Source: Clostridia bacterium
Lineage (GTDB): Bacteria > Bacillota > Clostridia > Oscillospirales > CAG-272
DNA length: 64,000 nucleotides
Direction of reading: 5' to 3'
Assembly (NCBI GenBank): GCA_017461385.1
Contig: JAFTXZ010000002.1
Coordinates: 38,221 to 102,220 of the forward strand
The translations under genes and the position numbers were made by a program. The notes under the pieces were generated by a model. That model made no database searches. It had not been told where the DNA came from and was given only the letters and a program-made list of their open reading frames with translations. Numbering within the stretch: position 1 is the stretch's first letter; each line of letters opens with the position of its first letter. Shown piece after piece: positions 1-64,000 of this stretch.

Positions 1-767
1 AGTGCGATAAAAGCTCATTTATCAAAAATATCATTATGGACAACATTTTGCCAAGTGATATTTATGCAAAGAGTAAGGAGCTTCATTTCGATGGTAACGA
101 GCCAAGAGCTGTGTTGCTTGTGAGATTCTACACAAGAACAGAAATGTTGCCTTACGACATTATTCAAAATATGTTCCCTGACAAATCAAAGGATTTTGTA
201 ATAAGCACAGGCGAGCAGGACATAGTAATTGTTAAGAGTCTTGATCAGGATGCAACTCCTGGTGACGTTGAGCAGATTGCTCAAAATATTGCTGATACTA
301 CAAGTGCAGAATTTTATTGCAAGGTAGGCATTGGTATTGGTACAATCGTGTCAAACGTTAAGGACCTTGCACGCTCCTACAAGGAGTCTCAAATTGCAAT
401 TGAGGTAGGTAAGGTATTTGAAAGCGAGAAGGAGGTTATCAGCTACGAAAACCTCGGTATTGGTCGTTTGATTTATCAGCTTCCAACTACACTTTGCGAA
501 ATGTTCCTTTCCGAGGTGTTTAAGCATGGTAGCCTAGATACACTTGACAAGGAAACGCTTCAAACGATTCAGGTATTCTTTGACAACAACCTAAACGTAT
601 CAGAAACCTCAAGAAAGCTATTTGTACACAGAAATACACTTGTGTACAGACTTGAAAAAATCAGAAAGCTAACAGGCCTAGATTTGCGTCAATTTGACCA
701 CGCAATCACCTTCAAGGTTGCATTGATGGTTAAGCGTTATCTAACATCTAAGCCAATTAAATATTAA
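1..767 (+). CDS. CdaR/PucR-family transcriptional regulator, 5' truncated by window edge
   Basis: Frame open from the window start; C-terminal PucR-type HTH NLNVSETSRKLFVHRNTLVYRLEKIRKLTGLD and GGDEF-like segment VGIGIGTIVSNVKDLARSYKES. Confidence 0.88.
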   Translation, partial: CDKSSFIKNIIMDNILPSDIYAKSKELHFDGNEPRAVLLVRFYTRTEMLPYDIIQNMFPDKSKDFVISTGEQDIVIVKSLDQDATPGDVEQIAQNIADTTSAEFYCKVGIGIGTIVSNVKDLARSYKESQIAIEVGKVFESEKEVISYENLGIGRLIYQLPTTLCEMFLSEVFKHGSLDTLDKETLQTIQVFFDNNLNVSETSRKLFVHRNTLVYRLEKIRKLTGLDLRQFDHAITFKVALMVKRYLTSKPIKY

Positions 768-811
768 TCTGACCTCTTTGCTTTAGCTGAAATTTTAATA
801 AGAGGATAAAA

Positions 812-2113
812 ATGGATAAGCAAATTAGCATAAAGCACGCAATCATAGCAGTTGTATTGGCTGTGGTTGTTGCAATTGGCGGTACTGCAAGCGTTATGGG
901 CATTGCAAACAATCTTATAATTGCCCAGCTGAATAATTCCTATAATAATAAGCTTGAGGGCGCAATGGAGGGTGCCGAGGTGTTCTCCAGCATAGTGGAT
1001 ATGTATGCTTCACTTCCCGAGGAGCAAAGGAATTATGAAATGTACCTTAAGCTTGCTCAGCTTGATTTGTATTATCGTACCTACTACGTAAGGGGCGATG
1101 ATATTTCAAATGCTGACCTTACCTATATGGTAGCAAACGGCTATATTGCAGGCGTGGGAGATGCCCACGGTGAATATTATACAAGAGATGGCTTTTCTGC
1201 ATTGATTGGTGATGCAGAGGGTAACTCCGTAGGAATTGGCGTTTATGTAAGCATGGACGTGGAAACACAATGTGTTAAAATTTTAACTGTAATGAAGGAT
1301 TCTCCTGCTCAAACAGCAGGAATTAAAACGGGCGATATTGTTGTGGGAATTGACGGCGCAAGCGTTAAGGAAATCGGCTATTACGAGGCACTTAATCGCG
1401 TAGCTGGCAAGGAGGGAACTACTGTTGAGCTCAAAATTTTGCGCGACGGTGAGGAAATTACCCTTGTTGCTACAAGAGCAAAATTTGAAACTGAAACGGT
1501 TTACTACCATAAATACGCGCTTAACGAGAGTATTGGAGTAATTCGTATTTTGGAGTTCAATAATACAATGCCTGCTCAATTCAAGAATGCAGTATCAAGT
1601 CTTTTGGCAGATGGCTGTACCTCCTTGGTTTTCGATATGAGAAGTAATGGTGGCGGAACACTTGATTCTGCTGTTGATGTGCTTGATTATCTATTGCCAG
1701 AGGGCGATATAGTTTATACAACTGATAAGGACGGAAACGTTTTACAGACTCATAGGTCCAAGGCTGGCTCAATTGACGTACCAATGGCAGTTTTGACAGA
1801 TGGCTACACGGCAAGCGCTGCGGAGCTATTCACCTGTGCGCTTCGTGATTACGAAAAGGCAATCGTTGTTGGAACAACCACCTATGGCAAGGGCTCTATG
1901 CAAAGCGTTGTAATGCTAGAGGACGGATCGGGCTTGCGTATGACCACAAATCTTTACAACCCACCAAAGTCACCTAACTATGACGGTGTGGGAATTACAC
2001 CAGATATCGAGGTTGAGCTTGATAGCTCTCTTGAAAATAAAAATTATTTTGAAATTACTGATGCAGAGGATAATCAGCTGGAAAGAGCTTGCTCAGCATT
2101 GGCAAACAACTAA
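812..2113 (+). CDS. ctpA: S41 family carboxyl-terminal protease (PDZ + peptidase), N-terminal membrane anchor
   Basis: GIGV PDZ start, DMRSNGGG, TASAAE catalytic Ser motif, GTTTYGKG, GITPDIEV. Confidence 0.9.
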   Translation: MDKQISIKHAIIAVVLAVVVAIGGTASVMGIANNLIIAQLNNSYNNKLEGAMEGAEVFSSIVDMYASLPEEQRNYEMYLKLAQLDLYYRTYYVRGDDISNADLTYMVANGYIAGVGDAHGEYYTRDGFSALIGDAEGNSVGIGVYVSMDVETQCVKILTVMKDSPAQTAGIKTGDIVVGIDGASVKEIGYYEALNRVAGKEGTTVELKILRDGEEITLVATRAKFETETVYYHKYALNESIGVIRILEFNNTMPAQFKNAVSSLLADGCTSLVFDMRSNGGGTLDSAVDVLDYLLPEGDIVYTTDKDGNVLQTHRSKAGSIDVPMAVLTDGYTASAAELFTCALRDYEKAIVVGTTTYGKGSMQSVVMLEDGSGLRMTTNLYNPPKSPNYDGVGITPDIEVELDSSLENKNYFEITDAEDNQLERACSALANN

Positions 2114-2135
2114 CGAAAGGCTAAGGGAAAAACAA

Positions 2136-2618
2136 ATGGCAGAGAAAAAGACAAAATATACACAAGAGGGCTTTCAAAAGTTAATTGACGAGCTCGACTA
2201 TCTAAAAACTATAAGACGTGCTGAAATCAAGGAAATGCTTAAGACAGCAAGAGATTTCGGCGACCTTTCAGAAAACAGTGAGTACGATGAGGCAAGAGAC
2301 CAGCAGGCTAAGGTTGAAGCTCGTATTCTTGAGCTTGAGGCAATGATTAAGAATGGTGAGGTTATCTCCATTGAGGAGGGCGCAGCTAACCATATCAATA
2401 TCGGTTGCACAGTTGTAGTTAAGTTCAGCGATGGTAAGGAGGTTACCTATCATCTAGTTGGCTCTAACGAGGTTGACCCACTAAATAAAAAGATTTCTGA
2501 TCACTCACCAATCGGTGCAGCGCTTGTAGGTAAGGTTGCGGGTGACACAGCTATCTTCTCAACCCCTGCAGGCGATAAGGAATTAACAATCGTATCCTTC
2601 GAAAAGACTAAGAAATAA
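2136..2618 (+). CDS. greA: Transcription elongation factor GreA
   Basis: ARDFGDLSENSEYDEAR and ISDHSPIGAALVGK motifs; start moved to ATG 2136 (MAEKKTKY) after a purine-rich RBS. Confidence 0.96.
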   Translation: MAEKKTKYTQEGFQKLIDELDYLKTIRRAEIKEMLKTARDFGDLSENSEYDEARDQQAKVEARILELEAMIKNGEVISIEEGAANHINIGCTVVVKFSDGKEVTYHLVGSNEVDPLNKKISDHSPIGAALVGKVAGDTAIFSTPAGDKELTIVSFEKTKK

Positions 2619-2634
2619 AAAGGAACTAAATAAA

Positions 2635-4158
2635 ATGGCAGATATGACAAACAACGAGGCTCCAATCACTGAGGAGGAGCTTAGTGAACAAAGACAGATA
2701 AGAAGAGAAAAGCTAAAGGCTCTTGTTGAGGAGGGAAAGAACCCCTTTGAAATCACAAAGTTTGACGTAACTCATACAAGCAAGGGCGCAATTGAGCTTT
2801 TTGTAAGTCGTGAGCAGACTCTTGCTGAGGGCGAGGAAATTCCTGTAAGAGTTGCAGGCAGAATGATGTCAAAGAGAATTATGGGTAAGGCTTCCTTTGC
2901 TAACCTTCTTGATGAGGAGGGCAGAGTTCAGCTTTACGTTTCAAGAAATGATATCGGCGAGGAGGATTATGCATCCTTTAAGAAATGGGACATTGGTGAT
3001 ATTATCGGTGTTTCTGGCGCACTCTTTAGAACAAGAACAGGTGAAATTTCTATTCACGTAAAAGAAATTACACTTCTTGCAAAATCCCTTTGCCCACTTC
3101 CGGAAAAGTATCACGGACTTACAAATCTTGAACAAAGATACAGACAAAGATACGTTGACCTAATCGTAAATCCAGAGGTTAAGGACACCTTCTACAAGCG
3201 CTCCCAAATCCTTAAGGAAATCAGAAACTATCTTGATGGTAAGGGCTTTTTAGAGGTTGACACACCAATCCTTGTTCCAATGGAAATTGGCGCCTCTGCA
3301 AGACCATTCAAGACCCACCACAATACTCTCGACCTTGATATGACACTTCGTATTGAGACTGAGCTATACCTAAAGAGACTTATCGTTGGTGGTATGCATA
3401 GAGTCTATGAGGTTGGTAGAATCTTTAGAAACGAGGGTATGGACACAAAGCATAACCCAGAATTTACAACAATCGAGCTTTATCAGGCGTTTGCTGACTA
3501 TAAGGATATGATGGACCTTGTAGAGGAAATGTACAAGATGCTTGCAGAAAAGGTTTGCGGTAGTCAGGTAATTACATACCAGGGCACCGAAATCAATATG
3601 GGTAAGTGGGAAAGACTTACCATGGCAGAGGCAGTAAAGAAGTACGCAGGCGTTGACTATAACGACTGGGCAGACGACGCACAGGCAAGAGAGGTTGCAA
3701 AGAAGCTCCACGTCGAGGTAGCTGAGGATGCAACTAAGGGCAGAGTGCTTATCGAAATATTTGATGCTTACGTTGAGGAAAAGCTAATTCAACCTACGTT
3801 CATTTACGATTATCCAGTTGAAAATAGCCCACTTGCAAAGAGAAAGCCAGAGAATCCGGCTTTCACAGAAAGATTCGAGTACTTTATCAATGCAACAGAA
3901 TACGGAAACGCATTCAGCGAGCTAAACGACCCAATTGACCAAAAGGAACGCTTTGAAAAGCAGGTAGCAGAGAAGCTCAAGGAAGAGCCGGATTCAAAGG
4001 CAGAGGTAGACTACGACTACGTTAACGCCCTCGAATACGGTATGCCCCCAACAGGAGGCCTCGGCTTTGGCATCGACCGTCTCGTAATGCTCCTTACCGA
4101 TAGCGCATCCATAAGGGACGTGCTCCTGTTCCCAACCATGCGCCCAGAGATAAAATAA
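2635..4158 (+). CDS. lysS: Lysine--tRNA ligase (class II)
   Basis: OB fold RVAGRMMSKRIMGKASF, motif 2 FRNEGMDTKHNPEFT, motif 3 GMPPTGGLGFGIDRLVMLL. Confidence 0.98.
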   Translation: MADMTNNEAPITEEELSEQRQIRREKLKALVEEGKNPFEITKFDVTHTSKGAIELFVSREQTLAEGEEIPVRVAGRMMSKRIMGKASFANLLDEEGRVQLYVSRNDIGEEDYASFKKWDIGDIIGVSGALFRTRTGEISIHVKEITLLAKSLCPLPEKYHGLTNLEQRYRQRYVDLIVNPEVKDTFYKRSQILKEIRNYLDGKGFLEVDTPILVPMEIGASARPFKTHHNTLDLDMTLRIETELYLKRLIVGGMHRVYEVGRIFRNEGMDTKHNPEFTTIELYQAFADYKDMMDLVEEMYKMLAEKVCGSQVITYQGTEINMGKWERLTMAEAVKKYAGVDYNDWADDAQAREVAKKLHVEVAEDATKGRVLIEIFDAYVEEKLIQPTFIYDYPVENSPLAKRKPENPAFTERFEYFINATEYGNAFSELNDPIDQKERFEKQVAEKLKEEPDSKAEVDYDYVNALEYGMPPTGGLGFGIDRLVMLLTDSASIRDVLLFPTMRPEIK

Positions 4159-4160
4159 CA

Positions 4161-4190
4161 AAAAAAGCCGACCCAGTGTCGGCTTTTTCT
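4161..4190 (+). terminator. Intrinsic terminator after lysS
   Basis: AAAAAAGCCGAC-CCAGT-GTCGGCTTTTT hairpin with T tract. Confidence 0.85.
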
Positions 4191-4197
4191 ACGTCAT

Positions 4198-4404
4198 GCC
4201 ACAAAGGTTTTGATTGAGCAAAAAAGCATAGACAAGGATTTGTCAAAGGCAATAAGACAGTCGGACGGCTCTTTGTTGACACCATTTCAACAAGCAAAAA
4301 AGTACATTGTTGATTTGCCATTATCAAAGCACCCAAGATATGTAATCACTTGCAATTTCAAAGAATTTTACATATATGATATTTTCCGTTTGTGTACGGA
4401 GTAA
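4198..4404 (+). pseudogene. Fragment of an MmeI-like type IIL restriction-modification enzyme (N-terminal nuclease region)
   Basis: ATKVLIEQKSIDKDLSKAIRQSDGSLLTPFQQAKKY...PRYVITCNFKEFYIYD resembles, from recall, the N-terminus of Bacillota MmeI-family proteins; no RBS or proper start, ends after about 65 codons. Confidence 0.65.
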
Positions 4405-4606
4405 CATCAACACTGCTATTTGCAACTAACCGTGCAGTATAATAGCTGGGCTTTTGAGTGTCGGTGGGTTTTGAGGTGTCAATCACGCTTTCTTCCGTGC
4501 TACCTGTGTCCATTGTGCCTTCGTTGATATTAACACAACTAAAAAGACATAAGCACAAGGCTAATGCTATTATCGAAACGAAAAACCCTTTAAGACCGAA
4601 TTTCAT
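4358..4606 (-). pseudogene. Lipoprotein N-terminus, probably truncated
   Basis: Good RBS (AAGGGGGAAG), signal peptide with lipobox LFSC, Thr/Ser-rich linker, then runs into the MmeI fragment and stops at 82 aa. Confidence 0.5.
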
Positions 4607-4667
4607 ACGGCTTCCCCCTTTTTTTACTTCCTTATCTAATTTTAGTTCACGTTCAACTCAATAAATA

Positions 4668-4694
4668 AAAAATCCCGATTGAATCGGGATTTTT
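4668..4694 (-). terminator. Intrinsic terminator of the 4711-6138 gene
   Basis: AAAAATCCCGATT-G-AATCGGGATTTTT inverted repeat. Confidence 0.8.
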
Positions 4695-4710
4695 GTTATT
4701 ATGTGCGAAA

Positions 4711-6138
4711 TTAAGCCATCAAGCTATTGTATGACTCATAGGTGTAAAGACTGCCTTCCGTGGGCTTTGTCGGTTGTAGATAAGTAACCTTATCGTTGTC
4801 TATTACGTATCCACCGAGAGCAAGCTGTACGCCTCTGAGCTCATCAGATTCAAAGCCTGTTACTTTGATTGCAAAAATATCATAGTCATGCTTAGAAAAA
4901 TCTACGCTTGCAACCTTATTTGCAGATGTGCCGTCTGGATTTATGATTTCCTTATCAATCTTTTCCTCGCCAACTGTTTCCTGTGCGTTTTGCTTAGCTA
5001 CTGCAAATACACCATAGATTAGCTTTTCGCCTGTTGCTGTCTCGTAGTCAAGGATAGCGTCGTGGTCTACAAGGAAGCTAATAGAAACACCTCCGTCTGC
5101 GTATTCCTGCAGAGAGTAACCAAGGCACTTGAACAGAGGATTAAGGGTTACCTCCTCGTAGCATTCACAATTTACGCAACCGCTTCTCATATATCCGTTT
5201 TCTGTATAGCCATTTTCGTATTTTGCAATGGTTTGGTTATTGTGGGAGTCCTTTGCCTCTTGAAGAAGGGTCGAGCATCTTTGACATAGCAAGGCGGTTG
5301 TGCAGTCACCGTCGTCATCGCCTGCGTGACTACCCTCATAGTATGCATCACAATGGTTTACGTATGTAATATTGCTTGGCTGATAGGTCCAAGTAGCGTG
5401 GTCGCTTGCAGTACCTGTAAATTGAACGGTATGAGATGACCAGTTGGATACCTCATAGGTGGTTACGGATTTCGGAACTACAAGTGTAAGATTCAAGCTA
5501 ACGAAGGCATTAGCTTGAATTGTTTTAAGATTTTCAGGCAATTTGATATAGGTAAGCTTTCGACAGTTATAAAAGCCAGTTGCGTAAAGCGTTTCAATTT
5601 TTGAACCTGCCTCGAAATCAATTCCTACCAGGTTACCACAGTTATAAAACAAGCTTTGGTAAGAATTTCCACTTGGTTTGATGAGTCCTAAAACACTTGC
5701 CGGAATATACAAGTAACAAATCGGTGAGCCTTGAAATACAAAATCGAAATATTCAGGTCCATTGCCGTCTTTGTGAGTAAGTCCCTCAAGATTGGTAGCG
5801 ATAATGTTACCAAATTGGTTTGGACCTGCCATTAATCCTGGGTAGGAGTAGCAAATTCTGTAACTGTCGTTTACGTATGCTGCATCCTTTGTTTTAACAC
5901 TTACTATGTAGTAGGTTGTGCTTCCGTCAACGTACTCAAAATAGGTGCCCTCACTTGGCTTTTCGGTTACACGATACCAGGTGAGTGCCTCACCCTCGCC
6001 GTCTGTGGTGGGCAATACAATTGAATTGCCGCCTGCGTCATTGATTTTAATATCTACGTCCTTGGCAGATACAACGACGGTCAACATCATAACGCAAAGA
6101 ACCGACATTAAAAGAATGAAAAATAATTTTCTTTTCAT
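4711..6138 (-). CDS. Secreted BspA-type LRR protein with Cys/His cluster and conserved C-terminal domain
   Basis: Start reassigned to MKRKLFF (RBS GAGG); signal peptide; LRR_5-like repeat FYNCRKLTYIKLPENLKTIQANAF; C-terminus paralogous to 9448-12330. Confidence 0.8.
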   Translation of the reverse strand: MKRKLFFILLMSVLCVMMLTVVVSAKDVDIKINDAGGNSIVLPTTDGEGEALTWYRVTEKPSEGTYFEYVDGSTTYYIVSVKTKDAAYVNDSYRICYSYPGLMAGPNQFGNIIATNLEGLTHKDGNGPEYFDFVFQGSPICYLYIPASVLGLIKPSGNSYQSLFYNCGNLVGIDFEAGSKIETLYATGFYNCRKLTYIKLPENLKTIQANAFVSLNLTLVVPKSVTTYEVSNWSSHTVQFTGTASDHATWTYQPSNITYVNHCDAYYEGSHAGDDDGDCTTALLCQRCSTLLQEAKDSHNNQTIAKYENGYTENGYMRSGCVNCECYEEVTLNPLFKCLGYSLQEYADGGVSISFLVDHDAILDYETATGEKLIYGVFAVAKQNAQETVGEEKIDKEIINPDGTSANKVASVDFSKHDYDIFAIKVTGFESDELRGVQLALGGYVIDNDKVTYLQPTKPTEGSLYTYESYNSLMA

Positions 6139-6215
6139 TGTAAATTCCTCTCTTGTGAAAAATTTGTTGAATTGTTTTCTATGATATGCTAAAATGATAC
6201 TAAGGTGGTGATAAT

Positions 6216-7031
6216 ATGAGCTTAATGTCAAGGCTTGAGGAAAAGAATAAAAGAGTCCATTACATAAGCTACGACAGTAGCTTGCCTATTTGTGTTATGG
6301 AAATTGGTTGGGAAATTACTAAGCCTAACCATACCTGGACACCCAACGGACGGCCAAGGTATCTTATTCATATGATTAAAAGGGGTAAAATAACCGTAAC
6401 CCGTGCAAATGGTGAAATTACGCACCTTAGCAAGGGGGATTCCTTTATAAACGCACCCGATGAAGCAAGCACAATGAGGTCGGACTCAGAGGAGGGCTGT
6501 GAATACTATTGGCTTGGCTTTAACGGTAGCCATGCTAAGCCATTTTTGGAAAAAACCACTAAAAGCTTATATCCCAAATATAAGGAAAGCGGTATAGTGA
6601 CTGTTAGTGAGCTTCTTGAAAGCGCAGTTGTCGACCCAATCGGCACCCTTTGTGCTCTTTTTAAGGTTTTTAACGCAATTAAGGACGAATCTCCCTCGGA
6701 GGAAAACGACTTCGTCAATAAGGCGATTTTATACATTGAAAGCAACTATCACAAGAGCTTCAACGTAGAAAAATATGCAAAAAGCATAGGCGTTTCCCGC
6801 TCCTACTTCACTACGTCGTTTACTGAAAAAACGGGTATGTCTCCCTATAGCTTCCTTATCAACGAGCGAATTGAAAATGCGAAAAAGTATCTTTCAAAAA
6901 GCGACCTTACAATTACACAAATTGCAACGAAGGTGGGCTTTAGCTCAATTGATAGATTCAGTAGTGTTTTTAAGGAAAAAACAGGTATGTCTCCTAAAAA
7001 ATATAGAATCTCCATTAAAATTTTACCATAA
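6216..7031 (+). CDS. AraC-family transcriptional regulator (possibly controls melA)
   Basis: N-terminal cupin-like domain (EYYWLGFNG) and double HTH SDLTITQIATKVGFSSIDRFSSVFKEKTGMSPKKYR. Confidence 0.92.
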   Translation: MSLMSRLEEKNKRVHYISYDSSLPICVMEIGWEITKPNHTWTPNGRPRYLIHMIKRGKITVTRANGEITHLSKGDSFINAPDEASTMRSDSEEGCEYYWLGFNGSHAKPFLEKTTKSLYPKYKESGIVTVSELLESAVVDPIGTLCALFKVFNAIKDESPSEENDFVNKAILYIESNYHKSFNVEKYAKSIGVSRSYFTTSFTEKTGMSPYSFLINERIENAKKYLSKSDLTITQIATKVGFSSIDRFSSVFKEKTGMSPKKYRISIKILP

Positions 7032-7138
7032 ACTATTTCATTTATCAATGCTATATTGTTTTGAAAATTTGATGAATTGTTCTGTGCAAAAATATTGTGC
7101 AATATTGACAAAAAAACGATCTATTTCTTTGTGCGTGA

Positions 7139-7173
7139 ATGTTGTTGACTTTTTCACATATCTGTTGTAATAT
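7139..7173 (+). promoter_or_regulatory. Sigma-A promoter, duplicate of 9380-9414, with no downstream ORF
   Basis: TTGACT(7145)-17 bp-TAATAT(7168); 34/35 nt identical to 9380-9414. Confidence 0.65.
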
Positions 7174-7300
7174 GAAAACAGGACAACTAACCATTTGACA
7201 TCGTGACTTGTTCTTGTATAAACAAGAAATATTCTTTGCACATGGAATGCATCTTGGTATAAAGATAATGCTTGATGCACTGACTAATAACTAATATCTC

Positions 7301-7333
7301 AAAGCCACTTGAAAAATAGTGGCTTTAGTTTTT
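7301..7333 (+). terminator. Intrinsic terminator upstream of the melA promoter
   Basis: AAAGCCACT...AGTGGCTTT stem followed by a T-rich tract. Confidence 0.6.
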
Positions 7334-7357
7334 GCTTTGAAATTTATGAAATTGCAC

Positions 7358-7386
7358 TTGACATTTATGTTATTTTATGATAACGT
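7358..7386 (+). promoter_or_regulatory. Putative melA promoter
   Basis: TTGACA-17 bp-TAACGT with TG extension. Confidence 0.5.
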
Positions 7387-7450
7387 AAAATGGTAATCTG
7401 CTCAAAAAGCTAAAGAGCAGGAAAATCTAATAAACAGAGGAGATTTAAAT

Positions 7451-8770
7451 ATGAAGGTAACATTTATGGGTGCAGGTAGCACCGTGTTTTCAAAAAATGT
7501 TTTAGGCGACACAATGCTATGTGATGCGTTCCACGATGTAGAAATTGCGCTTTACGATATAGACGAAAAAAGACTTGAGGAGTCTTATCTTCTCATATCC
7601 AAAATGAATGAGTCTGTAAACGAGGGACGGGCAACAATCAAAAAGTATTTAGGCGTTGGCGAAAGAAAGGATGCATTAAGAAAAGCAGATTTTGTAATAA
7701 ACGCAATTCAAGTAGGACTTTACGACCCTTGCACAATTATAGACTTTGAAATTCCAAAAAAGTATGGACTGCGCCAAACAATAGGAGATACTCTTGGCAT
7801 AGGTGGCATTTTCCGCGCTCTTCGTACCATTCACGTGCTTAAGGACTTTGCAAAGGATATTGAAGAAGTTTGCCCAAATGCGTGGCTCTTGAACTACACA
7901 AACCCAATGGCTATGCTCACAGGCTATATGCTAAGATATACTAAGGTAAAGACCGTTGGACTTTGTCATAGTGTACAGGTTTGCTCTGAAGGCTTGCTTA
8001 AGGGCTTGAATATGAGCGACAAATTGGAGGGCAGGCACGAGAAAATAGCAGGTATTAACCATATGGCTTGGCTTCTTGAAATTAAGGACAAGGACGGAAA
8101 TGACCTATATCCTGAAATTAAAAAGCGTGCAAAAGAGAAGAATGCAAAAGAAAAGCACGGAGATATGGTGCGTTATGACTATATTGAAAAGCTTGGTTAT
8201 TATTGCACAGAATCCAGTGAGCATAATGCAGAATATAACCCATTTTACATAAAGCCAAACAGAAACGATTTAATAGAAAAATTCAACATTCCTCTTGATG
8301 AATACCCCCGTCGCTGTATAAATCAGATAGAGGGCTGGCAAAAGCAATACAATGAGCTAATGTCAGGAGGAAAAATTGAGCATACTCGCTCAAAGGAGTA
8401 CGCATCACATATTATGGAGGCAATTTATACAAATAAGCCATACAAAATTGGTGGTAATGTTATAAATAACGGAGTTATTACAAACCTACCGTATAATGCT
8501 TGCGTTGAGGTACCTTGCCTTGTTGACGGAGAGGGAATACATCCTACCTTTGTCGGAGAGCTTCCTCTCCAGCTTGCTGCCATGAATTCATCAAACATTT
8601 ATGCTCAAATGCTTACAATTGAGGCGGCTCATACAATGGATAAGCAAAAGATTTATCAAGCCGCAATGATGGACCCCCACACAGGAGCAGAGCTTTCAAC
8701 TGATGAAATCGTAGCTCTTTGCGATGAGCTTTTTGAAGCGCACGAAAAAGCAGGATACCCAATATTCTGA
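7451..8770 (+). CDS. melA: Alpha-galactosidase, glycoside hydrolase family 4
   Basis: GAGSTVF NAD motif, QTIGDTLGIGGIFRALRT, LNYTNPM, GLCHSVQ, GINHMAW, TESSEHNAEY. Confidence 0.93.
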   Translation: MKVTFMGAGSTVFSKNVLGDTMLCDAFHDVEIALYDIDEKRLEESYLLISKMNESVNEGRATIKKYLGVGERKDALRKADFVINAIQVGLYDPCTIIDFEIPKKYGLRQTIGDTLGIGGIFRALRTIHVLKDFAKDIEEVCPNAWLLNYTNPMAMLTGYMLRYTKVKTVGLCHSVQVCSEGLLKGLNMSDKLEGRHEKIAGINHMAWLLEIKDKDGNDLYPEIKKRAKEKNAKEKHGDMVRYDYIEKLGYYCTESSEHNAEYNPFYIKPNRNDLIEKFNIPLDEYPRRCINQIEGWQKQYNELMSGGKIEHTRSKEYASHIMEAIYTNKPYKIGGNVINNGVITNLPYNACVEVPCLVDGEGIHPTFVGELPLQLAAMNSSNIYAQMLTIEAAHTMDKQKIYQAAMMDPHTGAELSTDEIVALCDELFEAHEKAGYPIF

Positions 8771-8876
8771 TAATAGATATAATTGAAATCTTAATATCTC
8801 TTGTCTCATTTCTATTGCAAAATCCAAGGGGTTGTGCTACAATTACCTTGTAAATCCCCTTACAAAGGAGTAAAAA

Positions 8877-9260
8877 ATGAAAATTAGAACGGATTTTGTA
8901 ACCAACTCAAGTAGTAGCAGCTTTGTAGCAATAACAATAATAACAAAGGACAACGAGGAGTTTTATGGTAAGCTTTCCCTTGAAAGTCCAAGAGAAGCAA
9001 TCGCCTCTGAATACACAGAAAAGGAAGTTGAAAAATATCTTGACGAGAAAATGAAAAGCGTTAAAAACGGACAGGATATTTGCAATTTACTTCTTTACCT
9101 AGTTGATACAGAGGTTCACGAAAGTGGAGACTATTATATTGAGCTTGATGATATTTTGGAAATCAAGTCGCTTGACGGTGTCGACAGAATTGATTTTGAG
9201 CTAGGCTATAGAGACTACTATGATGACGACCAAGTAAAGGGTACGTATAAACTGAGATAA
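8877..9260 (+). CDS. Small acidic protein with MKIRTDFVTNSSSSSF N-terminal motif
   Basis: RBS AAGGAG, own promoter (TTGCAA 8815-17 bp-TACAAT) and terminator; first 18 aa identical to 13527-15011. Confidence 0.85.
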   Translation: MKIRTDFVTNSSSSSFVAITIITKDNEEFYGKLSLESPREAIASEYTEKEVEKYLDEKMKSVKNGQDICNLLLYLVDTEVHESGDYYIELDDILEIKSLDGVDRIDFELGYRDYYDDDQVKGTYKLR

Positions 9261-9266
9261 CAAACG

Positions 9267-9298
9267 AAAAGGCTTGAGGAGGTTCCCCAAGCCTTTTT
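9267..9298 (+). terminator. Intrinsic terminator
   Basis: AAAAGGCTTGAGGA-GGT-TCCCCAAGCCTTTTT hairpin. Confidence 0.75.
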
Positions 9299-9379
9299 AT
9301 TTCGAGTTTTAATCTTGATTAGGTTGAAAGGTATTGTGCAAATCTAACAAAAATGAGCTATTTTTCTTCTTTTTTGTTG

Positions 9380-9414
9380 ATGTTGTTGACTTTTCCACAT
9401 ATCTGTTGTAATAT
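9380..9414 (+). promoter_or_regulatory. Sigma-A promoter of the LRR gene
   Basis: TTGACT(9386)-17 bp-TAATAT(9409), 33 nt upstream of the ATG. Confidence 0.7.
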
Positions 9415-9447
9415 TATGATGAATAAATATTATATAAGGAGAAAAAT

Positions 9448-12330
9448 ATGAGAAAGAAAGTTTTACTTTTTGTGGCACTTCTTTCATTACTTGCTTGCAT
9501 TTTCGCAATGGGCATTAGTGCAGCAGACTTTGAAAGTAACTACACAACCGAGGTAACAACATTCTATGATGCTGACGGTGTTACAGAGTTGTTGCCTACG
9601 TGGGCAAACGTAACTGACAAGGAAGCAACCGCAGTAATTAAAAAGGCTGATGGTAATGCAGTACGTATTCCTGCCTACTATGTTGTTAAGACAAATGGCG
9701 CAAGCTTTAACAAGGAAGGTACAAATCTAGACTTTTCATGGATTACTGAAAAGCTTGGCGAGGAAATTACAGTAGCAAATCTAGTTGCACTTGATGTACC
9801 AAATGACTTTACAAGCTTTAGTGGTGGAATTTCAACCACATACTTCCCAGCACTTGAGGAGCTTGTAATTCCTACAAGCGTAACATCCTTGGGACAAAGC
9901 ATGTTTAGAAACAACACTGTTATTAGGAAGGTATTCGTAAGGCAAGTTGTTGATGCTGATGGCAACGTACAGGGAGTTACTAGGCTACCTGGCTGGTTTG
10001 CTGATATAACCAATGGGTCTACCTCACATCTTGAATCCTTTGACTTTGAGCTTGATTATGTAACATCCATAGGAGATAGAGCGTTCGATAATTCTGCAAT
10101 TAAATCGTTTACAGTTAAAGCTCCTATGACAAGCTTGGGCAATACTGCATTCAATGGCTGTAAGTATCTTGAAACTGTTAGTATTAATAATACAGCAGAT
10201 GTTATAGGTCCTGTCAGCACACTATTCCAAGGTTGCATTAACATAAAAAGTATAAATTTGAATGGCATTTCCATAGGAGGTTACTTTTTACAAAATGCAA
10301 ACGCATTAACAGAGGGTGGATTGACTCTTATTGCAACAAACGTGGCATCAATTTCAGCCGAGGCGTTTAAGAAGGCTGTAAATCTTTCAAACGTTGATAT
10401 TTCTGGTCCAATCACTTCGATTGGTAATAGCATATTCTTGGAATGTAAAAATCTTACCAATGTAAGAATATATAATGAGCTTGAAACTCCTGCCACAGGT
10501 GGAAATAGCTTATGTGACAATCTTGCTACTGACAAGTTAACCTCAGTGGTGCTTCATGGTATTTCTATTGGAAACTATGCGTTCCGTAACCTTGGTCAAA
10601 ACACAAGCTTAACAAGCGAGTGTACAGTTGTTGCTACAAACATTGGATCAATAGGAACAGAAGCATTCAAAAATGCAGATATAATAGTAAGCATATACGT
10701 TGAGGGTCCATTTACCTCAGTTAATAGTGGTCATGTTTTCCGTGACAATGGTAAGCTTAAGGAGCTTACAATTATAAACACTGGTGACACTCTAGTAACA
10801 ATGGGCAATGGTGAAGTAAACCCTGAGCTTACTGATTTAACAATTAAGGGTAAATTTACCCTAGGTACCATGGAAAATTCAGGTAACCCATTGTTTCAAC
10901 AGAACTCAAAGCTAAAGAACGTATATCTTGGAACGGGTGTTCAGTCCATCGGTCAAAAAGCGTTCTATAAGTGCTACGCACTTGAAAAGGTGCATCTTGC
11001 AGATACAATTACCCAAATTGGCGACAGAGCCTTTGATTTTGAATCTGCTAACGTACAGACAAGTGAGACCTTTACCTTCGTTGACGAAAACGGCAATATG
11101 GATAATACCTTGCCAACCTCGCTTACATATATCGGTGGTCACTTCCTAAAGAGAATTAAAATTGCAAATACTGAGTTAATTTTCCCAGAGTCCTTTACAA
11201 ATCATGATTCTGACCAAGACTATGATTTTGAAGACACAATCTTACCAGCAAACTTTAGACTAATTTACCTTGGTAAAATGACAGCGATAGACCTACGTAT
11301 GCTACAAAATAGTAACGTAACTGTTTATTTAACCAAGAATAGTGCAAGTGAGCTTACAAATCCAATTGTTTATGCTTACATTGACGGCACAACCATTTCA
11401 GATAATGGTGGTGTATATTTTGGCACAAACACCAATGGAACATTGACACTTACACTGAACGACTACGTTAAAAACGGATTAAATCCTTCAGAATATATTA
11501 AGTACTACTTCTGTGGTAGCGATGAGGTTGTTTTCCTAACAAGAAGAAATATACCTAAGGGCGAGGGCACAAGCGCTTCATGGGATAACTTCGTTACAAC
11601 CCCTGTAACCTACGCACAGCTAACTGCTGCAGGCGTTACAATTGACAAGCACCCAATTTTAAGTGCGCCAGCCTTCTCACCAGCAACCTGCACAGAGGAT
11701 GGTGGAATCAAGACCTACTGCTTAGGCTGTGGACAAATTGCAAGCATTGAAAAGACAGAGGATGCACTTGGTCATAACTTTGACTATATCAATAGTGCTG
11801 AGGCAAAGCTTATAGCGATTGCTTACGCAAGCTATGATAAGATGGGTACAAAGACAGTATCCTGTGGTAACTGTGGCGAGCATGAGGAATTTGATGCAGC
11901 TGCTCTCTTTGTAAATCAAGGCTTCTCACAGACCGAGTACGAGGCTGGAAGCATTTTGATTAGCTTTGTAATAAATCACAAAGCACTTGATGAGTACAAG
12001 CAAATAACAGATAATGAGTTAACCTATGGTATCTTTGCAATAGCACAACAAAATGCACAAGATGAAAATAGTGTTGATAAGGAAATTGTAAATGCAGACG
12101 GCACAACTATAAAGGGTGTTGCAAGTGTTGATTTCTCAAAGCATGATTACGATATTTTCGCAATCAGAATTACAGGCTTTGAAACAGACGGACAAAAGGA
12201 CGTACAGCTAGCCCTTGGTGCTTACGTAATTGAAAACGGCAAGGTTTCCTACCTACAGGAAGGAAAGCCTGCAGATGGTCAGCTTTATACCTACGTTTCA
12301 TTCAATAGCCTAGCAAGCTACTTTGCTTAA
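9448..12330 (+). CDS. Large secreted BspA-type LRR surface protein
   Basis: Signal peptide MRKKVLLFVALLSLLACIFAMGISA; many LRR_5 repeats (SIGQKAFYKCYALEKVHL); ATCTEDG...CxxC motif; shared C-terminal domain. Confidence 0.88.
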   Translation: MRKKVLLFVALLSLLACIFAMGISAADFESNYTTEVTTFYDADGVTELLPTWANVTDKEATAVIKKADGNAVRIPAYYVVKTNGASFNKEGTNLDFSWITEKLGEEITVANLVALDVPNDFTSFSGGISTTYFPALEELVIPTSVTSLGQSMFRNNTVIRKVFVRQVVDADGNVQGVTRLPGWFADITNGSTSHLESFDFELDYVTSIGDRAFDNSAIKSFTVKAPMTSLGNTAFNGCKYLETVSINNTADVIGPVSTLFQGCINIKSINLNGISIGGYFLQNANALTEGGLTLIATNVASISAEAFKKAVNLSNVDISGPITSIGNSIFLECKNLTNVRIYNELETPATGGNSLCDNLATDKLTSVVLHGISIGNYAFRNLGQNTSLTSECTVVATNIGSIGTEAFKNADIIVSIYVEGPFTSVNSGHVFRDNGKLKELTIINTGDTLVTMGNGEVNPELTDLTIKGKFTLGTMENSGNPLFQQNSKLKNVYLGTGVQSIGQKAFYKCYALEKVHLADTITQIGDRAFDFESANVQTSETFTFVDENGNMDNTLPTSLTYIGGHFLKRIKIANTELIFPESFTNHDSDQDYDFEDTILPANFRLIYLGKMTAIDLRMLQNSNVTVYLTKNSASELTNPIVYAYIDGTTISDNGGVYFGTNTNGTLTLTLNDYVKNGLNPSEYIKYYFCGSDEVVFLTRRNIPKGEGTSASWDNFVTTPVTYAQLTAAGVTIDKHPILSAPAFSPATCTEDGGIKTYCLGCGQIASIEKTEDALGHNFDYINSAEAKLIAIAYASYDKMGTKTVSCGNCGEHEEFDAAALFVNQGFSQTEYEAGSILISFVINHKALDEYKQITDNELTYGIFAIAQQNAQDENSVDKEIVNADGTTIKGVASVDFSKHDYDIFAIRITGFETDGQKDVQLALGAYVIENGKVSYLQEGKPADGQLYTYVSFNSLASYFA

Positions 12331-12335
12331 CAACT

Positions 12336-12363
12336 AAAAAAGCCGACGATGTCGGCTTTTTTT
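12336..12363 (+). terminator. Intrinsic terminator
   Basis: AAAAAAGCCGAC-GAT-GTCGGCTTTTTTT. Confidence 0.85.
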
Positions 12364-12443
12364 ATTTATATATTGCGTGAGAAAGAAAAATATGATAATA
12401 TAATTGTATAATAATTGAAGTCTTAGTGGAGGAGGAATGAAAA

Positions 12444-13514
12444 GTGAGATATATAATAGATGATAAAAAATATAATTTCAAGTCAGCCTTCGACACTAAA
12501 ACAGGGGCATACGTAAGAACGGGAATTCTTGATGAAAATGGAAAAGACACAGGAATTGACCCATTTATGGCATCTTACCCACATTTGATTGACGTTGGGA
12601 TTATGGGACATTGCATTCACGGGAAAACAGGACTTTGCGCCAAGGCTGGTATTGGATGCTATCAAAGTGGACTAACCGTCGAGGAGCCCAATATGACCCT
12701 TGAGGATTTTCGCTCAATTGCAGAGCAATCGAGGGGAAAATGTAATCAATTTGCATTAGGTGGCAGAGGCGACCCTGACCAGCATGAGCATTTTGAGGAA
12801 ATATTAAAAATATGTAGAGAAAATATGCTTGTGCCAAACTTTACTACCTCTGGCTACGGTATGACTCTCCAAATAGCAGAGCTATGCAAGGAATACTGTG
12901 GAGCTGTGGCGGTTAGCTGGTATAGAAGCAAATATACGTACTCAGCCATAGAAATGCTTCTTTCTAAGGGAGTAAAAACTAATATTCACTACGTTTTAGG
13001 TAAAAATTCAATTGACGAAGCGATAATAAGACTTAAGGGAAATGATTTTCCAAAGGGCATAAATGCGATAATATTTTTACTACATAAGCCTGCAGGGCAG
13101 GGCTCAAGGGAAAACGTTTTAGATTTTGACGACCCACGGGTCAGGGAGCTTTTTAAGCTAATCGAGGCGCCACACCCCTTCAAGGTTGGTATGGATAGCT
13201 GTAACGTGCCTGGAGCAATAAATTTTTGCACTAGAATCGTGCCAGAATCCCTTGACACCTGCGAGGGTGGTCGCTTCAGCTGTTATATTGGGGCTGATAT
13301 GATAATGGTGCCCTGTAGCTTCGACCAAGAAAGAAAATACAAGGTAAGCTTAAGAAATCATACAATTGAGCAGGCGTGGAACAGCAAGGAGTTTGAAGAG
13401 TTTCGTAATATATTAAGAAACGCTTGCCCAAGCTGTGAAAAAAGAGAGCTCTGTATGGGTGGATGCCCGCTTATGAAGGAAATAGTTTTTTGTAAAAGCT
13501 CAAAACGCTTATAG
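12444..13514 (+). CDS. Radical SAM protein with SPASM domain and non-canonical Cx7Cx6C motif
   Basis: CIHGKTGLCAKAGIGCYQ, ALGGRGDP (GGE-like), NFTTSG; SPASM-like CEGGRFSCYI...PCSF and CPSCEKRELCMGGCP; GTG start after GGAGGAGG. Confidence 0.88.
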   Translation: MRYIIDDKKYNFKSAFDTKTGAYVRTGILDENGKDTGIDPFMASYPHLIDVGIMGHCIHGKTGLCAKAGIGCYQSGLTVEEPNMTLEDFRSIAEQSRGKCNQFALGGRGDPDQHEHFEEILKICRENMLVPNFTTSGYGMTLQIAELCKEYCGAVAVSWYRSKYTYSAIEMLLSKGVKTNIHYVLGKNSIDEAIIRLKGNDFPKGINAIIFLLHKPAGQGSRENVLDFDDPRVRELFKLIEAPHPFKVGMDSCNVPGAINFCTRIVPESLDTCEGGRFSCYIGADMIMVPCSFDQERKYKVSLRNHTIEQAWNSKEFEEFRNILRNACPSCEKRELCMGGCPLMKEIVFCKSSKRL

Positions 13515-13526
13515 AAAGGAATTCGT

Positions 13527-15011
13527 ATGAAAATTAGAACAGATTTTGTAACCAATTCAAGCAGTAGCTCATTTGTAGCAGTAATTGCCACAAAGAAAAA
13601 TGGAGAGGTAGTAAGGGGCACACTGGATTGTGGAACCGATTACTACGAAATTCCATTGATTGAGGGAAGCCTTGATGAAAATATGGACTTGTTTAAGGAC
13701 GCAATTCAAGGCTCAAGAGACGCCTTTGATTTTTGCGATAAGCTATATAGTGAGCTTTTGAATATTTACCACACTGCCCACGATAATCTGTATCCCATTC
13801 GTGAAATGGAAACGTTTGAGGAGCTTGAAGCAATTCAGATAAAGGGAGAGCAAAGCGGCTCAAGCTACGGGCATTTTGATTACACCTACAATTTCAGCAC
13901 TCAAGAGGTTAGTGGAAATATGGACTACAAGGGTGGCTATGAGGAGCCGGATGGACGTGGCTTTATAGAAAAGCGCTGTAATTATAAGGGCGAGCTTGAC
14001 CGAGAGGGCACCTTTGAAATTGTTGACGGTATTTTGAAAAAATATAACGGACATGAATCTGATATAATCGTGCCGGAGGGAGTAGTGGGCATAGGCGTGT
14101 GTGCCTTTTCCCTAAACAGTGAAATAGAAAACGTATATCTGCCTGACACAGTAAAGTATATTGACGCACTAGGCTTTTTCCATTGCTCAAGGCTAAAAAG
14201 AATAAATCTGCCAAACGGACTTGAAAGACTGGGAAAAAGCGCCTTTGCTGGTTGCTCAAGCATCAAGAAGCTGGAGCTACCAGATAGCCTGTTTGAGCTG
14301 GATATAGAATGCTTTAAGGAAATGAAAAGCCTAAAGGAAATCGAAATTCCAAGTGGCGTTACAGAAATTCCATTTGAAGCCTTTGGAAGCTGTGAAAAGC
14401 TTGAAAGAATTTTATTGCCAACGGGCATTGAGAAAATTGACGAGTATGCATTTGGCTGGTGTTATGGCTTAAAGGAAATACGCTTCCCAGAGGGCTTGAG
14501 GGAGCTAAACATTAAGGCTATGTGTTGCTGTGACAATATAGAAAGAGTATATTTACCAAGCACGGTAGATGACGCCTGCGCAAGCGCCTTTAACGACCTA
14601 AAGCATCTAGAGGCTATTTTTGTAGATGAAAATAACAAGCATTACAAATCAATAGATGGAGTTTTATATACAAAGGATCTAAAAAGACTTATTAAATATC
14701 CAAGAGCAAAAAAGGAAGCTGAGTATATAATCCCAACTGGGGTTAAGTATATTTCAGAATATGCCTTTATGGAAGCAAAGGAACTTGAAACGCTTTCCTT
14801 GCCACAGGGGCTTGAAAGAATCGGCATTGATGCGTTTTCCTGCTGTAAGGGTATTGACAGAATAGAGCTTCCAAACAGTATAAAAAGCGTTAGCCATGGT
14901 GCCTTTGAGGGCTGTAATAGCCTTGATGAAATCGTAATCCCCAAGGATTTTCAGCTTGATGAGGAAAGCTACGACTACTGGCGCGAGGATATGAAAATTA
15001 CTAAAAGGTAA
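13527..15011 (+). CDS. MKIRTDFVTNSSSSSF-domain protein fused to BspA-type LRRs (no signal peptide)
   Basis: N-terminal motif shared with 8877; about ten LRR_5 repeats and a YKSIDGVLYTKDLKRLIKYP insert; starts 12 nt after the radical SAM stop. Confidence 0.88.
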   Translation: MKIRTDFVTNSSSSSFVAVIATKKNGEVVRGTLDCGTDYYEIPLIEGSLDENMDLFKDAIQGSRDAFDFCDKLYSELLNIYHTAHDNLYPIREMETFEELEAIQIKGEQSGSSYGHFDYTYNFSTQEVSGNMDYKGGYEEPDGRGFIEKRCNYKGELDREGTFEIVDGILKKYNGHESDIIVPEGVVGIGVCAFSLNSEIENVYLPDTVKYIDALGFFHCSRLKRINLPNGLERLGKSAFAGCSSIKKLELPDSLFELDIECFKEMKSLKEIEIPSGVTEIPFEAFGSCEKLERILLPTGIEKIDEYAFGWCYGLKEIRFPEGLRELNIKAMCCCDNIERVYLPSTVDDACASAFNDLKHLEAIFVDENNKHYKSIDGVLYTKDLKRLIKYPRAKKEAEYIIPTGVKYISEYAFMEAKELETLSLPQGLERIGIDAFSCCKGIDRIELPNSIKSVSHGAFEGCNSLDEIVIPKDFQLDEESYDYWREDMKITKR

Positions 15012-15019
15012 AAGTAATA

Positions 15020-15811
15020 ATGAAAAACGTACTTATAACAGGAGCCTTTGGTGGAATGGGAATGGCTACTGCAAAAATGCTTAGTGCACAGGGCGTGCGT
15101 ATTTTTGCTTTAGATAAAAAAGTCTCTCAGGCTGATAGTGGCATAATTCCTATTGAGGCAGACGTTACCTCTGAGGAAAGCATAAAAAATGCATTTTCCA
15201 CAGTAAGCAGATATACGGACTCTCTTTGCGCAATTATTCACTACGCAGGGGTTTATATGCTTGACTCGCTGGTGGAAATGGAAAACGAGGATTTTCGACG
15301 CATTTTTGATATAAATATGCACGGTGTTTATTTAGTGAATAAGACCTTTATGCCTCTTATTAAAAAAGGAAGCAAAATTCTTATAACTACAAGCGAGCTA
15401 GCGCCCCTTGACCCATTGCCATTTACAGGTATTTATGCCATCACTAAGGGTGCCCTTGATAAATATGCCTACTCGCTTCGCATGGAGCTTCAGCTCCTTG
15501 GAGTTACTGTATCAGTGCTTCGCGCTGGCGCAGTTGATACAGGTATGCTTGACGTCTCTACAAGCGCCCTTGAGCGCTTTTGCGAAAAAACAAGGCTCTA
15601 TTCCTGCAACGCCACTCGCTTTAAGAAAATAGTTGACGGGGTAGAGGCAAGGCGCGTGATGCCTGAAAAAATTGCCAAAAAATCAATAAAAATAATTAGG
15701 AAAAAAGCGCCTCGCTTTGCGTATAGCATAAATAGAAATCCACTATTGCTTTTGCTAAATGCACTGCCCAAGAGACTACAGCTTTTCGCAATTAGAAAAA
15801 TATTAAAATAA
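15020..15811 (+). CDS. SDR family oxidoreductase
   Basis: TGAFGGMG Rossmann motif, YAITK catalytic YxxxK. Confidence 0.9.
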   Translation: MKNVLITGAFGGMGMATAKMLSAQGVRIFALDKKVSQADSGIIPIEADVTSEESIKNAFSTVSRYTDSLCAIIHYAGVYMLDSLVEMENEDFRRIFDINMHGVYLVNKTFMPLIKKGSKILITTSELAPLDPLPFTGIYAITKGALDKYAYSLRMELQLLGVTVSVLRAGAVDTGMLDVSTSALERFCEKTRLYSCNATRFKKIVDGVEARRVMPEKIAKKSIKIIRKKAPRFAYSINRNPLLLLLNALPKRLQLFAIRKILK

Positions 15812-15840
15812 AAAGACTTTCAATTGAAAGTCTTTTTTTT
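15810..15840. terminator. Bidirectional terminator between convergent genes
   Basis: Perfect palindrome AAAAAGACTTTCAATTGAAAGTCTTTTT. Confidence 0.75.
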
Positions 15841-16320
15841 ACTAAAAATTCCGTATTCAGTATAAAGCCTGCTTTTGATAAAATCCCTTGAGGGCAAGCT
15901 CCAGCAGGACAAACAAAAGTCGTGCAAGGTTGATGGAAGACAAAGGCCCTTATTTCCTTGACGTATATATTTTTTATACTGTCCACTTGCTACAATTTTA
16001 GTATAATGAGTAGCTTCACGTTCCTCAAAGCCAAGCTTCAAAAGATGCTCATATAAATCCTCAGAAAAGCAAAGGTCGGGATAAAGCGCTTGATTGCAAA
16101 TCCCGCCATTCCTTATATAATTTGCAAGTTTGGAGTAGCACTTTTCAAAAGGAACACTCTTGAGCTTCTTGACCATTTTGCAAAGCCAAGGAGTTTTGTC
16201 AACTCGTGGGGTAAACATAGTTCTTGAAATATATTCGTCAACTATTACGTGGTCCTTTCCCCTTATGTGCTTTATAAAGCTAATTAATTCATCTCTTGTC
16301 ATTTGTATCACCTCAGGCAC
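15820..16320 (-). CDS. Hypothetical protein, weak resemblance to a PolC finger subdomain
   Basis: 166-aa ORF filling the gap between SDR and trpS; start uncertain. Confidence 0.55.
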   Translation of the reverse strand: MPEVIQMTRDELISFIKHIRGKDHVIVDEYISRTMFTPRVDKTPWLCKMVKKLKSVPFEKCYSKLANYIRNGGICNQALYPDLCFSEDLYEHLLKLGFEEREATHYTKIVASGQYKKYIRQGNKGLCLPSTLHDFCLSCWSLPSRDFIKSRLYTEYGIFSKKKTFN

Positions 16321-16420
16321 ATTCTATCATAGTGTCTTAAAAAAGTCAACGACACTTGACAGCAATTTTTGCCAGCTTATAGCAGGCTAAAATTCAACCA
16401 ATGCATTTTTGATTGCAATA

Positions 16421-16449
16421 TTGACAATATAAAAACTGTATGCTAAAAT
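16421..16449 (+). promoter_or_regulatory. trpS sigma-A promoter
   Basis: TTGACA-17 bp-TAAAAT with TG extension, 30 nt before the ATG. Confidence 0.75.
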
Positions 16450-16479
16450 ATTACATATCAATATTTTTGAGGTAAAAAA

Positions 16480-17472
16480 ATGGATAGATTATTGACAGGA
16501 CTTCAGCCCAGTGGTAGCTTGACTATTGGAAACTACAGTGGAGGAATCAGACAGGTAATTGATTACCAAAAAACCTACGAAACCTTCCTTTTCGTTCCAG
16601 ATATGCACGCAACAACGGTGCCACAGGACCCAGAGGCTTTACACAAAAACATAAAAAATGCAGTTGGACTTTACATTGCCTGTGGAGTAGATGTAAATCT
16701 AGATAATATGCATTTATATATTCAATCAGAAAACCTATATCACGCAAACCTTTCATGGATTTTGGAGTGTATGACTCCCTTTGGTGAGCTTACAAGAATG
16801 CACCAATTCAAGGAAAAGTCAAAGAATAAAGAGGGCTTTAGCAGTGGCTTGGTAACTTACCCTGTTTTGATGGCGTCTGACATTTTGCTTTACGATGCAA
16901 AATACGTGCCAACAGGCATTGACCAAAAGCAACACGTTGAGCTTGCAAGAAACCTTGCAGAGCGCTTTAACGAAAGGTATAAGGGAGATTTCTTCCAAAT
17001 ACCAGAGCCTGTAATTCCTAAAATTGGAGCGAAAATCCGTGACTTAAAGGATCCTTCCAAGAAAATGAGCAAATCTGCTGAGAATACAAAGGGTACAATT
17101 TTCCTACTGGATTGCGAAAAGGATATTCGCAAAAAGATTATGGGAGCTACAACCGATAGCGACGGCATAATCAAGTTCGATGAGGAAAACAAGCCAGGAC
17201 TTTCTAATCTGCTTACAATTTATTCCGTATTTAGTGGAATGAGTGTTGAGGAGATTGTTGAAAAATTCCAAGGTGGTGGCTACGGCGACCTTAAGAAGGC
17301 TCTTGCAGACCTACTCTGCGAAAAAATTGCAGTTATTCAAGATAACTACCAAAAAATTATGGCAAGTGGCGTAATTGACGACGCCCTTGACAGAGGTAGA
17401 GAATATACAAACGCAATTGCCAAGGAAAAGTACGAGTTAATTCGTAAAACCGTAGGCTACGGCAGAATATAA
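16480..17472 (+). CDS. trpS: Tryptophan--tRNA ligase
   Basis: TGLQPSGSLTIGNY (TIGN), YPVLMASDILLY, GIDQKQHVEL, KMSKS. Confidence 0.97.
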   Translation: MDRLLTGLQPSGSLTIGNYSGGIRQVIDYQKTYETFLFVPDMHATTVPQDPEALHKNIKNAVGLYIACGVDVNLDNMHLYIQSENLYHANLSWILECMTPFGELTRMHQFKEKSKNKEGFSSGLVTYPVLMASDILLYDAKYVPTGIDQKQHVELARNLAERFNERYKGDFFQIPEPVIPKIGAKIRDLKDPSKKMSKSAENTKGTIFLLDCEKDIRKKIMGATTDSDGIIKFDEENKPGLSNLLTIYSVFSGMSVEEIVEKFQGGGYGDLKKALADLLCEKIAVIQDNYQKIMASGVIDDALDRGREYTNAIAKEKYELIRKTVGYGRI

Positions 17473-17483
17473 CGGAAGAATAA

Positions 17484-17520
17484 AAGGTGGTGCAGATTAG
17501 GTTGCACCACCTTGTTTTTT
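17484..17520. terminator. Terminator between trpS and the convergent RSH-like gene
   Basis: AAGGTGGTGCA...TGCACCACCTT stem with flanking A/T tracts. Confidence 0.75.
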
Positions 17521-19003
17521 ATGATTTAGGCTTGTAAATTCCAGAGAATATATCAATATTGTATTTTTCGCTTGCTTTTTTGAAGAATTCATAGAGGCGA
17601 GCTCTTGCAATCTTGCTTTCAAGAATTGTAAACCAATTAAGACGTGCACTGTAGCCACCGTCATATCTTTGAATAACAACCTTGTCGTTGCTTTGTAGCT
17701 TATAGTCAGGCTCCACGTAGTTGTCATTTACAATTGCACCCTGATAGCTTGCACCGATTTCTGTGTTCAAGATAAAGGCAAGATCCAAAACAGTAATTCC
17801 CTTGTCAAGCTCAAGCACGTGTCCGTCCTTAGTGAAGATTTGAATTTTAGAATCGGCTGAGTAGCTACGGGTTGAAAGACTAGAGGATTCTGCTAGGAAA
17901 CTATGGAAATCACGCCTGATAATCATTAGCTTGATAACGTTATGATGCATATCCTCAAGCTTTATGCTTGCAGTGTCATTATCAATAAGCTTGTCGTCAA
18001 ATACGTCGATGATCAAATCGTGAAGCAGGGGCTTAATTAGCTTGAAAACCTGACTTATAAGCGGTTCCTCGTCGTTTACCTCATTTAGCTTGATATAAAG
18101 AGTAGTGTATGGCTTGTATCCTACGAAGGAAAACAGGTCGTCTCTTGTTTGAAGCGCATAGGGGTTTAGATTCTTAATCGCCCTTGAAATCTTTCTTGGC
18201 GTAGGCGTAATAGTGCCCTTGCCAAGACCTGATACAAGACATGCATCTCCACAAGCGTTTTTGATAGCAACTTGAGTTTTGTTCAGCTTCTCGATTGAGT
18301 TTTGTACAAATTTTGAAAGCAGAACCTGTATGTTCTCGTGAATTTTAGGATTCTTTATATAGAAGCATCCATCTGCCAAAAGCTCGGCAATTTGAAAGCA
18401 ACCAAGCTTCTTAGCAAGGGGAATAAGTATTCTTTGAGTGTGGTTTATGTACCTTGCAAGCTCCTCGCTTGTCTTACCCTTGGTGGAGTAAAGATTGTCA
18501 AGCCTGTCGGCAAATTTAATATAAAGTGAGGCGCAATCCTTGCCCTCTGCGTTGGAAATGCGTTTGTCGTATTCCTCTTGAAGCTTATCCCACTCGTCCC
18601 TTGTTGCAGGGGTGGTGGACGAAAGCCTGGTAATGGCTCTTACGTGCTCGGCAACCTCACTGCCAAAATCAGCAGCCATAAGCTCAAAGGTGTAGCCTGT
18701 GTTGTTTTCAACCGTGTCGTGAAGAAGGCTTGCCACAAGAATAGGCGTGGTTGTAAAGCCGTCCTGATACATACGCTTGAAAACAGCCAAGGGGTGATAG
18801 AGGAAAAGCTGACCAGATGGCGAGCGTAAATCCTTGTGCCAATATTTGGCAACCTGCCAAGCAAGAGCTAGCGTGCTGGTATCAACCGAGGTAGAATCTC
18901 CCTTTTCCTGATCTCTTTTTATTTGAGAAATTACACCGTTAAAGCCCTCGTCAATTGCTCTTAATTGCTCGTTAGTTTTATCTGGTAATATGTATTCAAT
19001 CAT
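17519..19003 (-). CDS. Divergent RelA/SpoT-like protein (HD domain, degenerate synthetase, TGS; no ZFD/ACT)
   Basis: SGQLFLYHPLAV, LLHDTVEN, IKFADRLDNL; TGS IFTKDGHVLELDKGITVLDLAFILNTEIG; start ATG 19003 with AGGAG RBS. Confidence 0.85.
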   Translation of the reverse strand: MIEYILPDKTNEQLRAIDEGFNGVISQIKRDQEKGDSTSVDTSTLALAWQVAKYWHKDLRSPSGQLFLYHPLAVFKRMYQDGFTTTPILVASLLHDTVENNTGYTFELMAADFGSEVAEHVRAITRLSSTTPATRDEWDKLQEEYDKRISNAEGKDCASLYIKFADRLDNLYSTKGKTSEELARYINHTQRILIPLAKKLGCFQIAELLADGCFYIKNPKIHENIQVLLSKFVQNSIEKLNKTQVAIKNACGDACLVSGLGKGTITPTPRKISRAIKNLNPYALQTRDDLFSFVGYKPYTTLYIKLNEVNDEEPLISQVFKLIKPLLHDLIIDVFDDKLIDNDTASIKLEDMHHNVIKLMIIRRDFHSFLAESSSLSTRSYSADSKIQIFTKDGHVLELDKGITVLDLAFILNTEIGASYQGAIVNDNYVEPDYKLQSNDKVVIQRYDGGYSARLNWFTILESKIARARLYEFFKKASEKYNIDIFSGIYKPKS

Positions 19004-19047
19004 CTGTAATCTCCTGTAAAAGTATAACAAGATTACTTGTCATTTGA

Positions 19048-20124
19048 TTAATCGTTTTTCTTGAATAGAGAATAAAACTCCTGATCTCTTTCACCAATTA
19101 ATGAAAGGATTTGCATGGAGCTTGTGCTCATTGCACCCTTTATTGTTCTGTGTGCAGTATTTCGCAAAAGGTCGATTTTATCATCTCTTGTGTAGTTTGG
19201 ACTATCTAATAGATCGCTTGCTCTCTGGGCAATTGCATCTGAGGCTAGATCTGCTGATTCAATTCTTGCAGGGTTAGAGAGAAGGTTGATAACTCGTCTT
19301 GGCTCTAGCTCCTCAAACGGTGTACTTCTTGAAAGTAAAAGCAATTGTGAGCAGGGCGTTTTGCCATAGCCTCGGGAAATTGATGAGCAAATTGAGCCAC
19401 CGCCAATATATGAGCGAGCTCCACTATTGTCAGGATTAATTCCCATAATAAGCACCTTGTCAATGATTGAGAGGGCGTCCTCCACCGATTTATTATAATC
19501 CTTAGGTGCGAAGTAGCCGGTCAAATCAATTGAGTAGAACTTTTCCTTTTGAATTAGTGAGAATTCGCCCTCGTAATATCTCTCAAGAGAGGTAAATATT
19601 CTTTTAACCTCTGAATATTTTCCGTTCTCAAAGGCGTCGGTTGCACGGGCATAAATTGCCTCCTCAACCTCTTGTCTTAATGAAAAACAAGCGTAGCATC
19701 TGTAAGGACCGCGAGGGTTATTGTTAATGCTTTCGTTAATAATGGCAAGTGCGCCGAAGGAAATATTGGGGTCGTCCTTAAATCTGGTTACACTTGTTTT
19801 ATTGGTTGATAGATAATAAAGATGATAAACTCCGAAAAACTTCTTGTATTCCTGTGGCAGGTAGCTGTCTGTTGATTGCACCTTGTTAGGATTGAAGGAT
19901 GTAGAGCATAGCTCGTCAAGAGAAACGTTAAAGCGTTCCTTAATTATATTAAGGTCGGCAATTGAAAACATACTGTTGTGGCATACGTTTAAGTAATTGC
20001 TGATTGTGGATTTTGCAGTGATTCCCAAAACGCTTGCAAGGTCTGCTTGTCTTAGTCCCTTTACGTCTAGAAGCTGCTGCACGTTAGTTTTAATTATTGT
20101 GTTGATATCTCTTTCGTTTGTCAT
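19048..20124 (-). CDS. XRE/Cro-type HTH protein with large uncharacterised C-terminal domain
   Basis: KGLRQADLASVLGITAKSTISNYL...FNVSLDELC; start ATG 20124 with AAGGAG RBS. Confidence 0.8.
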   Translation of the reverse strand: MTNERDINTIIKTNVQQLLDVKGLRQADLASVLGITAKSTISNYLNVCHNSMFSIADLNIIKERFNVSLDELCSTSFNPNKVQSTDSYLPQEYKKFFGVYHLYYLSTNKTSVTRFKDDPNISFGALAIINESINNNPRGPYRCYACFSLRQEVEEAIYARATDAFENGKYSEVKRIFTSLERYYEGEFSLIQKEKFYSIDLTGYFAPKDYNKSVEDALSIIDKVLIMGINPDNSGARSYIGGGSICSSISRGYGKTPCSQLLLLSRSTPFEELEPRRVINLLSNPARIESADLASDAIAQRASDLLDSPNYTRDDKIDLLRNTAHRTIKGAMSTSSMQILSLIGERDQEFYSLFKKND

Positions 20125-20202
20125 TAGTATTCTCCTTTTTGGCATTGGAGGGGTAAAAAACACAACGGTTTCAAAGGTCCCTTCATATCGCCCATCATAA
20201 GT

Positions 20203-20232
20203 ATTTTAACATAAGGGCACTTGGAGTGTCAA
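20203..20232 (-). promoter_or_regulatory. Promoter for the HTH-RSH operon
   Basis: Minus strand TTGACA-18 bp-TAAAAT with TG extension. Confidence 0.55.
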
Positions 20233-20416
20233 CTAAATATGTACTAAAGAAAAGAAAAATTTGAAAAAGTATTCCAAAAAACATAAAAATAATCGAAATA
20301 GCTACTGAATTTTTGAAAAATAACTTAAAAATCCATATAAATTTTGCAATTTTGAACCAAAAATAATATGATTACAAAAAATTGAACTATAAATACGAAA
20401 AATACAAAAATGCCTA

Positions 20417-20445
20417 TTGACAGATAACGGGCGTTATGGTAGTAT
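20417..20445 (+). promoter_or_regulatory. Rightward promoter with palindrome in spacer
   Basis: TTGACA-17 bp-TAGTAT; spacer holds ATAACG-GG-CGTTAT (20424-20437). Confidence 0.55.
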
Positions 20446-20738
20446 ATTCCTCACCCGAAATAGCTGAAAAATGAGTAAGCCTATCCACTAAAGGGAGGAA
20501 TGAACTGCTACTAAAACAAGACGGAGATTTTCCCTTGGCAAAAATTGTTGTTTTTTGAAGTATTGTTCAAAAAATACGAACAAAAATATCAAGAAACTTT
20601 TTTGAAAGTCCATCGTTTTTAGTAAAAAATGGCAGATACTATAGTTGTCAGGGAAGATGCACAAGCATCTAACCGCGAATGCTTTATCTGTTAAAGGCAG
20701 ATTTGAATATAAGATTTTATGAAAGAGAGGAAAATAGA

Positions 20739-21473
20739 ATGGAAAACATCACACGTGAAAATCTATACAGAAGCTTCTTCGATGCTACAATCGGTCGTTT
20801 CTATTCTGAGGAGCAATCACTCAAGCTTTTAAGACTGTTTGCTCTTGAGGCAGGAATCGTAGAGGGTAGTGAGGAATACAACTCAATCGTTAATACAATT
20901 AAGGCAATCAACAAGGCAAATATCAGAAATTTCATCGAGTGTAATAACTTTGGCTTGCTTTGTGAGTTTGCATCACCATTCAGCGATGCTCGTTTGGCAG
21001 CTAGCGCTCTTTCAAAGTGCTATAGAGAAAGAAGAGATAGAGGTCAAGATGCTTATTCAAGCCCGGTTGAATGGCGTATAAACGTTTACAAGAACGCAAC
21101 GTCAAGACAAAATAAGCTTGAAATCGCCTACATAGAATATACTAACGGTCAGTTAGATAAGGCGCTTGAGGGCTTAAAGGGGCTTGCAAGCTCGGGTGAT
21201 ATTGAGGCGCTTAGCCACCTTGCAATAATCTGCTACGATGAGGGCAGATATGAGGATGCTTATTTGTATCTTTCACAGCTCAATAAGGTATTCGTTGAGG
21301 AGCTTTATTTAACAGAGGGCTGCGAATGGTCAAAGGGCTTAAGAAGCTACGTGTCCCTTTTGGTTTCTGAGGAGGCAGCTGAAAGACTTGATGAGCAGGT
21401 AAGAAATGAAAAGCCCTTCCTAACAAGACGTGGCTCAAACGGTATGAGCGTAGGAGGCTTTGTAAGAGGCTAA
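20739..21473 (+). CDS. Hypothetical helical protein with TPR/Sel1-like repeats
   Basis: EIAYIEYTNGQLDKALEGL and EALSHLAIICYDEGRYEDAYLYL; start ATG 20739 with GAGG RBS. Confidence 0.7.
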   Translation: MENITRENLYRSFFDATIGRFYSEEQSLKLLRLFALEAGIVEGSEEYNSIVNTIKAINKANIRNFIECNNFGLLCEFASPFSDARLAASALSKCYRERRDRGQDAYSSPVEWRINVYKNATSRQNKLEIAYIEYTNGQLDKALEGLKGLASSGDIEALSHLAIICYDEGRYEDAYLYLSQLNKVFVEELYLTEGCEWSKGLRSYVSLLVSEEAAERLDEQVRNEKPFLTRRGSNGMSVGGFVRG

Positions 21474-21520
21474 GGTCCGAGCTTGGGCTCGGACACACGC
21501 CCGAATTTTAGGAGGAAAAA

Positions 21521-23218
21521 ATGAATTTTACATCTTCAATAAATGATACATTAAGAGCCGAAAACCATCAATATTATGAGGACTCCAAGTGCATTGAATG
21601 CGCGCCGGGGCTCGACGTTAAAAACGGTAGATGGGTAAAGGTTGACGAAATTAAGGAGCTTGAGGAGCTAATGTGGCCTGTTTACTTTGATAAGGAGCAG
21701 GACAGAGCCCTTATGCTGCCAATGTCCCACTGTATGCTGACAGGTAGTACGGGTACAGGTAAATCCGAGGTAATTGTAAAGAATATTTTATCCCTTCTTT
21801 CTAATTACAAGGATGAAAAGAAGCCATCTTTTATGGTTACTGACCTTAAGGGTGATATCTCTGAACAGCTTGGCGAGAAGCTAATGGAAAGAGGCTATAA
21901 CGTATCGGTTTTAGATATGCGTAATTCCTTTGGCTCTGCAAGATATAATTTCCTTACTCAAATTTATGATGACTATCAGGAGGCAATGAGAATAAAGAAG
22001 GATTTGGCAAGCAACCAAATTACCTCTATATTTGACGGAGTTAAGTATGATTCTATAAAGGTTGCCCGTTCAAAGGCTACAATCAAATATCTAACACTCT
22101 TAGAGGGCGTTGAAAGAAGCGTGAATGAGCTTGCTATTATAATGGTTCCATGCGATGACCCTAAGAATAAATCCTGGGCAGACGGCGCAAGAACTATGTG
22201 TGAGGCGATTATGAGAACTATGCTTCGTGACTCTGAGGATCCAAGACTTGGAATGACAAGAGAAAAGTTCACAGTTGCTAACGTTGCAAGAATATCCTTC
22301 TCCACAGACGAAACCTGCTCAAAGATAATCTCTTGGCTGGAAAGGGCAGATGATATTCTCTGTGTAAGAAGTGCTCTTTCTGGTAACTATCGTCTATCTG
22401 CAAGAACAACAAGAGATGGCTACATAAGCACGCTTAATACACAGCTTGCACATTATGCAGCTGTATCAATAGCAGCTCTTACAGAAACTGCCGATGATAT
22501 TGATCTGAGAAAAATTGCAGAAAGTGATAAGCCTTATGCAATCTTCATAATCACTGACGACAGACAGGTTACTACAAATAACATCTGTATGATGTTTATG
22601 AACAACCTAATAAACGAGTTAACAAAGGCTGCAGACTCAAGAACTGAGCACTGCCTACCAAGAGATTTTATAATCCTGGCAGACGAGTTTGCGAATATGC
22701 CAGCGCTACCAAACATTTCTAACAAAATTACAACCCTTCGTTCGAGAAAAATCTGGATGATGATGGCAATTCAGTCTAATCAACAGCTGGATATGGTTTA
22801 TGGCACTAACCAAATGGAGATTTTAAGGGATAACTGCGACCTTCAAATATTTATAGGCTGTAACAATGACAAGACCAAGGAGGAGTTTGCACACTCTATG
22901 GGTCAGACCATAGGCTCTATAACCTCGTTTGCAATCTCTAATGACGGCTCAATCTCTGCTCAAAAGCAATCCAACAACGTTCCGGTTGTAAGAAGAAGCG
23001 ACCTTGACGCACTAGAGCTTGGCGAGTTTTATATTCGCTCAAGAAAGAGCCAGAATATGAGAAGTAGGATGACTCCTTACTTTATGCAAAGAGATAAGAA
23101 CGAAAAGCTTGCTCCAATAACAATAGTTCGTGAGTTTGATCCGAATGCAAATCGATATGATATTGCAGCTGTCCTAAAAACCTTAAGAGCTAAGCTTAAG
23201 GAATGGTACGATGATTAA
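21521..23218 (+). CDS. VirD4/TraG-like coupling-protein ATPase lacking transmembrane anchor
   Basis: Walker A TGSTGTGKS, VTDLKGDI, RYNFL, Walker B ILADEFANM, TLRSRKIWMMMAIQSNQQLDMVYG, NCD; no hydrophobic N-terminal helix. Confidence 0.85.
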   Translation: MNFTSSINDTLRAENHQYYEDSKCIECAPGLDVKNGRWVKVDEIKELEELMWPVYFDKEQDRALMLPMSHCMLTGSTGTGKSEVIVKNILSLLSNYKDEKKPSFMVTDLKGDISEQLGEKLMERGYNVSVLDMRNSFGSARYNFLTQIYDDYQEAMRIKKDLASNQITSIFDGVKYDSIKVARSKATIKYLTLLEGVERSVNELAIIMVPCDDPKNKSWADGARTMCEAIMRTMLRDSEDPRLGMTREKFTVANVARISFSTDETCSKIISWLERADDILCVRSALSGNYRLSARTTRDGYISTLNTQLAHYAAVSIAALTETADDIDLRKIAESDKPYAIFIITDDRQVTTNNICMMFMNNLINELTKAADSRTEHCLPRDFIILADEFANMPALPNISNKITTLRSRKIWMMMAIQSNQQLDMVYGTNQMEILRDNCDLQIFIGCNNDKTKEEFAHSMGQTIGSITSFAISNDGSISAQKQSNNVPVVRRSDLDALELGEFYIRSRKSQNMRSRMTPYFMQRDKNEKLAPITIVREFDPNANRYDIAAVLKTLRAKLKEWYDD

Positions 23219-23245
23219 GGCTAAGCAAATCTGATTTCCGTAAGG

Positions 23246-23284
23246 ATAGAGGCTACACGTATCGCGTGTAGCCTCTATATTTTT
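23246..23284 (+). terminator. Intrinsic terminator ending the TPR-VirD4 operon
   Basis: ATAGAGGCTACACG-TATCG-CGTGTAGCCTCTAT then T-rich. Confidence 0.75.
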
Positions 23285-23404
23285 CAAAGCTATTGAAAAA
23301 ATGACTCCCTTGTGCTATACTTGTAATATGGCAAATAAAAATTGCGATTTTTAATTAAAATTCCAAAAATTGCCACAGGAGTGTCTAAAAAGCAAGGAGA
23401 AAAT

Positions 23405-24184
23405 ATGGATAATAACGAAAAAAATCAAGCTTCTGAAAACATGCAGGAGCCTAATGAATCTAATATTGCAAGGCGAGAAAGACTTCTTGGCACTGATATG
23501 ACTGATAAAATCCACGATGATAAGGCTGAAATTACAAAGGGAAACTTTTTTGCAAACGTTTGGTACAGGTTTAAGTGGGCGATAATTGTTGTTGCTCTTT
23601 TTCTTGTTGTGATGATATATGGACTTGTTCATAGTGCACTACAAAAAACCTATGACCTGGATCTTTCGTATTTCGGACCGGTCTATGTGAAGTCCTCATT
23701 ACATGACGATATCCAAAAAATGCTTTCGGACCTAGCACAGGATTATAACGGAGACGGGGAAAAGAAAATCAATTTTACCTTTACCACCTATCAGGGGGAG
23801 GAAGGAATTGAGAATATTCCTGAAAATCAAGAGTTTTACAACGCAATCTTGACCGCCAATGCAAATACTGAGGCGCTTAAGGGCATGAATAGTCAGATAA
23901 ACTCTGGACACATTTCCTTTTACATTATGGATAAGGATATTTATGAAATGTATAAGGGGCACTTCATTACCGTTGAGGAAATTCTAGGCTATAAGCTTGA
24001 TAGCAGTAAGCTTTACGATTCTCGTGCAGTTTTGCTGGAGGAAACAATGCTTGATGATAGATACCCAACCCTTGCACCAATTTGCAAGGATTCGGTAATT
24101 TGTGTACAAAAAATATACACCACAAGTGAGGAAAAGCTGGAAAGCGCAAAGGCGCTTTTTAAGGCAATAGTTGAATTAGAATAA
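23405..24184 (+). CDS. Hypothetical single-pass membrane protein
   Basis: Start ATG 23405 (AGGAG RBS); NVWYRFKWAIIVVALFLVVMIYGL TM; DYNGDGE motif; promoter TTGAAA(23293)-17 bp-TATACT. Confidence 0.75.
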   Translation: MDNNEKNQASENMQEPNESNIARRERLLGTDMTDKIHDDKAEITKGNFFANVWYRFKWAIIVVALFLVVMIYGLVHSALQKTYDLDLSYFGPVYVKSSLHDDIQKMLSDLAQDYNGDGEKKINFTFTTYQGEEGIENIPENQEFYNAILTANANTEALKGMNSQINSGHISFYIMDKDIYEMYKGHFITVEEILGYKLDSSKLYDSRAVLLEETMLDDRYPTLAPICKDSVICVQKIYTTSEEKLESAKALFKAIVELE

Positions 24185-24185
24185 T

Positions 24186-24220
24186 AAAAAATGCTAACGA
24201 GCAATCGTTAGCATTTTTTT
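24186..24220. terminator. Bidirectional terminator
   Basis: AAAAAATGCTAACGA-GCAA-TCGTTAGCATTTTTT. Confidence 0.85.
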
Positions 24221-25445
24221 AATCAAAGTAGCTTTTATATTCAATATGTAAATCGCTCTCTGGAAATAAATATGCATACAAATCCACAAAGTAGTCGTCA
24301 GTCATGCTGGCTATGTAGTCAACAACGATTTGATTCTTTTCTTCGTTTTCGTAAGGGGTTGACCTTTCATAGTGAGCACCGGTTACATATTTTATGTGAT
24401 GGGTGAATATTGGAGAGGAGGTGTTGTTGCTTTCTAAATCTGAAAGTAGCCTTTCATACATTTCTCCCATCATAACCTTTACGGTTTTGTCGAGCAATTC
24501 TTGGTTTTGTGGACAGAGGTAGATTCTTGCATAGTTTTCTTCCTTGGAGACTCTTAATGCCTCGAAGTGCTTTTCGTCTAATTGAATGTAACCCTTTCCA
24601 TAGCTGTTTTCAACTATGTTAACAACTAGATTATTTATAATTTCTGCATTTTCAGTGCCGATGGCAGTGGGCGAGTAGGAGTCGGGAGAAATGTCCCTTG
24701 CCCTTTGTGCGTCCTGTCTGTCCTTTCCAAGATAAGCTATGATATCTGAAATTCTCATTACACAGCCCTCAAGAGTGGAGGGAACTAATCGCCTCACGTT
24801 TGATTTATCGAGATAACAGCCCTCAATCAGCTTGTCAAATTCCTCAAAGCTCTTTAGTGCTCTTGGCTCGTATTGACTAAGCTCCAGCTCGCCGTCGTGG
24901 CTTGCAATTCCACTAAGGGTTTGAAGACTGATATTCAATGGATAAATCTTGTCAAGAACACGCACGGAATGAATGTTGTGAGAAAAGCGTCTCCCCGTAT
25001 GTGCAGAATAAATTTGGTCAAGGTATTTTTCTCCTGCATGACCAAAGGGGGTGTGTCCGATGTCGTGGCCGAGAGCAATTGCCTCGATTAAATCAAGGTT
25101 AAGGTTTAAGCATTTGCCGATAGTTCTTGCAATTCTTGAAACTAACTGCACGTGTAAGGCACGTCTGGTGATATCGTCATTTTTGTAAAATGAGAACACC
25201 TGTGTTTTATCACTATATCTATTGTAGTAAGGACAATGCAGAATTTTGTCAATATCGCGTATGTAAGCAGAGCGCAAAACGTTTGCCATATCGCTTTTTC
25301 TTGGGCGACGCCTTATTGCCTCGCTATCCCTTGTGCTAAAGTCTACAAAGGATTGCTCTGCCTTTTCTTTTATAATTCTTTCGTTTAGCTCGGGGCTAAG
25401 CTCCTCGTAATGGAGCTTCCGATTAAAAGCACTTGATTCCTTCAT
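24219..25445 (-). CDS. dgt: dGTP triphosphohydrolase-like HD protein
   Basis: RDIDKILH, KTQVF, TRRALHVQLV, GHDIGHTPFGHAGE, SDIIAY, VDYIASMTD. Confidence 0.88.
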   Translation of the reverse strand: MKESSAFNRKLHYEELSPELNERIIKEKAEQSFVDFSTRDSEAIRRRPRKSDMANVLRSAYIRDIDKILHCPYYNRYSDKTQVFSFYKNDDITRRALHVQLVSRIARTIGKCLNLNLDLIEAIALGHDIGHTPFGHAGEKYLDQIYSAHTGRRFSHNIHSVRVLDKIYPLNISLQTLSGIASHDGELELSQYEPRALKSFEEFDKLIEGCYLDKSNVRRLVPSTLEGCVMRISDIIAYLGKDRQDAQRARDISPDSYSPTAIGTENAEIINNLVVNIVENSYGKGYIQLDEKHFEALRVSKEENYARIYLCPQNQELLDKTVKVMMGEMYERLLSDLESNNTSSPIFTHHIKYVTGAHYERSTPYENEEKNQIVVDYIASMTDDYFVDLYAYLFPESDLHIEYKSYFD

Positions 25446-25576
25446 AAACAACCCACCTTTCTTGTTATATTATAGCATAAAAGGCCTTTCAATTCAAGTT
25501 TTCTTTTAACTAAATATATGAACATATTTACAAATGAACATAAAATAAATAAAAGAATAAGAGGCGAAAAGCCTCT

Positions 25577-26299
25577 TTATTTCTTATTTTTCCTAAGTTT
25601 TTTGGCAAGCTTGTCAAGATAATCGTTTATTTGGCTTGAGTAGATAAGACCTAGCACAAGACCTAGAAGCGATAGGACGATTGAGCTAATAATTACAACA
25701 AGACCCCAACCGCTGTACGGAATTACCTCGCCTGACATAAAAAGCAGAGTTGCTCCTATTGAAGTTGCTCGTGTGAAAAACTGCATTATTGAAAAGGTGA
25801 AGATTGGGGTTTTTACCATTCCCGCAACTGAGCATAAAAGGTCATCTGGAAAAAAGGGAAGAAGAAAGGCAAAAAATAAAACTACATTTTCCTTTCCCTT
25901 CATTTTGGCAAGCCAACCGTCAATCTTTTTTGAATCTCCTGCCACCCAGTTCAGATAAGGTCTGCCAAGAACCTTTCCGAGAAAATATGCAAAATATGAG
26001 CCAAGCAAAAGACCTACGTAAGAATAAATAAAGGAAATCCACGGACCAAAAAGGTAGCTTCCAGCCAAAACTGTAACCGTTGAGGGTATAGGTATAATTG
26101 TAACCTGTAAGAAGGTTGCTAAAATAAAAATCAAGGGAGCAAGTGCCCCTTTTCCCTTAATGTATTCCTGTAATCCTTCTCTTGTTATGTTTGTTAGTCC
26201 TAAGTGCTCAAAAAGAAAATACACAAGAAGTATTAGCAAGCCAATACCAAAAAGAGAGAGCACAAGCCTTAAAATTGCTTGCTTATTTTCTTTCTTCAT
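25577..26299 (-). CDS. TVP38/TMEM64 (VTT/DedA-like) membrane protein
   Basis: LQVTIIPIPS, GYLFG-like segment, LLPFFPDDLLCSVAG; several TM helices. Confidence 0.85.
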   Translation of the reverse strand: MKKENKQAILRLVLSLFGIGLLILLVYFLFEHLGLTNITREGLQEYIKGKGALAPLIFILATFLQVTIIPIPSTVTVLAGSYLFGPWISFIYSYVGLLLGSYFAYFLGKVLGRPYLNWVAGDSKKIDGWLAKMKGKENVVLFFAFLLPFFPDDLLCSVAGMVKTPIFTFSIMQFFTRATSIGATLLFMSGEVIPYSGWGLVVIISSIVLSLLGLVLGLIYSSQINDYLDKLAKKLRKNKK

Positions 26300-26384
26300 A
26301 ATATTTCCTTATTATTGTAAACATTTAGCAAAAAAACAGTTAGTACATTATATAGCAACAAAAAGACAAAAAATGCAAATGCTA

Positions 26385-26415
26385 AAGAAAAAAGCACAGG
26401 CGCTTGCCTGCGCTT
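26385..26415 (-). terminator. Terminator after the LRR gene
   Basis: Minus strand AAGCGCAGGC-AAGC-GCCTGTGCTT followed by T tract. Confidence 0.65.
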
Positions 26416-26418
26416 AAG

Positions 26419-27177
26419 TTATTTTCTTTCCCAGTAAGCACAGCCGTCGTCAAAGTCCATTTTTGAAAGCATTTCTGCATTCTTTTCAGGATCTGAAAGG
26501 TCAAGCGTGTAGTCAGTATCATTATAAACACAATGCCAAGTCCAGCCCTCTGGATTTTCAAATGTAACTCGCTTCAAGCCGTAACAGCTTCTGAAGGCAA
26601 GTGAGCCTATGCGCTCAACTCCCTTAGGAATAGTAATGTCAACAAGCTCGTAGCAATGCTCAAATGCGTCCTCCTCGATTTCAACTGTCTTTGTGGAAAC
26701 AGGGAAGACCTTTAGGGCTTCACACCCACTAAAGATACCCTCTGAAATTGAGTCGGTTGGATTGATTGTCTCAAGGGCTTTGCATTCGTAAAAGGCATAG
26801 GGTCCTATATAGCAATCAGGCACGTGTGCAAAGGCAAGAGATGAGCAACCGGAAAATGCGCCTCTGCCAATAAAAGACACGTGGCAGGGAATATCTATCG
26901 ACTTAAGCGAGGTGCAATAATTAAATGCGTAGTCGCCTATTTCAAACATTGAGGTGAAGTCCTTGTGAGCGTAGTAGTCCTTTTCACAGGGAAAGGTAAC
27001 GGCTTCAAGCTGTGAACAGTCCTTGAACGCCTGCTCCTCAATTCCAACGACTAAAAGACCATTAACCTCAAGAGGAATTTCAACACTCTGTGCGTCCTTT
27101 TCACAATCTATAATGACACAGGTGCTTTCAAAGCTATCTGGCCTTAGGGTTAGCTTTTCGTATTTGATATCTTCCAT
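26419..27177 (-). CDS. Cytoplasmic BspA-type LRR protein
   Basis: IGDYAFNYCTSLKSIDIP and IGSLAFRSCYGLKRVTF repeats; start ATG 27177 with AGGAG RBS. Confidence 0.85.
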   Translation of the reverse strand: MEDIKYEKLTLRPDSFESTCVIIDCEKDAQSVEIPLEVNGLLVVGIEEQAFKDCSQLEAVTFPCEKDYYAHKDFTSMFEIGDYAFNYCTSLKSIDIPCHVSFIGRGAFSGCSSLAFAHVPDCYIGPYAFYECKALETINPTDSISEGIFSGCEALKVFPVSTKTVEIEEDAFEHCYELVDITIPKGVERIGSLAFRSCYGLKRVTFENPEGWTWHCVYNDTDYTLDLSDPEKNAEMLSKMDFDDGCAYWERK

Positions 27178-27279
27178 AATAAAGCTCCTTATTTGGTATA
27201 TAAACATTGTATCACGGTTAGTAGAATTTGTAAAGTAAATTCCAAAAAATATTAAAAATCATACACTCCAAGGGACTTT

Positions 27280-27693
27280 TTATTCCTCTGAAACATAATT
27301 TTTAATGATTTCATCATACTGCGGAAAGTGCTTTGACAAAGCAATAGGCATACCAGATGAGTTAACAAAGCAATGGTGGCTTTTCGCACTAAAAACAACC
27401 TGGTCGTTTTCATCAAGCATAGTGTATGAAAAGGTCAATTTCACTCGCTTGTATTCTGTAATTTTGACGCAAACTCGTACACTCTGTCCAAAGGTTGTGG
27501 GCTTTTTATACTGACACTCAATGCCAATTACAGGGGAAATAATACCTGCCTTTTCCATTGATTCATAGCTACAGCCAGCCTGCTCTAAAAAATCGACACG
27601 TGCCTCCTCCATTAGCCTTACGTAATTGGAGTGGTGAGTAATACCCATTTTGTCTGTTTCGTAGTAATTTATCTTTCTTATGTAGTCCTGCAT
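27280..27693 (-). CDS. YbgC/FadM-family acyl-CoA thioesterase
   Basis: YYETDKMGITHHSNYVRLMEEAR hot-dog fold motif. Confidence 0.88.
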   Translation of the reverse strand: MQDYIRKINYYETDKMGITHHSNYVRLMEEARVDFLEQAGCSYESMEKAGIISPVIGIECQYKKPTTFGQSVRVCVKITEYKRVKLTFSYTMLDENDQVVFSAKSHHCFVNSSGMPIALSKHFPQYDEIIKNYVSEE

Positions 27694-27786
27694 AAAAATT
27701 CCTTTCTAACTTACTAAAAAGCATTTTATCACAAGGAGCTTGAAATTTCAACAAAAAACAGAGAGCCAAAAGACTCCCTGTGTCGT

Positions 27787-28344
27787 TTATTTAAGCTTCT
27801 TACCCTCTGAAAAGGCGTCTCCAACTCGCTCACCTAATACGTAATATACGTGGTTCATTCCGTCATAGGTAATAGGTCTCAGCTTATCTGGGTCAATTTT
27901 CCCGTTTGTCAATATGCTTTCTTCAGCACACACGTTTACAATTTCGCCTACTAAACGGCAGGAATCCTCGTCATAGCTTTTTAGCTTGCATTCTACTGCC
28001 ATAGGTAGCTCGCAAATGATAGGAGCATTAACAATTTGGCTCTTTTCCGTGTGGAAGCCAGCTATTTCCAGCTTGTTAGGCACGTCGTTTCCTGAAACAA
28101 TGCCTACGTAGTCGCAAGGAGCAACTGTGTCAGCAGTTGCCATGCTAACGGTAAAAGCACCATTCAAAAGAATATTTTTAGTAGTTTTATGTTCAGCACT
28201 GATACAAATTGAAATCTCGTTTTCCTCGCTTATTCCACCCCATGCAGCATTCATTGCATTAGCAATCCCGTTTTCGTCGTAGGTGCCGATAATTAATACA
28301 GGCTGTGGGTAAATTAGAGGCTTAACGCCAAAGCTTTTTCTCAT
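27787..28344 (-). CDS. Flavin reductase-like (flavoredoxin) protein
   Basis: YPQPVLIIGTYD, NAMNAAWGG, HKTTKNI, DYVGIVSG, APIICELPMAVEC; start ATG 28344. Confidence 0.88.
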   Translation of the reverse strand: MRKSFGVKPLIYPQPVLIIGTYDENGIANAMNAAWGGISEENEISICISAEHKTTKNILLNGAFTVSMATADTVAPCDYVGIVSGNDVPNKLEIAGFHTEKSQIVNAPIICELPMAVECKLKSYDEDSCRLVGEIVNVCAEESILTNGKIDPDKLRPITYDGMNHVYYVLGERVGDAFSEGKKLK

Positions 28345-28519
28345 AGCAATCGTCTCCTTTTTGTAAATTACAAGACAATTATACAACAAAAAGCGCAGAA
28401 TATCAATACGGAGATTTAGAGAAAAGAAAACGCTTTTGTTTTTGCATGAAGGCTACGAAAAAGATATTTTTCGAGGGTTGCCACTAGGATTTGAACTCCT
28501 ACGGATTTAACGACACCAT

Positions 28520-28975
28520 TTAATGTTCTATTTGAAAGCCTATTTTTTCTACAAACTCAATTACTTCGGGTACGTAATCCAAATGGAACAAATTCTTGTT
28601 CTTATCATTTTTGAACATAAGATACGGTAAACGCCCACGTCCTCCTGATCTCCACTTTACCTTTCTTATATCATGTAGAAAAACGATTTTTTCACGCTTT
28701 TTGAAAAATGGATATTCAATGACTTTGATCTCTTCGCTTTCTATTTCAATGTATGCATGATTCATATTGTAACAAATCGGTGGTATCAAAAATACAAAAA
28801 GAACAATGCAGAAAAAAGTAATGAGAAAAGGCAATATGGTTTTCGCATCAATTGAAATTACAATTCCAACCATAAAAAAGACGGTGGCAAGACATACAAA
28901 AAACGAAATAAGAACTACTGTAATCCATTTCGGAGTTTTTCCACGCGGCGTCCTACCATACATATAGAATTTCAT
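28520..28975 (-). CDS. Hypothetical membrane protein (2 TM plus PH-like tail)
   Basis: RBS AGGCGG, two hydrophobic helices. Confidence 0.65.
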   Translation of the reverse strand: MKFYMYGRTPRGKTPKWITVVLISFFVCLATVFFMVGIVISIDAKTILPFLITFFCIVLFVFLIPPICYNMNHAYIEIESEEIKVIEYPFFKKREKIVFLHDIRKVKWRSGGRGRLPYLMFKNDKNKNLFHLDYVPEVIEFVEKIGFQIEH

Positions 28976-29039
28976 TTTTCCACCGCCTTTCTGTGTTTAT
29001 TATAGCATATTTTCGCCCAAAAATCAACTATCAATTAGC

Positions 29040-29264
29040 GTAGCGAACGAACGGCTACCGCTTCGTTTGCGCAAAGCGCAACATCGTTTACGCCACAGGC
29101 GTAACATCATTTGCAACCTGTTGCAACATCGTTTGATGTGCGAAGCACTCAACCTCGTTCATTTGTGCCGCAAACGGCAATGATGTTCTCGCTTCGCTCA
29201 AAATGATGTTGTGCCTAATGGCACAAATGAAAAAATCCTGAAAGCGATGCTTTCAGGATTTTTT
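29040..29264. repeat. Tandem hairpin array with conserved CATCRT linkers, ending in a terminator
   Basis: Successive hairpins separated by CTTCGT/CATCGT/CATCAT/CATCGT/CCTCGT at 29061, 29082, 29105, 29127, 29153; complementary AATGATGTT at 29179 and 29202. Confidence 0.75.
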
Positions 29265-29267
29265 GGC

Positions 29268-29655
29268 AGCGGAACTAGGAGGCTTTTTGCCAAGCAAAAA
29301 GAGCTACGGCACGCCTTATGCTAGCGAGCTGACAACGGCTTAGCCTTGCTTACGCACCCAATTCGCATTTGCGTTGCAAATACGAAACTGTGTTCAACCT
29401 GTTCCGTCAAAAACAAAAGACCACTCGGTTTGAGAAATAAGATACAATTTTTAGGGTTTTCCCAATCAAGCGTGGTGCGAACATCATTAGCGGAACTAGG
29501 AGGCTTTTTGCCAAGCAAAAAGAGCTACGGCACGCCTTATGCTAGCGAGCTGACAACGGCTTTGCCTTGCTTACGCATCCGATTCGCATTTGCGTTGCAA
29601 ATACGAAACTGTGTTCGACCTGTTCCGTCAAAAACAAAAGACCACTCGGTTTGAG
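29268..29655. repeat. Two 167-bp direct repeats (29268-29434 and 29489-29655), each beginning with a tRNA-Gln 3'-end copy
   Basis: 4 mismatches by eye; both start AGCGGAACTAGGA, identical to the tRNA acceptor/T-arm sequence. Confidence 0.9.
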
Positions 29656-29669
29656 TGGTCTTTTGTTTT

Positions 29670-29743
29670 TGGCAGCGGAACTAGGATTCGAACCCAGACA
29701 TACAGAGTCAGAGTCTGCTGTGCTACCTTTACACAATTCCGCT
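29670..29743 (-). tRNA. tRNA-Gln (anticodon CTG), CCA encoded
   Basis: Cloverleaf: AGCGGAA/TTCCGCT acceptor, GCAGA-CTCTGAC-TCTGT anticodon arm, CTGGG-TTCGAAT-CCTAG T arm, G-CCA. Confidence 0.96.
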
Positions 29744-29755
29744 ATGCGCGTTGCT

Positions 29756-29784
29756 ATTATATCACAAGATATTTTGCTTGTCAA
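29756..29784 (-). promoter_or_regulatory. tRNA-Gln promoter
   Basis: Minus strand TTGACA-17 bp-TATAAT with TG extension. Confidence 0.85.
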
Positions 29785-29977
29785 CATTTTTTTGGAAAAA
29801 AACAGCAAATTAAAAGGTTTGATATTTTATCAAAAGAAAACTAAAAAATAGTCTTAGTTTGCTCTTAAAAAATATACATTAACTAGTTGAATTTTTTGAA
29901 CTAACTCTAAATTTTTTGAAAAAATATTCAAAATTAAAGAAAATTCTTCAAAATGAAACGAATTTTGACAAAAATCG

Positions 29978-30006
29978 TTGACAAAATCTATGCGCATATA
30001 TATAAT
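29978..30006 (+). promoter_or_regulatory. Consensus sigma-A promoter of the 10-gene operon
   Basis: TTGACA-17 bp-TATAAT, followed by AAGGAG RBS and ATG 30036. Confidence 0.85.
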
Positions 30007-30035
30007 ATATTTATCATTATAAAAAGGAGACTGCA

Positions 30036-32057
30036 ATGAGTAACTATTTGAATATAGCCATTGACTTGGGAACAGAGTCGGTTAAGGCTGTATATGCTTT
30101 TAAGAAAAATGATGAGCTTGAATATGGCTTCATTGAAGATAAAAATTCATTGGGCACACCATTTACTAGTCTGGCACTTTATTCAGGTGCACCGCAAAAT
30201 AAATGGATTTTCGGTGCTGAAATCAACCATCACGATGAGTATGCAAACATAGTTAGAGTAAAGGAAATGCTTTACCTTTTGTCATCACAAAACGTGGGAG
30301 ATTCCAATTACTACTACGACTACAAGGAATACCCAATTTTCCTATTTCCTAAAAGGGCAGATCAGCCTGATATTAAAAACGGGATGGAGGCACTGGTTGA
30401 AAGAGGCTACACCTTTAGAGCAACAAGCACACCTAAGGAAATGCTTGAACAATTCTTCAAGGCTCTTTTTGCTGAGTGTATTAGTCCGGTTGTGTATAGG
30501 CTTCTTTCAGAAAATCCTGAAATTGAGGGAGTTAAGTACATATCTGTTTATCCAGACCCTAAAAACATAAGTGATGAATATGTAAACGAGCTTGAAAGAC
30601 TAATTGCACACGGCGCAGGCTTAAGAGATACGAGCATGGTTAGCTCAATTTCAGCACCTAAAGCTATTGCCGTTGGAGCTTACGTTGAGAAGCTAATTGA
30701 GGCTACAACCTACGATGATGACAGAAGTAAAACTATGATCTTCGATATTGGCGAAAAGGACATAAACGTTGCAAAGGTTGACGTAAAGCACGGTGCCTCT
30801 GGCGGAGAAAGAGAAATTTCCGTTTGTGTTGATAGTGCCGATGCTCAAAAGCATGATATTTCAATGGGTGGTGCCGATATTGATAAATGCCTGGGTGAGT
30901 TCGCAAAGGAAAAGAGCTCACAGATAAGAGATCTAAATAGTGGACTTAAGGATGCAGTTTTAGGATATACCTCATACCGTCAGCAATATCATCTCCTAAG
31001 AGAGGTAAAGGGAGCTAAGAAGTTCCTTTCATACTCTGATATGGATCTTGATGATTATGCCTATATTACCGTTGAGGGCGACGTAAACACTGATATTAAA
31101 ATCACAAAGAACGATTTTTTAGAGGCTGTATTTGAAAGAGAGGGCTCTGCTGGTAAGGAAATGGTAGAGAAAATCGTTCAGGAGCTTAAGGAGAGCAACA
31201 ACGAGGACGTTGTAAACGTATTGCTTGTTGGTGGAAGCGCAGCGTCATATAGCCTTCGTGAGTATGTTGAGTCCGCTTGTATTGAGGCAGAGCTTGACAG
31301 GATAAGCGTATCGGTTGTTGAAAACGAGGAAAATCAAAAAAGTGAATATTTTGCAGCAATTGGCGCCGCAGTGCTTGAGCCAGAGGGAATTTCCCTAAAG
31401 GTTGTATCTGCGTACACCTATGGAACATGGAGAAAGCAGGCAAAGCGCAACGGCGCACCTGGTGAAATGTGCAAGGTGTTTACAATATGGATTAACCGTG
31501 GCGATGAGATAAGCGCAGAAAACTACACCTGCGAATGCTCTGCGTCATTAGGTTATGCAGATGCAGTTTATAAATATCCATACAGATTAAATCCAAAAAC
31601 TATTATTCCCGAGGGCGCAGATGAGGAATGGTTTGAGTACGTAGAGCCATTGATAATTGGCGCAGAGGATGAGCGAGAGGATAAGAGACTGTTTGAGCAA
31701 GCAAAGAGAAATGGACTAGTTGTAATAGGCTCCGTAGACTTTAAGTTTGCAGTTAGAGACCGACATGGAAATATAATTCCAATCGAAAGACTTGTAGATT
31801 ACTATCAGCCATGCATTACAACTCACGTTGATAGCTATGGTAACTTCCGTGGAAGAAGATTTCACAATTGTATTTACTTTAAGCAGGGCATGAGGGTTGA
31901 TGAAACCGGAGCAATTAAGCCCTTCTACGAAAATAACGTAGAAAAGAATGCACGACTAAACGCAAACCTTTACGTGCGAGATAACTCAAATAGCTATTAC
32001 GCGAAGGACTTCGTAATCGAGGGTAATATTGAAGCGTTTAAGGCTGAGACTAACTAA
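30036..32057 (+). CDS. Divergent Hsp70/actin-fold ATPase-like protein
   Basis: IAIDLGT, IFDIGEK, MGGADID, VLLVGGSA, AAIGAA match the five Hsp70 nucleotide-binding motifs; C-terminus unlike the DnaK substrate-binding domain. Confidence 0.8.
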   Translation: MSNYLNIAIDLGTESVKAVYAFKKNDELEYGFIEDKNSLGTPFTSLALYSGAPQNKWIFGAEINHHDEYANIVRVKEMLYLLSSQNVGDSNYYYDYKEYPIFLFPKRADQPDIKNGMEALVERGYTFRATSTPKEMLEQFFKALFAECISPVVYRLLSENPEIEGVKYISVYPDPKNISDEYVNELERLIAHGAGLRDTSMVSSISAPKAIAVGAYVEKLIEATTYDDDRSKTMIFDIGEKDINVAKVDVKHGASGGEREISVCVDSADAQKHDISMGGADIDKCLGEFAKEKSSQIRDLNSGLKDAVLGYTSYRQQYHLLREVKGAKKFLSYSDMDLDDYAYITVEGDVNTDIKITKNDFLEAVFEREGSAGKEMVEKIVQELKESNNEDVVNVLLVGGSAASYSLREYVESACIEAELDRISVSVVENEENQKSEYFAAIGAAVLEPEGISLKVVSAYTYGTWRKQAKRNGAPGEMCKVFTIWINRGDEISAENYTCECSASLGYADAVYKYPYRLNPKTIIPEGADEEWFEYVEPLIIGAEDEREDKRLFEQAKRNGLVVIGSVDFKFAVRDRHGNIIPIERLVDYYQPCITTHVDSYGNFRGRRFHNCIYFKQGMRVDETGAIKPFYENNVEKNARLNANLYVRDNSNSYYAKDFVIEGNIEAFKAETN

Positions 32058-32071
32058 GAAGGAGAAGAGAA

Positions 32072-34948
32072 ATGCCAGATATGAAGATAAAATACAGTGG
32101 TGGCGAAAACGTTGACGTTAAGTCAAGGCTTGAATCTGTTAAGCCTGTGCCACTAACTGATGTCAGAGCAAATCAGGTGTCCTATGTTGAGGTGCTTGAC
32201 AAGTATGACGACATGGAAATGAGAATAGATGTCAATTCCTTCGAAAAGACCTTTTCAACAGGGGACTACGGCATCGAGTACAATGAGGATATACACACAA
32301 CGGGACGTGTAATTCTTGACGAGCAGTACGAGGCTGCAAAATACTTTATGAAAAACCTTCGTGGCTTCGGTGTATTGGCAGATACAGTTGGATCTGGTAA
32401 GACCTACGAGGCAGGACTCGTTTTATCAGAGCTTGCAGCTGCCGGTAAAATTGAAACAATTTTGATAATTGCTCCAAACAAGGACCTTTTGAAAAAGTGG
32501 AAAAAGACCCTTGAGCTTGAGTTCGGTATGGGTAAGGACACAATTGTCGAAAAGGAAACTGAGTTCAAGAACATAAGAGCAGAGTTTGAGGAGGAAAGAC
32601 TTGGCAATACCTATTTGCTCAAGCCAAAGCAGCCTATAATCGTTACAAAGGAAAACTTTGTAAAATGGGACCTCAATCTTGTTAAGAGCTTGCTATTCGA
32701 TGTAGTTGTAGTAGATGAGGCACATTATCTAAACGATGAGGAGGGGGACGGAGCTATTGCTCTGAGAAACCTTTCCTACCTTATGAGAAACAAGCAGCTT
32801 AAGAATAAAAACTATTGTATTCTTCTAACTGCTACACCTCACTCAGGTAACCTTGCAAAAATGTTCAATCTTTGGTACTTCGTTGCTGAAAAGGGTGGCG
32901 TTCCAAGCGACTTTGACGGCACAAACGTTGTTAAGAGTGAGAAGTACAAGCGCAGAAAGGAAAAGTTCGTAAACGCTTGTAGAGGAGCAGAAACAGTTTC
33001 TGAATTCCTTGCCACCACAAAGGAGCAAATGTTTGAGGCGAACGATGAAATTCTTGAGGCCTTCTATGCATACCTAAGAGAAAGAGGAATTGCAGATTAT
33101 AACGAGGCAAGTAAATGGGATAAGAGAAAATATCAAAATGAATTTTTGTCTCTTGAAAAGAATCAAGAAATTAACAGAGAGCTTTTGAAAAACGTTTCAA
33201 GAGCCTACTACGATAACGTTTTGGGTGTAATCATGAGAAGAAACACACAAAACGAAAAGTCAACGATTAGAGCGAAAAAGGTTGTTACAAACATTTATAT
33301 TTGTCCAACCACAGAAAAGACGCTTGAAAGACGACAGGCTGAGCTTAAGGCATCAAGTAAAAACGGTATTATAGCTGACTTAAACGATATTTACGGCGAC
33401 GAGGCTTTAACTGTTAATAAGGGCAATAAAACCTACAAAACCTCACTTGAGGAGTATTACAAGGAGAACCCAAATAACTCAAAGGCAGAGATTATGTTTA
33501 CAAAGGTTCTCACAAAGCAGCTTCTTGAAATGGGAGTGGGAAGCCCATTTGAGCATGCGGAGAGCTTGAAGTATTACTGGTCACAGCTTGAAAGAACCGA
33601 AAGAGACCCTAACACAGCTGAAACAAACAACCAATTTAGAATAATGACCAACTACGATAGCGAAAATGAGGATGCAACAATCCACTTTAAGCTTAAGGAG
33701 CTAAAGAAAATATTCCTTGATAATCCAGACGACAAGATAATAGTTTTCTTTGACTACGAAAGAAAGAATAATAAGACCAAAAATGCAGAGTGGTTTAAGG
33801 TTTATGATGAGCTATCTAAGGACGAGGCGTTTAAGGACAGATTAATTCTTGCTCTAAACGGCACAGATGCAGTTGATAGCTACAATAAAATTGATAATGC
33901 AATCTTCCTTTCAGGCTCTGAAAGATATACTGAGGGTGTAGATATGCAAAGCGGACACATTGTAGTAAACTTCTCCGTAACCTGCGACCCACTTGCAATG
34001 TCTCAAAGAGTTGGTAGAGCATACAGACTAGGACAAAAGAATAACGTTCAAATCATATCTCTTGCTATGATGAATGAGCTTGAGGGCTATGCACTCGCAT
34101 ATCAAACTCGTATAGGACTTCTTTCCACCAACGAGGGTGACGCTACTATTATTGCTGGTAGTAACAGTGAAAAGATGATTGCTCTTGAATGCAGAGTTTG
34201 TCACAAGACAAAGCTTATGTCAAAGAAGGAATACGATGAGAAATACAAGTCGGGAGATAGCTCACTATACTGTACAAAGCCTGAGTGTGTAAAGCAAATA
34301 GGCGCAACCGCAAAGGGAATGCCATTATCAATCATCAACTCACAAGAGTATAAGTGCTCTGCCTGTGGCGAAAAGCTAAGGAAAAGCACACAGGGTGATT
34401 CTGGCTACTACTGTATCTCAGTAAATAACTCCTTTAAGGGAAAAATGTTCAATATTGATACTGGTGAAAGTGGATATAAGACAGTAATCGGCTGTTCTAA
34501 GCTTTGTGTAATCAAGCACTGTAAAAAGATTGCGTCCTTTGGTAAGAATGGCAATCAAGGTGTGCCATGTGCAATTATTGAAGGAAATATTACGAATGCA
34601 AACGAGGGTAGAGTTGCCTGTGTAAGATGTGCAAACTACAAAAACGGACTTTGTGCTCCTGAATGTACAATGAAGGAAAAGGACAAATTCGATGCTTGTG
34701 GACAATGTACCTACGCAGATTGCTCACCAAGACCACACAAGATATACTTTGACGAAAATAGCGTGGCAGAATGCCCATCCTGTGGCAGAGGTAAGCTAAG
34801 ACCTGTTACAGCAAACACCTTCGCTTCATATATTCGTCAATCCTTCGAGCACAACAAGGGAGATGCAAACGAAAGCACCTTCTGTGAAACTCTATTGCAG
34901 GAAACAAACGGCGTAGAGGAAATTAAGAGAATTCTTGAGAATAACTAA
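32072..34948 (+). CDS. SNF2/RapA-like (YqhH-like) SF2 helicase with Cys-rich C-terminal region
   Basis: LADTVGSGKT, DEAH, TATP, EGVDMQ, QRVGRAYRLGQ; many CxxC pairs in the last ~250 aa. Confidence 0.9.
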   Translation: MPDMKIKYSGGENVDVKSRLESVKPVPLTDVRANQVSYVEVLDKYDDMEMRIDVNSFEKTFSTGDYGIEYNEDIHTTGRVILDEQYEAAKYFMKNLRGFGVLADTVGSGKTYEAGLVLSELAAAGKIETILIIAPNKDLLKKWKKTLELEFGMGKDTIVEKETEFKNIRAEFEEERLGNTYLLKPKQPIIVTKENFVKWDLNLVKSLLFDVVVVDEAHYLNDEEGDGAIALRNLSYLMRNKQLKNKNYCILLTATPHSGNLAKMFNLWYFVAEKGGVPSDFDGTNVVKSEKYKRRKEKFVNACRGAETVSEFLATTKEQMFEANDEILEAFYAYLRERGIADYNEASKWDKRKYQNEFLSLEKNQEINRELLKNVSRAYYDNVLGVIMRRNTQNEKSTIRAKKVVTNIYICPTTEKTLERRQAELKASSKNGIIADLNDIYGDEALTVNKGNKTYKTSLEEYYKENPNNSKAEIMFTKVLTKQLLEMGVGSPFEHAESLKYYWSQLERTERDPNTAETNNQFRIMTNYDSENEDATIHFKLKELKKIFLDNPDDKIIVFFDYERKNNKTKNAEWFKVYDELSKDEAFKDRLILALNGTDAVDSYNKIDNAIFLSGSERYTEGVDMQSGHIVVNFSVTCDPLAMSQRVGRAYRLGQKNNVQIISLAMMNELEGYALAYQTRIGLLSTNEGDATIIAGSNSEKMIALECRVCHKTKLMSKKEYDEKYKSGDSSLYCTKPECVKQIGATAKGMPLSIINSQEYKCSACGEKLRKSTQGDSGYYCISVNNSFKGKMFNIDTGESGYKTVIGCSKLCVIKHCKKIASFGKNGNQGVPCAIIEGNITNANEGRVACVRCANYKNGLCAPECTMKEKDKFDACGQCTYADCSPRPHKIYFDENSVAECPSCGRGKLRPVTANTFASYIRQSFEHNKGDANESTFCETLLQETNGVEEIKRILENN

Positions 34949-34966
34949 TACAGAAAGGAAAGTCAA

Positions 34967-36709
34967 ATGCCAATAATTAGAATAAAAGACGATAGTAATT
35001 GCTTTGACAGTATGGTAAGGCTTCACCAAAGCGGTTATGGAAAATCGCAGTTTTCTGTTGTTGATGGAAGAATTGAATATGGCGGAAACACCTATGTCAA
35101 GGTTGAGGACACAGACCTATTTGAAAGGTATGAGCCTGACGATAAAAGTGAGCTTTTGATGACAAAGGAGGGCGCTGCCTGGTTCTATAATCTTCGTGGA
35201 GATAAGGACACGGACAAAAATAAAACTGGTATCGCTAAGTGGGATGAGCTTATTGCTAGTGTAAGAGCCAACTTCCACGACGAAAACTCCTGGCTAAAGT
35301 ATAACACCTCTGAGGAGCCTGTTAACGACAGCACAAAGCAATACGATATAAAAATGATTAAGGAGCTTGTTTGTGGCTTGTGGAAAAACCTGAACAAGAA
35401 CCTGGTCGACGTGGACTTCCAGCAATCAGCAGGCGAGGAGGACGAAATTACAAACGTTTATGGTGCTAGTATAAAGCTAGGCTTAAGCGCAAGTGAGGCA
35501 AGAGAGCCAACTCCAATAGTTGGTAGAATTTACTTCACAAGAGAGATAAACGGAAACCTTCGTCCAATATCAAAGCATACAGCTGAGCTACTAACAAAAA
35601 GAATGAGTGCCTTCAAGGAGGGCGAGGGAGACGGAGCAGACAACGTAGATGCAAACGAGCTTAAGGATAAGCTTGTATATGGTATCCAAAGATGCTTCAA
35701 GCAACCTGACAATAATAACGTTTCAAAGTATCTTTACATACCAACTCCAAGCGACCCGATGGTTATAGACGATAACAAGACCATTGAAAGAATGGTTGAG
35801 CTTGAGCCTGATGCAGTAGAGGTGCTTCTATGTAGAAGCGTAGAAATGCTTTACACCTTCCAGGTAAAGACAAGAAACAGAGTATACGACGTAAATTACG
35901 GAAGCCAGGCAATTTTAAGAGCGGTTGTTGATATGAATGGTGAGGTTACTCTTAAGTGCCTCGTTTGTGAGGACAGAAAGCCACTTATCAACAGAAATAT
36001 TGTTCTTGTTGAAAAGCCAAAGTCGAGCGATGATGAAAAGACAGAATATTACGAATGCTATCTCGACCTTGAGCAGACTGGCTTCGGCTTATCCGAGGCA
36101 CAGGCTGAGCTTGTAAGCGATTATTTGGAGAACCATATAATTCTTATAAACTGTCGTGAGGCTGAATGTAGTCGTATTAGATGTAGAGAGGGCATAATAA
36201 GCGGCGAGGAGCTAACAGGCATTAACACAAGAGTTAACTACTGTGCAGACTGTGACAGATGCGAGGTTATCTATAATGTTGATGGCGTTCCAAGGCTAAC
36301 AAGAACCCTTGTATATGACCATGAAAGAAAGGACCTTGTAGATAAGAATCTAGAGGAAAGCTATACCTGTAAGGTGTGTGGCAGAAGATACTTCTCACTG
36401 AATGAAAGAAAGGACATCTGTTCATTCTGTCAGGGTGGCGATGATGAGGAATCAGTAAAGAGAGCAAAGCAGCTCTTCCTCGTATATGCAAGGGCACTTA
36501 GTCCTATTGTAAGATTGAAAAACACCTTCGCATCTAAAAAGAGATGCTATGAGGACGAGGAATTTATCGTATTCAATCTAAACAATAGCTACTACGCAAT
36601 CGATAAGCTTAATGTTTTGGCAAGAGGCACAGGCCTACAAAAGACAGCAGCCTTCAAGTATTCAACGAGGACTGCTAACGAAAAGCCAAAGGCAAAAAAA
36701 CAAAAGTAA
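34967..36709 (+). CDS. Hypothetical protein with multiple CxxC zinc-ribbon motifs
   Basis: CLVC, CREAEC, CADCDRC, CKVC, CSFC; operonic spacing and RBS. Confidence 0.8.
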   Translation: MPIIRIKDDSNCFDSMVRLHQSGYGKSQFSVVDGRIEYGGNTYVKVEDTDLFERYEPDDKSELLMTKEGAAWFYNLRGDKDTDKNKTGIAKWDELIASVRANFHDENSWLKYNTSEEPVNDSTKQYDIKMIKELVCGLWKNLNKNLVDVDFQQSAGEEDEITNVYGASIKLGLSASEAREPTPIVGRIYFTREINGNLRPISKHTAELLTKRMSAFKEGEGDGADNVDANELKDKLVYGIQRCFKQPDNNNVSKYLYIPTPSDPMVIDDNKTIERMVELEPDAVEVLLCRSVEMLYTFQVKTRNRVYDVNYGSQAILRAVVDMNGEVTLKCLVCEDRKPLINRNIVLVEKPKSSDDEKTEYYECYLDLEQTGFGLSEAQAELVSDYLENHIILINCREAECSRIRCREGIISGEELTGINTRVNYCADCDRCEVIYNVDGVPRLTRTLVYDHERKDLVDKNLEESYTCKVCGRRYFSLNERKDICSFCQGGDDEESVKRAKQLFLVYARALSPIVRLKNTFASKKRCYEDEEFIVFNLNNSYYAIDKLNVLARGTGLQKTAAFKYSTRTANEKPKAKKQK

Positions 36710-36731
36710 CATTTGATAAAGGAACATAACG

Positions 36732-39700
36732 ATGGATAACTATACTAATATGAGCTTCGAGCAATCCACAAGAAAAAGCTTGTTTGGTTATAGAAGATGG
36801 ATAATAATTGCGCTTGTATGTAGCGTAATTGCTGACCTAGTCACCTTCATTTACCTAGCTCAGCTTACCGCTGGCTTTGGCTATGCAGTAATTCCACTGG
36901 TTTTGGCAGTAGTTGGCATAGCCTTTGGAATTCTATCCTACTTCGTAATCGACTATCGCTATTCTTATTCCGTATGGTTTGCGGTTGCTTATTCAGCTCT
37001 CCAAACAGTTGGAATTTTGATATTGCTATTCTGTACAGGTGCAAACGTTGACGTTACAATGAGCACAACTGCTTATTTGGTTTACGCGATCGTGCATATT
37101 GTTACAATAGTAGTATTTAACGTAGTGGCATACACTACAAATAAGCTTGACAAAAAGTCTACAAAAATCGGTGCTTTTATGATAGCACTTGCATTGATTT
37201 TCTCAATAGGCTCAATCGTTTATACCTGTATTTTTGGCTTCTTCGGACAAAACATAGGCATATTCGACAACAAAATGGTATTGGTTTACGAAAAGAACGA
37301 GGACGGCTATACCGTTAAAAACGTTCTATATGGTCGTGGCGATATCGTTGTTATTGAAGACACCTTTAACGGTGAGAAAATCACAGCAATTGATAGCGAA
37401 ATGTTTACAAAGTACGCAATCAAGACAGTTTCTGTTAATACAAAAACACAGCTAAGAGTAGTAGGAATAGAAAATCTCCCAGAGGAGATTGACTATATGT
37501 CTGAAATCAAGGTACCCCTTGATAATATGGACTATTATAGAAAAGAGCTATTTGAAGCGTCAAACGAGCTAGGCTCTCGCCACGCATTGGCACTTTGTAA
37601 TCAGGTAACCTTTGATGCGTGCCCAGATAACAAGGTTGTAGTAAGCTTCAATTACAATTTCGCTAATTTACCGGAAATTGCAAAAAATAATTTTGCACCA
37701 ACAATAATTCTAAACAAGGGCGAGACCCTTAATCTAAAGGCTTATGCTAGTCAGGTTCCATACTTTGCATACATAGAGCCAGAAAATGAGGCAGGATTAA
37801 AGGATGCCTACTATCTAGGAAACGGCTACTTCCTAAACACACCGCTTCTCGCTGATGGGGCTGTACTTGATGGTGCAAAAATCACTGAAAGCGTTGAAAC
37901 ACGTGCACTTTCCTTTGAAAGAGTATATCTAATTGACGTTTTGTGTGGAAACGACGGTAAATACGTTGTACCTAGCGAGCTTTCCTCCGTAATTAAGGAT
38001 GAGGATAAGGGTAAGCTAATTAAGCATACTCAGCTTGATAGCTATCTTTCAGAGCTTCCTAATCTTGTTAAGAGAGAGGGCTTTGACGTTTTGTATAACG
38101 TTGACGGCAAGACTGTTAGTCAGGAATCAATTCTTGAAAGTCTAGCTGGCAAGAATAATACAACAATCGTTCCGCTTTGGACAATTCATACACCAAAAAT
38201 CCTAAGCATTGATGGCGACAGAGAATATGTCTATGGCGATTTAGTTGCAACTTTAACAGTTATGGCTGAAAGCGTTCACGAGCTAAAGTATAGGGTTAAG
38301 GACGCAAGAGCGTTCAAGGGCAATGGAAACGTATTTGTCCTTGATAAGCCAACACCAGCACACTCATTCACTTACATATTTGAGGTGTATATTGACGACC
38401 CTGATACAGAGCTTTCCGTTATGGTATCACAATCTGTTCCTGTAACCGTTAAAAAGAAGGTAGTTACACCAAGCTGGACAATTCCGGAAAATGCAGTTTA
38501 CAACGAGCAGGAGCATATCGTTGGAGCAGTAATCTCAGAGAGTGATATGGCATTTGAGGATTCCAACGCAGTTGAGGTTGTTATTACAGATAAGACCACA
38601 TCAACCAATAGCACCAATAACCCTGTTTTCGCAGGAAGCTATTCAACAAAGGTTTCATTTGTGGACGAAAGCCTTAAGTCGCTTTATGAGATTGAAAACG
38701 ATGAGCAGGAGTTTGAAATTTCCCAGTTCAGCGTAGAGCCCGTATGGTCTGATAGCTCTTATGTATATAACGGCTTAGTAAACGTACCAACCGTTGTGCT
38801 TAACGGCGTTAGTCAGGTTCTTTCATCTGATATAGTGGCTGATGACAGTAAGGACGCAGGCAACTATACAATCTCCGTTGTACTAACTGAGGCGGATGAC
38901 CAAAGAAACTACAAAATAGTTGACGACACTCACGATTACGAAATCACTCCAAAGGTAATTAACGTATTGTGGGGCTCCAACACCTACGAATACGTTGGTG
39001 AGACAATCGGACCCTTAGTTACAGGATTTGAGGATGATTCACTTTGTGCAGGAGATACACTTGCCCTTGAGGAAATTAAATATACGGGACTACAAAGAAA
39101 CGTAGGAACAGGATACGTTGCAACAGCAGTGGAGACCTTTAGAAACTATGATTTTTCTGAGGAAAGCTCAAGCTATACGTTCTCAATTACTGCAGTTCCA
39201 CTACAGGTAAATGTTGAGAACAAATCATCAACCTATGACGGAAAAATCTTTGATGAGTCTCTTTCAATTACTGCAGATGGCTTGTGTGGCACAGATACAC
39301 TTGCAAGCGTAATTTCTCAATTCAATTATGGTGCAGAGGTTTCCTCTGCAAAGAACGTAGGCGACTATACCATTGAGCTTTCTCCAAAGACAGAGGGCGC
39401 AAACTATAGCAACTACGTAATTACGTATCAAACAGGACAAACCCTTACAATTAATCAAAGAAGGGCAATTGTAAACTGGACAAATAAATCCCCTGTCTAT
39501 AATGGTGTGGCTCAAAAGCCTACTGCAACAGTAATCGGTGCAGGAAACGTAAATCTTACTGTAAGCGTAACCGGTGAGCAAACTAATGCTGGCACAGGCT
39601 TCCAGTCGGCAGTAAGTCTAACCGAGGCACTTGATTTGCAAAACTACTACATAGAGACAGCTGATGCAAGCTGTACCTTTGAAATCAAAAAGAGACCAAT

Positions 39701-41396
39701 TACTATAACTGCAAATAGCATTACGAGAACCTATGATAAGCTAGCAACCGATTCAGCGTTGTTTGGCTACACATACAACGGCTTGGCAGAGGCTGATTCA
39801 TTTAGCGATGTAGCATCTGACATTACCTATAATGACGTTGCGCTTGATGCTGTAAACGTAAGCACATATACAATTCAAATGACAGTTACCCTTGGTACAA
39901 AGGCAAATAACTATGAAATCACAAAGAAAGATGGCACCTTGACTATCGAAAAGGCGCTGGCAACAGTAGGAAGCCTAAGTCAGGATTCATTTATCTATAA
40001 CGCACAGACACAAGCACCGACGGTTTCAATAACAGGTGTAGGTGGTGAAAGCGTTGCCCATAGCCTTTACGCTCTTAGCGCACAGGGTAATAGAGTTAAC
40101 TCAACAAACGTAGGCACATATAAGGTAGAGCTTGTTCTTTCAAACGACAACTACAAGCTACCTACAACAAGCCTAAGCTTCACAATTGAAAAGGCTAAGC
40201 TAACGGTAAATTGGGGAGCAGACCTATCCTTTGAATATGACGGAACAACACACTACCCAGAGGTTGAGCTTATTGGTGCAAACGATGCAGTGGTTGCGCA
40301 TAACCAAATCGGTGGTAAGAACGTAGGAGGCTACACGTCAGTAGTATCTATTAAAAACACACTTGATTCTCAAAACTACTACATTGATGAGGCAGACAAA
40401 TCTAGGAACTTTGAGGTAACACCGGCAACTGCAACAATCAATTGGGGCAACCTCACGTTTATCTACACAGGTGAGGCACAATATCCAGCACCTACAATCA
40501 CAGGCGTTGGTGGCGAGGCAGTTAAGTACACAGTATCTACCGTTGAGGGTACACCTGTAAATGCAGAAACGTATACTGCAAGGGTAGAGCTTAAGAATGA
40601 TAACTACGTTCTAGATAGCTACACAATGAGCTATACAATTTCTCAGCGTAAGCTAAACGTTGCATGGTCAAATCTGCTTCTTACGTATAATGGTGGCGAA
40701 CAGCTACCAAGCGCTATTCTTACCGATTCAAGAAGTGGCGCTGTAGTAGCTGGCGTTATTGAGGGTGCAGAGAAGAATGTAGGCACCTATACAGCAACTG
40801 TATCTATTAAGAATACACTTGATATTCAAAACTACTACATTGAATCAAGTGATAGCTCACGTCAGTTTGAAATTGCTCCTGCAAAGGTAACAGTAGCCTG
40901 GGATTATGACGCACCTTACACCTATAACGGAAGCGTTCAAAGACCAACTGCTATAGCTACTGGTATAAATGGCGAGAGCCTTGGACTTAGCGTTGAATAC
41001 ACCAACGAGGAGTCAAAGAACGCAGGAGACTATTCGGCAATCGCTTCAATAACAAATAGCAACTATGAGCTTGACGAGGCAAGCAAGACTCAGGAATACA
41101 CAATTAACAAAAAATCACTTACAATCACTGCTGATAACAAGGAAATGGACTACACAGGCAACACTTACCAAGGCACATTTACCGTTAAGGCTGAGGGACT
41201 TGTAGGCGATGATACCTTAGAGGATGTAGTAGTTATTTCCTTTACAGGTGAGGCAACCACTGCTAAGGAGGTAGGAAGCTACGATATCGTAGTATCATGC
41301 CAAGAGGCAACAGGTGGCGTATACGACAACTATGAAATAACAACGGAAAACGGAACACTTACTATCAATCAGGTAGTAAGTGAAGCCAATTCCTAG
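36732..41396 (+). CDS. Giant membrane-anchored surface protein: 5 N-terminal TM helices plus MBG/Ig-like repeats
   Basis: Five hydrophobic helices in aa 23-170; repeats such as LTITADNKEMDYTG...GSYDI...NYEITTENGTLTI and YNGxxQxPT...NxGxY. Confidence 0.85.
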   Translation: MDNYTNMSFEQSTRKSLFGYRRWIIIALVCSVIADLVTFIYLAQLTAGFGYAVIPLVLAVVGIAFGILSYFVIDYRYSYSVWFAVAYSALQTVGILILLFCTGANVDVTMSTTAYLVYAIVHIVTIVVFNVVAYTTNKLDKKSTKIGAFMIALALIFSIGSIVYTCIFGFFGQNIGIFDNKMVLVYEKNEDGYTVKNVLYGRGDIVVIEDTFNGEKITAIDSEMFTKYAIKTVSVNTKTQLRVVGIENLPEEIDYMSEIKVPLDNMDYYRKELFEASNELGSRHALALCNQVTFDACPDNKVVVSFNYNFANLPEIAKNNFAPTIILNKGETLNLKAYASQVPYFAYIEPENEAGLKDAYYLGNGYFLNTPLLADGAVLDGAKITESVETRALSFERVYLIDVLCGNDGKYVVPSELSSVIKDEDKGKLIKHTQLDSYLSELPNLVKREGFDVLYNVDGKTVSQESILESLAGKNNTTIVPLWTIHTPKILSIDGDREYVYGDLVATLTVMAESVHELKYRVKDARAFKGNGNVFVLDKPTPAHSFTYIFEVYIDDPDTELSVMVSQSVPVTVKKKVVTPSWTIPENAVYNEQEHIVGAVISESDMAFEDSNAVEVVITDKTTSTNSTNNPVFAGSYSTKVSFVDESLKSLYEIENDEQEFEISQFSVEPVWSDSSYVYNGLVNVPTVVLNGVSQVLSSDIVADDSKDAGNYTISVVLTEADDQRNYKIVDDTHDYEITPKVINVLWGSNTYEYVGETIGPLVTGFEDDSLCAGDTLALEEIKYTGLQRNVGTGYVATAVETFRNYDFSEESSSYTFSITAVPLQVNVENKSSTYDGKIFDESLSITADGLCGTDTLASVISQFNYGAEVSSAKNVGDYTIELSPKTEGANYSNYVITYQTGQTLTINQRRAIVNWTNKSPVYNGVAQKPTATVIGAGNVNLTVSVTGEQTNAGTGFQSAVSLTEALDLQNYYIETADASCTFEIKKRPITITANSITRTYDKLATDSALFGYTYNGLAEADSFSDVASDITYNDVALDAVNVSTYTIQMTVTLGTKANNYEITKKDGTLTIEKALATVGSLSQDSFIYNAQTQAPTVSITGVGGESVAHSLYALSAQGNRVNSTNVGTYKVELVLSNDNYKLPTTSLSFTIEKAKLTVNWGADLSFEYDGTTHYPEVELIGANDAVVAHNQIGGKNVGGYTSVVSIKNTLDSQNYYIDEADKSRNFEVTPATATINWGNLTFIYTGEAQYPAPTITGVGGEAVKYTVSTVEGTPVNAETYTARVELKNDNYVLDSYTMSYTISQRKLNVAWSNLLLTYNGGEQLPSAILTDSRSGAVVAGVIEGAEKNVGTYTATVSIKNTLDIQNYYIESSDSSRQFEIAPAKVTVAWDYDAPYTYNGSVQRPTAIATGINGESLGLSVEYTNEESKNAGDYSAIASITNSNYELDEASKTQEYTINKKSLTITADNKEMDYTGNTYQGTFTVKAEGLVGDDTLEDVVVISFTGEATTAKEVGSYDIVVSCQEATGGVYDNYEITTENGTLTINQVVSEANS

Positions 41397-41410
41397 AAAG
41401 GAGATATCTG

Positions 41411-42679
41411 ATGAATAGATGTATAAATCCAGAATGCAGGGCGGTTTACACAGAGCCACTAAAAACGTTTTTGGGTGAAGAAAAATGCCCAAAATGCTGT
41501 AAAAACATTTTTCCTAGCAAGGATACAGTTTTGAAGATAACTCCAGAGAGCAGAGCCTTATATGTTCAATCAGAAAGACTATTCAAGGAGGGATATCTTC
41601 TTGATAAGGCAAAGGGACTTGGCTTTAAGAGTAAGCAGGAGGCGAAGAAGCTAGCCATCGAAAAATGTCTGGTTGCAGGTCTTTCCTTGCACGACCCTTA
41701 CGCATTACTATCATTAGCGTTTTACTATGAAAGAGGCTATGTAGATGAGGGCAATGACACAATAAGAGCATGGAAAAATTCTCTTGATTGCAACAGCGCA
41801 ATTTGTCTAAACACTCACACAGATAGCTCCTTTAGATGTGCTACAACAGACGATAGCGACAAGGGCGAGCTTTTTAAGCTTGACGCCTTTGAAATAAGCA
41901 AGCTTCAGCTAAAGTCTGGCGTTGCAATTTTAAGATTGCTTGAAAAGGCTCCATATCGTTTCAGAAAGGAAGCGGAGGGCGAGCTTAAGGGCAGGGTTGC
42001 AAGTAAGGTCTTGGAAATTTCCAAAAACTATCCAGAGCTTGTAACGGTTGAGAGCAACACTCTTGTAAAGAGGGCGCTTGCTCAGGATTCAAGCAAGAAA
42101 TCAGCAACGGAAAACACCTATATGACGGCAAGAGAGCTTGTAAGACATGCTCTTGATTTGAGAAATAGCGAAAGCAAATCTATGATGCTAATGGCATATA
42201 TGACTAATAGCGAGGTTGAAAAGCTCTACGACCCTGAAATTCTTGAAAATAGCAGGGGAGCAAGACAGCCTATTACAGAGCTACTTAAGGAGGAGCTTGG
42301 CATATATATCTATGCAATTCCAACTGAGGGCAGAGACGTAGGAAAGCAACCGATTAGAACCTTTAGCGAATACTTGAACATTTTGTCATACCGTAACCAG
42401 GAGAGCCAATATCTTTTCAAAAAGGAAAAGGAATATTGCTTCTCTGTATTTGCAATAAATGCTAAAAAGAAAATTTCTGCCAAGGGAATAACAGGCAAGA
42501 AAATCAAGCAAGCATTTGAGGACAATAGCACTGAGCTTATGAAGGAGCTCAATAGGAAATACGTTCATAACGAGTACGTATTTACGACAGACGATGTCCT
42601 TTGGGCGCAAAAGGAAAATGCCTCCAGCGCCGCAGAGGTTATTGAATTTATAATAGACAAAATCCCGTTGATTTATTAA
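41411..42679 (+). CDS. Hypothetical protein with N-terminal zinc ribbon and Sel1-like repeat
   Basis: CINPEC...CPKC; DPYALLSLAFYYERGY. Confidence 0.75.
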   Translation: MNRCINPECRAVYTEPLKTFLGEEKCPKCCKNIFPSKDTVLKITPESRALYVQSERLFKEGYLLDKAKGLGFKSKQEAKKLAIEKCLVAGLSLHDPYALLSLAFYYERGYVDEGNDTIRAWKNSLDCNSAICLNTHTDSSFRCATTDDSDKGELFKLDAFEISKLQLKSGVAILRLLEKAPYRFRKEAEGELKGRVASKVLEISKNYPELVTVESNTLVKRALAQDSSKKSATENTYMTARELVRHALDLRNSESKSMMLMAYMTNSEVEKLYDPEILENSRGARQPITELLKEELGIYIYAIPTEGRDVGKQPIRTFSEYLNILSYRNQESQYLFKKEKEYCFSVFAINAKKKISAKGITGKKIKQAFEDNSTELMKELNRKYVHNEYVFTTDDVLWAQKENASSAAEVIEFIIDKIPLIY

Positions 42680-42692
42680 AGGAGAAAAAATA

Positions 42693-44447
42693 ATGGATAA
42701 TATGAACGTAAATACACCTGCGCAGGTAAACGAGCCTGCTCAAAAGGTTGAGCTAAAGAAGTACGAGGAAATTGACGTTGTTGATTCCCTTGACGTTAGC
42801 GTAGTTAAGAAGCATTTGATGCCAGTGCTTGAGAAGAATGGTATTTCCGTAAGCTCTTTTATCGACGATAAGTATAGCAACAACTATACAATCGAACAGC
42901 TTATCAAGAATGCCTGGGGCACTGTAAGAATGATGACCGAATCCCATTTCTACAAGGAAAAGAAGGTGCTTGGTGTTTTCAAGTCCAAGTCTTACGAAAA
43001 GGATTTGAAGATGATTTGCGACCTTATTACTGAAATGGACAATAAGGTTAAGAACAACGACAATAAGGTAACAAAGCTGGAGCAGGCAATCTCAAGGAAG
43101 ATTACCAGCATGAGAAAGAAGTATAAGGCTCCACCAGCAGAAAAGAACCAGATTTTCTTGCTCGACGACTACATTAAGGACACTATGCTTTGCGTAAGAG
43201 TTGCAAAGGAAAGCGGCTGCAGAATGGATGAGGCTGTATATGAAAAGTCCATGGAAACACTTCTTGAGATGAGACGCTACCTTAACAACACTGTATGCGA
43301 CGGCTTCTCCGTAACCTCTGAGGAGTATTTCTTGTCAGTTGTTGATGCAATCAGAGAGGTAAGAAATAACGTAATCAACGACCTACACACAGATACACTC
43401 TTGCTTGAAAGATCCCTTATGACAATTAAGGATAAGTGGACAAAGCTAGACACACCACCATCAGGCAAGAATAAGGCTACAAATAGCTACGAAATCGTTA
43501 AGAATGACGATATTAGTAAGGTTATTGAGTATGCTCCAATTGAGAAGAAGCTAAACGTATTCTTCGACAATATGAGCAAGTTTAAGTCAAAGAACGATGC
43601 TATTATCACACCAAAGCAGGTGGAGCTTGATGAGCTAAGAGCAGAAAAGGAAAAGCTTCTTGACGAAATGGATGAGCTTGATATTCTTGAGGAGGACAGA
43701 CTCATTTCAAGAGATGCTCACGATGAAAAGATGGATATCCTAGGCGACAGACTTGACGATCTTGAGGATAGAATTTTTGATGCAGAGGACGACTTGTCAG
43801 CTCTCAGAGCAGAAATGGACGATTACAATGCCATTTTTGAAATCGTAGAGGAAATGAACGACTTCTACAACAAGAGCCTTGCTCGTGGCTATATTCCAGA
43901 AATTGTTGAGATCTTTAAGGAGGATGGAAACTTCAACTATGCAAAGATCTCAGGTGCTATCAGAAGAATTGATACACTAAGCGACCTTGAATTTGAATCA
44001 TTTATGCTTGAAATAAATGCATTGACATCTACATACGTTGAAAAGAGAGATGTTCTTGCTAAGCGTAGCTCTAGAGTATCTAAGATGCTCAAGGAAATGA
44101 AGGACGAGAGACTCAACAAGGCTCGTGCTCATGAAAAGGCTAAGGAAGCACAACGCATTGAAAAGGACAAGGAGCGTCAAGAAAGAGAAGCTGAAAAGCA
44201 GGAAATGCGTGATGCTAAGGAAAAGGCTCGTGAGGAAAAGAGAATTGCCCGTGAAAAGATAAGAGAGGGCAGAAACAATAGAAGATCAAGAGACGAAGAG
44301 GACGAGGAATATCAGAAGAAGCTAGACGAAAGAAGAAAGGCTAGAGAAGCAAGAGGCGGAGGCGCAGGCGGATTTGATCCTAACGGTGGATTTGCAGGAG
44401 GCGCAAGAACAGGCTTTAAGCCATCTGATATTGACGACGACAACTAA
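42693..44447 (+). CDS. Long coiled-coil protein with Gly-rich acidic tail
   Basis: Heptad-rich LDELRAEKEKLLDEMDELDIL, charged EKR helix, tail GGGAGGFDPNGGFAGG...DIDDDN. Confidence 0.82.
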   Translation: MDNMNVNTPAQVNEPAQKVELKKYEEIDVVDSLDVSVVKKHLMPVLEKNGISVSSFIDDKYSNNYTIEQLIKNAWGTVRMMTESHFYKEKKVLGVFKSKSYEKDLKMICDLITEMDNKVKNNDNKVTKLEQAISRKITSMRKKYKAPPAEKNQIFLLDDYIKDTMLCVRVAKESGCRMDEAVYEKSMETLLEMRRYLNNTVCDGFSVTSEEYFLSVVDAIREVRNNVINDLHTDTLLLERSLMTIKDKWTKLDTPPSGKNKATNSYEIVKNDDISKVIEYAPIEKKLNVFFDNMSKFKSKNDAIITPKQVELDELRAEKEKLLDEMDELDILEEDRLISRDAHDEKMDILGDRLDDLEDRIFDAEDDLSALRAEMDDYNAIFEIVEEMNDFYNKSLARGYIPEIVEIFKEDGNFNYAKISGAIRRIDTLSDLEFESFMLEINALTSTYVEKRDVLAKRSSRVSKMLKEMKDERLNKARAHEKAKEAQRIEKDKERQEREAEKQEMRDAKEKAREEKRIAREKIREGRNNRRSRDEEDEEYQKKLDERRKAREARGGGAGGFDPNGGFAGGARTGFKPSDIDDDN

Positions 44448-44456
44448 TACGTAAAC

Positions 44457-44479
44457 GGGTGGGGCATTTTGCCCTACCC
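44457..44479 (+). other. Intra-operon GC-rich stem-loop without U tract
   Basis: GGGTGGGGCA-TTT-TGCCCTACCC. Confidence 0.55.
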
Positions 44480-44505
44480 CCAGTATTGGAAAAGGAGGGT
44501 ATCCC

Positions 44506-46476
44506 ATGGTAAATATGGATTTTACCAGAAAATTTGACGGTATACTTCAAAGGGCACAGCAGACCTATAAAACCTCTGTTAATGAGCAGGCACTCCTTTC
44601 TGCACAGCAAAGTCTGGAGCCAATAAAGAATCTTAGAAGTGGCAGGGATCTTTACGAAAAGCATATAAAAAACGCAGTTGGCTTAAGCCTTCGTATAGGC
44701 ATGAAGCGAATTGCTATCGACGCAGTAGTAAATAATCTCAGCTGTAAAATGGACGTGGCAATGGGCATGCTTGACAATATGGAAAGGGTTGCTATTGAAA
44801 ACAGCTTTCTTAAAACCTCAGCCTTGGCAATACGAATTAAGAATTTGTTGACAAGCCTGAAGTGGATATATGCTCAAAGTGATGAAATATACAGAACCTA
44901 TCAAAGTGATAGGGGTAAGAATGATGAATTTATTCTTTCCAAGGCGAAGGAAAAATATAGTGAGCTTTACAAGGAATGTGAAAAGCTCCCCTCTGAGGAG
45001 GAGGTATTTGAGGGAGTTTTATTCCCTAATATAAAGGCAGAATGTCGTGAGTTTATTGATAGCTTGATTGATGAGGTTAACGAAATTCACAAAAAGCTTA
45101 ATCGCGACAAAATCGGAAGTCGGGTTGACAATATTTTCAGCCCAATTCCACAGGAATGGAAGACCAGCTATAGCTTCCGTCCAACAATAAACGGCAATAA
45201 CAATAGCCTAATGGTTGTTGTTACACCATTTAAGGATGAATTTACGTTTCTTGCTTGCTCTTACGCACAACAAAACGGCTCAAGAGTGGCTGTGGTTGAT
45301 ATTACAGCAAGAGCCTTTGGAGATTGCTCGGCAAGCGAGATTAAGGAAATATTTAACTACGTGGGCACTACTGCGGACATAATTGCCATTACAGGTATGT
45401 CTATGTACCACGAATCAAATAAGAGCTATATTTATCAGTCCCTTTACGACGTAGCAAGAAGCAAAAAGGGCTTAAGTGTTTTAATTCACGATTTTAACAG
45501 TAAGCTTCCAGTTTGGAAGGAGGCAGAGGATGCCCTACCAGAGGCTTACGATATATTCTTTATGTATCTGACACTTCCAGGCTATAAAGAAACCCTTGAA
45601 GCGCTTAAGTATGGAAGCGTCCGTGAAATCGATGAGCTATTTGTTAAAAAGGAATGTGCGTTCCTTGGCTACGTAGGCGTAAACGAGGTAATAGCCATTC
45701 TGAAGAATGACTATACTAACGACTTTAGCGACACGGCATCAAGAAAATCTAGAGAAAATTACAGTAAAATTCTAGATTACATAACAAATCTAAAGAGCCA
45801 GTCTCAGCTGATAGGCGATGACTGGGGAAAGAGCTTTAATTGCTTCGAGGACGTAAGCTTTGAGCCCAAAAAGGACTTTGGTGGCTACGACTACGATACA
45901 AAAAGGCTTCTCAATCCTAAAAATCTTGATGCAATCATAAATATGGAAAACATTTTGTTGCCAGCAAGATGTGGACTAGCAGTAAATTACTGCTTGCTCT
46001 GTGGCGAGGACGTTTCAATTTGGCAGGAGCTAACTGATGAGGAAAGGCTTTATCGCCTAACCCTTGCAACAAAAACCGTTGGCAGACTACTAAATGCCCA
46101 ATATGACCCAACCGTTGAAATCAAGGAGATTGAGGGCAAGGCTGGTGCATATTGCTCAGGCGGTGGAAAGCTTATAGTTTACGGAAGCAAGGACGTTATG
46201 AATTTCTCTTGGCTTGCAGACGCCGTGTGCCACGAAATGTTCCATGCGTTTCAGCATACAGCCATGACTACTGGCTGGAAAAGATGGCATGCCAGTGAGC
46301 TTATGGTAACTCCTCAGCGCATTAAGGAATGGAATAAATGCCACGGTAAATATATCGACATAAACAAAAATGAGAATAGCTATTATGTCCAGGGCTTTGA
46401 GGTTGATGCTCGTGTATTCGCAGCAGAAACAACCGATGGCGTAACTAAGCATTGGCAAAAGCTAAATCTAGTTTAA
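44506..46476 (+). CDS. Protein with degenerate AAA-like middle domain and C-terminal HExxH zincin metallopeptidase
   Basis: AVCHEMFHAFQH plus downstream YYVQGFEVDAR (third-ligand Glu). Confidence 0.75.
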   Translation: MVNMDFTRKFDGILQRAQQTYKTSVNEQALLSAQQSLEPIKNLRSGRDLYEKHIKNAVGLSLRIGMKRIAIDAVVNNLSCKMDVAMGMLDNMERVAIENSFLKTSALAIRIKNLLTSLKWIYAQSDEIYRTYQSDRGKNDEFILSKAKEKYSELYKECEKLPSEEEVFEGVLFPNIKAECREFIDSLIDEVNEIHKKLNRDKIGSRVDNIFSPIPQEWKTSYSFRPTINGNNNSLMVVVTPFKDEFTFLACSYAQQNGSRVAVVDITARAFGDCSASEIKEIFNYVGTTADIIAITGMSMYHESNKSYIYQSLYDVARSKKGLSVLIHDFNSKLPVWKEAEDALPEAYDIFFMYLTLPGYKETLEALKYGSVREIDELFVKKECAFLGYVGVNEVIAILKNDYTNDFSDTASRKSRENYSKILDYITNLKSQSQLIGDDWGKSFNCFEDVSFEPKKDFGGYDYDTKRLLNPKNLDAIINMENILLPARCGLAVNYCLLCGEDVSIWQELTDEERLYRLTLATKTVGRLLNAQYDPTVEIKEIEGKAGAYCSGGGKLIVYGSKDVMNFSWLADAVCHEMFHAFQHTAMTTGWKRWHASELMVTPQRIKEWNKCHGKYIDINKNENSYYVQGFEVDARVFAAETTDGVTKHWQKLNLV

Positions 46477-46489
46477 TTCGGAGAGCAAG

Positions 46490-49400
46490 ATGAATAAAAA
46501 CGAGGTACTAAACAAGTATATTATCGAATTCCTCCACGTTGAGGAGGAATCCACTAATAGAATGATGGACTTGTATGGTACAGGAAAGTCAAGTAACCTA
46601 ACCATTGAGCTAGGGGATACTATGCCTGACCAAACAAGATTGTATTGTCGTATTGCAAGAATAATAAAGGAAAGAATAGGAAGACCGGCAGGAATTGCTC
46701 TAAGAGATAGCTCGCCACAAAAGGGAGTAGGTAACTTTGATGAGATAAATATTCTTGACTGGACCATTTCCAAGTATGAAAATGCCGACCTTGATACTAA
46801 GGTGAAGCTTCTTACAAAAATGGCAAATAGCTCCCTTGCAGAGCTAAAGCAAAAGGGAGTAAACTCCTTGTTCTTGTCCGTTGGCGCAATTAAATGGGAC
46901 GTGCCAGACCCAGATGACAATACACGATTTGTGAGCATTACAACACCATTGCTTATTTTCCCAATTAAGCTGGTGCGTTCAGGTAATGCTATGCCATATT
47001 GCATTGAGTTTGTGGCAGACGATATAAGATTAAATCCTTGTCTTATTGAGAAAATTGCCCGTGTTTATAGCAGGGAAACTGCCGACAAGCTACCGCTTCC
47101 AGTGGCAACGGAGGGCGCTGTTAATATTGCTGAGCTAGACGTGGAGCAATATTTTGCAAGCATTAACACCTTCATAGGTGAAAGCTTTAGAGATGCTCGC
47201 AGAGAATTTGCTTTGCAAAGCAATAAAATTGCAATTTCAAACTTCAACAGCATTGATATTGCAATGTATTACGACCTAATTAACCATAAAAAGGAGCTTG
47301 AGAGTAGCAGAATGATTGAAAAGCTATTCACAAGCGTTGACAGAGTAGATAATGAAATTATCGAAAAGCCACTTATCACTCTGCCTGCCGACACAGTGCA
47401 GGAGGGTATTCTTGCAAGAGCAGTTAATAACGACGACCTTATTATCAAGGGTCCTCCGGGCACAGGTAAAACCTTGACAATCGCTAACCTTGTTGCTTCA
47501 CTTATGGGCGCTGGTAAAAAGGTAATGTTCGTTTCTGCTAAAACCTCAGCCCTTGCCGAGGTATGCAATAAGCTTCCAGAGCATCTACGCCCATTTGTGC
47601 TAGAGCTATTCTGCGAAAGCGAAACCGAAGCTGCAAGCTTCAACGTAAACGACCTTATTGCTTCACTAAGAAAAGCAAGAGATGCAGAGCCTGTAAAGGA
47701 TATAGGACTTCTTAAGCAAGAAATCCAAGGCTATCAAAACAGCAAAAAGGATGCAGTTAGATATCTTGACGCATATAAGCGCTTCTATTTTACAGACCCA
47801 AATCCATTCACAGGTCGTGCCTTCTATTCAACAATCAATAATGCCCTTGTGTACAATGGCAACCCAAGATTAAGAGAGGCGTTTATTGGCAGAACCTCAA
47901 GAATTACCGTTGAGGACTACAATAAAATGCACGGCAAGGTTGAGCTTTGCGAGGCTAATCTAAATAATATCACAAATAACGGTGAAAAAATCGCAACCCT
48001 TAGTCCTTGGTATGATGCAGAAATAGCCGTTTCTCCAACCGCTATCGAGGGTGAGATTAACGACATTAAGGAAACTCTAAGGGATATATCTGAAAAGATA
48101 ACTGCCTTTATGAAGGAGCTTGGAATTGAGGATAAAAGAGATGAAATATCCCTTGCTCTATTTTCAAGAATTGTAGAGGCTGACATCAGCAAGGACAATA
48201 TTCAAAGAATTATAGAGGGAAGCATTCGCCCCTCGGTTATGCAAGCACTAAAGGAAAAAACAAGAGAGCTTGTTACTAACGATTTATTAAACGAATGCTT
48301 TAACTACGTAGTAAAGAACAAAATCACTATTAAGACAGATGATGAGCAGGGCTTAAGCGGACTTCTTGATGAGCTTGGTCAAGCAAGCTCAAATAAGAGC
48401 GCTAAGGAGCTTTTGGAAATCAAGAGCGCTATTGAAAAAATGAACCTTGCAGTGTCCGACTCCTGCGACGTGGTGCTTGACGTGTTTGAAAGCTACAGCA
48501 AAAAGGATGAGGAGCTGGACGAGGCTCAAAGAGCGTTAGATTTACTCGTTCCTGTGGTGGGCAAGCAAAGGGAAGCTCGTTATGAGCTACTGAATACTCA
48601 CTCACAAACGCTTTCTAAGTATTCTAAAAAGGATATGAAGAAGTTCTCCTTGTTTGAGGGTAAGGCTAAAAAGGCGTATGAGGAAATTTCCAGACTTCCA
48701 ATTGGCAAGGTACCGACTATTAATGAGGTAACTAAGGCTTGCGAAATCTTCGATGGTTTTAAGGTGATTGAGGCTGAAAAGAAGCAAATATTTACAAGAT
48801 TTGTTGAAATGTTCGGCGATGAGGTTACAGAAAAAGACGTAGCAAGCGTTGAGGAGTTTATCTCTGGCTGTGAGAGCAGAGAGGAAAAGAAAAAGCTTCT
48901 GAGAAGCTTGCTTGAGGAATCAAGGCTTGTGGAGGAAACTCTTGGACTCGTTACAAGTCCACTTGAAAGAGTGAGCGAGGAGCTAAAGTGTAAAACTGCT
49001 GACGAGCTTGCTGACGTGGTCCTTGGCGCTATCGAGCGTGCTAAGATTGAAAAGCTATACGAGACAGCCTGCAAGGAGCTTGGTCTTGTTGGTATGGATG
49101 AGCTTGTAAGTCTTGAAACGCCTGAAACGATTATTTGCATCAAGGAGCTTAGCGAATATATCGTGTTAAACGATACAAGAGCTACTGCAATTTTTGAGTT
49201 TATTAAGCAAAGAGATGATGTTGGTAAGGGATTGATTAAGCTTGAAAGAATGGCTATGAAGTATGGACTCAATCCAATTTATCGTAGCATTTCTAAGCTA
49301 ACCCTTGTTGATATAGATCGCTTTGTTGAGGATATTGGCGATGCCAGAATCAGCAACGCCTGCCTACAGCTTAAGGCGACTATGGACGAGGATAATATCG

Positions 49401-51103
49401 GCTGCCTAAGATCATTCCTTGAATTCTTTGCTCTGGGAATTGTAAAGCTTCCAAGACGTGATGAAATCAATATGACACAGCTATTTGAGTATGCATACTT
49501 TAATGCCTGCACCATTGATGGTGAAAATAAGCTAACTAAGGAGCGCGCATCTGTTTTCGACGGCACGGCTCTTAGAGCTATGGAGAAAAACTATATTGCT
49601 TCAAATACAATGCTTGCTCGCGCGCAGGCTAGGTATATAGCCCATCAACTATGTGTAAGCAATAAGCACGATCCTAAATATGCATTCTTGAACAACGAGC
49701 GTCCTGTAAGAACAAACGCAAGGGTGTTCTTTAAGGAAAATGCAAAGGCAATTCTTTCCCTTGCAAGATGCGTTGTATTATCACCATATTCCGTAAGCGT
49801 ATTTATGAAGCCAAAGGAATATTTTGACTACGACGTTTTGATTGTTGATGAGGCAAGCCAGTTGCCTGCAAGAGTAATTTTACCTTGTGCAATTCGTGCA
49901 AAGCAGGTTGTGCTTGTAGGTGACCAAAATCAGATGCCACCAATCCTTTACTTTGTAAGAAAGGATAACGCATCGGCAGATGAGGATGATGAGGAGGAGT
50001 GCAACAATATTCAACAGGTTGACTCAATCCTTGACCTTGCAATTAAAAACAAATCAATTGATGCAGTGGGACTTGTATGTCACTATCGTAGTAACAACGA
50101 GAGCCTTATTGCATATTCTCAAAAGAGATACTACGACGATATGACCACATTCCCAACAGCAAATCCTGAAAAGGATGGCAAGGGACTAGTTGACGTATTC
50201 GTTGACGGCGGCCACGCGGGTGGCGTAAATATGGTTGAGGCAAACAAGGTTGTTGAGCTTATCGAGAAGCATTTTGATGAGTATTATGATGAGGATGCGA
50301 AGATGCTTCGTGAATCCTTGGGCGTAGTTGTATTCGGTCAAAAGCAGCTCGCTTGTATAGATAAGCTTCTTGATAAGAGCCCTGTTAGGTCGAAAATCAA
50401 TCTCGCAAGAGCAAACACTAAGGAAAATCCCGATAAAACCTACTTTATCACAGCAGTTGATGGGGTACAGGGTCAGGAAATCGAGCATTTGATTATTTCC
50501 TTAACATACTGTAAGAGAGACGCTCACGGAGTGGTTAAGCAGAGCTTTGGTATGCTTAACAGAGTAGGAAACGGCGAAAGACTTGGTGAAAGAATATTCA
50601 ACGTTGCCGTAACGCGTGCAATTAAATCCTTGTCCTTTGTACATTCAGTTCATTCCTACGAGATTACAAAGCCATCTCTTTCACACCTTCGTGAATATCT
50701 CGAAATGCTGGAGGCGCTTGGTAACAAAAACGAGGATACAGCACCTAAGTTTGTATCTAATATGGATAAGGTCGACCAATTTGCACTCAGCGTTCAAGCT
50801 GAAATTTCAAAGCTAATTTCCGATAAGGAAAGAATAGTATACGGCTACGGTGTAACTGAAAAATCCTTGAGAATTCCAATTGCAATTTTATCAAAGGATA
50901 AAACACACGCGTCCTTGGCTATATTCTGTGAAACAGATATAACAGATGGTGACAGATACGTGGACAGCTGGGTAAATTACCCTGAAACTATGGAGGGACG
51001 TGGCTGGAAGCTACACAGAATGTATATTCACGACTGGTATTTTAACCACGAGGCAGAGCTAAAGGCACTTAAGAATGCCATCTCTAGCGTAAGCGAAGAA
51101 TAA
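46490..51103 (+). CDS. DUF4011 + SF1 (Upf1/DNA2-like) helicase + Vsr/MTES_1575-like C-terminal domain
   Basis: GVNSLFLSVGAIKW...PLLIFPIKL (DUF4011), KGPPGTGKT, VDEASQ, VGDQNQMPP, HYRS, VDGVQGQE, FNVAVTRA, GWKLHRMYIHDW. Confidence 0.88.
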   Translation: MNKNEVLNKYIIEFLHVEEESTNRMMDLYGTGKSSNLTIELGDTMPDQTRLYCRIARIIKERIGRPAGIALRDSSPQKGVGNFDEINILDWTISKYENADLDTKVKLLTKMANSSLAELKQKGVNSLFLSVGAIKWDVPDPDDNTRFVSITTPLLIFPIKLVRSGNAMPYCIEFVADDIRLNPCLIEKIARVYSRETADKLPLPVATEGAVNIAELDVEQYFASINTFIGESFRDARREFALQSNKIAISNFNSIDIAMYYDLINHKKELESSRMIEKLFTSVDRVDNEIIEKPLITLPADTVQEGILARAVNNDDLIIKGPPGTGKTLTIANLVASLMGAGKKVMFVSAKTSALAEVCNKLPEHLRPFVLELFCESETEAASFNVNDLIASLRKARDAEPVKDIGLLKQEIQGYQNSKKDAVRYLDAYKRFYFTDPNPFTGRAFYSTINNALVYNGNPRLREAFIGRTSRITVEDYNKMHGKVELCEANLNNITNNGEKIATLSPWYDAEIAVSPTAIEGEINDIKETLRDISEKITAFMKELGIEDKRDEISLALFSRIVEADISKDNIQRIIEGSIRPSVMQALKEKTRELVTNDLLNECFNYVVKNKITIKTDDEQGLSGLLDELGQASSNKSAKELLEIKSAIEKMNLAVSDSCDVVLDVFESYSKKDEELDEAQRALDLLVPVVGKQREARYELLNTHSQTLSKYSKKDMKKFSLFEGKAKKAYEEISRLPIGKVPTINEVTKACEIFDGFKVIEAEKKQIFTRFVEMFGDEVTEKDVASVEEFISGCESREEKKKLLRSLLEESRLVEETLGLVTSPLERVSEELKCKTADELADVVLGAIERAKIEKLYETACKELGLVGMDELVSLETPETIICIKELSEYIVLNDTRATAIFEFIKQRDDVGKGLIKLERMAMKYGLNPIYRSISKLTLVDIDRFVEDIGDARISNACLQLKATMDEDNIGCLRSFLEFFALGIVKLPRRDEINMTQLFEYAYFNACTIDGENKLTKERASVFDGTALRAMEKNYIASNTMLARAQARYIAHQLCVSNKHDPKYAFLNNERPVRTNARVFFKENAKAILSLARCVVLSPYSVSVFMKPKEYFDYDVLIVDEASQLPARVILPCAIRAKQVVLVGDQNQMPPILYFVRKDNASADEDDEEECNNIQQVDSILDLAIKNKSIDAVGLVCHYRSNNESLIAYSQKRYYDDMTTFPTANPEKDGKGLVDVFVDGGHAGGVNMVEANKVVELIEKHFDEYYDEDAKMLRESLGVVVFGQKQLACIDKLLDKSPVRSKINLARANTKENPDKTYFITAVDGVQGQEIEHLIISLTYCKRDAHGVVKQSFGMLNRVGNGERLGERIFNVAVTRAIKSLSFVHSVHSYEITKPSLSHLREYLEMLEALGNKNEDTAPKFVSNMDKVDQFALSVQAEISKLISDKERIVYGYGVTEKSLRIPIAILSKDKTHASLAIFCETDITDGDRYVDSWVNYPETMEGRGWKLHRMYIHDWYFNHEAELKALKNAISSVSEE

Positions 51104-51117
51104 GAGGAGACAATAGA

Positions 51118-51873
51118 ATGAAGAAGAACGAAAAAATGATTCTTGGCAACCCTGAAAGCAACAGCAGTAGCAGAGTAAGGGTTAGCGAAAAGGAAATGCT
51201 TAAGGCTAGTATTGAGCTTAAGGAGCAGGAAACCAATAAAAAGCTTATAGAGCTAGCAGAAAACCTTAAAAAGGTTCAAAATTCTAAAAGCACAAACAAG
51301 CAGGTTGTTGTAGAAACACTTTCTCAAACAATCAACCTTATAGCTCAATTTAAGGACGTTATCCTTGAAATTAAGGCGCTTGAGCTTGCTTTTGAGGCAA
51401 TAGCTGATACTTTCTCAATTGTTGACGACGTATTTCAGGTTATCGACCTAATTATGAATCAACAAATTGCACAGGATACAGGTGCATTCTCTGGCTTAAG
51501 AGCTAGAATGAACGTAAATAAGATGGCAAGATCCATCAAGAGACGCTTCTCAAAGATGCAAAATACCTTTATGGTAATTCCAAAAATGATGGGAATTATG
51601 GGAGGCTTCAATAATATTCTTGGCAAATCCATGGGTAAGATGAGCAAGAAGAATAAGCAAAGCGCTCAAAGAGACGGCAGAGAGTTTTCAGGTGGACTTA
51701 CTCCTGAGGCTATCGAAATGCTCAAGGAGCAGGGCGTTGATATGGAGCAGGGCGAGAGCTCTGGCTCTGGCGCAAGCTCTGGAGGAAATGGTGGCACTCC
51801 GGGTGGAGGACAGGGTGGTTCAAGCTCTGGCGCATCTGACAACGGTGGAAGCAACCCATTTGACGGTATTTAA
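51118..51873 (+). CDS. Helical/coiled-coil protein with Gly/Ser-rich tail
   Basis: Long amphipathic helices, Met-rich basic segment, tail SSGGNGGTPGGGQGG...NPFDGI; GAGGAG RBS. Confidence 0.78.
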   Translation: MKKNEKMILGNPESNSSSRVRVSEKEMLKASIELKEQETNKKLIELAENLKKVQNSKSTNKQVVVETLSQTINLIAQFKDVILEIKALELAFEAIADTFSIVDDVFQVIDLIMNQQIAQDTGAFSGLRARMNVNKMARSIKRRFSKMQNTFMVIPKMMGIMGGFNNILGKSMGKMSKKNKQSAQRDGREFSGGLTPEAIEMLKEQGVDMEQGESSGSGASSGGNGGTPGGGQGGSSSGASDNGGSNPFDGI

Positions 51874-51877
51874 TTTG

Positions 51878-51911
51878 TATGCTATGCGCGAGCCAGCTTG
51901 TGCATAGCATA
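51878..51911 (+). other. Intra-operon 16-bp stem-loop without U tract
   Basis: TATGCTATGCGCGAGC-CA-GCTTGTGCATAGCATA (with G-U pairs). Confidence 0.6.
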
Positions 51912-51944
51912 GTCCAAAAGCTATAAAGAAATGGAGATATAATA

Positions 51945-53174
51945 ATGGGAAAGGTAAATAGAGGAGATATCGATAATAACGATAACGGTATCGATCCAAG
52001 AAAGTCCGCAAACGACGCTGCAAATCAAGACCTTCAGGCAAATATTGAGGAATGCTATAGATTGCGTGATGCCATAAAGGCTCAAAGAGCTAAGGATAGC
52101 AAGAATATGACTCAAGAGCAAAAGATGGAGCTAAGAAAGCTCTATAACAAGCTTTTGCGTACAGCTAAAAAGGTAGTTGACCAAGCGCAGGACGAGGCTA
52201 CGATTAAGCTATTCAAGGGATTGATGGATACAGCCAGCTCAAGAGCAAAGGAATACGGCTCTGCTATTGTTGGTGAAGCTCCAAAGACAAGAATGGAGGA
52301 CATCAAGGGACTTGATAACGTAAAGGAGCTTGTAACAAGCTTCCTGTTTATGCTTAAGCACCCAGATGTAGTTAAGTACTATAACATTGAGGGTGGCTGC
52401 AATATGCTTATGTATGGCGCACCTGGTACAGGTAAGAGTATGTTTGCTGAAGCAGTTGCAAACGAAATGGGCTTACCAATCTTTAAGGTTACCCCTGCGG
52501 ACATTTTTAAGCCCTATGTAGGTGAGTCCGAGGCTTCAATCAGAGAGCTATTTGCAGAGCTTGACACCTGTGATGAGGGTGCAGTTTTGTTCATAGATGA
52601 GTGCGAATCAATATTCAGTGCAAGAAAGCAGGATACACAGGACTACAAGGCAGGCGTAACAACTGAGCTTTTGCAGGCAATGAACGGATTTGGTGTTGAT
52701 AGACGTAGAATTATTACAATCGCTGCAACAAACTGTCCAGAGCAGATTGACCCTGCATACCTACGTTATAAGCGTTTCTCACATATCGTACACGTAACTC
52801 CTCCGGACGAAACTGCTATTGAGGCGATTGTTAGAGGAAAGCTAAGACATACAAAGAAGGGAGAAATGGCAGAGGAACCACACAAAAGACCTCTTAAGCT
52901 TGCAGACGACGTATCTATCAGATACATAGTTGATCAGCTAATGGCAAGAGAGGAAATTGTAAATGGTGTACCAAGCTATTACTATACCCCTGCTGATGTA
53001 AACGGTATCGTGGAGGAGGCTTGTCGTTTGGCTCTTGTTCAGGTTGAAAGAAACAACACAGGCGAGACAATTCCACTAACCAGAGAAATGTTTGACAAGG
53101 CGTTTAAGAAGGTTCCACCAAGCGTAAGTCGTGCAAAGTTTGACGAACTTGATAGCTTTAGAAAGGAAGACTAA
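51945..53174 (+). CDS. Single-domain classical AAA+ ATPase (Cdc48/Vps4-like) with helical, possibly MIT-like, N-terminus
   Basis: YGAPGTGKS, pore loop PYVGESE, FIDECES, AATNCPEQIDPAYLRYKRF, C-terminal FDKAFKKVPPSVS helix. Confidence 0.9.
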   Translation: MGKVNRGDIDNNDNGIDPRKSANDAANQDLQANIEECYRLRDAIKAQRAKDSKNMTQEQKMELRKLYNKLLRTAKKVVDQAQDEATIKLFKGLMDTASSRAKEYGSAIVGEAPKTRMEDIKGLDNVKELVTSFLFMLKHPDVVKYYNIEGGCNMLMYGAPGTGKSMFAEAVANEMGLPIFKVTPADIFKPYVGESEASIRELFAELDTCDEGAVLFIDECESIFSARKQDTQDYKAGVTTELLQAMNGFGVDRRRIITIAATNCPEQIDPAYLRYKRFSHIVHVTPPDETAIEAIVRGKLRHTKKGEMAEEPHKRPLKLADDVSIRYIVDQLMAREEIVNGVPSYYYTPADVNGIVEEACRLALVQVERNNTGETIPLTREMFDKAFKKVPPSVSRAKFDELDSFRKED

Positions 53175-53186
53175 GCTTCGCTTTTT

Positions 53187-53223
53187 AGGAGTAAAGGCAA
53201 TTGTGCCTTTGCTCCTTTTTTTT
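53187..53223 (+). terminator. Intrinsic terminator ending the 10-gene operon
   Basis: AGGAGTAAAGGCA-ATTG-TGCCTTTGCTCCT followed by a T run. Confidence 0.85.
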
Positions 53224-53556
53224 ATTCAAAGGAGCAAAGCTTGTTTTTAATATTAACAAGGTTAAAACAGACACTCTGTCCAGTTTTTTTGAATTAAGCT
53301 ACGCTTTTGAAGGAGAAGCGCTGACTACGCTTGCTTAATTGACAACTTGTTTACAAAAAAGACACAAATCTCTATTTCTTGCGATTTTTTTCTAAAAAAT
53401 GTTGATAAAAACAACAAGCTAAAATTCAATTCTGTGTGGAAAAATAGACACTCTATCAAGGATTTTTCAAAAAACTCTCATAAGATGGTAGCTTTTGCCA
53501 AGAAAAACAATTTCTTTGCGCGAGGTATTTCAAGAATTTAGTTGAAATTATCCTAC

Positions 53557-53585
53557 TTGACAAGCAAAATCTTTTTGTATATAAT
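53557..53585 (+). promoter_or_regulatory. Consensus sigma-A promoter of the MoxR-vWA operon
   Basis: TTGACA-17 bp-TATAAT. Confidence 0.8.
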
Positions 53586-53644
53586 GTTATATATTATAAA
53601 ATAATGCTAAGGTTAGTAATTATTATTTGACAAAAGGATACAAA

Positions 53645-55069
53645 ATGGATAAGGAATTTTTAAGGATTAAGCAGAGGGCTAAGCTTCTTTTGATAATCAA
53701 TGCTTGCGTTTTCGGAATAATCGCAGGCTTGGTCGGCTTAGGACTCCCTCTTTTGCTTATGAAGCTGATTACCAATAGCTTCAATATGGTAGTGTGCGTT
53801 GTCTGCTTGCTTTCTTGCTTGCTTGTAACTGCATCCTTGATATTGATCATTGGCTGGCCAAGAAATGCGACTCTTGCAAAAAGCCTTGATAGTAAAATTT
53901 CAAGAGAGCGTGTACAGACCATGCTTTTTTTCAAGGACAAGGATTTACCAATTTATAATCTACATAAGGAAAAAACCGCTGAAATGCTATCAGCATTGCC
54001 ACCACAGGGATTAAGCCTAAAATGTATTGTTACTATGGTAATCGCAGGCGTGCTTAGCGTGGCACTTGCTGTAACAGCTCTTGCAATTCCGCTTAAGCCT
54101 GTAGTTAACGATGATGATACAACGACCGATGAGGTGTTTGTGTTTACAGAATGGCAGAAGGAAAGACTGAAGGCGCTTATTGCTTACGTTGATAATTCAA
54201 GCATTGTGACAAATGCAAAGACAACTGCTCTGAAGGAGCTAAACGACCTTTACGAGGAGCTTTTTACTGTAACAACAAGACCTGATATGGTAAAGGCAGT
54301 TACCGATTGTATGGTGGTAATTGATGACAAAATTGAGGAAATAAATGTATATGAGGAGATTATGGGAGCGCTCATAGCTGAGAGCGAAAGCGTAATGTCC
54401 TTAGCAAAGGCACTTGGAAAGGTTACTGAAATTCCAAACAAGGATACATATAGAGTACTTCTTGAGGATTACCTAACAAAGGAGCCGGAATACTTCAGTA
54501 ATCTTGCAAACGGTATTATGCTGGCAGGACTAAGGGCAACCGCCTATAAGGATTCGGCAATCTTTAAGTCTGTTGCACAAATGCAAGACGCATTTACTAA
54601 GCTTGCAGGCGCACTGACAGGCGTTAGTGATGAGGAGGCAAGGGCGCTTCTTATTAACGCAACAATGGACGCTTCAGTTGAATTGGTTTTTGAAGCCTCA
54701 AGTCAGGAAGCGACCAACAGAACCGTTGGCGATACAATTATTTCAGAGCTTATGTTTATATTCGATATCAAGAGAGCTGAGCTTCCAGAAACTATTCTGG
54801 ATAACGGCGTTTCTTATGAGGATAGCAGTGGCAACTACGAGGAGAAAGAGGATGACAAGCTTTCCGATGGTGGTGGTGGCCGTGATGAGCTAAACTTTGG
54901 AAGCGATGATGAGGTTTACGACCCCGACCAGCAGGCAAGGGTAAAATACAAGGAAATTTTTGTAAAATACAGAAATATGAAGAATGAAAAGGTGAATGAG
55001 GGCTCACTGCCTGAGGAGTACTCAAAAATGATTGATGAATACTTCACCTCGTTATATACAGGCGACTAA
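53645..55069 (+). CDS. Membrane protein (3 TM plus helical domain) typical of MoxR-vWA operons
   Basis: Three TM segments; C-terminal LPEEYSKMIDEYFTSL motif; start ATG 53645. Confidence 0.75.
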   Translation: MDKEFLRIKQRAKLLLIINACVFGIIAGLVGLGLPLLLMKLITNSFNMVVCVVCLLSCLLVTASLILIIGWPRNATLAKSLDSKISRERVQTMLFFKDKDLPIYNLHKEKTAEMLSALPPQGLSLKCIVTMVIAGVLSVALAVTALAIPLKPVVNDDDTTTDEVFVFTEWQKERLKALIAYVDNSSIVTNAKTTALKELNDLYEELFTVTTRPDMVKAVTDCMVVIDDKIEEINVYEEIMGALIAESESVMSLAKALGKVTEIPNKDTYRVLLEDYLTKEPEYFSNLANGIMLAGLRATAYKDSAIFKSVAQMQDAFTKLAGALTGVSDEEARALLINATMDASVELVFEASSQEATNRTVGDTIISELMFIFDIKRAELPETILDNGVSYEDSSGNYEEKEDDKLSDGGGGRDELNFGSDDEVYDPDQQARVKYKEIFVKYRNMKNEKVNEGSLPEEYSKMIDEYFTSLYTGD

Positions 55070-55092
55070 ATTAAAAGGTAAAGGAAGCTATT

Positions 55093-56103
55093 ATGGAAAA
55101 TATAGAATTGAATGAAATTGAAGCAGGCATCGTTCAAAGCGTTGCACAATTTAGCAAGAGTGTTGCTCAAATCAAGACAGAGCTTGCAAGGGACGTTGTA
55201 GGACAAGAGGAAATAGTTGACAATGTAGTAATCGCGATTATCGCAGGTGGTAACGTATTGCTCGAGGGAGTACCAGGTGTAGGTAAAACCCGTCTTGTTC
55301 GTTCACTTAGCAGAGTATTGAAGCTCCCATTCTCACGTATTCAGTTTACACCTGACCTTATGCCATCAGACGTAACAGGTGCAAATGTAGTCGAAAAGGA
55401 TGCAGAGGGAAGGCTTTCAACCATTTTCCGTGAGGGACCAATTTTTGCAAACCTAGTGCTGGCAGACGAAATCAACCGTGCTACTCCAAAGACTCAATCA
55501 GCTATGCTTGAGGTAATGCAGGAGCATAAGGTAACAGTAGGTAAAAGCACGTACCCAATTAACGAGCCATTTTTCGTTCTCGCAACTGAAAACCCAATTG
55601 AGCAGGATGGTACATACCCCCTACCAGAGGCGCAGATGGACCGCTTTATGTTCAAGCTAATAATGGAGTACCCATCAGATGCTGAGCTTAGAAACATCGT
55701 TAAGATGACACAAAAGACAATGGCAGAAACTGCCGAGGGCGTTGTTGACGGAGCAAAAATTCTTGAAATGAGAGCTCTTGCTTCTCAGGTTCCTGTAATA
55801 GATGAGGTTATCGATTATGCAGTAAGCCTTGTTTCAGGCACACACCCAGAGCTTGAGCAAGCATCAAGCACAGCCAAGAAGTACATAAAGTACGGTGCAT
55901 CACCACGTGCCGCACAGGCTCTTATTACTGCTGCTAAGGTAAGAGCGCTAATCAACGGCAACCTAAATGTGGCTTATGAGGATATTGCAGCTCTTGCAAA
56001 GCCAGTACTTCGCCACAGAATAAAGGTAAATTATACAGCTATCAACGAGCATCTTGATACAGATGCAGTAATTGAACTACTACTAAAGGAAATCAAAAAA
56101 TAA
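55093..56103 (+). CDS. moxR: MoxR-family AAA+ ATPase
   Basis: LEGVPGVGKT, RIQFTPDLMPSDVTG, LADEINRATPKTQSAMLE, ATENPIEQDGTYPLPEAQMDRF, GASPRA. Confidence 0.95.
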   Translation: MENIELNEIEAGIVQSVAQFSKSVAQIKTELARDVVGQEEIVDNVVIAIIAGGNVLLEGVPGVGKTRLVRSLSRVLKLPFSRIQFTPDLMPSDVTGANVVEKDAEGRLSTIFREGPIFANLVLADEINRATPKTQSAMLEVMQEHKVTVGKSTYPINEPFFVLATENPIEQDGTYPLPEAQMDRFMFKLIMEYPSDAELRNIVKMTQKTMAETAEGVVDGAKILEMRALASQVPVIDEVIDYAVSLVSGTHPELEQASSTAKKYIKYGASPRAAQALITAAKVRALINGNLNVAYEDIAALAKPVLRHRIKVNYTAINEHLDTDAVIELLLKEIKK

Positions 56104-56105
56104 TA

Positions 56106-56990
56106 ATGAGTAAGCTAATCGTAAGTGAGGAATTCCTTTCACAGATTGAGCTACTCCAAATGATGATAAAGAATAACGTTGCTGGACAGTTTGGAGGAAA
56201 TCACCGTAGTAAAACCTACGGCTCGTCCTGCGAATTTGTCGACCATAGAGACTACATGGAGGGAGACGACATTTCAAAGATAAATTGGAATGCCTACGCC
56301 CGCTTTGACAAGCTATATCTGAAGCTATTCTTAGACGAAAGACAGATGCATACAAGAATTTACATTGATGCAAGTCGCTCTATGCAATACGGGGATAGCA
56401 AAAAGGCAGAGCAGGCTATTAAGGTTGCAGCAACGCTAGCATATCTTTCGGTTTGTGAAATGGATAAGGTTTCCGTCTATGCTATTACAGGTGGCAGGGT
56501 TGAGGAAATCATAAGTGGCATGGTAGGAAAAGAAAGCTACCTTGCCTCAATAAATAAGCTAAACGACATAGTATTTGAGGGCGAAAGTCGTATCAGTGAG
56601 GCAATTTTGCCATCACGTGTTGGATATGGCGACGGTATGTCCGTAATTATCTCAGACTTCTTGACAGATGAGGATTACGAAAGGGCAATCGACCACTTAA
56701 GTGATAAAAAGCGTCACGTGCTGTGCGTTCAGCTTTTGTCAAAGGAGGAGCTAAATCCACAAATTCGTGGAAAGCACCATCTGTATGACTCTGAAAATAT
56801 AGAAAAAACCTATAGAAAGAATATCGACAGAGAAAGAGCAAGAGCCTATAAGGAAGCGCTAAAGTACGTAACCGATAGAATAGGCAATCATTGCGCAGCT
56901 CGTGGGGCAGATTATATTCTTGCCAGTGCAGAGGACACAATGCAACAGATATTCTTTGATAAGCTAGCTTCTAGGGAGGTACTCAAATGA
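56106..56990 (+). CDS. DUF58 domain protein (vWA-like)
   Basis: GSSCEFVDHRDYMEGDDISKINWNAYAR, IDASRSM, VIISDFL. Confidence 0.92.
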   Translation: MSKLIVSEEFLSQIELLQMMIKNNVAGQFGGNHRSKTYGSSCEFVDHRDYMEGDDISKINWNAYARFDKLYLKLFLDERQMHTRIYIDASRSMQYGDSKKAEQAIKVAATLAYLSVCEMDKVSVYAITGGRVEEIISGMVGKESYLASINKLNDIVFEGESRISEAILPSRVGYGDGMSVIISDFLTDEDYERAIDHLSDKKRHVLCVQLLSKEELNPQIRGKHHLYDSENIEKTYRKNIDRERARAYKEALKYVTDRIGNHCAARGADYILASAEDTMQQIFFDKLASREVLK

Positions 56991-58825
56991 GCTTTTTGTA
57001 CCCCTTAGGACTATTGGGACTGATTGGAGTTCCAATTCTTATCATAATTTATGTAATCAAAAACAAGTATATGGAGCAAACCATCTCCACCACATATTTG
57101 TGGAGACTTAGTGAGCGCTTTGAGAAAAAGCGTCGCCGTCGTAATCCATTGGAGGGCTTGCTACCACTTATCCTGCAAATCCTGACGGTTGTGCTTGTAT
57201 CACTTACGATTGCGCATCCCGTATTCAGCATTCCAAACGGTGCAAGCGAGTACACCTTTGTTCTTGATTCCTCGGCCAGCATGAACACTGAAAGGGACGG
57301 GGAGACACGCTTCCAAAGAGGCGTTTTGGAAATTGAAAAATTGATAAATGAAGCATCTGAGGGAAGCACCTTTACTCTTGTTCAGGCAGGAAGCACCACC
57401 TCGGTTCTTTGTGAAAAAATAAGCGACAAGGATATGGCGCTTGAGCTTTTATCTAACGCAAAGCCATCACATAGCATCTCGCAGGAGATTGATGCAATCG
57501 GTATTGCACAGGGTTATTTTGATGAAAATCCAGGTGCCAAAACATATTTTGTAACCGATACAAGCTACGAAAGCGTGGACAACCTTTCAGTAATCAACAC
57601 AGCACAAGGCGAGGTTAACTATGCCTTAAGTCAGGTGGAGCATAGCTTTGGCTCCTCTGGTTATCTTTCCGTTTCTGGTAAGGTGAGCGTTTTTGGTAAG
57701 GATAAGGACAAAATTCACCTTGCACTAACTGTTGATGGAAGTGAGCTTGAAAGACGTGAAATAGAGGTTTCAGCTGGCACTTGGAGCGACTTTTCCTTTA
57801 GTACAGAGCTTACAAGCTTTGAAAGCCTGAGCGTTGCCATTGTGGAAAAGGACGGCTTGAGCCTTGATAACGAGCAAATCATATACGATATAAAGAGCTC
57901 ATCTATTTATAAAACACTTATCGTAAGCGACAGACCCTTCTTTATTGAAATGGCTGTAAAGCATCTTGGTTATAGAAACGTAACAGTTTTGCCAACTAAG
58001 GCATACAAGGAGCAAACAGGCTTTGGATTATACGTCTTTGACTCCTTTAGTCCAGCCCAAGCCCCAACTGATGGTACAATATGGCTAATCAATCCAGATG
58101 GAAAGCTTGACAATATGGGCTTTGGTGTCCGTGACGTGGTTAACGTAGAGGGTGGAGATGGTGAGCTTGTGCTTACCAATTCATCATCAAGTCTGGCAAA
58201 TCGCTTGATAAAGCATCTGGACGGCAAGAGCATTTATATTTCAAGGTATGTGGAATGTGGCTTGTATCGTAATTTTACAACGTTACTTTCATACAACCAA
58301 AATCCAATTGTCTTTGCAGGCACTACGTTGAGCGGAGCTAGGGAAATTGTATTTGCCTTTGACCTTCACGATTCAAATATTGCCTTGACAACTGACTATG
58401 TAATTTTAATGGGCAATTTGCTAAAATACGCCTTCCCGGATATAATTGAGGAGGTAAGCTACACTATTGGTGACAAGGCAGAAATCAATTTGCCAGCAGG
58501 CACTCAAAGCGTAAGGGTAGATAGCCCACTTAAGAACAGCTTTTATCTAAATGCAGGCTCAAGCATTGCAGAGCTAGAGCTTACAGAGGTAGGAGAATAT
58601 ACAATAACTCTTGACAACGATACGGTAATTCACGTGTATGCGTCGCTTGCCGAGGAGGAGTCAGAGATAAATAAGGTAGCCACAAGCCTGTCCTTGCAGG
58701 GCGAAGCAACGGAGCAGGGCTTAGACGGAATATTTGATCCAATGATTATAGTATTCATTCTTTTGGCTATTGTATTCTGCATAGATTGGATGGTTTATTG
58801 CTATGAAAAATATCAACTTCGATAA
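56987..58825 (+). CDS. BatA-like N-terminal membrane domain plus vWA protein
   Basis: MSFLYPLGLLGLIGVPILIIIY...STTYLW, MIDAS VLDSSASM, C-terminal TM; ATGA overlap with DUF58 gene. Confidence 0.88.
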   Translation: MSFLYPLGLLGLIGVPILIIIYVIKNKYMEQTISTTYLWRLSERFEKKRRRRNPLEGLLPLILQILTVVLVSLTIAHPVFSIPNGASEYTFVLDSSASMNTERDGETRFQRGVLEIEKLINEASEGSTFTLVQAGSTTSVLCEKISDKDMALELLSNAKPSHSISQEIDAIGIAQGYFDENPGAKTYFVTDTSYESVDNLSVINTAQGEVNYALSQVEHSFGSSGYLSVSGKVSVFGKDKDKIHLALTVDGSELERREIEVSAGTWSDFSFSTELTSFESLSVAIVEKDGLSLDNEQIIYDIKSSSIYKTLIVSDRPFFIEMAVKHLGYRNVTVLPTKAYKEQTGFGLYVFDSFSPAQAPTDGTIWLINPDGKLDNMGFGVRDVVNVEGGDGELVLTNSSSSLANRLIKHLDGKSIYISRYVECGLYRNFTTLLSYNQNPIVFAGTTLSGAREIVFAFDLHDSNIALTTDYVILMGNLLKYAFPDIIEEVSYTIGDKAEINLPAGTQSVRVDSPLKNSFYLNAGSSIAELELTEVGEYTITLDNDTVIHVYASLAEEESEINKVATSLSLQGEATEQGLDGIFDPMIIVFILLAIVFCIDWMVYCYEKYQLR

Positions 58826-61523
58826 TCCATACCTTCTGCTTGTACTAATACCGCTACTCGTAGCGATTTTAGTTCCATTCTTCATCGCCATAAGAAAGGA
58901 AAACAAATCAAAAAGCGTAATAGCATCACTGTGTATTCATCTTGTAATGGCTATTTGCGTATCTCTTGCAATTGCGGGCATTACCTATAAGGCAACCGTA
59001 ACAAGGACAGAGGTTTACGTTGTAGCCGATGCATCATATTCAACAAACGAAAAGCTAGATTTAGTTGATGAATATATAAGGAAGGTGCAATCCTCCTTGC
59101 CATCAAACACTCAAATGGGTGTGGTAGCCTTTGGTAAGGATTATGTGCTCCACAATGGCTTAGGGGATAGCCTGACAAGCATAAGGGACGCACAAATAGA
59201 TAATAGTGCTACAAATATTTATAGTGCCGTAGACTACGCCTCGGGCTTGTTCAGTGATAACGTTGTCAAGCGTATCGTTTTAATAACTGATGGTGCAGAT
59301 ACGGACGAAAAGGGCATTGATAATATGATTGCTACCGTGGAAAGACTTCATGCGGAGGGAATCCAAATCGATGCAATGTACATAGATAGCAATCTTTCGC
59401 AAAGCACAAGCGAGGCGCAAATTTCAGGTGTAACCTTCAATAAAAAAACCTATCTAAATCACAAAGCTGAGGCAAGCGTGCTTGTACAAAGCTCTGCTGA
59501 TATGAAGGGTGCATTCTTGACACTTACTCAAAGTGGCACACAGATTACAAGAAAGCCAATTGCACTTTCAAAGGGCTTCAACGTGTTTAATTTTGAAATG
59601 CCAACTGATAAGGCAGGGGAATTTGATTACTCCCTCTCTCTCACGCTTCAAAGTGATGCTACTGAGGAGAATAACCATTATGCCTTTACACAAAGCGTTT
59701 CTGATGAGCTTAATGTTTTGTTCATCAGCCAATCAAAGAAGGATCTTGACGGGGCGATTGCTCTTTATGGTGAAAACTCTAAGATATATGCCTATATGGA
59801 CGTTTCTCGTGTTGAGCTAAAGGAAATCAGAAAGTACGAGAATATAACAGTGCTTGAAAAGCTTCCTATGACAATTGAGGAGCTTTGCAAGTATGATGAA
59901 ATTATCTTGTCTGATATGGACGTAAGAGAAATCGAAAACGTTTCCTACTTTATTGATCTTGTCGGCAAGGTTGTTTCTGAGTTTGGCAAAAGCCTTGTAA
60001 CAATAGGCGATATGCAGATTCAAAACAAAACTGATGAATCATTAAAGAAGCTAGAGGAAATGCTTCCTGTACGCTTTGGAAATGATGATGAACAGCCAAA
60101 GCTATATGGAATAGTAATTGACAGCTCACGAAGCATGTACACTGCCTCTCGTCTTGAGGTTGCAAAGAAGGCAGCCTGCTATCTTGTAAATATGCTCAAC
60201 GAGGGAGACTGGGTTGCAGTAATTCAATTCTCAGGTGAAAGCTTCGTTGTTCAAGACCCGATAGAGATAGATAATAAGCAAGAAATTATAGACGAAATCA
60301 ACACAAAGGTTGTGCCAATGCAGGGTACCTACATCGGCGGAGCTCTTGACAAAATCTATAATGAATTTTTCAGAAGCGACGTTGCAACAGAATATAGCTC
60401 AAAGCAGCTTATGCTCATAAGCGACGGCTTGACCTTCACTGCAGAAACTAAGGACGCAGGCGATATGGCTGAGCTTATGTTCAATGACGGAATAGTAACC
60501 TCAGTTCTTAATCCATACAGCAGTGAGATAGATGGTATAAACCTACTTAAGGAGGTTGCCTCCAAGGGAGGTGGAAAGTACTACGAAATATCAGGTGAGG
60601 CAGAGCTTGAAAAGGTTATGTTCTCTGATATTGCAGGCGACGTTACAGAAAGCGTTGTTGAAAAGGAGCTTCAGGTTAGCATAAACAGAAAGGACGACGT
60701 GCTTGATGGCATTGAGTCCGTGCCTAACGTTTACGGCTTTATTCAGTCAACTGCTAAGCCAAGCTCAAGCGTAGTTTTGACCGTTTCACCAAAGAATCCT
60801 GATATAAAGGTTCCATTGTATGCTTACCGTGATTATGGTAATGGAACAGTTTCAAGCCTTACCACCTCACTAAGTGGTGATTGGGTTAAGGATTGGGCAT
60901 CTGATTCTGGCAAGCTACTTATGAATAACATTTTTAACACTAACGTTCCAGAGGAAAAGATAGATTATCCATATCGTCTTGAAATTGAGGACCTTGGTGG
61001 ACATATTAACGTTCAAATAACACCACTTGTAATAAATCCAAATGCGACGGTAACTGCAACGCTTACCCTGCCAAATGGAGAAATTACAGAAAATAAGCTT
61101 GTGTTTGATTCCGAAAAGTATTTCTATAGCTTTAAGGCAGAGGACACAGGTAAGTATAAGCTTAGCATTAAGTATTCCTATTTAGATTACAACCTAACAG
61201 ACGAGGACAACAAGGAGGCGTTTGTAACCTATGAGTCTGTGAACTGCTTTAACAGGTCCTACTCTAAGGAATACGACAGGTTTGAGATTTTCTCACCTGC
61301 AAGCCTTAACTCAACCATAAGACACAGAGGCACAGTAACCGAGGATGGTACAATTAACCTAGAGCCTAGGGAAGAGGACGTTGTGGTTTATACCTTAGAC
61401 CTTGTTCCAATTCTTACAGCCTTGGCAGTTATCCTCTTTGTGGTTGATATAATTGTCAGAAAGATTAAGCTTGCTGATATAACAGGCTTATTCAAGGGTA
61501 AAAGCAAGGAGGTAAAGAAATGA
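58803..61523 (+). CDS. Membrane protein with two vWA domains
   Basis: FDNPYLLLVLIPLL N-terminus, MIDAS VADASYST and VIDSSRSM, LITDG and LISDG, C-terminal TM. Confidence 0.88.
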   Translation: MKNINFDNPYLLLVLIPLLVAILVPFFIAIRKENKSKSVIASLCIHLVMAICVSLAIAGITYKATVTRTEVYVVADASYSTNEKLDLVDEYIRKVQSSLPSNTQMGVVAFGKDYVLHNGLGDSLTSIRDAQIDNSATNIYSAVDYASGLFSDNVVKRIVLITDGADTDEKGIDNMIATVERLHAEGIQIDAMYIDSNLSQSTSEAQISGVTFNKKTYLNHKAEASVLVQSSADMKGAFLTLTQSGTQITRKPIALSKGFNVFNFEMPTDKAGEFDYSLSLTLQSDATEENNHYAFTQSVSDELNVLFISQSKKDLDGAIALYGENSKIYAYMDVSRVELKEIRKYENITVLEKLPMTIEELCKYDEIILSDMDVREIENVSYFIDLVGKVVSEFGKSLVTIGDMQIQNKTDESLKKLEEMLPVRFGNDDEQPKLYGIVIDSSRSMYTASRLEVAKKAACYLVNMLNEGDWVAVIQFSGESFVVQDPIEIDNKQEIIDEINTKVVPMQGTYIGGALDKIYNEFFRSDVATEYSSKQLMLISDGLTFTAETKDAGDMAELMFNDGIVTSVLNPYSSEIDGINLLKEVASKGGGKYYEISGEAELEKVMFSDIAGDVTESVVEKELQVSINRKDDVLDGIESVPNVYGFIQSTAKPSSSVVLTVSPKNPDIKVPLYAYRDYGNGTVSSLTTSLSGDWVKDWASDSGKLLMNNIFNTNVPEEKIDYPYRLEIEDLGGHINVQITPLVINPNATVTATLTLPNGEITENKLVFDSEKYFYSFKAEDTGKYKLSIKYSYLDYNLTDEDNKEAFVTYESVNCFNRSYSKEYDRFEIFSPASLNSTIRHRGTVTEDGTINLEPREEDVVVYTLDLVPILTALAVILFVVDIIVRKIKLADITGLFKGKSKEVKK

Positions 61524-63418
61524 TGAATAAATTCAAATCAGCTCTTGCACTACTCCTTGCAATCCTACTTCTTGCCCTAGCAGGCTGTGGAAGCTACACT
61601 GGTGGAAATCAGGGTGGCAACCAGGGCACTGGTGGTGGACAAGGTCAGGGTGGTGGCAATGGTGGCACAGGCACCCAAGACCCAGACGCACCATTTAGCG
61701 CAAGAGTAATTTTTGATGGCGGATATGTTGATCCAAACACCCTTAACCCATCTGATCCAACTCCTGATGAATTGGAAAAGATAAAGGAAATAAAGGTAAT
61801 TTGGAAAAACGAATTCAATTATTATGAGGGCAAATTTGACGAAAATGGCGTAGCAGTGCCAAGGGATCAAAATGGCGAGATAATAGAGCTTGATGGCGAT
61901 TATCGAGTAACCCTTTCCGCATTGCCAATCGGCTATTCCTACAACCCTAATATTTACAAGGCAACAAACAATTCAAAGGAAACAATAATCCAAATTTACG
62001 ACTATAAGACCACAAGAGGCACAGGTGCTAATCGTTATGATAAGAGTATAAAGCTTAGCAAAATCGGTCTTTATAAGGCAACTCTTGAGGATAAGGATGA
62101 CATTGTTTACTTCCAATTTGAGCCTAAGGAAAGCGGAACCTATGCAATTGAATCCTGGGTTGATATTTCTGCAAATAACGTAAATCCAATTTTGGACGTT
62201 TATAGAGGTCAACCACAGATAAGCTACTTTGCATTTTCAAAGGATGATGGTGCAGAAAGTGAGCAGGGTACCTTTACAACTAACTTCAGATATGAAATAA
62301 GCATAGCTCCCGACGAAATCGGAAATGCACTTATTTTTGGTGTAAGGGCAGACGTAACAGCCTTTGACCAGGAGGAAATTGACATAAGCTTTGTAATCAC
62401 CTTAAATGGTTCTCCTGACCCAAAGGGCAATTCAAGCTCAATGATGGTTCCTTATGAGCTTCTTAATCTTTTGTATGATAAGCTCACAATGCTACAAGCA
62501 ATGACAAAGGAAGAATTTGATGCGTTCATAATTGCAGAGGTTGGAGTTAGTGCTGGAATTGGCGAATATGAAACTCTAAAGGGTCTTGTATTTCCTGAAT
62601 TGAAAATAAGCTACGACGAAGATGGAAACGAAATTAAAGAATACACTAGAAATCATAAGAACCTTTATGATATAATAGAAAATAAAGAGGTAAATGAGGT
62701 CAAATTAAATCGTGTATCAATGTATCTTCACGGCTTGTTTGAGCAAAGCGGCACCTACCACGGCGCTGAAAGTGATATTCTTGGCGCAGAGGGCAGAAAG
62801 CTATTCGATCAGGAAATGTATCAAATATGCCCTGATGATGGCTTCTATCATTTGTTTGACCCAGTGAAATATGCTTCTACTAACGGCTATGGACCAATTC
62901 TATATGCTGACGTAGCCACGGGTGGCAGATTCCTTGATAGCGCGCTAATTGGCATTGAGTATGCAGGAAATAAGGCACTAACCGTTGATGGTTCAAAGAA
63001 CTATAAGCATTTTCTTGAGGGCTATACCTCGTTAATCACACCACGTGGCGCATATCCTAACATTATAGGCGCATACTATTGCGTTTATCTTGGAGAAGGA
63101 CATCCTGGCGAGGTAAATAATTGTCCTTGCATTAAAAAATCCAACTGTGACAGAGCATGCCTTGATGGCTGTAAGGACTGCACGGATGAATGTAGGGCGA
63201 TTGTGCCAAATCTTTATTATGCGGTTGGATATGGCGACCTTGCAAATAGCGATGGTCGAGTACCGGTAACCAAGGAGCTAAAGGACTTTTTGCAATCCTT
63301 TAGCGTATCACAAAGATACTTTGCAGACGGAAACGGCTGGGTTGAAACAAATTCAACATATTCCGTTGACGCACCGGAGGATAGCCAATGGCTTTGGGCT
63401 TGTGGCTATTATGAATAA
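61520..63418 (+). CDS. Lipoprotein with Gly-rich linker and Cys cluster
   Basis: Lipobox LAGC, GGNQGGNQGTGGGQG linker, CPCIKKSNCDRACLDGCKDCTDEC. Confidence 0.8.
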   Translation: MMNKFKSALALLLAILLLALAGCGSYTGGNQGGNQGTGGGQGQGGGNGGTGTQDPDAPFSARVIFDGGYVDPNTLNPSDPTPDELEKIKEIKVIWKNEFNYYEGKFDENGVAVPRDQNGEIIELDGDYRVTLSALPIGYSYNPNIYKATNNSKETIIQIYDYKTTRGTGANRYDKSIKLSKIGLYKATLEDKDDIVYFQFEPKESGTYAIESWVDISANNVNPILDVYRGQPQISYFAFSKDDGAESEQGTFTTNFRYEISIAPDEIGNALIFGVRADVTAFDQEEIDISFVITLNGSPDPKGNSSSMMVPYELLNLLYDKLTMLQAMTKEEFDAFIIAEVGVSAGIGEYETLKGLVFPELKISYDEDGNEIKEYTRNHKNLYDIIENKEVNEVKLNRVSMYLHGLFEQSGTYHGAESDILGAEGRKLFDQEMYQICPDDGFYHLFDPVKYASTNGYGPILYADVATGGRFLDSALIGIEYAGNKALTVDGSKNYKHFLEGYTSLITPRGAYPNIIGAYYCVYLGEGHPGEVNNCPCIKKSNCDRACLDGCKDCTDECRAIVPNLYYAVGYGDLANSDGRVPVTKELKDFLQSFSVSQRYFADGNGWVETNSTYSVDAPEDSQWLWACGYYE

Positions 63419-63478
63419 GCTTAAATAGTGTGCAGTGCACACGTTTAATAAAATTTTATTTTAAGGAGGCACTCTATT

Positions 63479-64000
63479 ATGAAAAGAGGCTTAGCGTTAA
63501 TTCTTTCCGTAATGATGGTAGCAGTGCTTGTATTTGCACTCGCATCCTGCGGAGATACGCACGAACACACCTTTAGTGACAAGTGGGAAATTGACGAAAA
63601 TAACCACTGGCACAAGGCAACGTGTGAGCATACCGACGCTATCGCATCAAAGGGCGGTCACGTTGACGAAGACGAGGACGGCGCTTGCGATATGTGTGGA
63701 AATGGTGAGGTTCACATGCACAAGTACACAGATGCTTGGACATCTGATGAAACAGGACACTGGCACATGGCAATATGCGATGGTTGCACAGACGTTAAGG
63801 GCGACGTATACAAGCACTTTAACGAAAACGGCGACGGCGCATGCGACCTTTGTGGCTACGCAGTATGCTACTCGGTAACAGTAAACGCTCCAGAAGTAGT
63901 TGATGCTCCAGCAGTAGTTTACGTTGACAAGACAACAGGCACAGCAACATTTGAGGTTTCAGTTTCTGACCTCTATGTTCTATCAGCAACAGGTGCTACA
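63479..64000 (+). CDS. Lipoprotein with His/Cys-rich repeats, 3' truncated by window edge (absent from ORF track)
   Basis: AAGGAGG RBS; hand translation MKRGLALILSVMMVAVLVFALASCGDTHEHTFSDKWEIDENNHWHKATC..., open to the window end. Confidence 0.88.
   Translation, partial: MKRGLALILSVMMVAVLVFALASCGDTHEHTFSDKWEIDENNHWHKATCEHTDAIASKGGHVDEDEDGACDMCGNGEVHMHKYTDAWTSDETGHWHMAICDGCTDVKGDVYKHFNENGDGACDLCGYAVCYSVTVNAPEVVDAPAVVYVDKTTGTATFEVSVSDLYVLSATGAT

Follow-up and report, generated by a model that had tools for sequence, protein, structure and literature searches.

Proteins sharing an N-terminal tag and an adjacent radical-SAM-type SPASM enzyme point to a system of protein modification with a probable role in phage-bacteria conflict

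Introduction

Two genes found in a 64,000-nucleotide stretch of the genome of a Clostridia bacterium (the window) encode proteins which start with the same residues and then diverge, and one of them lies immediately downstream of a gene for a radical-SAM-type enzyme. What is the common N-terminus for, and does the enzyme act on it? Taken together, the enzyme and the tagged genes suggest, on the sequence comparisons reported here, a means of modifying proteins that has not been described before and probably serves in phage-bacteria conflict. The features of the locus are collected in Table 1.

Table 1. Features of the enzyme-tag locus, with positions counted from the first base of the window
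Feature	Position	Strand	Evidence and remarks
127-aa tagged protein gene	8877..9260	+	ORF; 16-residue tag, then small acidic body
N-terminal tag of the 127-aa protein, MKIRTDFVTNSSSSSF	8877..8924	+	Alignment of tagged N-termini
Promoter-like site upstream of the enzyme gene	12377..12404	+	Consensus scan, 10/12 matches
356-aa radical-SAM-type enzyme with SPASM domain	12444..13514	+	Pfam, TIGR04085, AF2 model, PDB profile
Cluster loop C57-x7-C65-x6-C72, in place of CX3CX2C	12612..12659	+	Three Cys invariant in 74 sequences
SPASM region: C253, C273, C280, C291, C328-x2-C331-x5-C337-x3-C341, C350	13200..13493	+	All Cys invariant
494-aa tagged protein gene	13527..15011	+	Tag, ~160 aa without family match, LRR_5 repeats
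N-terminal tag of the 494-aa protein	13527..13574	+	Begins 12 nt past the enzyme stop codon

Results

Two tagged proteins in the window

The 127-aa and 494-aa proteins have 18 N-terminal residues in common, MKIRTDFVTNSSSSSFVA. The 54 nt encoding them show 6 base differences, spread over 4 codons (ACG/ACA, AAC/AAT, AGT/AGC, AGC/TCA), and all changes are synonymous. When the first 18 residues are removed, no similarity between the two proteins is detected by BLASTP (best E 1.5), and a folded domain common to both was rejected on this ground. The original prediction, of an identical N-terminus encoded with synonymous differences and followed by divergence, is borne out. The two genes are the only carriers of the motif in the 1.54-Mb genome.

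The body of the 127-aa protein has a pI of 4.3 without the tag. Pfam, NCBIfam, PADLOC and PHROGs contain no match to the protein. Its close relatives have 74-100% identity, and more distant ones share the N-terminal region only. Matches in the ESM Atlas score 0.88-0.89, and at such values are used as leads only. The 494-aa protein carries LRR_5 repeats (Pfam, E 4.6e-59, best stretch residues 178-292), and both the LRR fusion and the 12-nt distance from the enzyme gene had been correctly predicted. Full-length relatives with 38% identity occur in two other loci (L014 and L018), likewise downstream of an enzyme gene. Near-identical pieces spanning 12615-12851, 13615-13865 and 14466-14693 were seen in contigs of a single metatranscriptome from the gut (run X1), and hint at transcription weakly at most; the gap in X1 over 9054-12458 carries no weight either way.

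The tag is conserved as a peptide

The tag measures 16 residues, with the consensus M-K-h-R-x-[DG]-F-V-[TS]-N-S-S-S-S-S-[FY]. An alignment of 80 tagged N-termini shows no variation at M1, K2, V8, T9, N10, S11 and S12, while at R4, D6, F7 and S13 at least 90% of the rows agree. The exact 16-mer found in 51 ORFs is encoded by 43 distinct DNAs, in which serines are specified by both AGY and TCN codons; a DNA or RNA element underlying the tag is ruled out by this synonymous variation, and selection acts at the peptide level. The tag occupies the extreme N-terminus: of the 150 best representatives, 143 have it from residue 1 on. It marks at least 16,248 protein clusters (clustered at 50% identity). 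Its conservation exceeds that of the enzyme, as tags keep at least 11 of 16 residues where enzymes are 27-39% identical, which hints at a constraint beyond recognition by the enzyme. Beta-strand-like sequence past the tag could fold into the body, possibly limiting enzyme access.

The tag has no match in PADLOC, Pfam, NCBIfam or PHROGs. Two known types of signal were set aside. A Sec or Tat signal peptide was rejected, as a hydrophobic core is missing from the tag and a TM-like stretch past it was found in 0 of 150 representatives. Reading N-S-S as an N-glycosylation sequon was dropped, as no glycosyltransferase gene recurs nearby in 80 bacterial loci. The aligned tagged N-termini are also free of the C/S-x-P/A-x-R motif of anaerobic sulfatase maturase substrates, and the 80 rows show no conserved cleavage motif past residue 16.

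Bodies behind the tag

Tagged ORFs vary in length from 76 to 1203 aa (median 265), and the tagged proteins have a median pI of 4.3-4.4. The domains found in the bodies are LRR_5, BRCT, HIRAN, TIR (TIR_2) and propellers. The proposal that bodies are binding modules fits those with LRR_5, BRCT, HIRAN or propeller domains; the majority, however, are small and acidic and belong to no known family. For the small tagged proteins, a PDB sequence profile yielded 0 matches at E <= 1. Bodies turn over fast: in 71 of 86 pairs of loci whose enzymes are 85-95% identical, the adjacent bodies are unrelated.

A SPASM enzyme with an altered cluster loop

The enzyme matches the Pfam SPASM profile (PF13186) over residues 273-331 (E 7.7e-6, 26.5 bits, cut-off 21.5), and TIGR04085 over residues 273-345 (31.6 bits, cut-off 27). 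Both scores exceed the cut-offs, and the CX2CX5CX3C motif is accompanied by further Cys residues predicted to hold two auxiliary clusters, as expected of SPASM proteins. The SPASM half of the predicted radical SAM/SPASM assignment stands; for the other half, the canonical CX3CX2C motif and a PF04055 match at E <= 0.01 are both absent, and a CX7CX6C loop is found instead. A precomputed PF04055 label is present on some 80%-identical relatives, and residues 64-162 match the radical SAM maturase model TIGR04317 with E 6.6e-9, far under its cut-off. Relatives of 35-39% identity keep CX3CX2C, aligned where the window enzyme has CX7CX6C, so the three ligands are kept and their spacing is altered. The enzyme of one locus (L085) features an intermediate form of the loop, CX3CX3CX6C. 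As CX3CX2C and a PF04055 match are both lacking, SAM cleavage by the CX7CX6C form is a prediction.

The cofactor motifs seen in the enzyme are the SPASM Cys set, GGRGDP and the three invariant loop Cys. Residues 104-111 (ALGGRGDP), a candidate GGE-type SAM-binding motif, are invariant or almost so; one phage copy of the enzyme has an intein-like insert within this motif. The AF2 model (pLDDT 91.3, pTM 0.90) features an alternating strand/helix core of six strand-helix units, and both alignment and model place a conserved N-terminal extension of three strands ahead of the barrel. The nearest solved relatives by PDB sequence profile are SuiB (E 1.2e-4), SkfB (3.4e-4) and PqqE (4.7e-4). Pfam returned no match for a PqqD-like RRE, and the score against the anaerobic sulfatase maturase model TIGR03942 is 15.9 bits, with a cut-off of 349.45.

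The search for relatives of the enzyme found 4534. The enzyme tree, a quick version, has long branches at its base and is for this reason used descriptively only. The family is uncharacterised and horizontally mobile. The promoter-like site which precedes the enzyme gene in the window follows a terminator-like hairpin (12336-12362), and is weak evidence, as the consensus scan returned 23 sites with 17.7 expected.

Enzyme and tag are paired

At least one tagged ORF (1-4 per locus) resides in 76 of the 80 bacterial enzyme loci fetched. Most of the 102 tagged ORFs in these loci (86) are downstream on the same strand, 14 are upstream, and 2 are on the opposite strand. The distance between the enzyme stop codon and the first downstream tagged ORF has a median of 11 nt, and is at most 60 nt in 58 of 64 bacterial loci. 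No tag was found near the enzyme in L024 and L066, bacterial loci with intact flanks. Enzyme and tagged ORFs apart, no third gene recurs across the 80 loci.

Pairing was also analyzed at the genome level, in a sample of one class, where the enzyme is present in 10 of 399 scored genomes. A strict tag pattern identified 7 of 401 genomes, all enzyme-positive (control pattern, 0); a broad pattern identified 11 of 401, made up of the 10 enzyme-positive genomes and one chance-like match, KHQIDFVRNCSS (control, 1). A loose DNA pattern, matching 144 of 401 genomes, was discarded because its matches equal the control level. A tagged ORF lies within 2 kb of the enzyme in 10 of 10 enzyme-positive genomes. 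Frequent occurrence of the motif where the enzyme is absent would, by the original prediction, have counted against it; true matches in the scored enzyme-negative genomes are 0 of 389. Co-occurrence and adjacency thus strongly support the predicted family of variable proteins, defined by their N-terminus and tied to a radical SAM clade. Enzymes only 35-44% identical, from Clostridia and from an Agrobacterium plasmid, still adjoin a tagged ORF of 127-143 aa, and the pairing persists across deep divergence.

Occurrence in bacteria and phages

The pair occurs in gut bacteria and in phages. Its range covers Bacillota, Bacteroidota, Actinomycetota, Chloroflexota, the Agrobacterium plasmid, large phages of the gut and, among cultured phages, T4-like ones that infect enterobacteria; Acetatifactor muris DSM 23669 and [Clostridium] aminophilum KH1P1 are among the bacteria with such a locus. 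In 74 of 80 phage loci, arrays of 1-8 small acidic tagged ORFs are found, all on the enzyme strand; in a few viral loci of this set no tag is near the enzyme. The cultured T4-like phages KP15 and phT4A encode a distant enzyme homologue and two tagged genes, which reside ~20 kb away from it. DNA methyltransferases are found in the fetched phage loci, and a NAD-salvage gene cluster in one. Bacterial neighbours include genes for SMC-like ATPases, SbcD-like proteins, UvrD+PD-(D/E)XK, RNase_T and WYL proteins, as NERD, restriction-modification, Fic and patatin genes. The window pair sits in a bacterial chromosome, with housekeeping genes adjacent.

The presence in large phages and in defence-type neighbourhoods makes a role in phage-bacteria conflict the most likely one; whether defence or anti-defence, such a role is suggested by neighbourhood and domain content. 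The window enzyme and both tagged proteins match 0 families in PADLOC-DB 2.0, no model for the pair exists in annotated PHROGs, Pfam, NCBIfam or PADLOC, and no published description was found in the literature searched. Neither the phage side nor the non-canonical cluster motif had been foreseen.

Discussion

A proposed role for the tag

Judging from the data above, it is on balance probable that the radical SAM/SPASM enzyme modifies the tag of its cognate tagged proteins, and that the pair serves in conflict. Binding, modification, the chemistry of the modification and the role in conflict are all steps that we infer. Every protein starting with the tag would be a cognate partner; the window encodes two, the protein of 127 aa and the LRR protein of 494 aa. 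A tagged protein would enter the active site with its free N-terminal strand, and the enzyme would there abstract a hydrogen from a residue within the invariant V-T-N-S-S stretch; the post-translational change installed on the tag could be an oxidation, a cross-link or an epimerisation. In the original prediction the NSSSSS motif was the putative modified site or leader. Acting on the tag, one enzyme would mature a whole repertoire of otherwise unrelated proteins. The tag would serve all of them as handle or warhead, while specificity would come from the body, be it a binding module (LRR_5, BRCT, HIRAN, propellers), a TIR domain or a small acidic protein. Several observations speak against this reading: the missing CX3CX2C motif and PF04055 match, a tag better conserved than the enzyme, the ~20 kb between enzyme and tagged genes in KP15 and phT4A, the few loci with no tag near the enzyme, and the strand-like sequence past the tag.

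The first alternative is that the tag is a docking peptide rather than a substrate, by which tagged adaptors or sensors recruit or switch on an enzyme acting elsewhere, on a nucleotide (as viperins do), a nucleic acid, or a protein bound by the body. We hold this to be rather unlikely. Binding modules make up most of the identifiable bodies, one enzyme may be accompanied by several different tagged proteins, and the tag is conserved beyond the need of a mere recognition site, all of which would suit docking, as would the weak PADLOC pVip matches of divergent enzyme members (L084, E 9.2e-18), which may reflect the shared radical SAM core only. SPASM enzymes with solved relatives (SuiB, SkfB, PqqE, anSME), however, act on the peptide they bind; a tag at the very N-terminus is well placed to be threaded into an active site that is buried; and no gene conserved in the 80 bacterial loci could provide another substrate or a product handler.

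It is improbable that the tag is a RiPP-like core, modified and cut off as a small signal or toxin peptide, with the body as follower or regulatory domain. The 16 residues far outdo the rest of the protein in conservation, as a bioactive product would, RiPP maturases are the nearest solved relatives of the enzyme, and in divergent systems small tagged ORFs directly precede or follow the enzyme gene. Against such processing stand the lack of a recurring protease or exporter in 80 loci and of a conserved cleavage motif beyond residue 16, bodies of up to 1203 aa endowed with functional domains, and arrays of up to 8 genes, redundant as precursors of one identical peptide.

Least of all is the tag expected to be a sorting signal linked only indirectly to the enzyme, for secretion or for capsid packaging as in the T4 internal proteins, a diverse anti-restriction set whose common part, in the available text of PMC3012670, is a capsid targeting sequence and nothing else. 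Large phages often carry the system, and KP15_97 weakly matches a PHROGs family labelled head-tail adaptor (E 8.1e-10), but the pair also resides on a plasmid and beside chromosomal housekeeping genes, the tag has none of the hydrophobic features of a secretion signal, and sorting would leave unexplained why tag and radical SAM enzyme are so strictly paired.

Modification of the tag by the enzyme, if it occurs, would be a new protein-level radical SAM reaction, would add an unusual cluster-binding loop to the known forms, and would make the 16 residues a portable tag by which an enzyme can be directed to proteins for modification. It would also give a function to the arrays of small acidic phage proteins, as candidates for anti-defence roles. 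As to scale, the pair that the protein family collections do not model comprises the tagged clusters together with enzyme sequences numbering in the thousands. More tentatively, the pair may be a widespread, unnamed arms-race module, in which the CX7CX6C enzyme chemically arms the N-terminus of exchangeable proteins, the universal tag being the warhead or handle and the body giving target specificity. In phages the exchangeable proteins would be small and acidic, in bacteria fusions to LRR, BRCT, HIRAN or TIR domains. Such a module would represent a new logic for defence and counter-defence, and probably new radical SAM chemistry at the V-T-N-S-S site.

Comparison with known systems

The tagged proteins resemble the T4 internal proteins, by analogy only, in being diverse, fast-changing phage proteins with a short N-terminal sequence in common, the T4 set being used against host defences (PMC3012670, available text). 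They differ in being acidic and in occurring also in non-phage DNA. Proteins of the T4 type have an N-terminal signal that the prohead protease removes, and end up inside the head. We know of no enzyme partner of the T4 proteins.

In the prokaryotic VMAP ternary conflict systems the predicted target of a SPASM radical SAM enzyme is an FxSxx peptide effector (Kaur et al. 2020, PMC7159879, available text). In contrast to the tag, the FxSxx peptide is C-terminal, processed by a metallopeptidase, and found within vWA-MoxR systems, according to the same text (PMC7159879). Metallopeptidase, vWA and MoxR genes of the VMAP type do not recur at the enzyme-tag loci. Prokaryotic viperins (pVip) are radical SAM enzymes that defend against phages, and divergent members of the present family match them weakly; the window enzyme has no PADLOC match. 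Viperins are, to our knowledge, without a SPASM domain and without a tagged protein partner.

The SPASM/twitch maturases of RiPPs (SuiB/streptide, SkfB, PqqE, the SCIFF maturase) include the nearest solved relatives by profile, and in these systems too the substrate gene adjoins the enzyme gene. Similarity is limited to E values of ~1e-4, and the partners in the present loci, at 76-1203 aa, are proteins rather than short peptides, with the conserved part at the N-terminus, from Met1. A short leader/core precursor, a recurring protease or exporter and an RRE detectable by Pfam, which mark clusters of RiPP precursors and maturases, are all missing, so that the loci do not appear to be of this type.

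QhpD, with QhpC, the gamma subunit of quinohemoprotein amine dehydrogenase, is a SPASM radical SAM enzyme which modifies a protein subunit and not a secreted peptide. It has a single dedicated substrate, in which it forms Cys thioethers, whereas the tag has no Cys and is carried by thousands of different bodies.

The anaerobic sulfatase maturases (anSME/AtsB) are radical SAM/SPASM enzymes acting on whole proteins; they reach many substrates through a short conserved motif, and Ser is a possible target. The tag differs from that motif in lacking C/S-x-P-x-R, in its extreme N-terminal position, and in heading unrelated bodies instead of one enzyme family. The enzyme differs in its CX7CX6C cluster loop and in scoring far below the TIGR03942 cut-off. 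What the enzyme-tag pair has in common with anSME/AtsB is a radical SAM/SPASM enzyme, many different proteins, and a short conserved motif.

The pair in the window

Two tagged proteins, which start with a common 16-residue N-terminal tag, and a radical SAM-type enzyme with a SPASM domain are encoded on the same strand. Residues 1–18 are identical in the 127-aa and 494-aa proteins when directly compared; within the 54 nt coding for them, 6 bases in 4 codons differ, all synonymously, and one tag Ser codon is AGC in one gene, TCA in the other. Once these 18 residues are removed, the two proteins show no BLASTP similarity (best E 1.5). The spacing between the enzyme stop and the 494-aa ORF start is 12 nt. 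The original prediction had described a shared 18-residue N-terminus encoded by synonymous DNA, fast divergence past it, and an LRR-fused ORF 12 nt after the enzyme gene, and is borne out on each of these features. The motif was found in no further ORF of the 1.54-Mb genome.

Features of the window (coordinates in nt)
Feature	Position	Strand	Evidence or remark
506-aa LRR_5 protein	4711-6231	-	
127-aa tagged protein	8877-9260	+	ORF call
960-aa LRR_5 protein	9448-12330	+	signal-peptide-like N-terminus
Enzyme, 356 aa, SPASM	12444-13514	+	scores above the curated Pfam SPASM and TIGR04085 thresholds
494-aa tagged protein with LRR_5 repeats	13527-15011	+	ORF call; LRR_5 E 4.6e-59
SDR-family reductase	15020-15811	+	begins 8 nt past the tagged LRR gene
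T4SS coupling protein, TraG/TraD type	21521-23215		
Long same-strand block	30036-53171		includes several large proteins without family
ResIII/SNF2 helicase	32072-34945		within the block
DUF4011, AAA_11/AAA_12 and MTES_1575 helicase-nuclease	46490-51100		
MoxR-type AAA_3 ATPase, DUF58, BatA, two VWA proteins	55093-61520		consecutive; Bat/aerotolerance-type operon

Housekeeping genes surround the pair. The 127-aa gene possesses a terminator-like hairpin of its own, and terminator-like and promoter-like sites are found 5' of the enzyme gene. The gene for the 960-aa LRR_5 protein separates the two; by eye, the last ~170 residues of its secreted product are very similar to the C-terminus of the 506-aa protein, and a ~980-aa secreted LRR_5/CotH protein likewise adjoins the system at three other enzyme loci (L014, L018, L022). 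The SDR-family reductase was not seen as a recurrent neighbour at other loci. Taken together, the coupling protein and the same-strand block resemble a mobile element or a defence island.

Conservation of the tag

Alignment of 80 N-termini shows M1, K2, V8, T9, N10, S11 and S12 to be invariant and R4, D6, F7 and S13 to be conserved in at least 90% of the rows, with no conservation beyond residue 16. The peptide, not the DNA, is under selection, because the exact 16-mer, found in 51 ORFs, is written in 43 different DNAs, both Ser codon classes occurring at positions 12–15. Among 1.84 billion representatives, the tag profile identified 16,248 clusters at 50% identity (E <= 1e-3), and in 143 of the best 150 representatives the match begins at residue 1. 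Five predicted proteins (P0132, P0133, P0135, P0139, P0142) carry two tags, the second internal and always Met-initial. They could be true fusions, or a gene caller may have joined tandem tagged genes; phages whose stop codons are reassigned are one conceivable source.

Co-occurrence of enzyme and tag in bacteria

Eighty bacterial loci, with enzymes at 68–83% identity, were scanned in six frames with a 24-residue tag profile, and at least one tagged ORF was found at 76. Two of the remaining loci stop at the enzyme gene (L042, L063), two have flanks without the tag (L024, L066). Tagged ORFs number 1 at 55 loci, 2 at 11, 3 at 8, and 4 at 2; in these 80 loci, 86 follow the enzyme gene on its own strand, 14 are upstream of it, and 2 are on the opposite strand. 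The first downstream tagged ORF follows the enzyme stop at a median of 11 nt (58/64 within 60 nt). Clustering of all 756 ORFs of the 80 loci revealed no third recurrent gene.

The reverse search covered 401 genomes evenly sampled from the class of the window. The enzyme (E <= 1e-20) is present in 10 of 399 scored genomes, 2 not being scorable. A strict back-translated tag pattern matched 7/401 genomes, all among the 10 enzyme-positive ones (control 0), and a broader pattern 11/401, the same 10 and one more, G031 (control 1). The G031 match translates as KHQIDFVRNCSS and is not the tag. The motif was therefore found in none of the scored enzyme-negative genomes; motif proteins common in genomes lacking the enzyme had been named in advance as the observation that would count against the pairing. 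At each of the nine other class-sample enzyme genes, the fetched flanking DNA contains a tagged ORF no more than 2 kb away. Counts are given without a statistic because the sampled genomes are kin, from one class only.

Bodies of the tagged proteins

The remainder of the tagged proteins, the body, is variable. From the 108 tagged ORFs of bacterial loci, near-duplicates and cut ORFs were left out; a Pfam scan of the remaining 75 assigned no family to 51, LRR_5 to 12, BRCT to 8, and TIR_2, HIRAN and a PQQ-type propeller to one each. Among the best 150 representatives, 58 measure at least 200 aa: 35 have no family, 11 LRR_5, 5 BRCT, 5 HIRAN, and 1 RCC1. Tagged proteins of 70–260 aa are acidic once the tag is removed, both in bacteria (median pI 4.3, 96% below 5, n=51) and viruses (median pI 4.4, 93% below 5, n=222), compared with size-matched other viral ORFs (median pI 5.2, 43% below 5).

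Bodies turn over fast relative to the enzyme. Locus pairs were binned by enzyme identity, using those 56 of the 75 loci where the first downstream ORF is complete: adjacent bodies are unrelated in 0/19 pairs at >=95%, 71/86 at 85–95%, and 569/579 at 75–85%.

The enzyme family

Enzyme relatives number ~4534 at 90% clustering. Across 74 enzyme sequences, mean column identity is 83%; the loop cysteines C57, C65 and C72 (CX7CX6C) and the full SPASM set (C253, C273, C280, C291, C328-x2-C331-x5-C337-x3-C341, C350) are invariant, the ALGGRGDP segment invariant or nearly so. Remodelling of the cluster loop has thus taken place inside a true radical SAM lineage: canonical CX3CX2C is retained at the aligned position in distant members, and others show variant loops (CX3CX3CX6C in L085, CX7CX2C in KP15_135 of Klebsiella phage KP15, CxCx3Cx3C in the phage copy L101). 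The remodelled loop may still support SAM cleavage. The AF2 model (pLDDT 91.3) features three N-terminal strands ahead of an alternating strand-helix core. The only solved relatives found by sequence profile are SuiB, SkfB and PqqE, all peptide maturases (E about 1e-4).

Members of Bacteroidota, Chloroflexota, Actinomycetota and Bacillota encode enzymes at ~70% identity, located on long contigs or in isolate genomes. A quick tree nests the rows from the other phyla among those of Bacillota and groups six phage rows in a single clade, a pattern that fits horizontal spread.

Divergent members and phages

Strong enzyme divergence leaves the pairing intact. Enzymes at 37–44% identity (L083-L085) adjoin a 127–143-aa ORF with a close tag variant, and a 35%-identity enzyme on an Agrobacterium tumefaciens conjugative plasmid likewise adjoins a tagged ORF. 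On this plasmid, pAt2 (L091, 24051-35040), the divergent pair lies beside a SMEK-domain protein and a site-specific integrase.

IMG/VR contigs include 261 stretches coding for enzyme relatives. The best 80 (52–79% identity, mostly 70–250 kb contigs) have tagged ORFs at 74 loci, most commonly three (33 loci) and at most eight; all 270 are on the strand of the enzyme, and their median length is 143 aa. PHROGs matches to DNA polymerase, HNH, methyltransferases, endolysin and integrase confirm surrounding phage genes. On one phage contig (L094:6157-15126), a run of NAD-salvage genes (NadR-like, PnuC, nicotinamidase-like, phosphoribosyltransferase, NMNAT, NAD synthetase) is interrupted by the enzyme gene and six tagged ORFs. 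In the 786-aa phage enzyme at L101:6429-8786, the GG(R)GD SAM-binding motif itself is split by a ~430-aa intein-like insert, with Cys at its start and His-Asn at its end, followed by Cys.

The cultured T4-like Klebsiella phage KP15 encodes an enzyme homologue (KP15_135, 27–31% identity) and, ~20 kb from it, KP15_97 and KP15_102, which start with a G-F-V-S tag variant; an equivalent set is present in E. coli phage phT4A. Among cultured phage records, 174 include relatives of KP15_97 and 168 include the enzyme homologue, and the two are distributed over host genera in nearly the same way. Both tagged genes flank KP15_100 (L103, KP15 65500-72000), a 738-aa protein with an annotated MIDAS (vWA-type) site, and KP15_97 weakly matches a PHROGs family labelled head-tail adaptor (E 8.1e-10).

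Interpretation

Enzyme and tagged proteins are rather likely to be enzyme–substrate pairs, because adjacency is near-obligate, the tag is placed at a free N-terminus, the solved relatives of the SPASM enzyme act on bound peptides, and one enzyme serves many exchangeable bodies. The invariant N10-S11-S12 would be the most likely site of the putative modification. The main rival, in which the tag merely docks adaptors or sensors and the enzyme acts on something else, is unlikely. Below it ranks a tag acting as an N-terminal RiPP-like core, released later, which seems quite improbable. Least credible, to a marked degree, is a sorting signal: the tag has no hydrophobic core, and a TM-like stretch follows it in 0/150 representatives. 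A hydrophobic membrane-like segment does follow the tag directly in proteins of three Clostridia class-sample genomes (L082:5077, L087:3971(-), L088:5072; bodies of 477–716 aa, without family).

Recurrent bacterial neighbours of the enzyme–substrate candidates are SMC-like ATPases, SbcD-like phosphoesterases, UvrD plus PD-(D/E)XK nucleases, RNase_T exonucleases, WYL regulators, DEAD plus MZB helicases, NERD, type I restriction and C5 methylase genes, and Fic, patatin and AAA-PDDEXK proteins. These neighbourhoods, the phage arrays and the BRCT/HIRAN/TIR/LRR content suggest a candidate role in conflict.

Full-text search retrieved nothing relevant describing the tag/enzyme pair, and papers beyond the searched literature may exist. 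The analogy with T4 capsid targeting comes from Rao and Black 2010 (PMC3012670). A different SPASM enzyme and its FxSxx peptides are treated by Kaur et al. 2020 (PMC7159879); in that system, as described there, the peptides are C-terminal, whereas the tag is N-terminal here.

Follow-up and report, generated by a model that had tools for sequence, protein, structure and literature searches.

What is an ATPase of the kind that feeds conjugation machines doing beside a Rel-like gene in a chromosomal block that holds no other part of such a machine? We analysed this locus within a window, a stretch of 64,000 nucleotides from an uncultured gut Clostridia bacterium, and traced its genes through related genomes. 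The module looks undescribed, and it looks like an accessory system rather than the leftover of a conjugative element.

Layout of the locus and its control region

ORF calls with homologue-adjusted starts resolve the block into four intact genes, arranged as two divergent pairs flanking an AT-rich region (Table 1). The starts of three of them (HD-TGS, XRE and TPR) were shifted by homologue alignments. A reading made from the sequence alone had described a self-contained block after trpS, with a terminator at each end and an AT-rich region of about 600 bp between two divergent two-gene units. All of this was recovered: trpS lies upstream of the block at 16480-17472 (tRNA-synt_1b 6e-66), the divergent region measures 614 bp, and both edge hairpins were found. 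The number of terminator-like sites in the whole scan is not above chance (7 vs 6.0 expected from shuffles); the two edge hairpins have the longest stems of the scan and sit exactly at the block edges.

In line with the same reading, relaxase, VirB4-type and integrase families gave zero Pfam matches among the 41 window proteins scanned (7 + 34; the ORF at 63479-64003, of 90 aa or more and running off the window end, was left out). Across the assembly, which is 75% complete, no relaxase or VirB4 gene scored over the cut-off with PF12846 or PF03432. Core genes (trpS and a dGTPase-like HD gene) surround the module, and mobility genes are absent.

The plus-strand promoter-like site in the divergent region is followed by a leader of ~290 nt, the final ~150 nt of which are conserved in two close relatives (G034 and G005) and include the hairpin GATGC-ACAA-GCATC. 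An Rfam search of the spacer returned no family at E≤0.1 and one chance-level sRNA row (E 0.49). Short metatranscriptome contigs from one library match parts of HD-TGS, XRE, the spacer and the VirD4-like gene at 95-99% likeness, leaving the TPR gene uncovered. These contigs, which give neither strand nor level and could stem from DNA carry-over, are a weak indication that the module is expressed.

Table 1. Features of the block, in window positions.
Feature	Open reading frame or extent	Adjusted extent	Strand	Description
Terminator-like hairpin, trpS/HD-TGS gap	17484-17513		both	12 and 11 pairs, 6 G-C
Rel-like (HD-TGS) protein	17519-19030 (503 aa)	17519-19003 (494 aa from M10)	-	HD hydrolase, degenerate synthetase-fold, TGS, one helix; Pfam HD_4 1.9e-15, TGS 1.6e-12
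XRE-type HTH regulator	19048-20163 (371 aa)	19048-20124 (358 aa from M14)	-	HTH (weak HTH_3 match), predicted 8-stranded beta-barrel middle, helical C-terminus
AT-rich divergent control region	20125-20738			614 bp; GC minimum 0.288
Promoter-like site	20232 to 20203		-	11 of 12
Promoter-like site	20417-20445		+	TTGACA/TAGTAT with TG; conserved in G034 and G005
TPR/Sel1-like helical-repeat partner	20679-21473 (264 aa)	20739-21473 (244 aa from M21)	+	Sub-threshold Pfam TPR-like matches only
Soluble VirD4/TrwB-type P-loop ATPase, no membrane anchor	21521-23218 (565 aa)		+	T4SS-DNA_transf 8e-28, TraG-D_C 5e-22, TrwB_AAD_bind 1.5e-18
Terminator-like hairpin, 3' end of TPR/VirD4-like unit	23246-23278		+	15 pairs, 7 G-C, T-run

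The VirD4-like ATPase and its TPR partner

The VirD4-like protein carries Walker A (G75-K81) and Walker B (D388-E389) motifs that are invariant in 19 aligned sequences, down to 33% identity, and its profile matches TrwB (1e9r) and Cag5 (8dol). Among named families it comes closest to the conjugal CD1115 type (NCBIfam NF045973, VirD4-like), against which it scores 199.5 bits, below the curated cut-off of 250. The description of the protein as soluble, proposed earlier, agrees with a simple Kyte-Doolittle scan, used here in place of a dedicated predictor: the peak 19-residue mean is 1.06, vs 2.2-2.65 in seven anchored relatives.

Relatives at 34% identity or more fall into 89 clusters, after which identity drops to 22%. 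A quick maximum-likelihood tree (30 rows) groups the 13 soluble, TPR-linked rows on a single starred branch that excludes the seven anchored rows; the anchor is missing in all 13 clade members. Judged from these alignments, the soluble VirD4-like ATPases form a clade of their own, separate from the anchored conjugative coupling proteins. Long forms carry a C-terminal extension that is predicted to resemble an acidic linker and a helical domain, with Imm53-like matches in some (best 7e-8). Searches of 72,556 plasmids and 50,697 phage records gave no match above 30% identity; the best plasmid matches are conjugative Enterococcus plasmids, at 24%.

The surroundings of the two groups were also compared. 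Next to anchored relatives there is a MobL relaxase (L056) or a TraG-P-loop/VirB4-like gene (L060), and the neighbouring ORFs of at least 110 aa in 13 clade loci gave no match to a relaxase, VirB4 or integrase family. The VirD4-like gene thus stands outside ICEs in these loci as in the window, which upholds the view of the sequence-only reading that this is not a conjugation locus.

The constant neighbour of the ATPase is the TPR gene, which lies directly upstream in 12 of the 12 intact loci having that side and overlaps the VirD4-like ORF in L031, L149 and L150. Feature and structure leads from the Protein Atlas point for this protein to TPR/Sel1 clusters, at TM below 0.5. The evolutionary unit is the TPR + VirD4-like pair, a core that we found in 15 genomes.

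Distribution and companions of the core

In five genomes, at three chromosomal places, the four genes are linked with order and orientation unchanged. The set is at the trpS locus in G000, G034 and G005, stands beside uxaC sugar-acid genes in G009, and is carried also by G856, from a different genome group; the linkage holds down to 51, 32, 36 and 32% identity for the VirD4-like, TPR, XRE and HD-TGS proteins, respectively. The gene orf280, present in 48 of 50 genus genomes, adjoins the dGTPase-like gene only in G000, G034 and G005, and in G009 it is on another contig. XRE + HD-TGS was found in 5 of the 201 genomes searched, each time next to the core. The HD-TGS family, which comprises 10 protein clusters, was found in four of the 50 genus genomes and one of 151 relatives of G818, all five copies lying beside XRE-TPR-VirD4L.

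These data revise the earlier picture of a four-gene module. The synteny search suggested with it does recover the two gene pairs together elsewhere, at trpS in G034 and G005, at another locus in G009, and in G856, so a linked set exists in five genomes; the unit, though, is the TPR + VirD4-like pair. Since XRE + HD-TGS is one alternative companion set among several, the four genes make up a modular block and not a fixed system. A comparison of presence and absence at trpS, likewise suggested, could be answered on the side of presence, in G034 and G005. No empty site was found, as no trpS match fell within the ~1.5-kb flanks of the 30 loci examined, and the genus is too diverged for a site comparison of this kind.

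The VirD4-like clade is patchily distributed, being present in 9 of 50 genus genomes and 6 of the 151 genomes around G818. None of 400 genomes in a family sample reached a clade-level score (best 2.5e-111, vs 1e-246 or better inside the clade), and an order sample gave 0 of 400 at 1e-130. G897 carries one broken copy. A search of genome contigs with one alignment yielded at least four loci, two of them useful. A metagenome scan with a single protein found nothing, and a degenerate-motif scan of metagenome contigs gave 26 loci with one relative only, the fragment L108; the JGI metagenome collection thus adds no context.

The neighbours of the core include Cas12a-cas4-cas1-cas2 in G028 and G007, Cas9-cas1-cas2 in G002, a Pkinase-STAND-LRR gene in G028, G007 and G464, and a Pkinase/PP2C/transglutaminase/double-AAA+M41 set (IetA-like, 1.9e-37) in G818 and G867. 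Just one chromosomal site, in one lineage (G002, G007 and G028, with the same flanking EEP gene), accounts for the Cas adjacency, which may be coincidental. Because several of the 15 core-bearing genomes share one locus, the independent neighbourhoods number only about six, and the contexts examined cover all but roughly 75 of the protein clusters.

Within the companion set of the window, the Rel-like protein scores 145.7 bits against TIGR00691 (cut-off 499.2) and has no RelA_SpoT (PF04607) Pfam match. Its structure model (pLDDT 80.5) matches B. subtilis Rel in Foldseek (6yxa, E 6e-18) and aligns with Rel NTDs over ~350 columns at TMt 0.58-0.64. On this model the protein retains the HD, synthetase and TGS folds, with the synthetase motifs gone. 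Alignment agrees: RxKxxxSxxxK and EIQIRT are lost, the synthetase domain is ~45 residues shorter, and the chain stops ~50 residues past TGS. The R..SG..HP, HD and K.ADR..N hydrolase motifs are kept, with the ED pair changed to EN in the window copy; the G856 orthologue lacks most hydrolase residues and has lost motif III. The label pseudo-RelA/SpoT, given earlier, suits the synthetase part; the motifs of the hydrolase part are mostly kept. An in-frame TAA in the G034 and G856 HD-TGS matches was considered as a gene break and rejected, since it precedes the true start. Searches for canonical Rel in G000, G005 and G009 came back empty; because about half of the genus assemblies less than 80% complete (7 of 13) also lack it, we draw no conclusion from its absence.

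The XRE gene lies 17 bp upstream of the HD-TGS ORF. Its product scores 17.1 bits for HTH_3, under the cut-off of 23, and has a PezA profile match (5.6e-4) together with weak PDC-M64 HTH matches. In a structure model of middling confidence (pLDDT 64.7), residues 18-89 align with many XRE regulators (Z 7-9.8, rmsd about 2), the CapH N-domain being among the matches of the HTH part (Z 7.7). The predicted barrel aligns with a designed beta-barrel (Z 9.9) and the Cap15 receptor (Z 8.1), values within the range of common matches. Foldseek returned no match to this model at E≤0.001, and the best Protein Atlas lead for the C-terminal part, unnamed and with a score of 0.89, was not usable. The family comprises 12 representatives at E≤1e-30 and 99 at E≤1e-10.

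Possible functions and related systems

There is, in our estimate, an even chance that the module is an accessory, horizontally shuffled conflict system, probably directed against phages or plasmids, in which the core is wired to an XRE/Rel-like control unit. We infer the defence role from the neighbourhoods of the core and its patchy distribution. In such a system the TPR-repeat adaptor and the cytoplasmic VirD4/TrwB-type ring ATPase, the invariant core, would be produced together. The XRE repressor, through the 614-bp divergent region to which it would bind, could set the expression of both operons, its barrel resembling a ligand-binding domain. The Rel-derived sensor, with its HD, dead synthetase and TGS domains, may read translation or alarmone status via the TGS domain and the HD pocket; most orthologues may also hydrolyse a (p)ppGpp-like nucleotide, and the window copy probably binds only. 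On recognising an invader-derived protein or nucleoprotein, the TPR protein would load or activate the ATPase, which would spend ATP to translocate or strip that substrate.

The same four genes might instead serve the host, as a stress-signalling or housekeeping module whose XRE and Rel-like proteins couple nutritional status to a cytoplasmic translocase or chaperone-like ATPase acting on a cellular substrate. We consider this possible, if rather unlikely. None of the four genes encodes a recognisable toxic effector (nuclease, TIR, SIR2, pore former etc.), which suits a host function and weighs against a conflict system. The Rel-type HD and TGS are classic stringent-response parts, and the location among core genes (trpS, the dGTPase-like HD gene) lacks mobility genes. 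Identities between the window and G034/G005 cut both ways: the VirD4-like ATPase (84/82%) evolves at core-gene pace, the flanking trpS standing at 88/89%, whereas the fast divergence of TPR (53/48%) and HD-TGS (55/51%) speaks against a host role, with XRE at 71/76%; the unevenness of these rates favours a conflict system. The presence of the clade in only 9 of 50 genus genomes and 0 of 400 of the order sample, the interchangeable companions, the Cas, STAND and AAA+ protease neighbours and the broken copy in G897 argue in the same direction.

It is improbable that the functional element is a toxin-antitoxin or abortive-infection pair. HD-TGS would then be toxin or antitoxin, with alarmones or tRNA 3' ends as its target, an XRE antitoxin or repressor would control it, and TPR/VirD4-like would form a system of its own. 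XRE and HD-TGS do lie close and always together, with the weak PezA-type and PDC-M64 HTH matches, and a precedent exists: alarmone hydrolases are reported to be antitoxins of toxSAS toxins, which modify tRNA CCA ends (PMC7229694, 10.1101/2021.04.30.441581). Such a pair is nevertheless hard to reconcile with the lack of any synthetase-domain gene (PF04607) in the module or the whole 75% complete assembly, with the presence of TPR/VirD4-like beside XRE/HD-TGS in five of five cases, with hydrolase residues that are missing from G856 and changed in the window copy, and with two proteins far larger than usual toxin-antitoxin parts.

A more specific and speculative form of immunity, to which we give little credence, would make the soluble VirD4-like protein and its TPR partner a cytoplasmic 'decoy coupling protein' that reads, on relaxase-DNA or other protein-primed DNA, signals like those recognised by true coupling proteins, and captures or unloads invaders. 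This anti-conjugation or anti-MGE immunity would have arisen from the conjugation machinery and would be switched by the dead-synthetase Rel and a nucleotide-sensing XRE, and so tied to a stringent-response signal. Very unlikely, and largely refuted, is a decayed ICE remnant that retains nothing but its coupling protein gene and part of its cargo. The VirD4/TraG/TrwB superfamily, the CD1115 type as nearest named family and the conjugative Enterococcus plasmids as best plasmid matches would fit it. Against it stand the intact frames, the invariant Walker motifs, a score under the CD1115 cut-off, the anchor missing in all 13 clade members and the constant TPR partner. Relaxase, VirB4 and integrase matches are likewise lacking in the window and 13 loci, and no PF12846/PF03432 gene scored over cut-off in the assembly (75% complete).

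Should the core pair serve in immunity or conflict, as our preferred reading has it, coupling proteins would have left conjugation a second time in evolution, with the anchor lost, a TPR adaptor acquired and the site of action moved to the cytoplasm. Gut Clostridia, for which cultured models are few, would then gain a new class of ATPase among their defences. The Rel-like partner is a naturally pared-down long RSH that keeps HD, pseudo-synthetase and TGS, its hydrolase site decaying in some lineages, and could reveal what the TGS and HD pockets sense once catalysis no longer matters. The swapping of companions (XRE/Rel-like; the helical C-terminal extension; the PP2C/transglutaminase/AAA+ protease set) offers a ready comparative design.

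Like the type IV coupling proteins (VirD4/TraG/TrwB; CD1115), the window ATPase has a P-loop domain with an all-alpha insertion and matches T4SS-DNA_transf, TrwB_AAD_bind and TraG-D_C. Unlike them, it has no N-terminal membrane anchor and no nearby relaxase or T4SS genes, and it belongs to a separate clade with a long stem and an obligatory TPR partner, below the CD1115 cut-off. Recruitment of a VirD4/HerA-FtsK-type P-loop ATPase outside conjugation is shared with the MAD7/MAD8 module (PMC13662399) of MADS, a mad1-mad8 operon with methyltransferase, kinase and nuclease parts, and with variants of Menshen NsnA, three of which carry an N-terminal T4SS-DNA_transf domain (PMC12065111). The mad8 profile of PADLOC matches the VirD4-like ATPase at 2.5e-11; among the four proteins no other profile of mad1-mad8 matched, and PADLOC gave no system-level match. 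The module differs from MADS and Menshen in lacking their other genes and a nuclease partner; the ATPase is accompanied here by TPR, XRE and Rel-like proteins.

The Rel-like protein resembles long RSH enzymes (Rel, SpoT) in having HD, synthetase-fold and TGS in Rel order, and differs from them in the loss of the synthetase motifs and in having no C-terminal zinc-finger or ACT/RRM domains. It is larger than any small alarmone hydrolase, and, unlike in toxSAS modules, no small alarmone synthetase gene accompanies it (PF04607; module and 75% complete assembly). Cassettes of the CapH/CapP type are two-gene regulatory units, an HTH protein and a partner, that stand beside defence operons. The block resembles this plan, with a putatively regulatory XRE-HTH gene and one partner placed divergently beside a variable core operon, and departs from it in the partner, which is a Rel-like HD-TGS protein instead of a peptidase.

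Layout and control region of the divergent module

The assembly that carries the window (contig 3, 38221-102220) is 1.54 Mb in 30 contigs and is 75% complete. The sequence-only reading had placed two divergent two-gene units after trpS, around an AT-rich region of about 600 bp and bounded by terminators. ORF calling agrees, with four ORFs between trpS and the flanking gene orf280 and, once starts were revised, a 614-bp spacer whose GC content falls to 0.288. Strong terminator-like hairpins stand at both block ends, although the scanned region as a whole has 7 hairpins of this type against 6.0 expected from shuffled sequence, which is not above chance. The Rel-like protein (HD-TGS) matches Pfam HD_4 (1.9e-15) and TGS (1.6e-12), and the Pfam scan gave no RelA_SpoT synthetase match in it. 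The VirD4-like protein matches T4SS-DNA_transf (8e-28), TraG-D_C (5e-22) and TrwB_AAD_bind (1.5e-18).

Features of the four-gene block and of related loci
Feature	Position	Strand	Remarks
trpS	16480-17472		one flank of the block
Terminator-like hairpin, strong	17484-17513		block end
HD-TGS protein	likely start 19003 (homologue alignments)	minus	503-aa ORF, 17 bp downstream of XRE ORF
XRE-type HTH protein	likely start 20124 (homologue alignments)	minus	371-aa ORF; HTH match weak
Promoter-like site, XRE operon	20232->20203	minus	11/12 consensus positions
Promoter-like site	20417-20445		TTGACA-17-TAGTAT with extended TG; kept in two closest relatives
Conserved 5' leader upstream of TPR gene	20560-20738		hairpin GATGC-ACAA-GCATC, then CTAAC/CTGACTACG-like stretch
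TPR protein	likely start 20739 (homologue alignments)	plus	264-aa ORF; TPR matches sub-threshold only
VirD4-like protein		plus	565 aa, 47 bp downstream of TPR ORF
Terminator-like hairpin, strong	23246-23278		block end
orf280, core gene of unknown function	23342-24184		other flank; in 48/50 genus genomes
Metallophos-containing stretch	L149:3789-6839	minus	
Metallophos-containing stretch	L150:7093-7872		
Metallophos-containing stretch	L026:13177-13857		
Metallophos-containing stretch	L025:13387-14097		

The second promoter-like site is followed by a leader of ~290 nt, the last ~150 nt of which, including the short hairpin, are kept in the two closest relatives; at the equivalent position in the related genome G009 there is also a hairpin, but its sequence differs. 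No Rfam family matched the spacer or leader. In one animal-gut metatranscriptome library, eight of nine matching contigs, those listed (91-432 nt, 95-99% likeness), cover parts of the HD-TGS, XRE and VirD4-like genes and the spacer, as strandless, level-less matches in which DNA carry-over is possible. A second sequencing run, of unknown kind, contains most of the module stretch.

Elsewhere in the window, a run of 11 large plus-strand genes (30036-53174) looks like a separate defence island. It encodes a 958-aa ResIII/SNF2 helicase (PADLOC BrxH/DrmD-like, 1.8e-24), a 1554-aa MBG-domain protein, a 1537-aa DUF4011/AAA_11/AAA_12/MTES_1575 protein (PADLOC PDC-S37 1.2e-117, Hhe 2.3e-52), an IetA-like AAA protein (5e-27) and several proteins without a family. 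A MoxR (AAA_3)-DUF58-BatA/VWA-VWA operon of the Bat/aerotolerance type follows at 55093-63418 (+), and at locus L152, too, MoxR and VWA genes are paired close to TPR/VirD4-like.

A soluble VirD4-like clade outside conjugation loci

The module locus is not a conjugation locus. Two earlier observations held on this point: relaxase, VirB4-type ATPase and integrase families had no match among the 41 window proteins scanned, and the VirD4-like ATPase is soluble, with no hydrophobic segment and a top 19-residue hydropathy of 1.06. In the whole assembly PF03432 had no match and PF12846 one below the cut-off, which says little alone because the assembly is 75% complete. A search of 5.8 billion proteins placed 89 clusters at ≥34% identity to the VirD4-like protein before a drop to 22%. 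No relative above 30% identity occurs in 72,556 plasmid and 50,697 phage records; the top plasmid matches are CD1115-family conjugal proteins at 24%, and on the CD1115-family NCBIfam model the protein scores 199.5 bits, below the cut-off of 250. Walker A (G75..G78.G80 K81) and Walker B (D388 E389) are invariant across 19 diverse members.

Weaker relatives (E 1e-77 to 1e-111) were found in 20 of 400 same-family genomes sampled. A quick maximum-likelihood tree of 30 rows, combining these with close relatives, resolved three groups: 7 anchored rows, 10 soluble rows, and 13 soluble rows that make up the window's clade, whose stem is long and starred. It omits G294/L059 and G144/L061 (gene not recovered by the ORF filter), G447/L052 (fragment), G463/L083 (truncated where its contig begins) and G897/L151 (broken). 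The anchor of the first group is a hydrophobic N-terminal segment (hydropathy 2.2-2.65); in the two of these seven whose neighbourhoods were scanned, the gene adjoins a MobL relaxase (L056) or a 1220-aa TraG-P-loop/VirB4-like protein (L060). The 10 soluble rows follow an unnamed partner gene. Nine family-level loci (L063, L066-L073) represent a second clade of anchor-less VirD4-like ATPases, 25-28% identical, which may be a sister non-conjugative system; in 7 of these 9 loci the unnamed gene before the ATPase gene encodes ~550 aa. L063 further encodes Metallophos and a double-AAA+/M41 protease of 1168 aa, and L068 a Card1-like endonuclease.

A TPR/ATPase core with exchangeable companions

The window's clade is present in 9 of 50 genus genomes. 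Four encode the short VirD4-like form and keep XRE and HD-TGS in the same divergent arrangement; in G034 and G005 the module sits at the trpS locus, as in the window, and in G009 it adjoins uxaC/altronate genes, with orf280 on another contig. The other five (G002, G007, G028, G463, G464) encode a ~755-aa VirD4-like protein with an acidic linker and helical C-terminal extension, and lack XRE and HD-TGS. Directly downstream of the long-form core lie Cas12a-cas4-cas1-cas2 (G007), Cas12a (G028) or Cas9-cas1-cas2 (G002), and upstream, in G028 and G007, a Pkinase-STAND-LRR gene and a ~500-aa protein, split in G464. G002, G028 and G464, in which the far flank is readable, share one locus, where the same EEP-family gene stands at the flank. 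At one chromosomal locus (L028, L029, L030) type V-A (Cas12a) in G028 and G007 is replaced by type II (Cas9) in G002; sameness of L028 and L030 was judged from the EEP gene flanking both, and the G007 contig (L029) stops before it. Within 27 kb, the window encodes four LRR_5 proteins of the BspA type (4711-6231, 9448-12330, 13527-15011 and 26419-27207), and their repeat is also the C-terminus of the kinase-STAND proteins adjoining long-form genes.

A search of genome contigs led to a second set around G818, where the clade occurs in 6 of 151 relatives. G856 has the full four-gene layout, 51/32/36/32% identical to the window (VirD4-like/TPR/XRE/HD-TGS), with a Metallophos gene next. G818 and G867 instead have a Pkinase (G818 only), PP2C, a transglutaminase-like protein and a 966-aa double-AAA+/M41 protease (PADLOC IetA-like, 1.9e-37), then 395-397-aa and 380-aa proteins, TPR, VirD4-like and a 160-aa protein. 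In G872 and G857 a small XRE-HTH gene (HTH_3 1.9e-9) is directly upstream of the pair. The G897 VirD4-like gene (L151:9059-10771) is a decaying copy, interrupted by a single TAG that leaves fragments of 428 aa and 129 aa, with no TPR gene detected beside it. Metallophos genes follow VirD4-like in G856, G005 and G034 and are absent from the window copy; G867 has Metallophos, AAA_33 kinase-like and T4 Rnl1-type RNA ligase genes, which is the gene set of RNA healing-and-sealing cassettes.

Co-occurrence of the two gene pairs was thus borne out by synteny in G034, G005, G009 and G856. Among all ORFs of the collected loci, XRE and HD-TGS profile matches are confined to module loci, and whole-genome searches found HD-TGS in 4/50 genus genomes and 1/151 G818 relatives, the same five genomes that have the module. 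All four genes thus recur as a set, yet the core is the TPR/ATPase pair. Since the carriers fall in two subclades of the quick tree (G000, the window's genome, with G034, G005 and G009; G856 with G818 and G867), the XRE/HD-TGS add-on was either ancestral and then replaced, or moved between cores.

Companion proteins and comparison with known systems

The AlphaFold model of HD-TGS (15-row alignment, pLDDT 80.5) comprises a helical HD domain, an alpha/beta domain, TGS and one long helix. Its structural matches include the full-length Rel of B. subtilis (6yxa, E 6e-18) and, over ~350 columns, Rel HD+synthetase fragments (TMt 0.58-0.64), indicating that the synthetase fold is retained. Alignment with three canonical Rel proteins shows this domain to be ~45 residues shorter and to lack the RxKxxxSxxxK and EIQIRT-type motifs, which, like the ED pair, we take to be those of Rel enzymes. 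The search found only 10 clusters of this family. The description as a pseudo-RelA/SpoT applies to the synthetase part. The hydrolase motifs are retained in 9 of 11 members; the window protein reads VENN where others read VED, and in G856 the ED pair is gone, as is most of motif III. Because many family-invariant columns fall in the TGS domain and following helix, the alignment suggests that the conserved activity is binding rather than catalysis. The RelA_SpoT synthetase domain was not found in the G000 assembly, nor a canonical ~745-aa Rel in G000, G005 or G009 (3 of 4 genus carriers); with assemblies 74-76% complete this is no evidence of loss, since Rel is likewise missing from about half of the genus assemblies of comparable completeness. 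A distant metagenomic set of ~500-aa HD_4+TGS proteins (P0116, P0120, P0132, P0137, P0138, P0140, P0144, P0145) aligns over near full length at 21-25% identity, without a synthetase Pfam match.

HMMER, run in full against 1.84 billion representatives, gave 12 XRE-family members with E<=1e-30 and 99 with E<=1e-10, mostly full-length (350-400 aa), with no named protein among the members looked up. The XRE model is of intermediate confidence (pLDDT 64.7). In it, residues 18-89 resemble numerous XRE regulators, with Z values of up to 9.8, and residues 103-281 form a predicted up-and-down beta-barrel similar to streptavidin-like proteins, to designed barrels (Z 9.9) and to the cyclic-nucleotide receptor Cap15 (Z 8.1). 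This modelled resemblance is a lead only, because the Z values lie within the range the search tool rates common.

Identities of the window to G034/G005 were 84%/82% for VirD4-like, 71%/76% for XRE, 53%/48% for TPR and 55%/51% for HD-TGS, against 88%/89% for trpS and 78%/77% for the dGTPase-like flanking gene. The two fastest-diverging parts, TPR and HD-TGS, would be the recognition or sensing parts; relaxed constraint is an alternative reading of the same divergence.

Taken together, the results are consistent with an accessory conflict system in which companions can be exchanged around a core of TPR and soluble VirD4; the window version would carry a regulator (XRE) and a Rel-derived sensor. 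We infer both this mechanism and the defence role. Against the conflict-system reading, an obvious effector is lacking, and independent neighbourhoods are few, about six among the minority of family members with context read. Main texts of the open literature on coupling proteins and anti-phage, defence or conflict systems yielded no description of a TPR and soluble VirD4 system; nor, within the same scope, did full texts describe an HD-pseudo-synthetase-TGS protein in phage defence. VirD4/TrwB-type domains outside conjugation are described for three Menshen NsnA variants (PMC12065111). The window VirD4-like protein is also matched by the PADLOC mad8 profile of MADS, whose MAD7/MAD8 is presented as an ATPase-nuclease module (PMC13662399).

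Follow-up and report, generated by a model that had tools for sequence, protein, structure and literature searches.

A cassette of ten genes, g1 to g10, forms one conserved unit in scattered gut Clostridia and not a chance neighbourhood, because the same gene order is found in different species, genera and families between flanks that vary. We tentatively read it as a self-contained operon that is passed on and relocated as a whole, and as a new two-module conflict machine against phages or mobile DNA, a reading which we hold with slightly less than even confidence. What was observed is how the operon is built, that its genes stay linked, how rare it is and that it divides into two modules, together with ATPase motifs that are intact and protein tails that are conserved; the defence role, the binding partners, the substrate of g7 and signalling by g4 are what we infer from there. 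Six of the ten protein families are without annotation. The window, i.e. the whole stretch of 64,000 nucleotides that was analysed, contains the following features:

29670-29743, minus strand: tRNA-Gln(ctg)
29978-30006, plus strand: sigma-70-type promoter, TTGACA-17 nt-TATAAT, 12/12 consensus match
30036-32057, plus strand: g1, 673 aa, putative divergent Hsp70-superfamily ATPase
32072-34948, plus strand: g2, 958 aa, SNF2-family ATPase with Cys-rich C-terminal tail
34967-36709, plus strand: g3, 580 aa, unannotated, with CxxC pairs
36732-41396, plus strand: g4, 1554 aa, membrane protein with MBG-repeat outside part
41411-42679, plus strand: g5, 422 aa, zinc ribbon, Sel1-like repeat and alpha/beta domain
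42693-44447, plus strand: g6, 584 aa, long helical/charged protein
44506-46476, plus strand: g7, 656 aa, putative zincin peptidase
46490-51103, plus strand: g8, 1537 aa, DUF4011 and SF1 (Upf1-like) helicase
51118-51873, plus strand: g9, 251 aa, helical protein
51945-53174, plus strand: g10, 409 aa, classic-clade AAA+ unfoldase
53187-53216, plus strand: intrinsic terminator, 13-pair stem, then T-run

The ten co-directional reading frames span 30036-53174, and the gaps between them amount, from g1 to g10, to 14, 18, 22, 14, 13, 58, 13, 14 and 71 nt, as had been claimed in the original prediction (13-71 nt). The consensus promoter, the terminator and the divergent tRNA-Gln, which it had placed around the genes, were all recovered. 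Downstream of the promoter an AAAGGAG ribosome binding site lies 7 nt 5' of the g1 ATG at 30036. Only two 12/12 promoter sites occur in 29000-48900, this one and the tRNA's own on the minus strand, and promoter-like sites overall were not enriched (52 observed vs 40.9 +/- 6.7 in shuffles). The terminator is the strongest terminator-like site within 44000-56000, and a similar hairpin with a T-run is found 3' of g10 in several orthologous loci. Furthermore, the locus was recovered in independent DNA assemblies, namely in two contigs of 11,017 and 12,223 nt from run X3, which cover 29715-40730 and 40748-49699 (the 12,223-nt contig matches 8,952 nt of the window). Contigs assembled from one metatranscriptome run, in which DNA carry-over is possible, lie over 17/30 bins and span the g3/g4 and g5/g6 junctions; expression of the cassette is possible.

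A scatter of homologues without conserved co-occurrence had been named beforehand as refuting the prediction; conserved co-occurrence was found instead. The order g1 to g10 recurs at 23-66% identity in a different species, a different genus and a different family. All ten genes are present in the same order in a second species of the genus (G005, 28-66% identity) and, with the order unchanged, in a genome of another family (G567); in a genome of another genus (G323) 8/10 were detected by tblastn, with ORFs occupying the g6 and g9 positions. In genome loci anchored on g7, g8 adjoins g7 in 20/20, g9 and g10 are present in 19/20 (the contig of the 20th ends), and g5 plus upstream genes in 17 of the 19 having upstream sequence. 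g1 adjoins g2 in 8/10 genomes searched, the remaining two being short variants. Among 13 metagenome loci anchored on g1, g2 is the next gene in 12 (the 13th is just 1.6 kb long), g3-g5 are present in all nine that reach that far, and the full order is visible in every locus of sufficient length. Median gaps across loci are 3-28 nt at eight of the nine junctions and 57 nt between g6 and g7; in every locus neighbouring genes overlap or lie close together, with -4/-1 stop/start overlaps at most junctions. A split into separate transcripts was another refuting condition, and against it this spacing and the metatranscriptome contigs across two junctions speak weakly. The short variant consists of g6-g10 only, with g6 duplicated, and since two genomes hold g6-g10 alone the cassette is regarded as two modules, A (g1-g5) and B (g6-g10). 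Module A was never observed without module B where the contig reached far enough.

These loci also bear on the possibility that two or three independent systems travel together, i.e. g8 as a ProA/Hhe-like single-gene defence, g9-g10 as an IetA-like ATPase pair and an SNF2-centred group g1-g5. The absence of g1-g5 from the short variant would agree with this, as would the databases, in which PDC-S37 is a single-gene candidate (PADLOC) and the names Hhe and ProA each denote one protein. Nevertheless, we consider it improbable: g7 to g10 are adjacent in every long-enough locus examined, short variants included, and relatives of g7, g9 and g1 were seen only in cassette context wherever the context was visible. 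The stop/start overlaps and the constant presence of module B beside module A point in the same direction, and in ordinary ProA/Hhe-like loci of Clostridia the other nine families are absent in 12/12 (within ~4-8 kb).

The cassette is accessory and fast-evolving. It was found in 1/24 other genomes of the genus and in 1/300 genomes of the family, and the class genomes (n = 399) gave one full-length match. g7 has 430 relatives at E<=0.001 among 1.84 billion representatives, and g9 is represented by 34 clusters, all unannotated, among 5.8 billion proteins. Within the genus the flanking proteins are 68-85% identical (one 48%), compared with 28-66% for the operon, and between genera the genes beyond g1 and g10 differ. 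A survey of 86 ORFs in 26 flank regions of 24 loci yielded mostly housekeeping genes (e.g. EF-Tu type, PGK, TIM, ribosomal S7, DnaK and NrdD); ORFs of defence type were limited to about one RM pair, one dGTPase-like match and generic ATPase matches. The cassettes lie outside defence islands, which counts against a defence reading, and the context usual for the defence role offered in the original prediction is missing.

The cassette occupies different chromosomal places in different genera, a tRNA gene adjoins it in the window and in G005, and a T4SS coupling-protein-like ORF is located 7 kb upstream in the window, all of which could be expected if the ten genes were a mobile element's own machinery for transfer, replication or maintenance and not a host system. 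This appears highly improbable to us. The tRNA adjacency is not conserved beyond the genus, and the coupling-protein ORF also occurs in the syntenic flank of G005 (82% identity) and is not conserved in other genera. No integrase, recombinase or relaxase was present among the flank families listed (best 25 of 110). A search of 72,556 plasmids, of 50,697 phages and of IMG/VR contigs gave no match to g7, a result that speaks against a mobile element and likewise counts against the defence reading. A clean empty site in relatives was looked for and not found, which, like the missing integrase, weighs against our preferred reading.

With respect to the proteins, Pfam agreed with the domains first proposed for g2 (SNF2), g4 (MBG), g8 (DUF4011/AAA_11/AAA_12) and g10 (AAA). 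In module B, g8 carries DUF4011 (44.7 bits, cut-off 22.2), AAA_11 and AAA_12 above cut-off, a ~700-aa insert and a putative Vsr/RAP-like C-terminal domain, and its helicase motifs are invariant. The MTES_1575/Vsr-like end reached 31.3 bits vs the Pfam cut-off of 38.2, and the RAP-domain match an E of 0.037. An acidic triad is the reference motif for a Vsr-like end, and because no obvious conserved triad was seen this end of g8 may be inactive, a point against defence. g10 combines one AAA module (Pfam AAA 7e-34) with a helical N-domain of ~100 aa; Walker A/B, the pore loop YVG, sensor-1 and the Arg fingers are intact. With matches to PDB VAT/p97 D2 (1e-77), the FtsH AAA module (hhalign 99.8%) and NCBIfam CDC48 (2e-39), it is predicted to be an intact Cdc48/FtsH-type unfoldase. 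The N-domain of g7 is helical. The protein further has an alpha/beta region that resembles a degenerate P-loop, four Cys that never vary and, C-terminally, the zincin motif HExxHxxQ...ExDA, of which HExxH...ExDA is invariant in 20/20 sequences. Of the pseudo-AAA/HExxH peptidase proposed originally the HExxH part stood; for the pseudo-AAA part the hhalign matches were nonsignificant (16% and 5% probability). No Pfam, PDB or M41 match was obtained for g7; the eCIS_core/DUF4157 model PF13699 had no match in 5/5 cassette genomes, and SprT-like matches on distant g7 relatives (2/10) fell below cut-off (E 5.6e-4 and 4.6e-3). At its C-terminus g6, without a family match in Pfam, PADLOC or NCBIfam, has a conserved acidic peptide preceded by a flexible linker (C-termini of 24 sequences). 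The alignment of g9 shows a patch of basic residues, a linker rich in Gly, Ser and Ala and, at the C-terminus, a conserved peptide of acidic-hydrophobic character; g9 has no PDB or Atlas match. The C-terminal peptides of both proteins are conserved across families.

In module A, g1 consists of a predicted nucleotide-binding domain (~1-450) followed by a beta-rich, poorly conserved C-terminal domain. It matches PDB Hsp70 nucleotide-binding domains weakly (profile E 2e-5 over ~210 residues), and the DLG, FDxGE and GG motifs are conserved in 16 orthologues; there was no Pfam match, and no substrate-binding domain was recognised. g2 matches ResIII, SNF2-rel_dom and Helicase_C in Pfam, with conserved DEAH, ATPH and QRIGR motifs; its ATPase motifs are intact. 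Alignment of g3, which has no Pfam, PADLOC, NCBIfam or PDB match, revealed CxxC pairs in the C-terminal half, with about ten Cys that are invariant. For g5 the alignment showed an N-terminal CxxC...CPxC zinc ribbon and a C-terminal alpha/beta domain with an invariant DD; its one Sel1-like repeat is motif-based only (PDB Sel1 matches E 0.16-3.8), and no significant match was found in Pfam, PADLOC, NCBIfam or PDB. g4 bears out the predicted five transmembrane segments in that five N-terminal TM-like windows were found, and it is the sole protein of the ten with any. Its predicted outside part (Pfam MBG_2 1e-18) is of variable length, 1000-1650 aa, the orthologues measuring 1143-1828 aa overall.

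Defence systems do not usually have an adhesin-like ectodomain of this size, which counts against one here. Such an ectodomain would suit an accessory envelope- or surface-linked system instead of immunity, in which g4 binds a host or partner surface and this leads the ATPases, peptidase and helicases in the cytoplasm to process DNA or proteins, e.g. in contact-dependent DNA handling, surface-protein turnover or membrane repair/remodelling. g4 has five transmembrane segments and a huge MBG-repeat ectodomain of a kind typical of adhesins, g10 belongs to the Cdc48/Vps4/FtsH clade, and the flanks hold housekeeping genes and not defence islands. Moreover, a large DUF4011 helicase gene is a core gene and not a defence gene in P. 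aeruginosa according to excerpts of PMC10250203, which also weighs against defence. We nonetheless regard this explanation as rather unlikely. Two genomes retain g6-g10 without g4, so the core can do without the surface protein, and a conflict system would better account for a distribution so patchy and a divergence so fast. The polymers and membrane remodelling of the original prediction found no support: PF03357 Snf7 and PF04012 PspA_IM30 matched in 0/5 cassette genomes (E<=0.1, E<=0.01), by which an ESCRT-III/PspA system was rejected, and Vps4_C on g10 (E 0.0079, 16.6 bits) stayed below its cut-off of 21.3.

For the conflict machine that we prefer, four kinds of predicted ATP-driven motor are available in the cassette (g1, g2, g8 and g10). 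Module B would be the core, able to exist alone, in which the ProA/Hhe-related SF1 helicase g8 may engage foreign nucleic acid, while the g10 unfoldase and the g7 zincin would act on, or be steered by, the helical proteins g6 and g9. The C-terminal peptides of the latter, placed on flexible linkers, would suit the ATPase or the peptidase as docking tags or degrons. From module A, g2 would contribute as a DNA translocase of the SNF2 type with zinc fingers, g3 as a zinc-finger partner, g1 as a putative Hsp70-like ATPase and g5 as an adaptor with Zn ribbon and Sel1 repeat. With its large, variable MBG-repeat ectodomain g4, the only membrane protein, might position the machine at the envelope, the site of DNA entry, or activate it there; its coupling to the cytoplasmic parts is purely conjectural. 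Among the cassette proteins neither a clear nuclease nor a clear toxin effector was recognised, which counts against defence.

Neither PADLOC nor NCBIfam nor the literature provided a match for the whole cassette, in agreement with the earlier view that no described system has this combination; a match to a system already named would have refuted the prediction. Kinship with defence proteins, counted in favour of the defence reading, was noted for g8 (PDC-S37, Hhe, ProA), g2 (BrxH/DrmD) and g10 (IetA). The best PADLOC matches of g8 were PDC-S37 (1e-117) and Hhe (2e-52). Against NCBIfam it reached 402.2 bits (5e-120) for ProA (NF058533, equivalog cut-off 1500 bits) and 269.1 bits for Hhe (NF042953, cut-off 2000 bits), far under both cut-offs, and is therefore not an equivalog, which counts against the defence reading. 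For comparison, ProA-type genes of other Clostridia scored 1296-2106 bits, and 2/5 of them reached the ProA cut-off. Judged by its sequence, g8 is distantly related to ProA and Hhe, anti-phage helicases that stand alone; of the likeness to Hhe in the original prediction this distant relationship is what was retained. DUF4011 and the Upf1-like SF1 core are shared, and the putative Vsr/RAP-like end may be, whereas ProA/Hhe measure ~1700-2180 aa (g8 1537 aa) and stand alone, g8 being always embedded with g7, g9 and g10. The literature search found no paper on ProA or PDC-S37.

The SNF2 core of g2 resembles DrmD of DISARM and BrxH of BREX (PADLOC ~1e-24, far under the equivalog cut-offs), but methyltransferases and PLD proteins are absent from the ten. 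DISARM was rejected, as g2 reached 83.8 bits vs the DrmD cut-off of 610 and DUF1998/MZB (PF09369) was present in 0/5 cassette genomes. IetAS consists of an AAA+ ATPase and a subtilisin-type protease. g10 matches IetA (PADLOC 5e-27; NCBIfam IteA 2e-24) and a peptidase lies in the same operon, but this peptidase is the zincin g7 and not a subtilisin. IetAS was rejected with 86.2 bits for g10 vs the IteA cut-off of 510 and no subtilisin family among the ten proteins (Pfam); the only subtilisin-related trace was a CspB prodomain match of g9 below cut-off (E 0.009).

In Zorya type I a membrane component is paired with soluble proteins, including an SNF2-family ATPase acting on DNA, and the cassette likewise pairs a membrane protein with a soluble SNF2-family ATPase. 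According to excerpts of PMC11946911, Zorya type I comprises the ZorAB membrane complex, ZorC and the SNF2-type ZorD. g4 differs by five transmembrane segments, an adhesin-like ectodomain and no MotAB-like match, and the other eight cassette components have no counterpart. Zorya was rejected, since PADLOC gave 0 families for g4, the sole membrane protein; Zor models were absent among the matches listed for the other proteins (for g2, the best 25 of 33).

Compound defence operons in which an SF1 helicase occurs together with coiled-coil proteins, a protein resembling Hsp70 and an AAA+ of Cdc48 type are described for CoCoNuTs (PMC11090510), a precedent in favour of the defence reading. Type III resembles the cassette, with its putative Hsp70-like g1, in being a large operon with an Hsp70-like ATPase, an SF1 helicase and long coiled-coil proteins, and one extension holds the Cdc48-like AAA+ beside a small Gly-motif protein (PMC11090510). 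Among the Pfam matches of the ten proteins no McrB GTPase, McrC/DUF2357, HEPN, CSD or vWA family was found, and with neither an McrB-type GTPase, marked by the NxD motif, nor McrC/DUF2357, membership was rejected; the SNF2 ATPase, the zincin and the surface protein go beyond CoCoNuT.

g10 carries a classic-clade AAA module of the FtsH type. An FtsH-type fusion was rejected, PF01434 (M41) matching only genuine FtsH in 5/5 genomes and the match of g7 to FtsH (16% probability) being confined to the P-loop region. The AAA module of g10 and the HExxH...E zincin of g7 thus recall FtsH, but reside in separate genes. SspB-ClpX and Pup-Mpa are examples of tethered adaptors or tags of AAA+ proteases, and g6 and g9 would resemble these in their apparent build, in which a flexible linker joins a folded part to a short conserved peptide at the C-terminus.

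Ten open reading frames, g1 (30036-32057) to g10 (51945-53174), follow each other on the + strand between 30036 and 53174 of the window with spacings of 13-71 nt, and the following elements were located around them:

29978-30006, + strand: promoter TTGACA-17-TATAAT, a perfect 12/12 match
7 nt 5' of the g1 ATG: ribosome-binding site AAAGGAG
29670-29743, minus strand: tRNA-Gln(ctg)
53187-53216: terminator hairpin of 13 pairs with a T-run, the strongest of the region

The original prediction of ten co-directional genes with one promoter and one terminator beside a divergent tRNA-Gln was thereby borne out. Since promoter-like sites are about as common in shuffled sequence (40.9 ± 6.7) as in the scan (52), only the quality and the position of the site at 29978-30006 count. 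One other 12/12 promoter was detected within 29000-48900, namely the divergent promoter of tRNA-Gln(ctg). The terminator scan revealed no strong + strand terminator within the operon, and the G+C content of the region is not distinct. The locus recurs at ~99% identity in independent metagenome assemblies of other studies, on contigs of 11 and 12 kb, and is hence no assembly artefact. In one metatranscriptome run (X17) short high-identity contigs covered parts of g2, g3, g4, g5, g7 and g8, while 13 of 30 bins were uncovered, which is no sign of silence. Two assembled, strand-blind metatranscriptome contigs span the g3/g4 and g5/g6 junctions. With DNA carry-over being possible, these contigs give only a hint of operon expression. 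Downstream, a second perfect 12/12 promoter (53557-53585) is followed by a 480-aa ORF without annotation and an AAA ATPase of the MoxR type (AAA_3, 2e-60); with the region 53557-56103 a separate MoxR operon appears to begin, which is kept within the genus.

The cassette was also found in the genomes of relatives. In another species of the same genus (G005) all ten genes occur in the same order with 28-66% identity, again beside tRNA-Gln; in another genus (G323) the order is kept with 23-47% identity and one extra small ORF; and another family of the same class (G567) likewise has all ten genes. A g7 profile run over 185,579 species, with one genome each, unveiled 20 loci, all of them in animal-gut Clostridia MAGs. 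Gene g8 adjoins g7 in every one of these loci, g9 and g10 are likewise adjacent in 19 of 20 (in the remaining one the contig breaks off), g5 and genes further upstream are present in 17 of the 19 having upstream sequence, and g1 adjoins g2 in 8 of 10 tested genomes of this set. Furthermore, a metagenome scan anchored at g1 gave 13 loci, in 12 of which g2 comes next (the thirteenth measures 1.6 kb), and g3-g5 follow in all nine loci reaching that far. Gene gaps are short throughout all loci, and stop and start codons commonly overlap by 4 or 1 nt. As the ten-gene linkage is kept and the genes beyond g1 and g10 vary between genera, the unit extends exactly from g1 to g10; scattering of the homologues, the other outcome considered for the synteny check, was not seen. 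Within the genus the position beside tRNA-Gln(ctg) corresponds to 29700-30366 in the window and to L003:9866-9939 in the G005 locus. In one genus only, a 288-aa ORF without family is inserted between g9 and g10 (L025:17569-18435 in G323 and L026:7053-7919), being 80% identical between these two loci.

Two fetched loci (L018:4418-18688 and L027:6983-18299) exhibit a core-only form, in which two or three g6-like paralogues are followed by g7, g8, g9 and g10, with one or two small ORFs more between g9 and g10 in L018. Both sit behind an unrelated GH2 glycosidase gene, and a genome-wide search for g1 in both genomes found none. Consequently, g6-g10 represent a core able to stand alone and g1-g5 an added module, which was never seen without the core where the contig was long enough. 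The cassette is also rare: of 24 further genomes in the genus one gave g1, of 300 in the family one gave g7, and of 399 in the class one gave a full-length g7 relative. Among 1.84 billion representative sequences the g7 family comprises 430 members at E ≤ 0.001 and 123 at E ≤ 1e-30, and a word-indexed search gave 34 clusters for the g9 family and 12 for g1, all unnamed. No g7 match was obtained in the collections of plasmids, phages and IMG/VR searched. Taken together, there is good support for one conserved and rare operon of two modules, which in our judgement is very probable. Comparison of two species of the genus gives 68-85% identity for the proteins of the flanks (48% for one of them) and 28-66% for those of the operon; the cassette thus evolves faster or was exchanged.

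Four of the ten proteins (g2, g4, g8 and g10) are recognised by Pfam, PADLOC and NCBIfam, and the family models confirmed the proposed SNF2, DUF4011-SF1 helicase and AAA+ assignments. The SNF2-family ATPase g2 matches DrmD, BrxH, RapA and DpdE at ~1e-24 to 1e-18, far under the equivalog cut-offs. The DUF4011 SF1 helicase g8 retains every helicase motif, and its C-terminal domain, in which no set of catalytic residues was recognised, weakly resembles Vsr/RAP-type nuclease folds by sequence comparison. The AAA ATPase g10 falls into the classic Cdc48/VAT/FtsH clade (PDB profile 1e-77; hhalign 99.8% against the organism's own FtsH) with intact Walker A/B, YVG pore loop, sensor-1 and arginine fingers, and judged by this clade and these motifs it should thread polypeptides. 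For g1, the predicted Hsp70-like ATPase, the orthologue profile supports a nucleotide-binding domain of the Hsp70 superfamily with divergent sequence (E 2e-5), in which the orthologues conserve the phosphate-1, phosphate-2 and adenosine motifs.

Of the expected pseudo-AAA/HExxH peptidase g7, the peptidase part stood, as the zincin signature HExxHxxQ...ExDA is invariant together with four invariant cysteines, whereas an inactive P-loop domain is suggested by two non-significant alignments on the same region. No match of g7 to M41, eCIS_core or the PDB was obtained, and sequence and profile searches of the PDB with g7, g9, g3, g5 and the g7 C-domain remained without significant match. A subgroup of the g7 family (P0120-P0145, alignment A10; ~570-620 aa) differs by another, shorter N-terminus but shares the P-loop-like region and the zincin motif; a class-wide search with the profile of this distant subgroup gave G567 as the one long match. 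SprT-like sub-threshold matches were noted in two of ten distant g7 relatives scanned. In five unrelated Clostridia (G654, G364, G682, G353 and G695) the g7-type zincin domain (profile ~470-572) occurs alone in short frames of 210-467 aa, and hence the peptidase domain exists outside the cassette too.

The membrane-spanning MBG surface protein of the original prediction was recovered in g4, which carries MBG repeats and is the sole protein of the ten with transmembrane segments (five, N-terminal); its outside part of 1000-1650 aa differs in length among the orthologues. Zinc-ribbon-type cysteine pairs are present in g3 and g5, the latter of which also exhibits a single Sel1-like repeat and carries an invariant DD in its alpha/beta C-domain. 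The ESM Atlas gave no usable match for g3 and g9. A local all-against-all hhalign comparison of the ten families showed no paralogy beyond P-loop motifs, rejecting a kinship of g6 with g9 and of the g2 tail with g3.

The two helical proteins g6 and g9 have no relatives in any library searched. According to the orthologue alignments g9 ends in a Gly/Ser/Ala-rich linker followed by a short acidic-hydrophobic peptide, and g6 is built likewise with another acidic C-terminal peptide; both end peptides are retained in the cassette of the other family (G567). An arrangement of folded portion, flexible linker and short peptide at the C-terminus is that of the tethering adaptors and tags used by AAA+ machines, such as SspB-ClpX and Pup-Mpa. 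By analogy to this build, we propose that the tails of g6 and g9 may dock on g10 or g7. A complex prediction for g10 and g9 scored 0.06 against a mark of 0.32 and carries no weight for or against binding.

The cassette is best read as serving in conflict with phages or with other mobile DNA, at only about even chances. A helicase would then sense, an unfoldase and a peptidase would act via tail-tagged helical proteins, and g4 would anchor the assembly in the envelope. The surroundings of the cassette count against a defence role, since they consist of ordinary genes: among the 86 ORFs in 26 flank regions of 24 loci there were one restriction-modification pair, one dGTPase-like gene and a few generic ATPase matches. 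The further evidence against defence is that no recombinase is among the flank families listed (the best 25 of 110), that an empty site sought in three genus relatives showed the MoxR neighbour with a differing upstream context and no clean insertion boundary, that no clear nuclease or toxin effector was identified among the cassette proteins, and that in P. aeruginosa a large gene with DUF4011 belongs to the core genes (PMC10250203).

Some neighbours deserve mention. Upstream of the cassette, at a distance of 4.6 kb, an HD-domain dGTPase-like gene is present in the window (24219-25451, minus strand) and in G005. A 41-44% identical gene also stands upstream of the cassette of a remote metagenome locus (L038:3320-4477); this recurrence may be chance. 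One flank ORF, not further specified, matches the PADLOC dGTPase model at 1e-37. Moreover, an ORF at 21521-23215 carries T4SS coupling-protein domains (T4SS-DNA_transf, TraG-D_C, TrwB) and is 82% identical in the syntenic flank of G005; no other transfer genes were found among the neighbours scanned.

Under the conflict reading, the cassette would be among the largest single-operon systems, uniting a peptidase, a surface protein and four ATPase classes (Hsp70-like, SNF2, SF1 and AAA+). A bolder proposal, which we regard as improbable, sees in the cassette an immune machine of a new class, anchored in the envelope of Gram-positive gut bacteria, in which regulated proteolysis activates nucleic-acid motors. 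Here, the giant variable surface protein would sense contact with phage or a foreign cell, and the Hsp70-like ATPase and the AAA+ unfoldase/zincin pair would license the two DNA motors through removal or cutting of tail-tagged helical 'safety' proteins. If true, such a machine would be without counterpart among described defence systems. Six of the ten protein families are without any annotation, and the hosts are uncultured Clostridia from mammalian and avian guts, in which, to our knowledge, few immune systems have been characterised. If the cassette does not serve immunity, it would connect a surface adhesin with DNA motors in a way not known so far. Core-only and full forms together with the conserved tails provide testable ideas on the control of a ProA/Hhe-type helicase by an unfoldase and a peptidase.

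The literature searched yielded no account of PDC-S37, only unrelated proA genes in searches for ProA, and nothing useful on IetA/IetS and Hhe/Vsr; Hsp70-like anti-phage work in it was confined to CoCoNuT, and its DUF4011 papers contained no such cassette. DISARM, IetAS, Zorya, ESCRT-III/PspA-Vps4, FtsH and CoCoNuT were each rejected, as every one misses at least one defining feature. The nearest printed analogue found is the CoCoNuT type III compound operon, which combines an Hsp70-like protein, an SF1 helicase and coiled coils, one variant having a Cdc48-like AAA+ protein beside a small glycine-motif protein (PMC11090510); it is McrBC-centred, whereas the cassette is without McrBC. The best matches of g8 are the DUF4011 SF1-helicase anti-phage proteins ProA and Hhe and the PADLOC candidate PDC-S37, with 402 bits against a ProA cut-off of 1500 and 269 bits against an Hhe cut-off of 2000. 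The assertion that no described system has this combination holds for all systems compared. ProA/Hhe-like relatives were detected in 22 of 300 Clostridia genomes; two of five such proteins scanned pass the ProA cut-off and the other three come close. G567 itself harbours, apart from its cassette, a separate ProA-like helicase gene (contig C6, L083:7900-13506; 1461 bits against the cut-off of 1500). The other nine families are absent near all 12 fetched ProA/Hhe-like loci and g8 stays far under the cut-offs, indicating that the cassette helicase is a separate branch of these families recruited into a larger machine.
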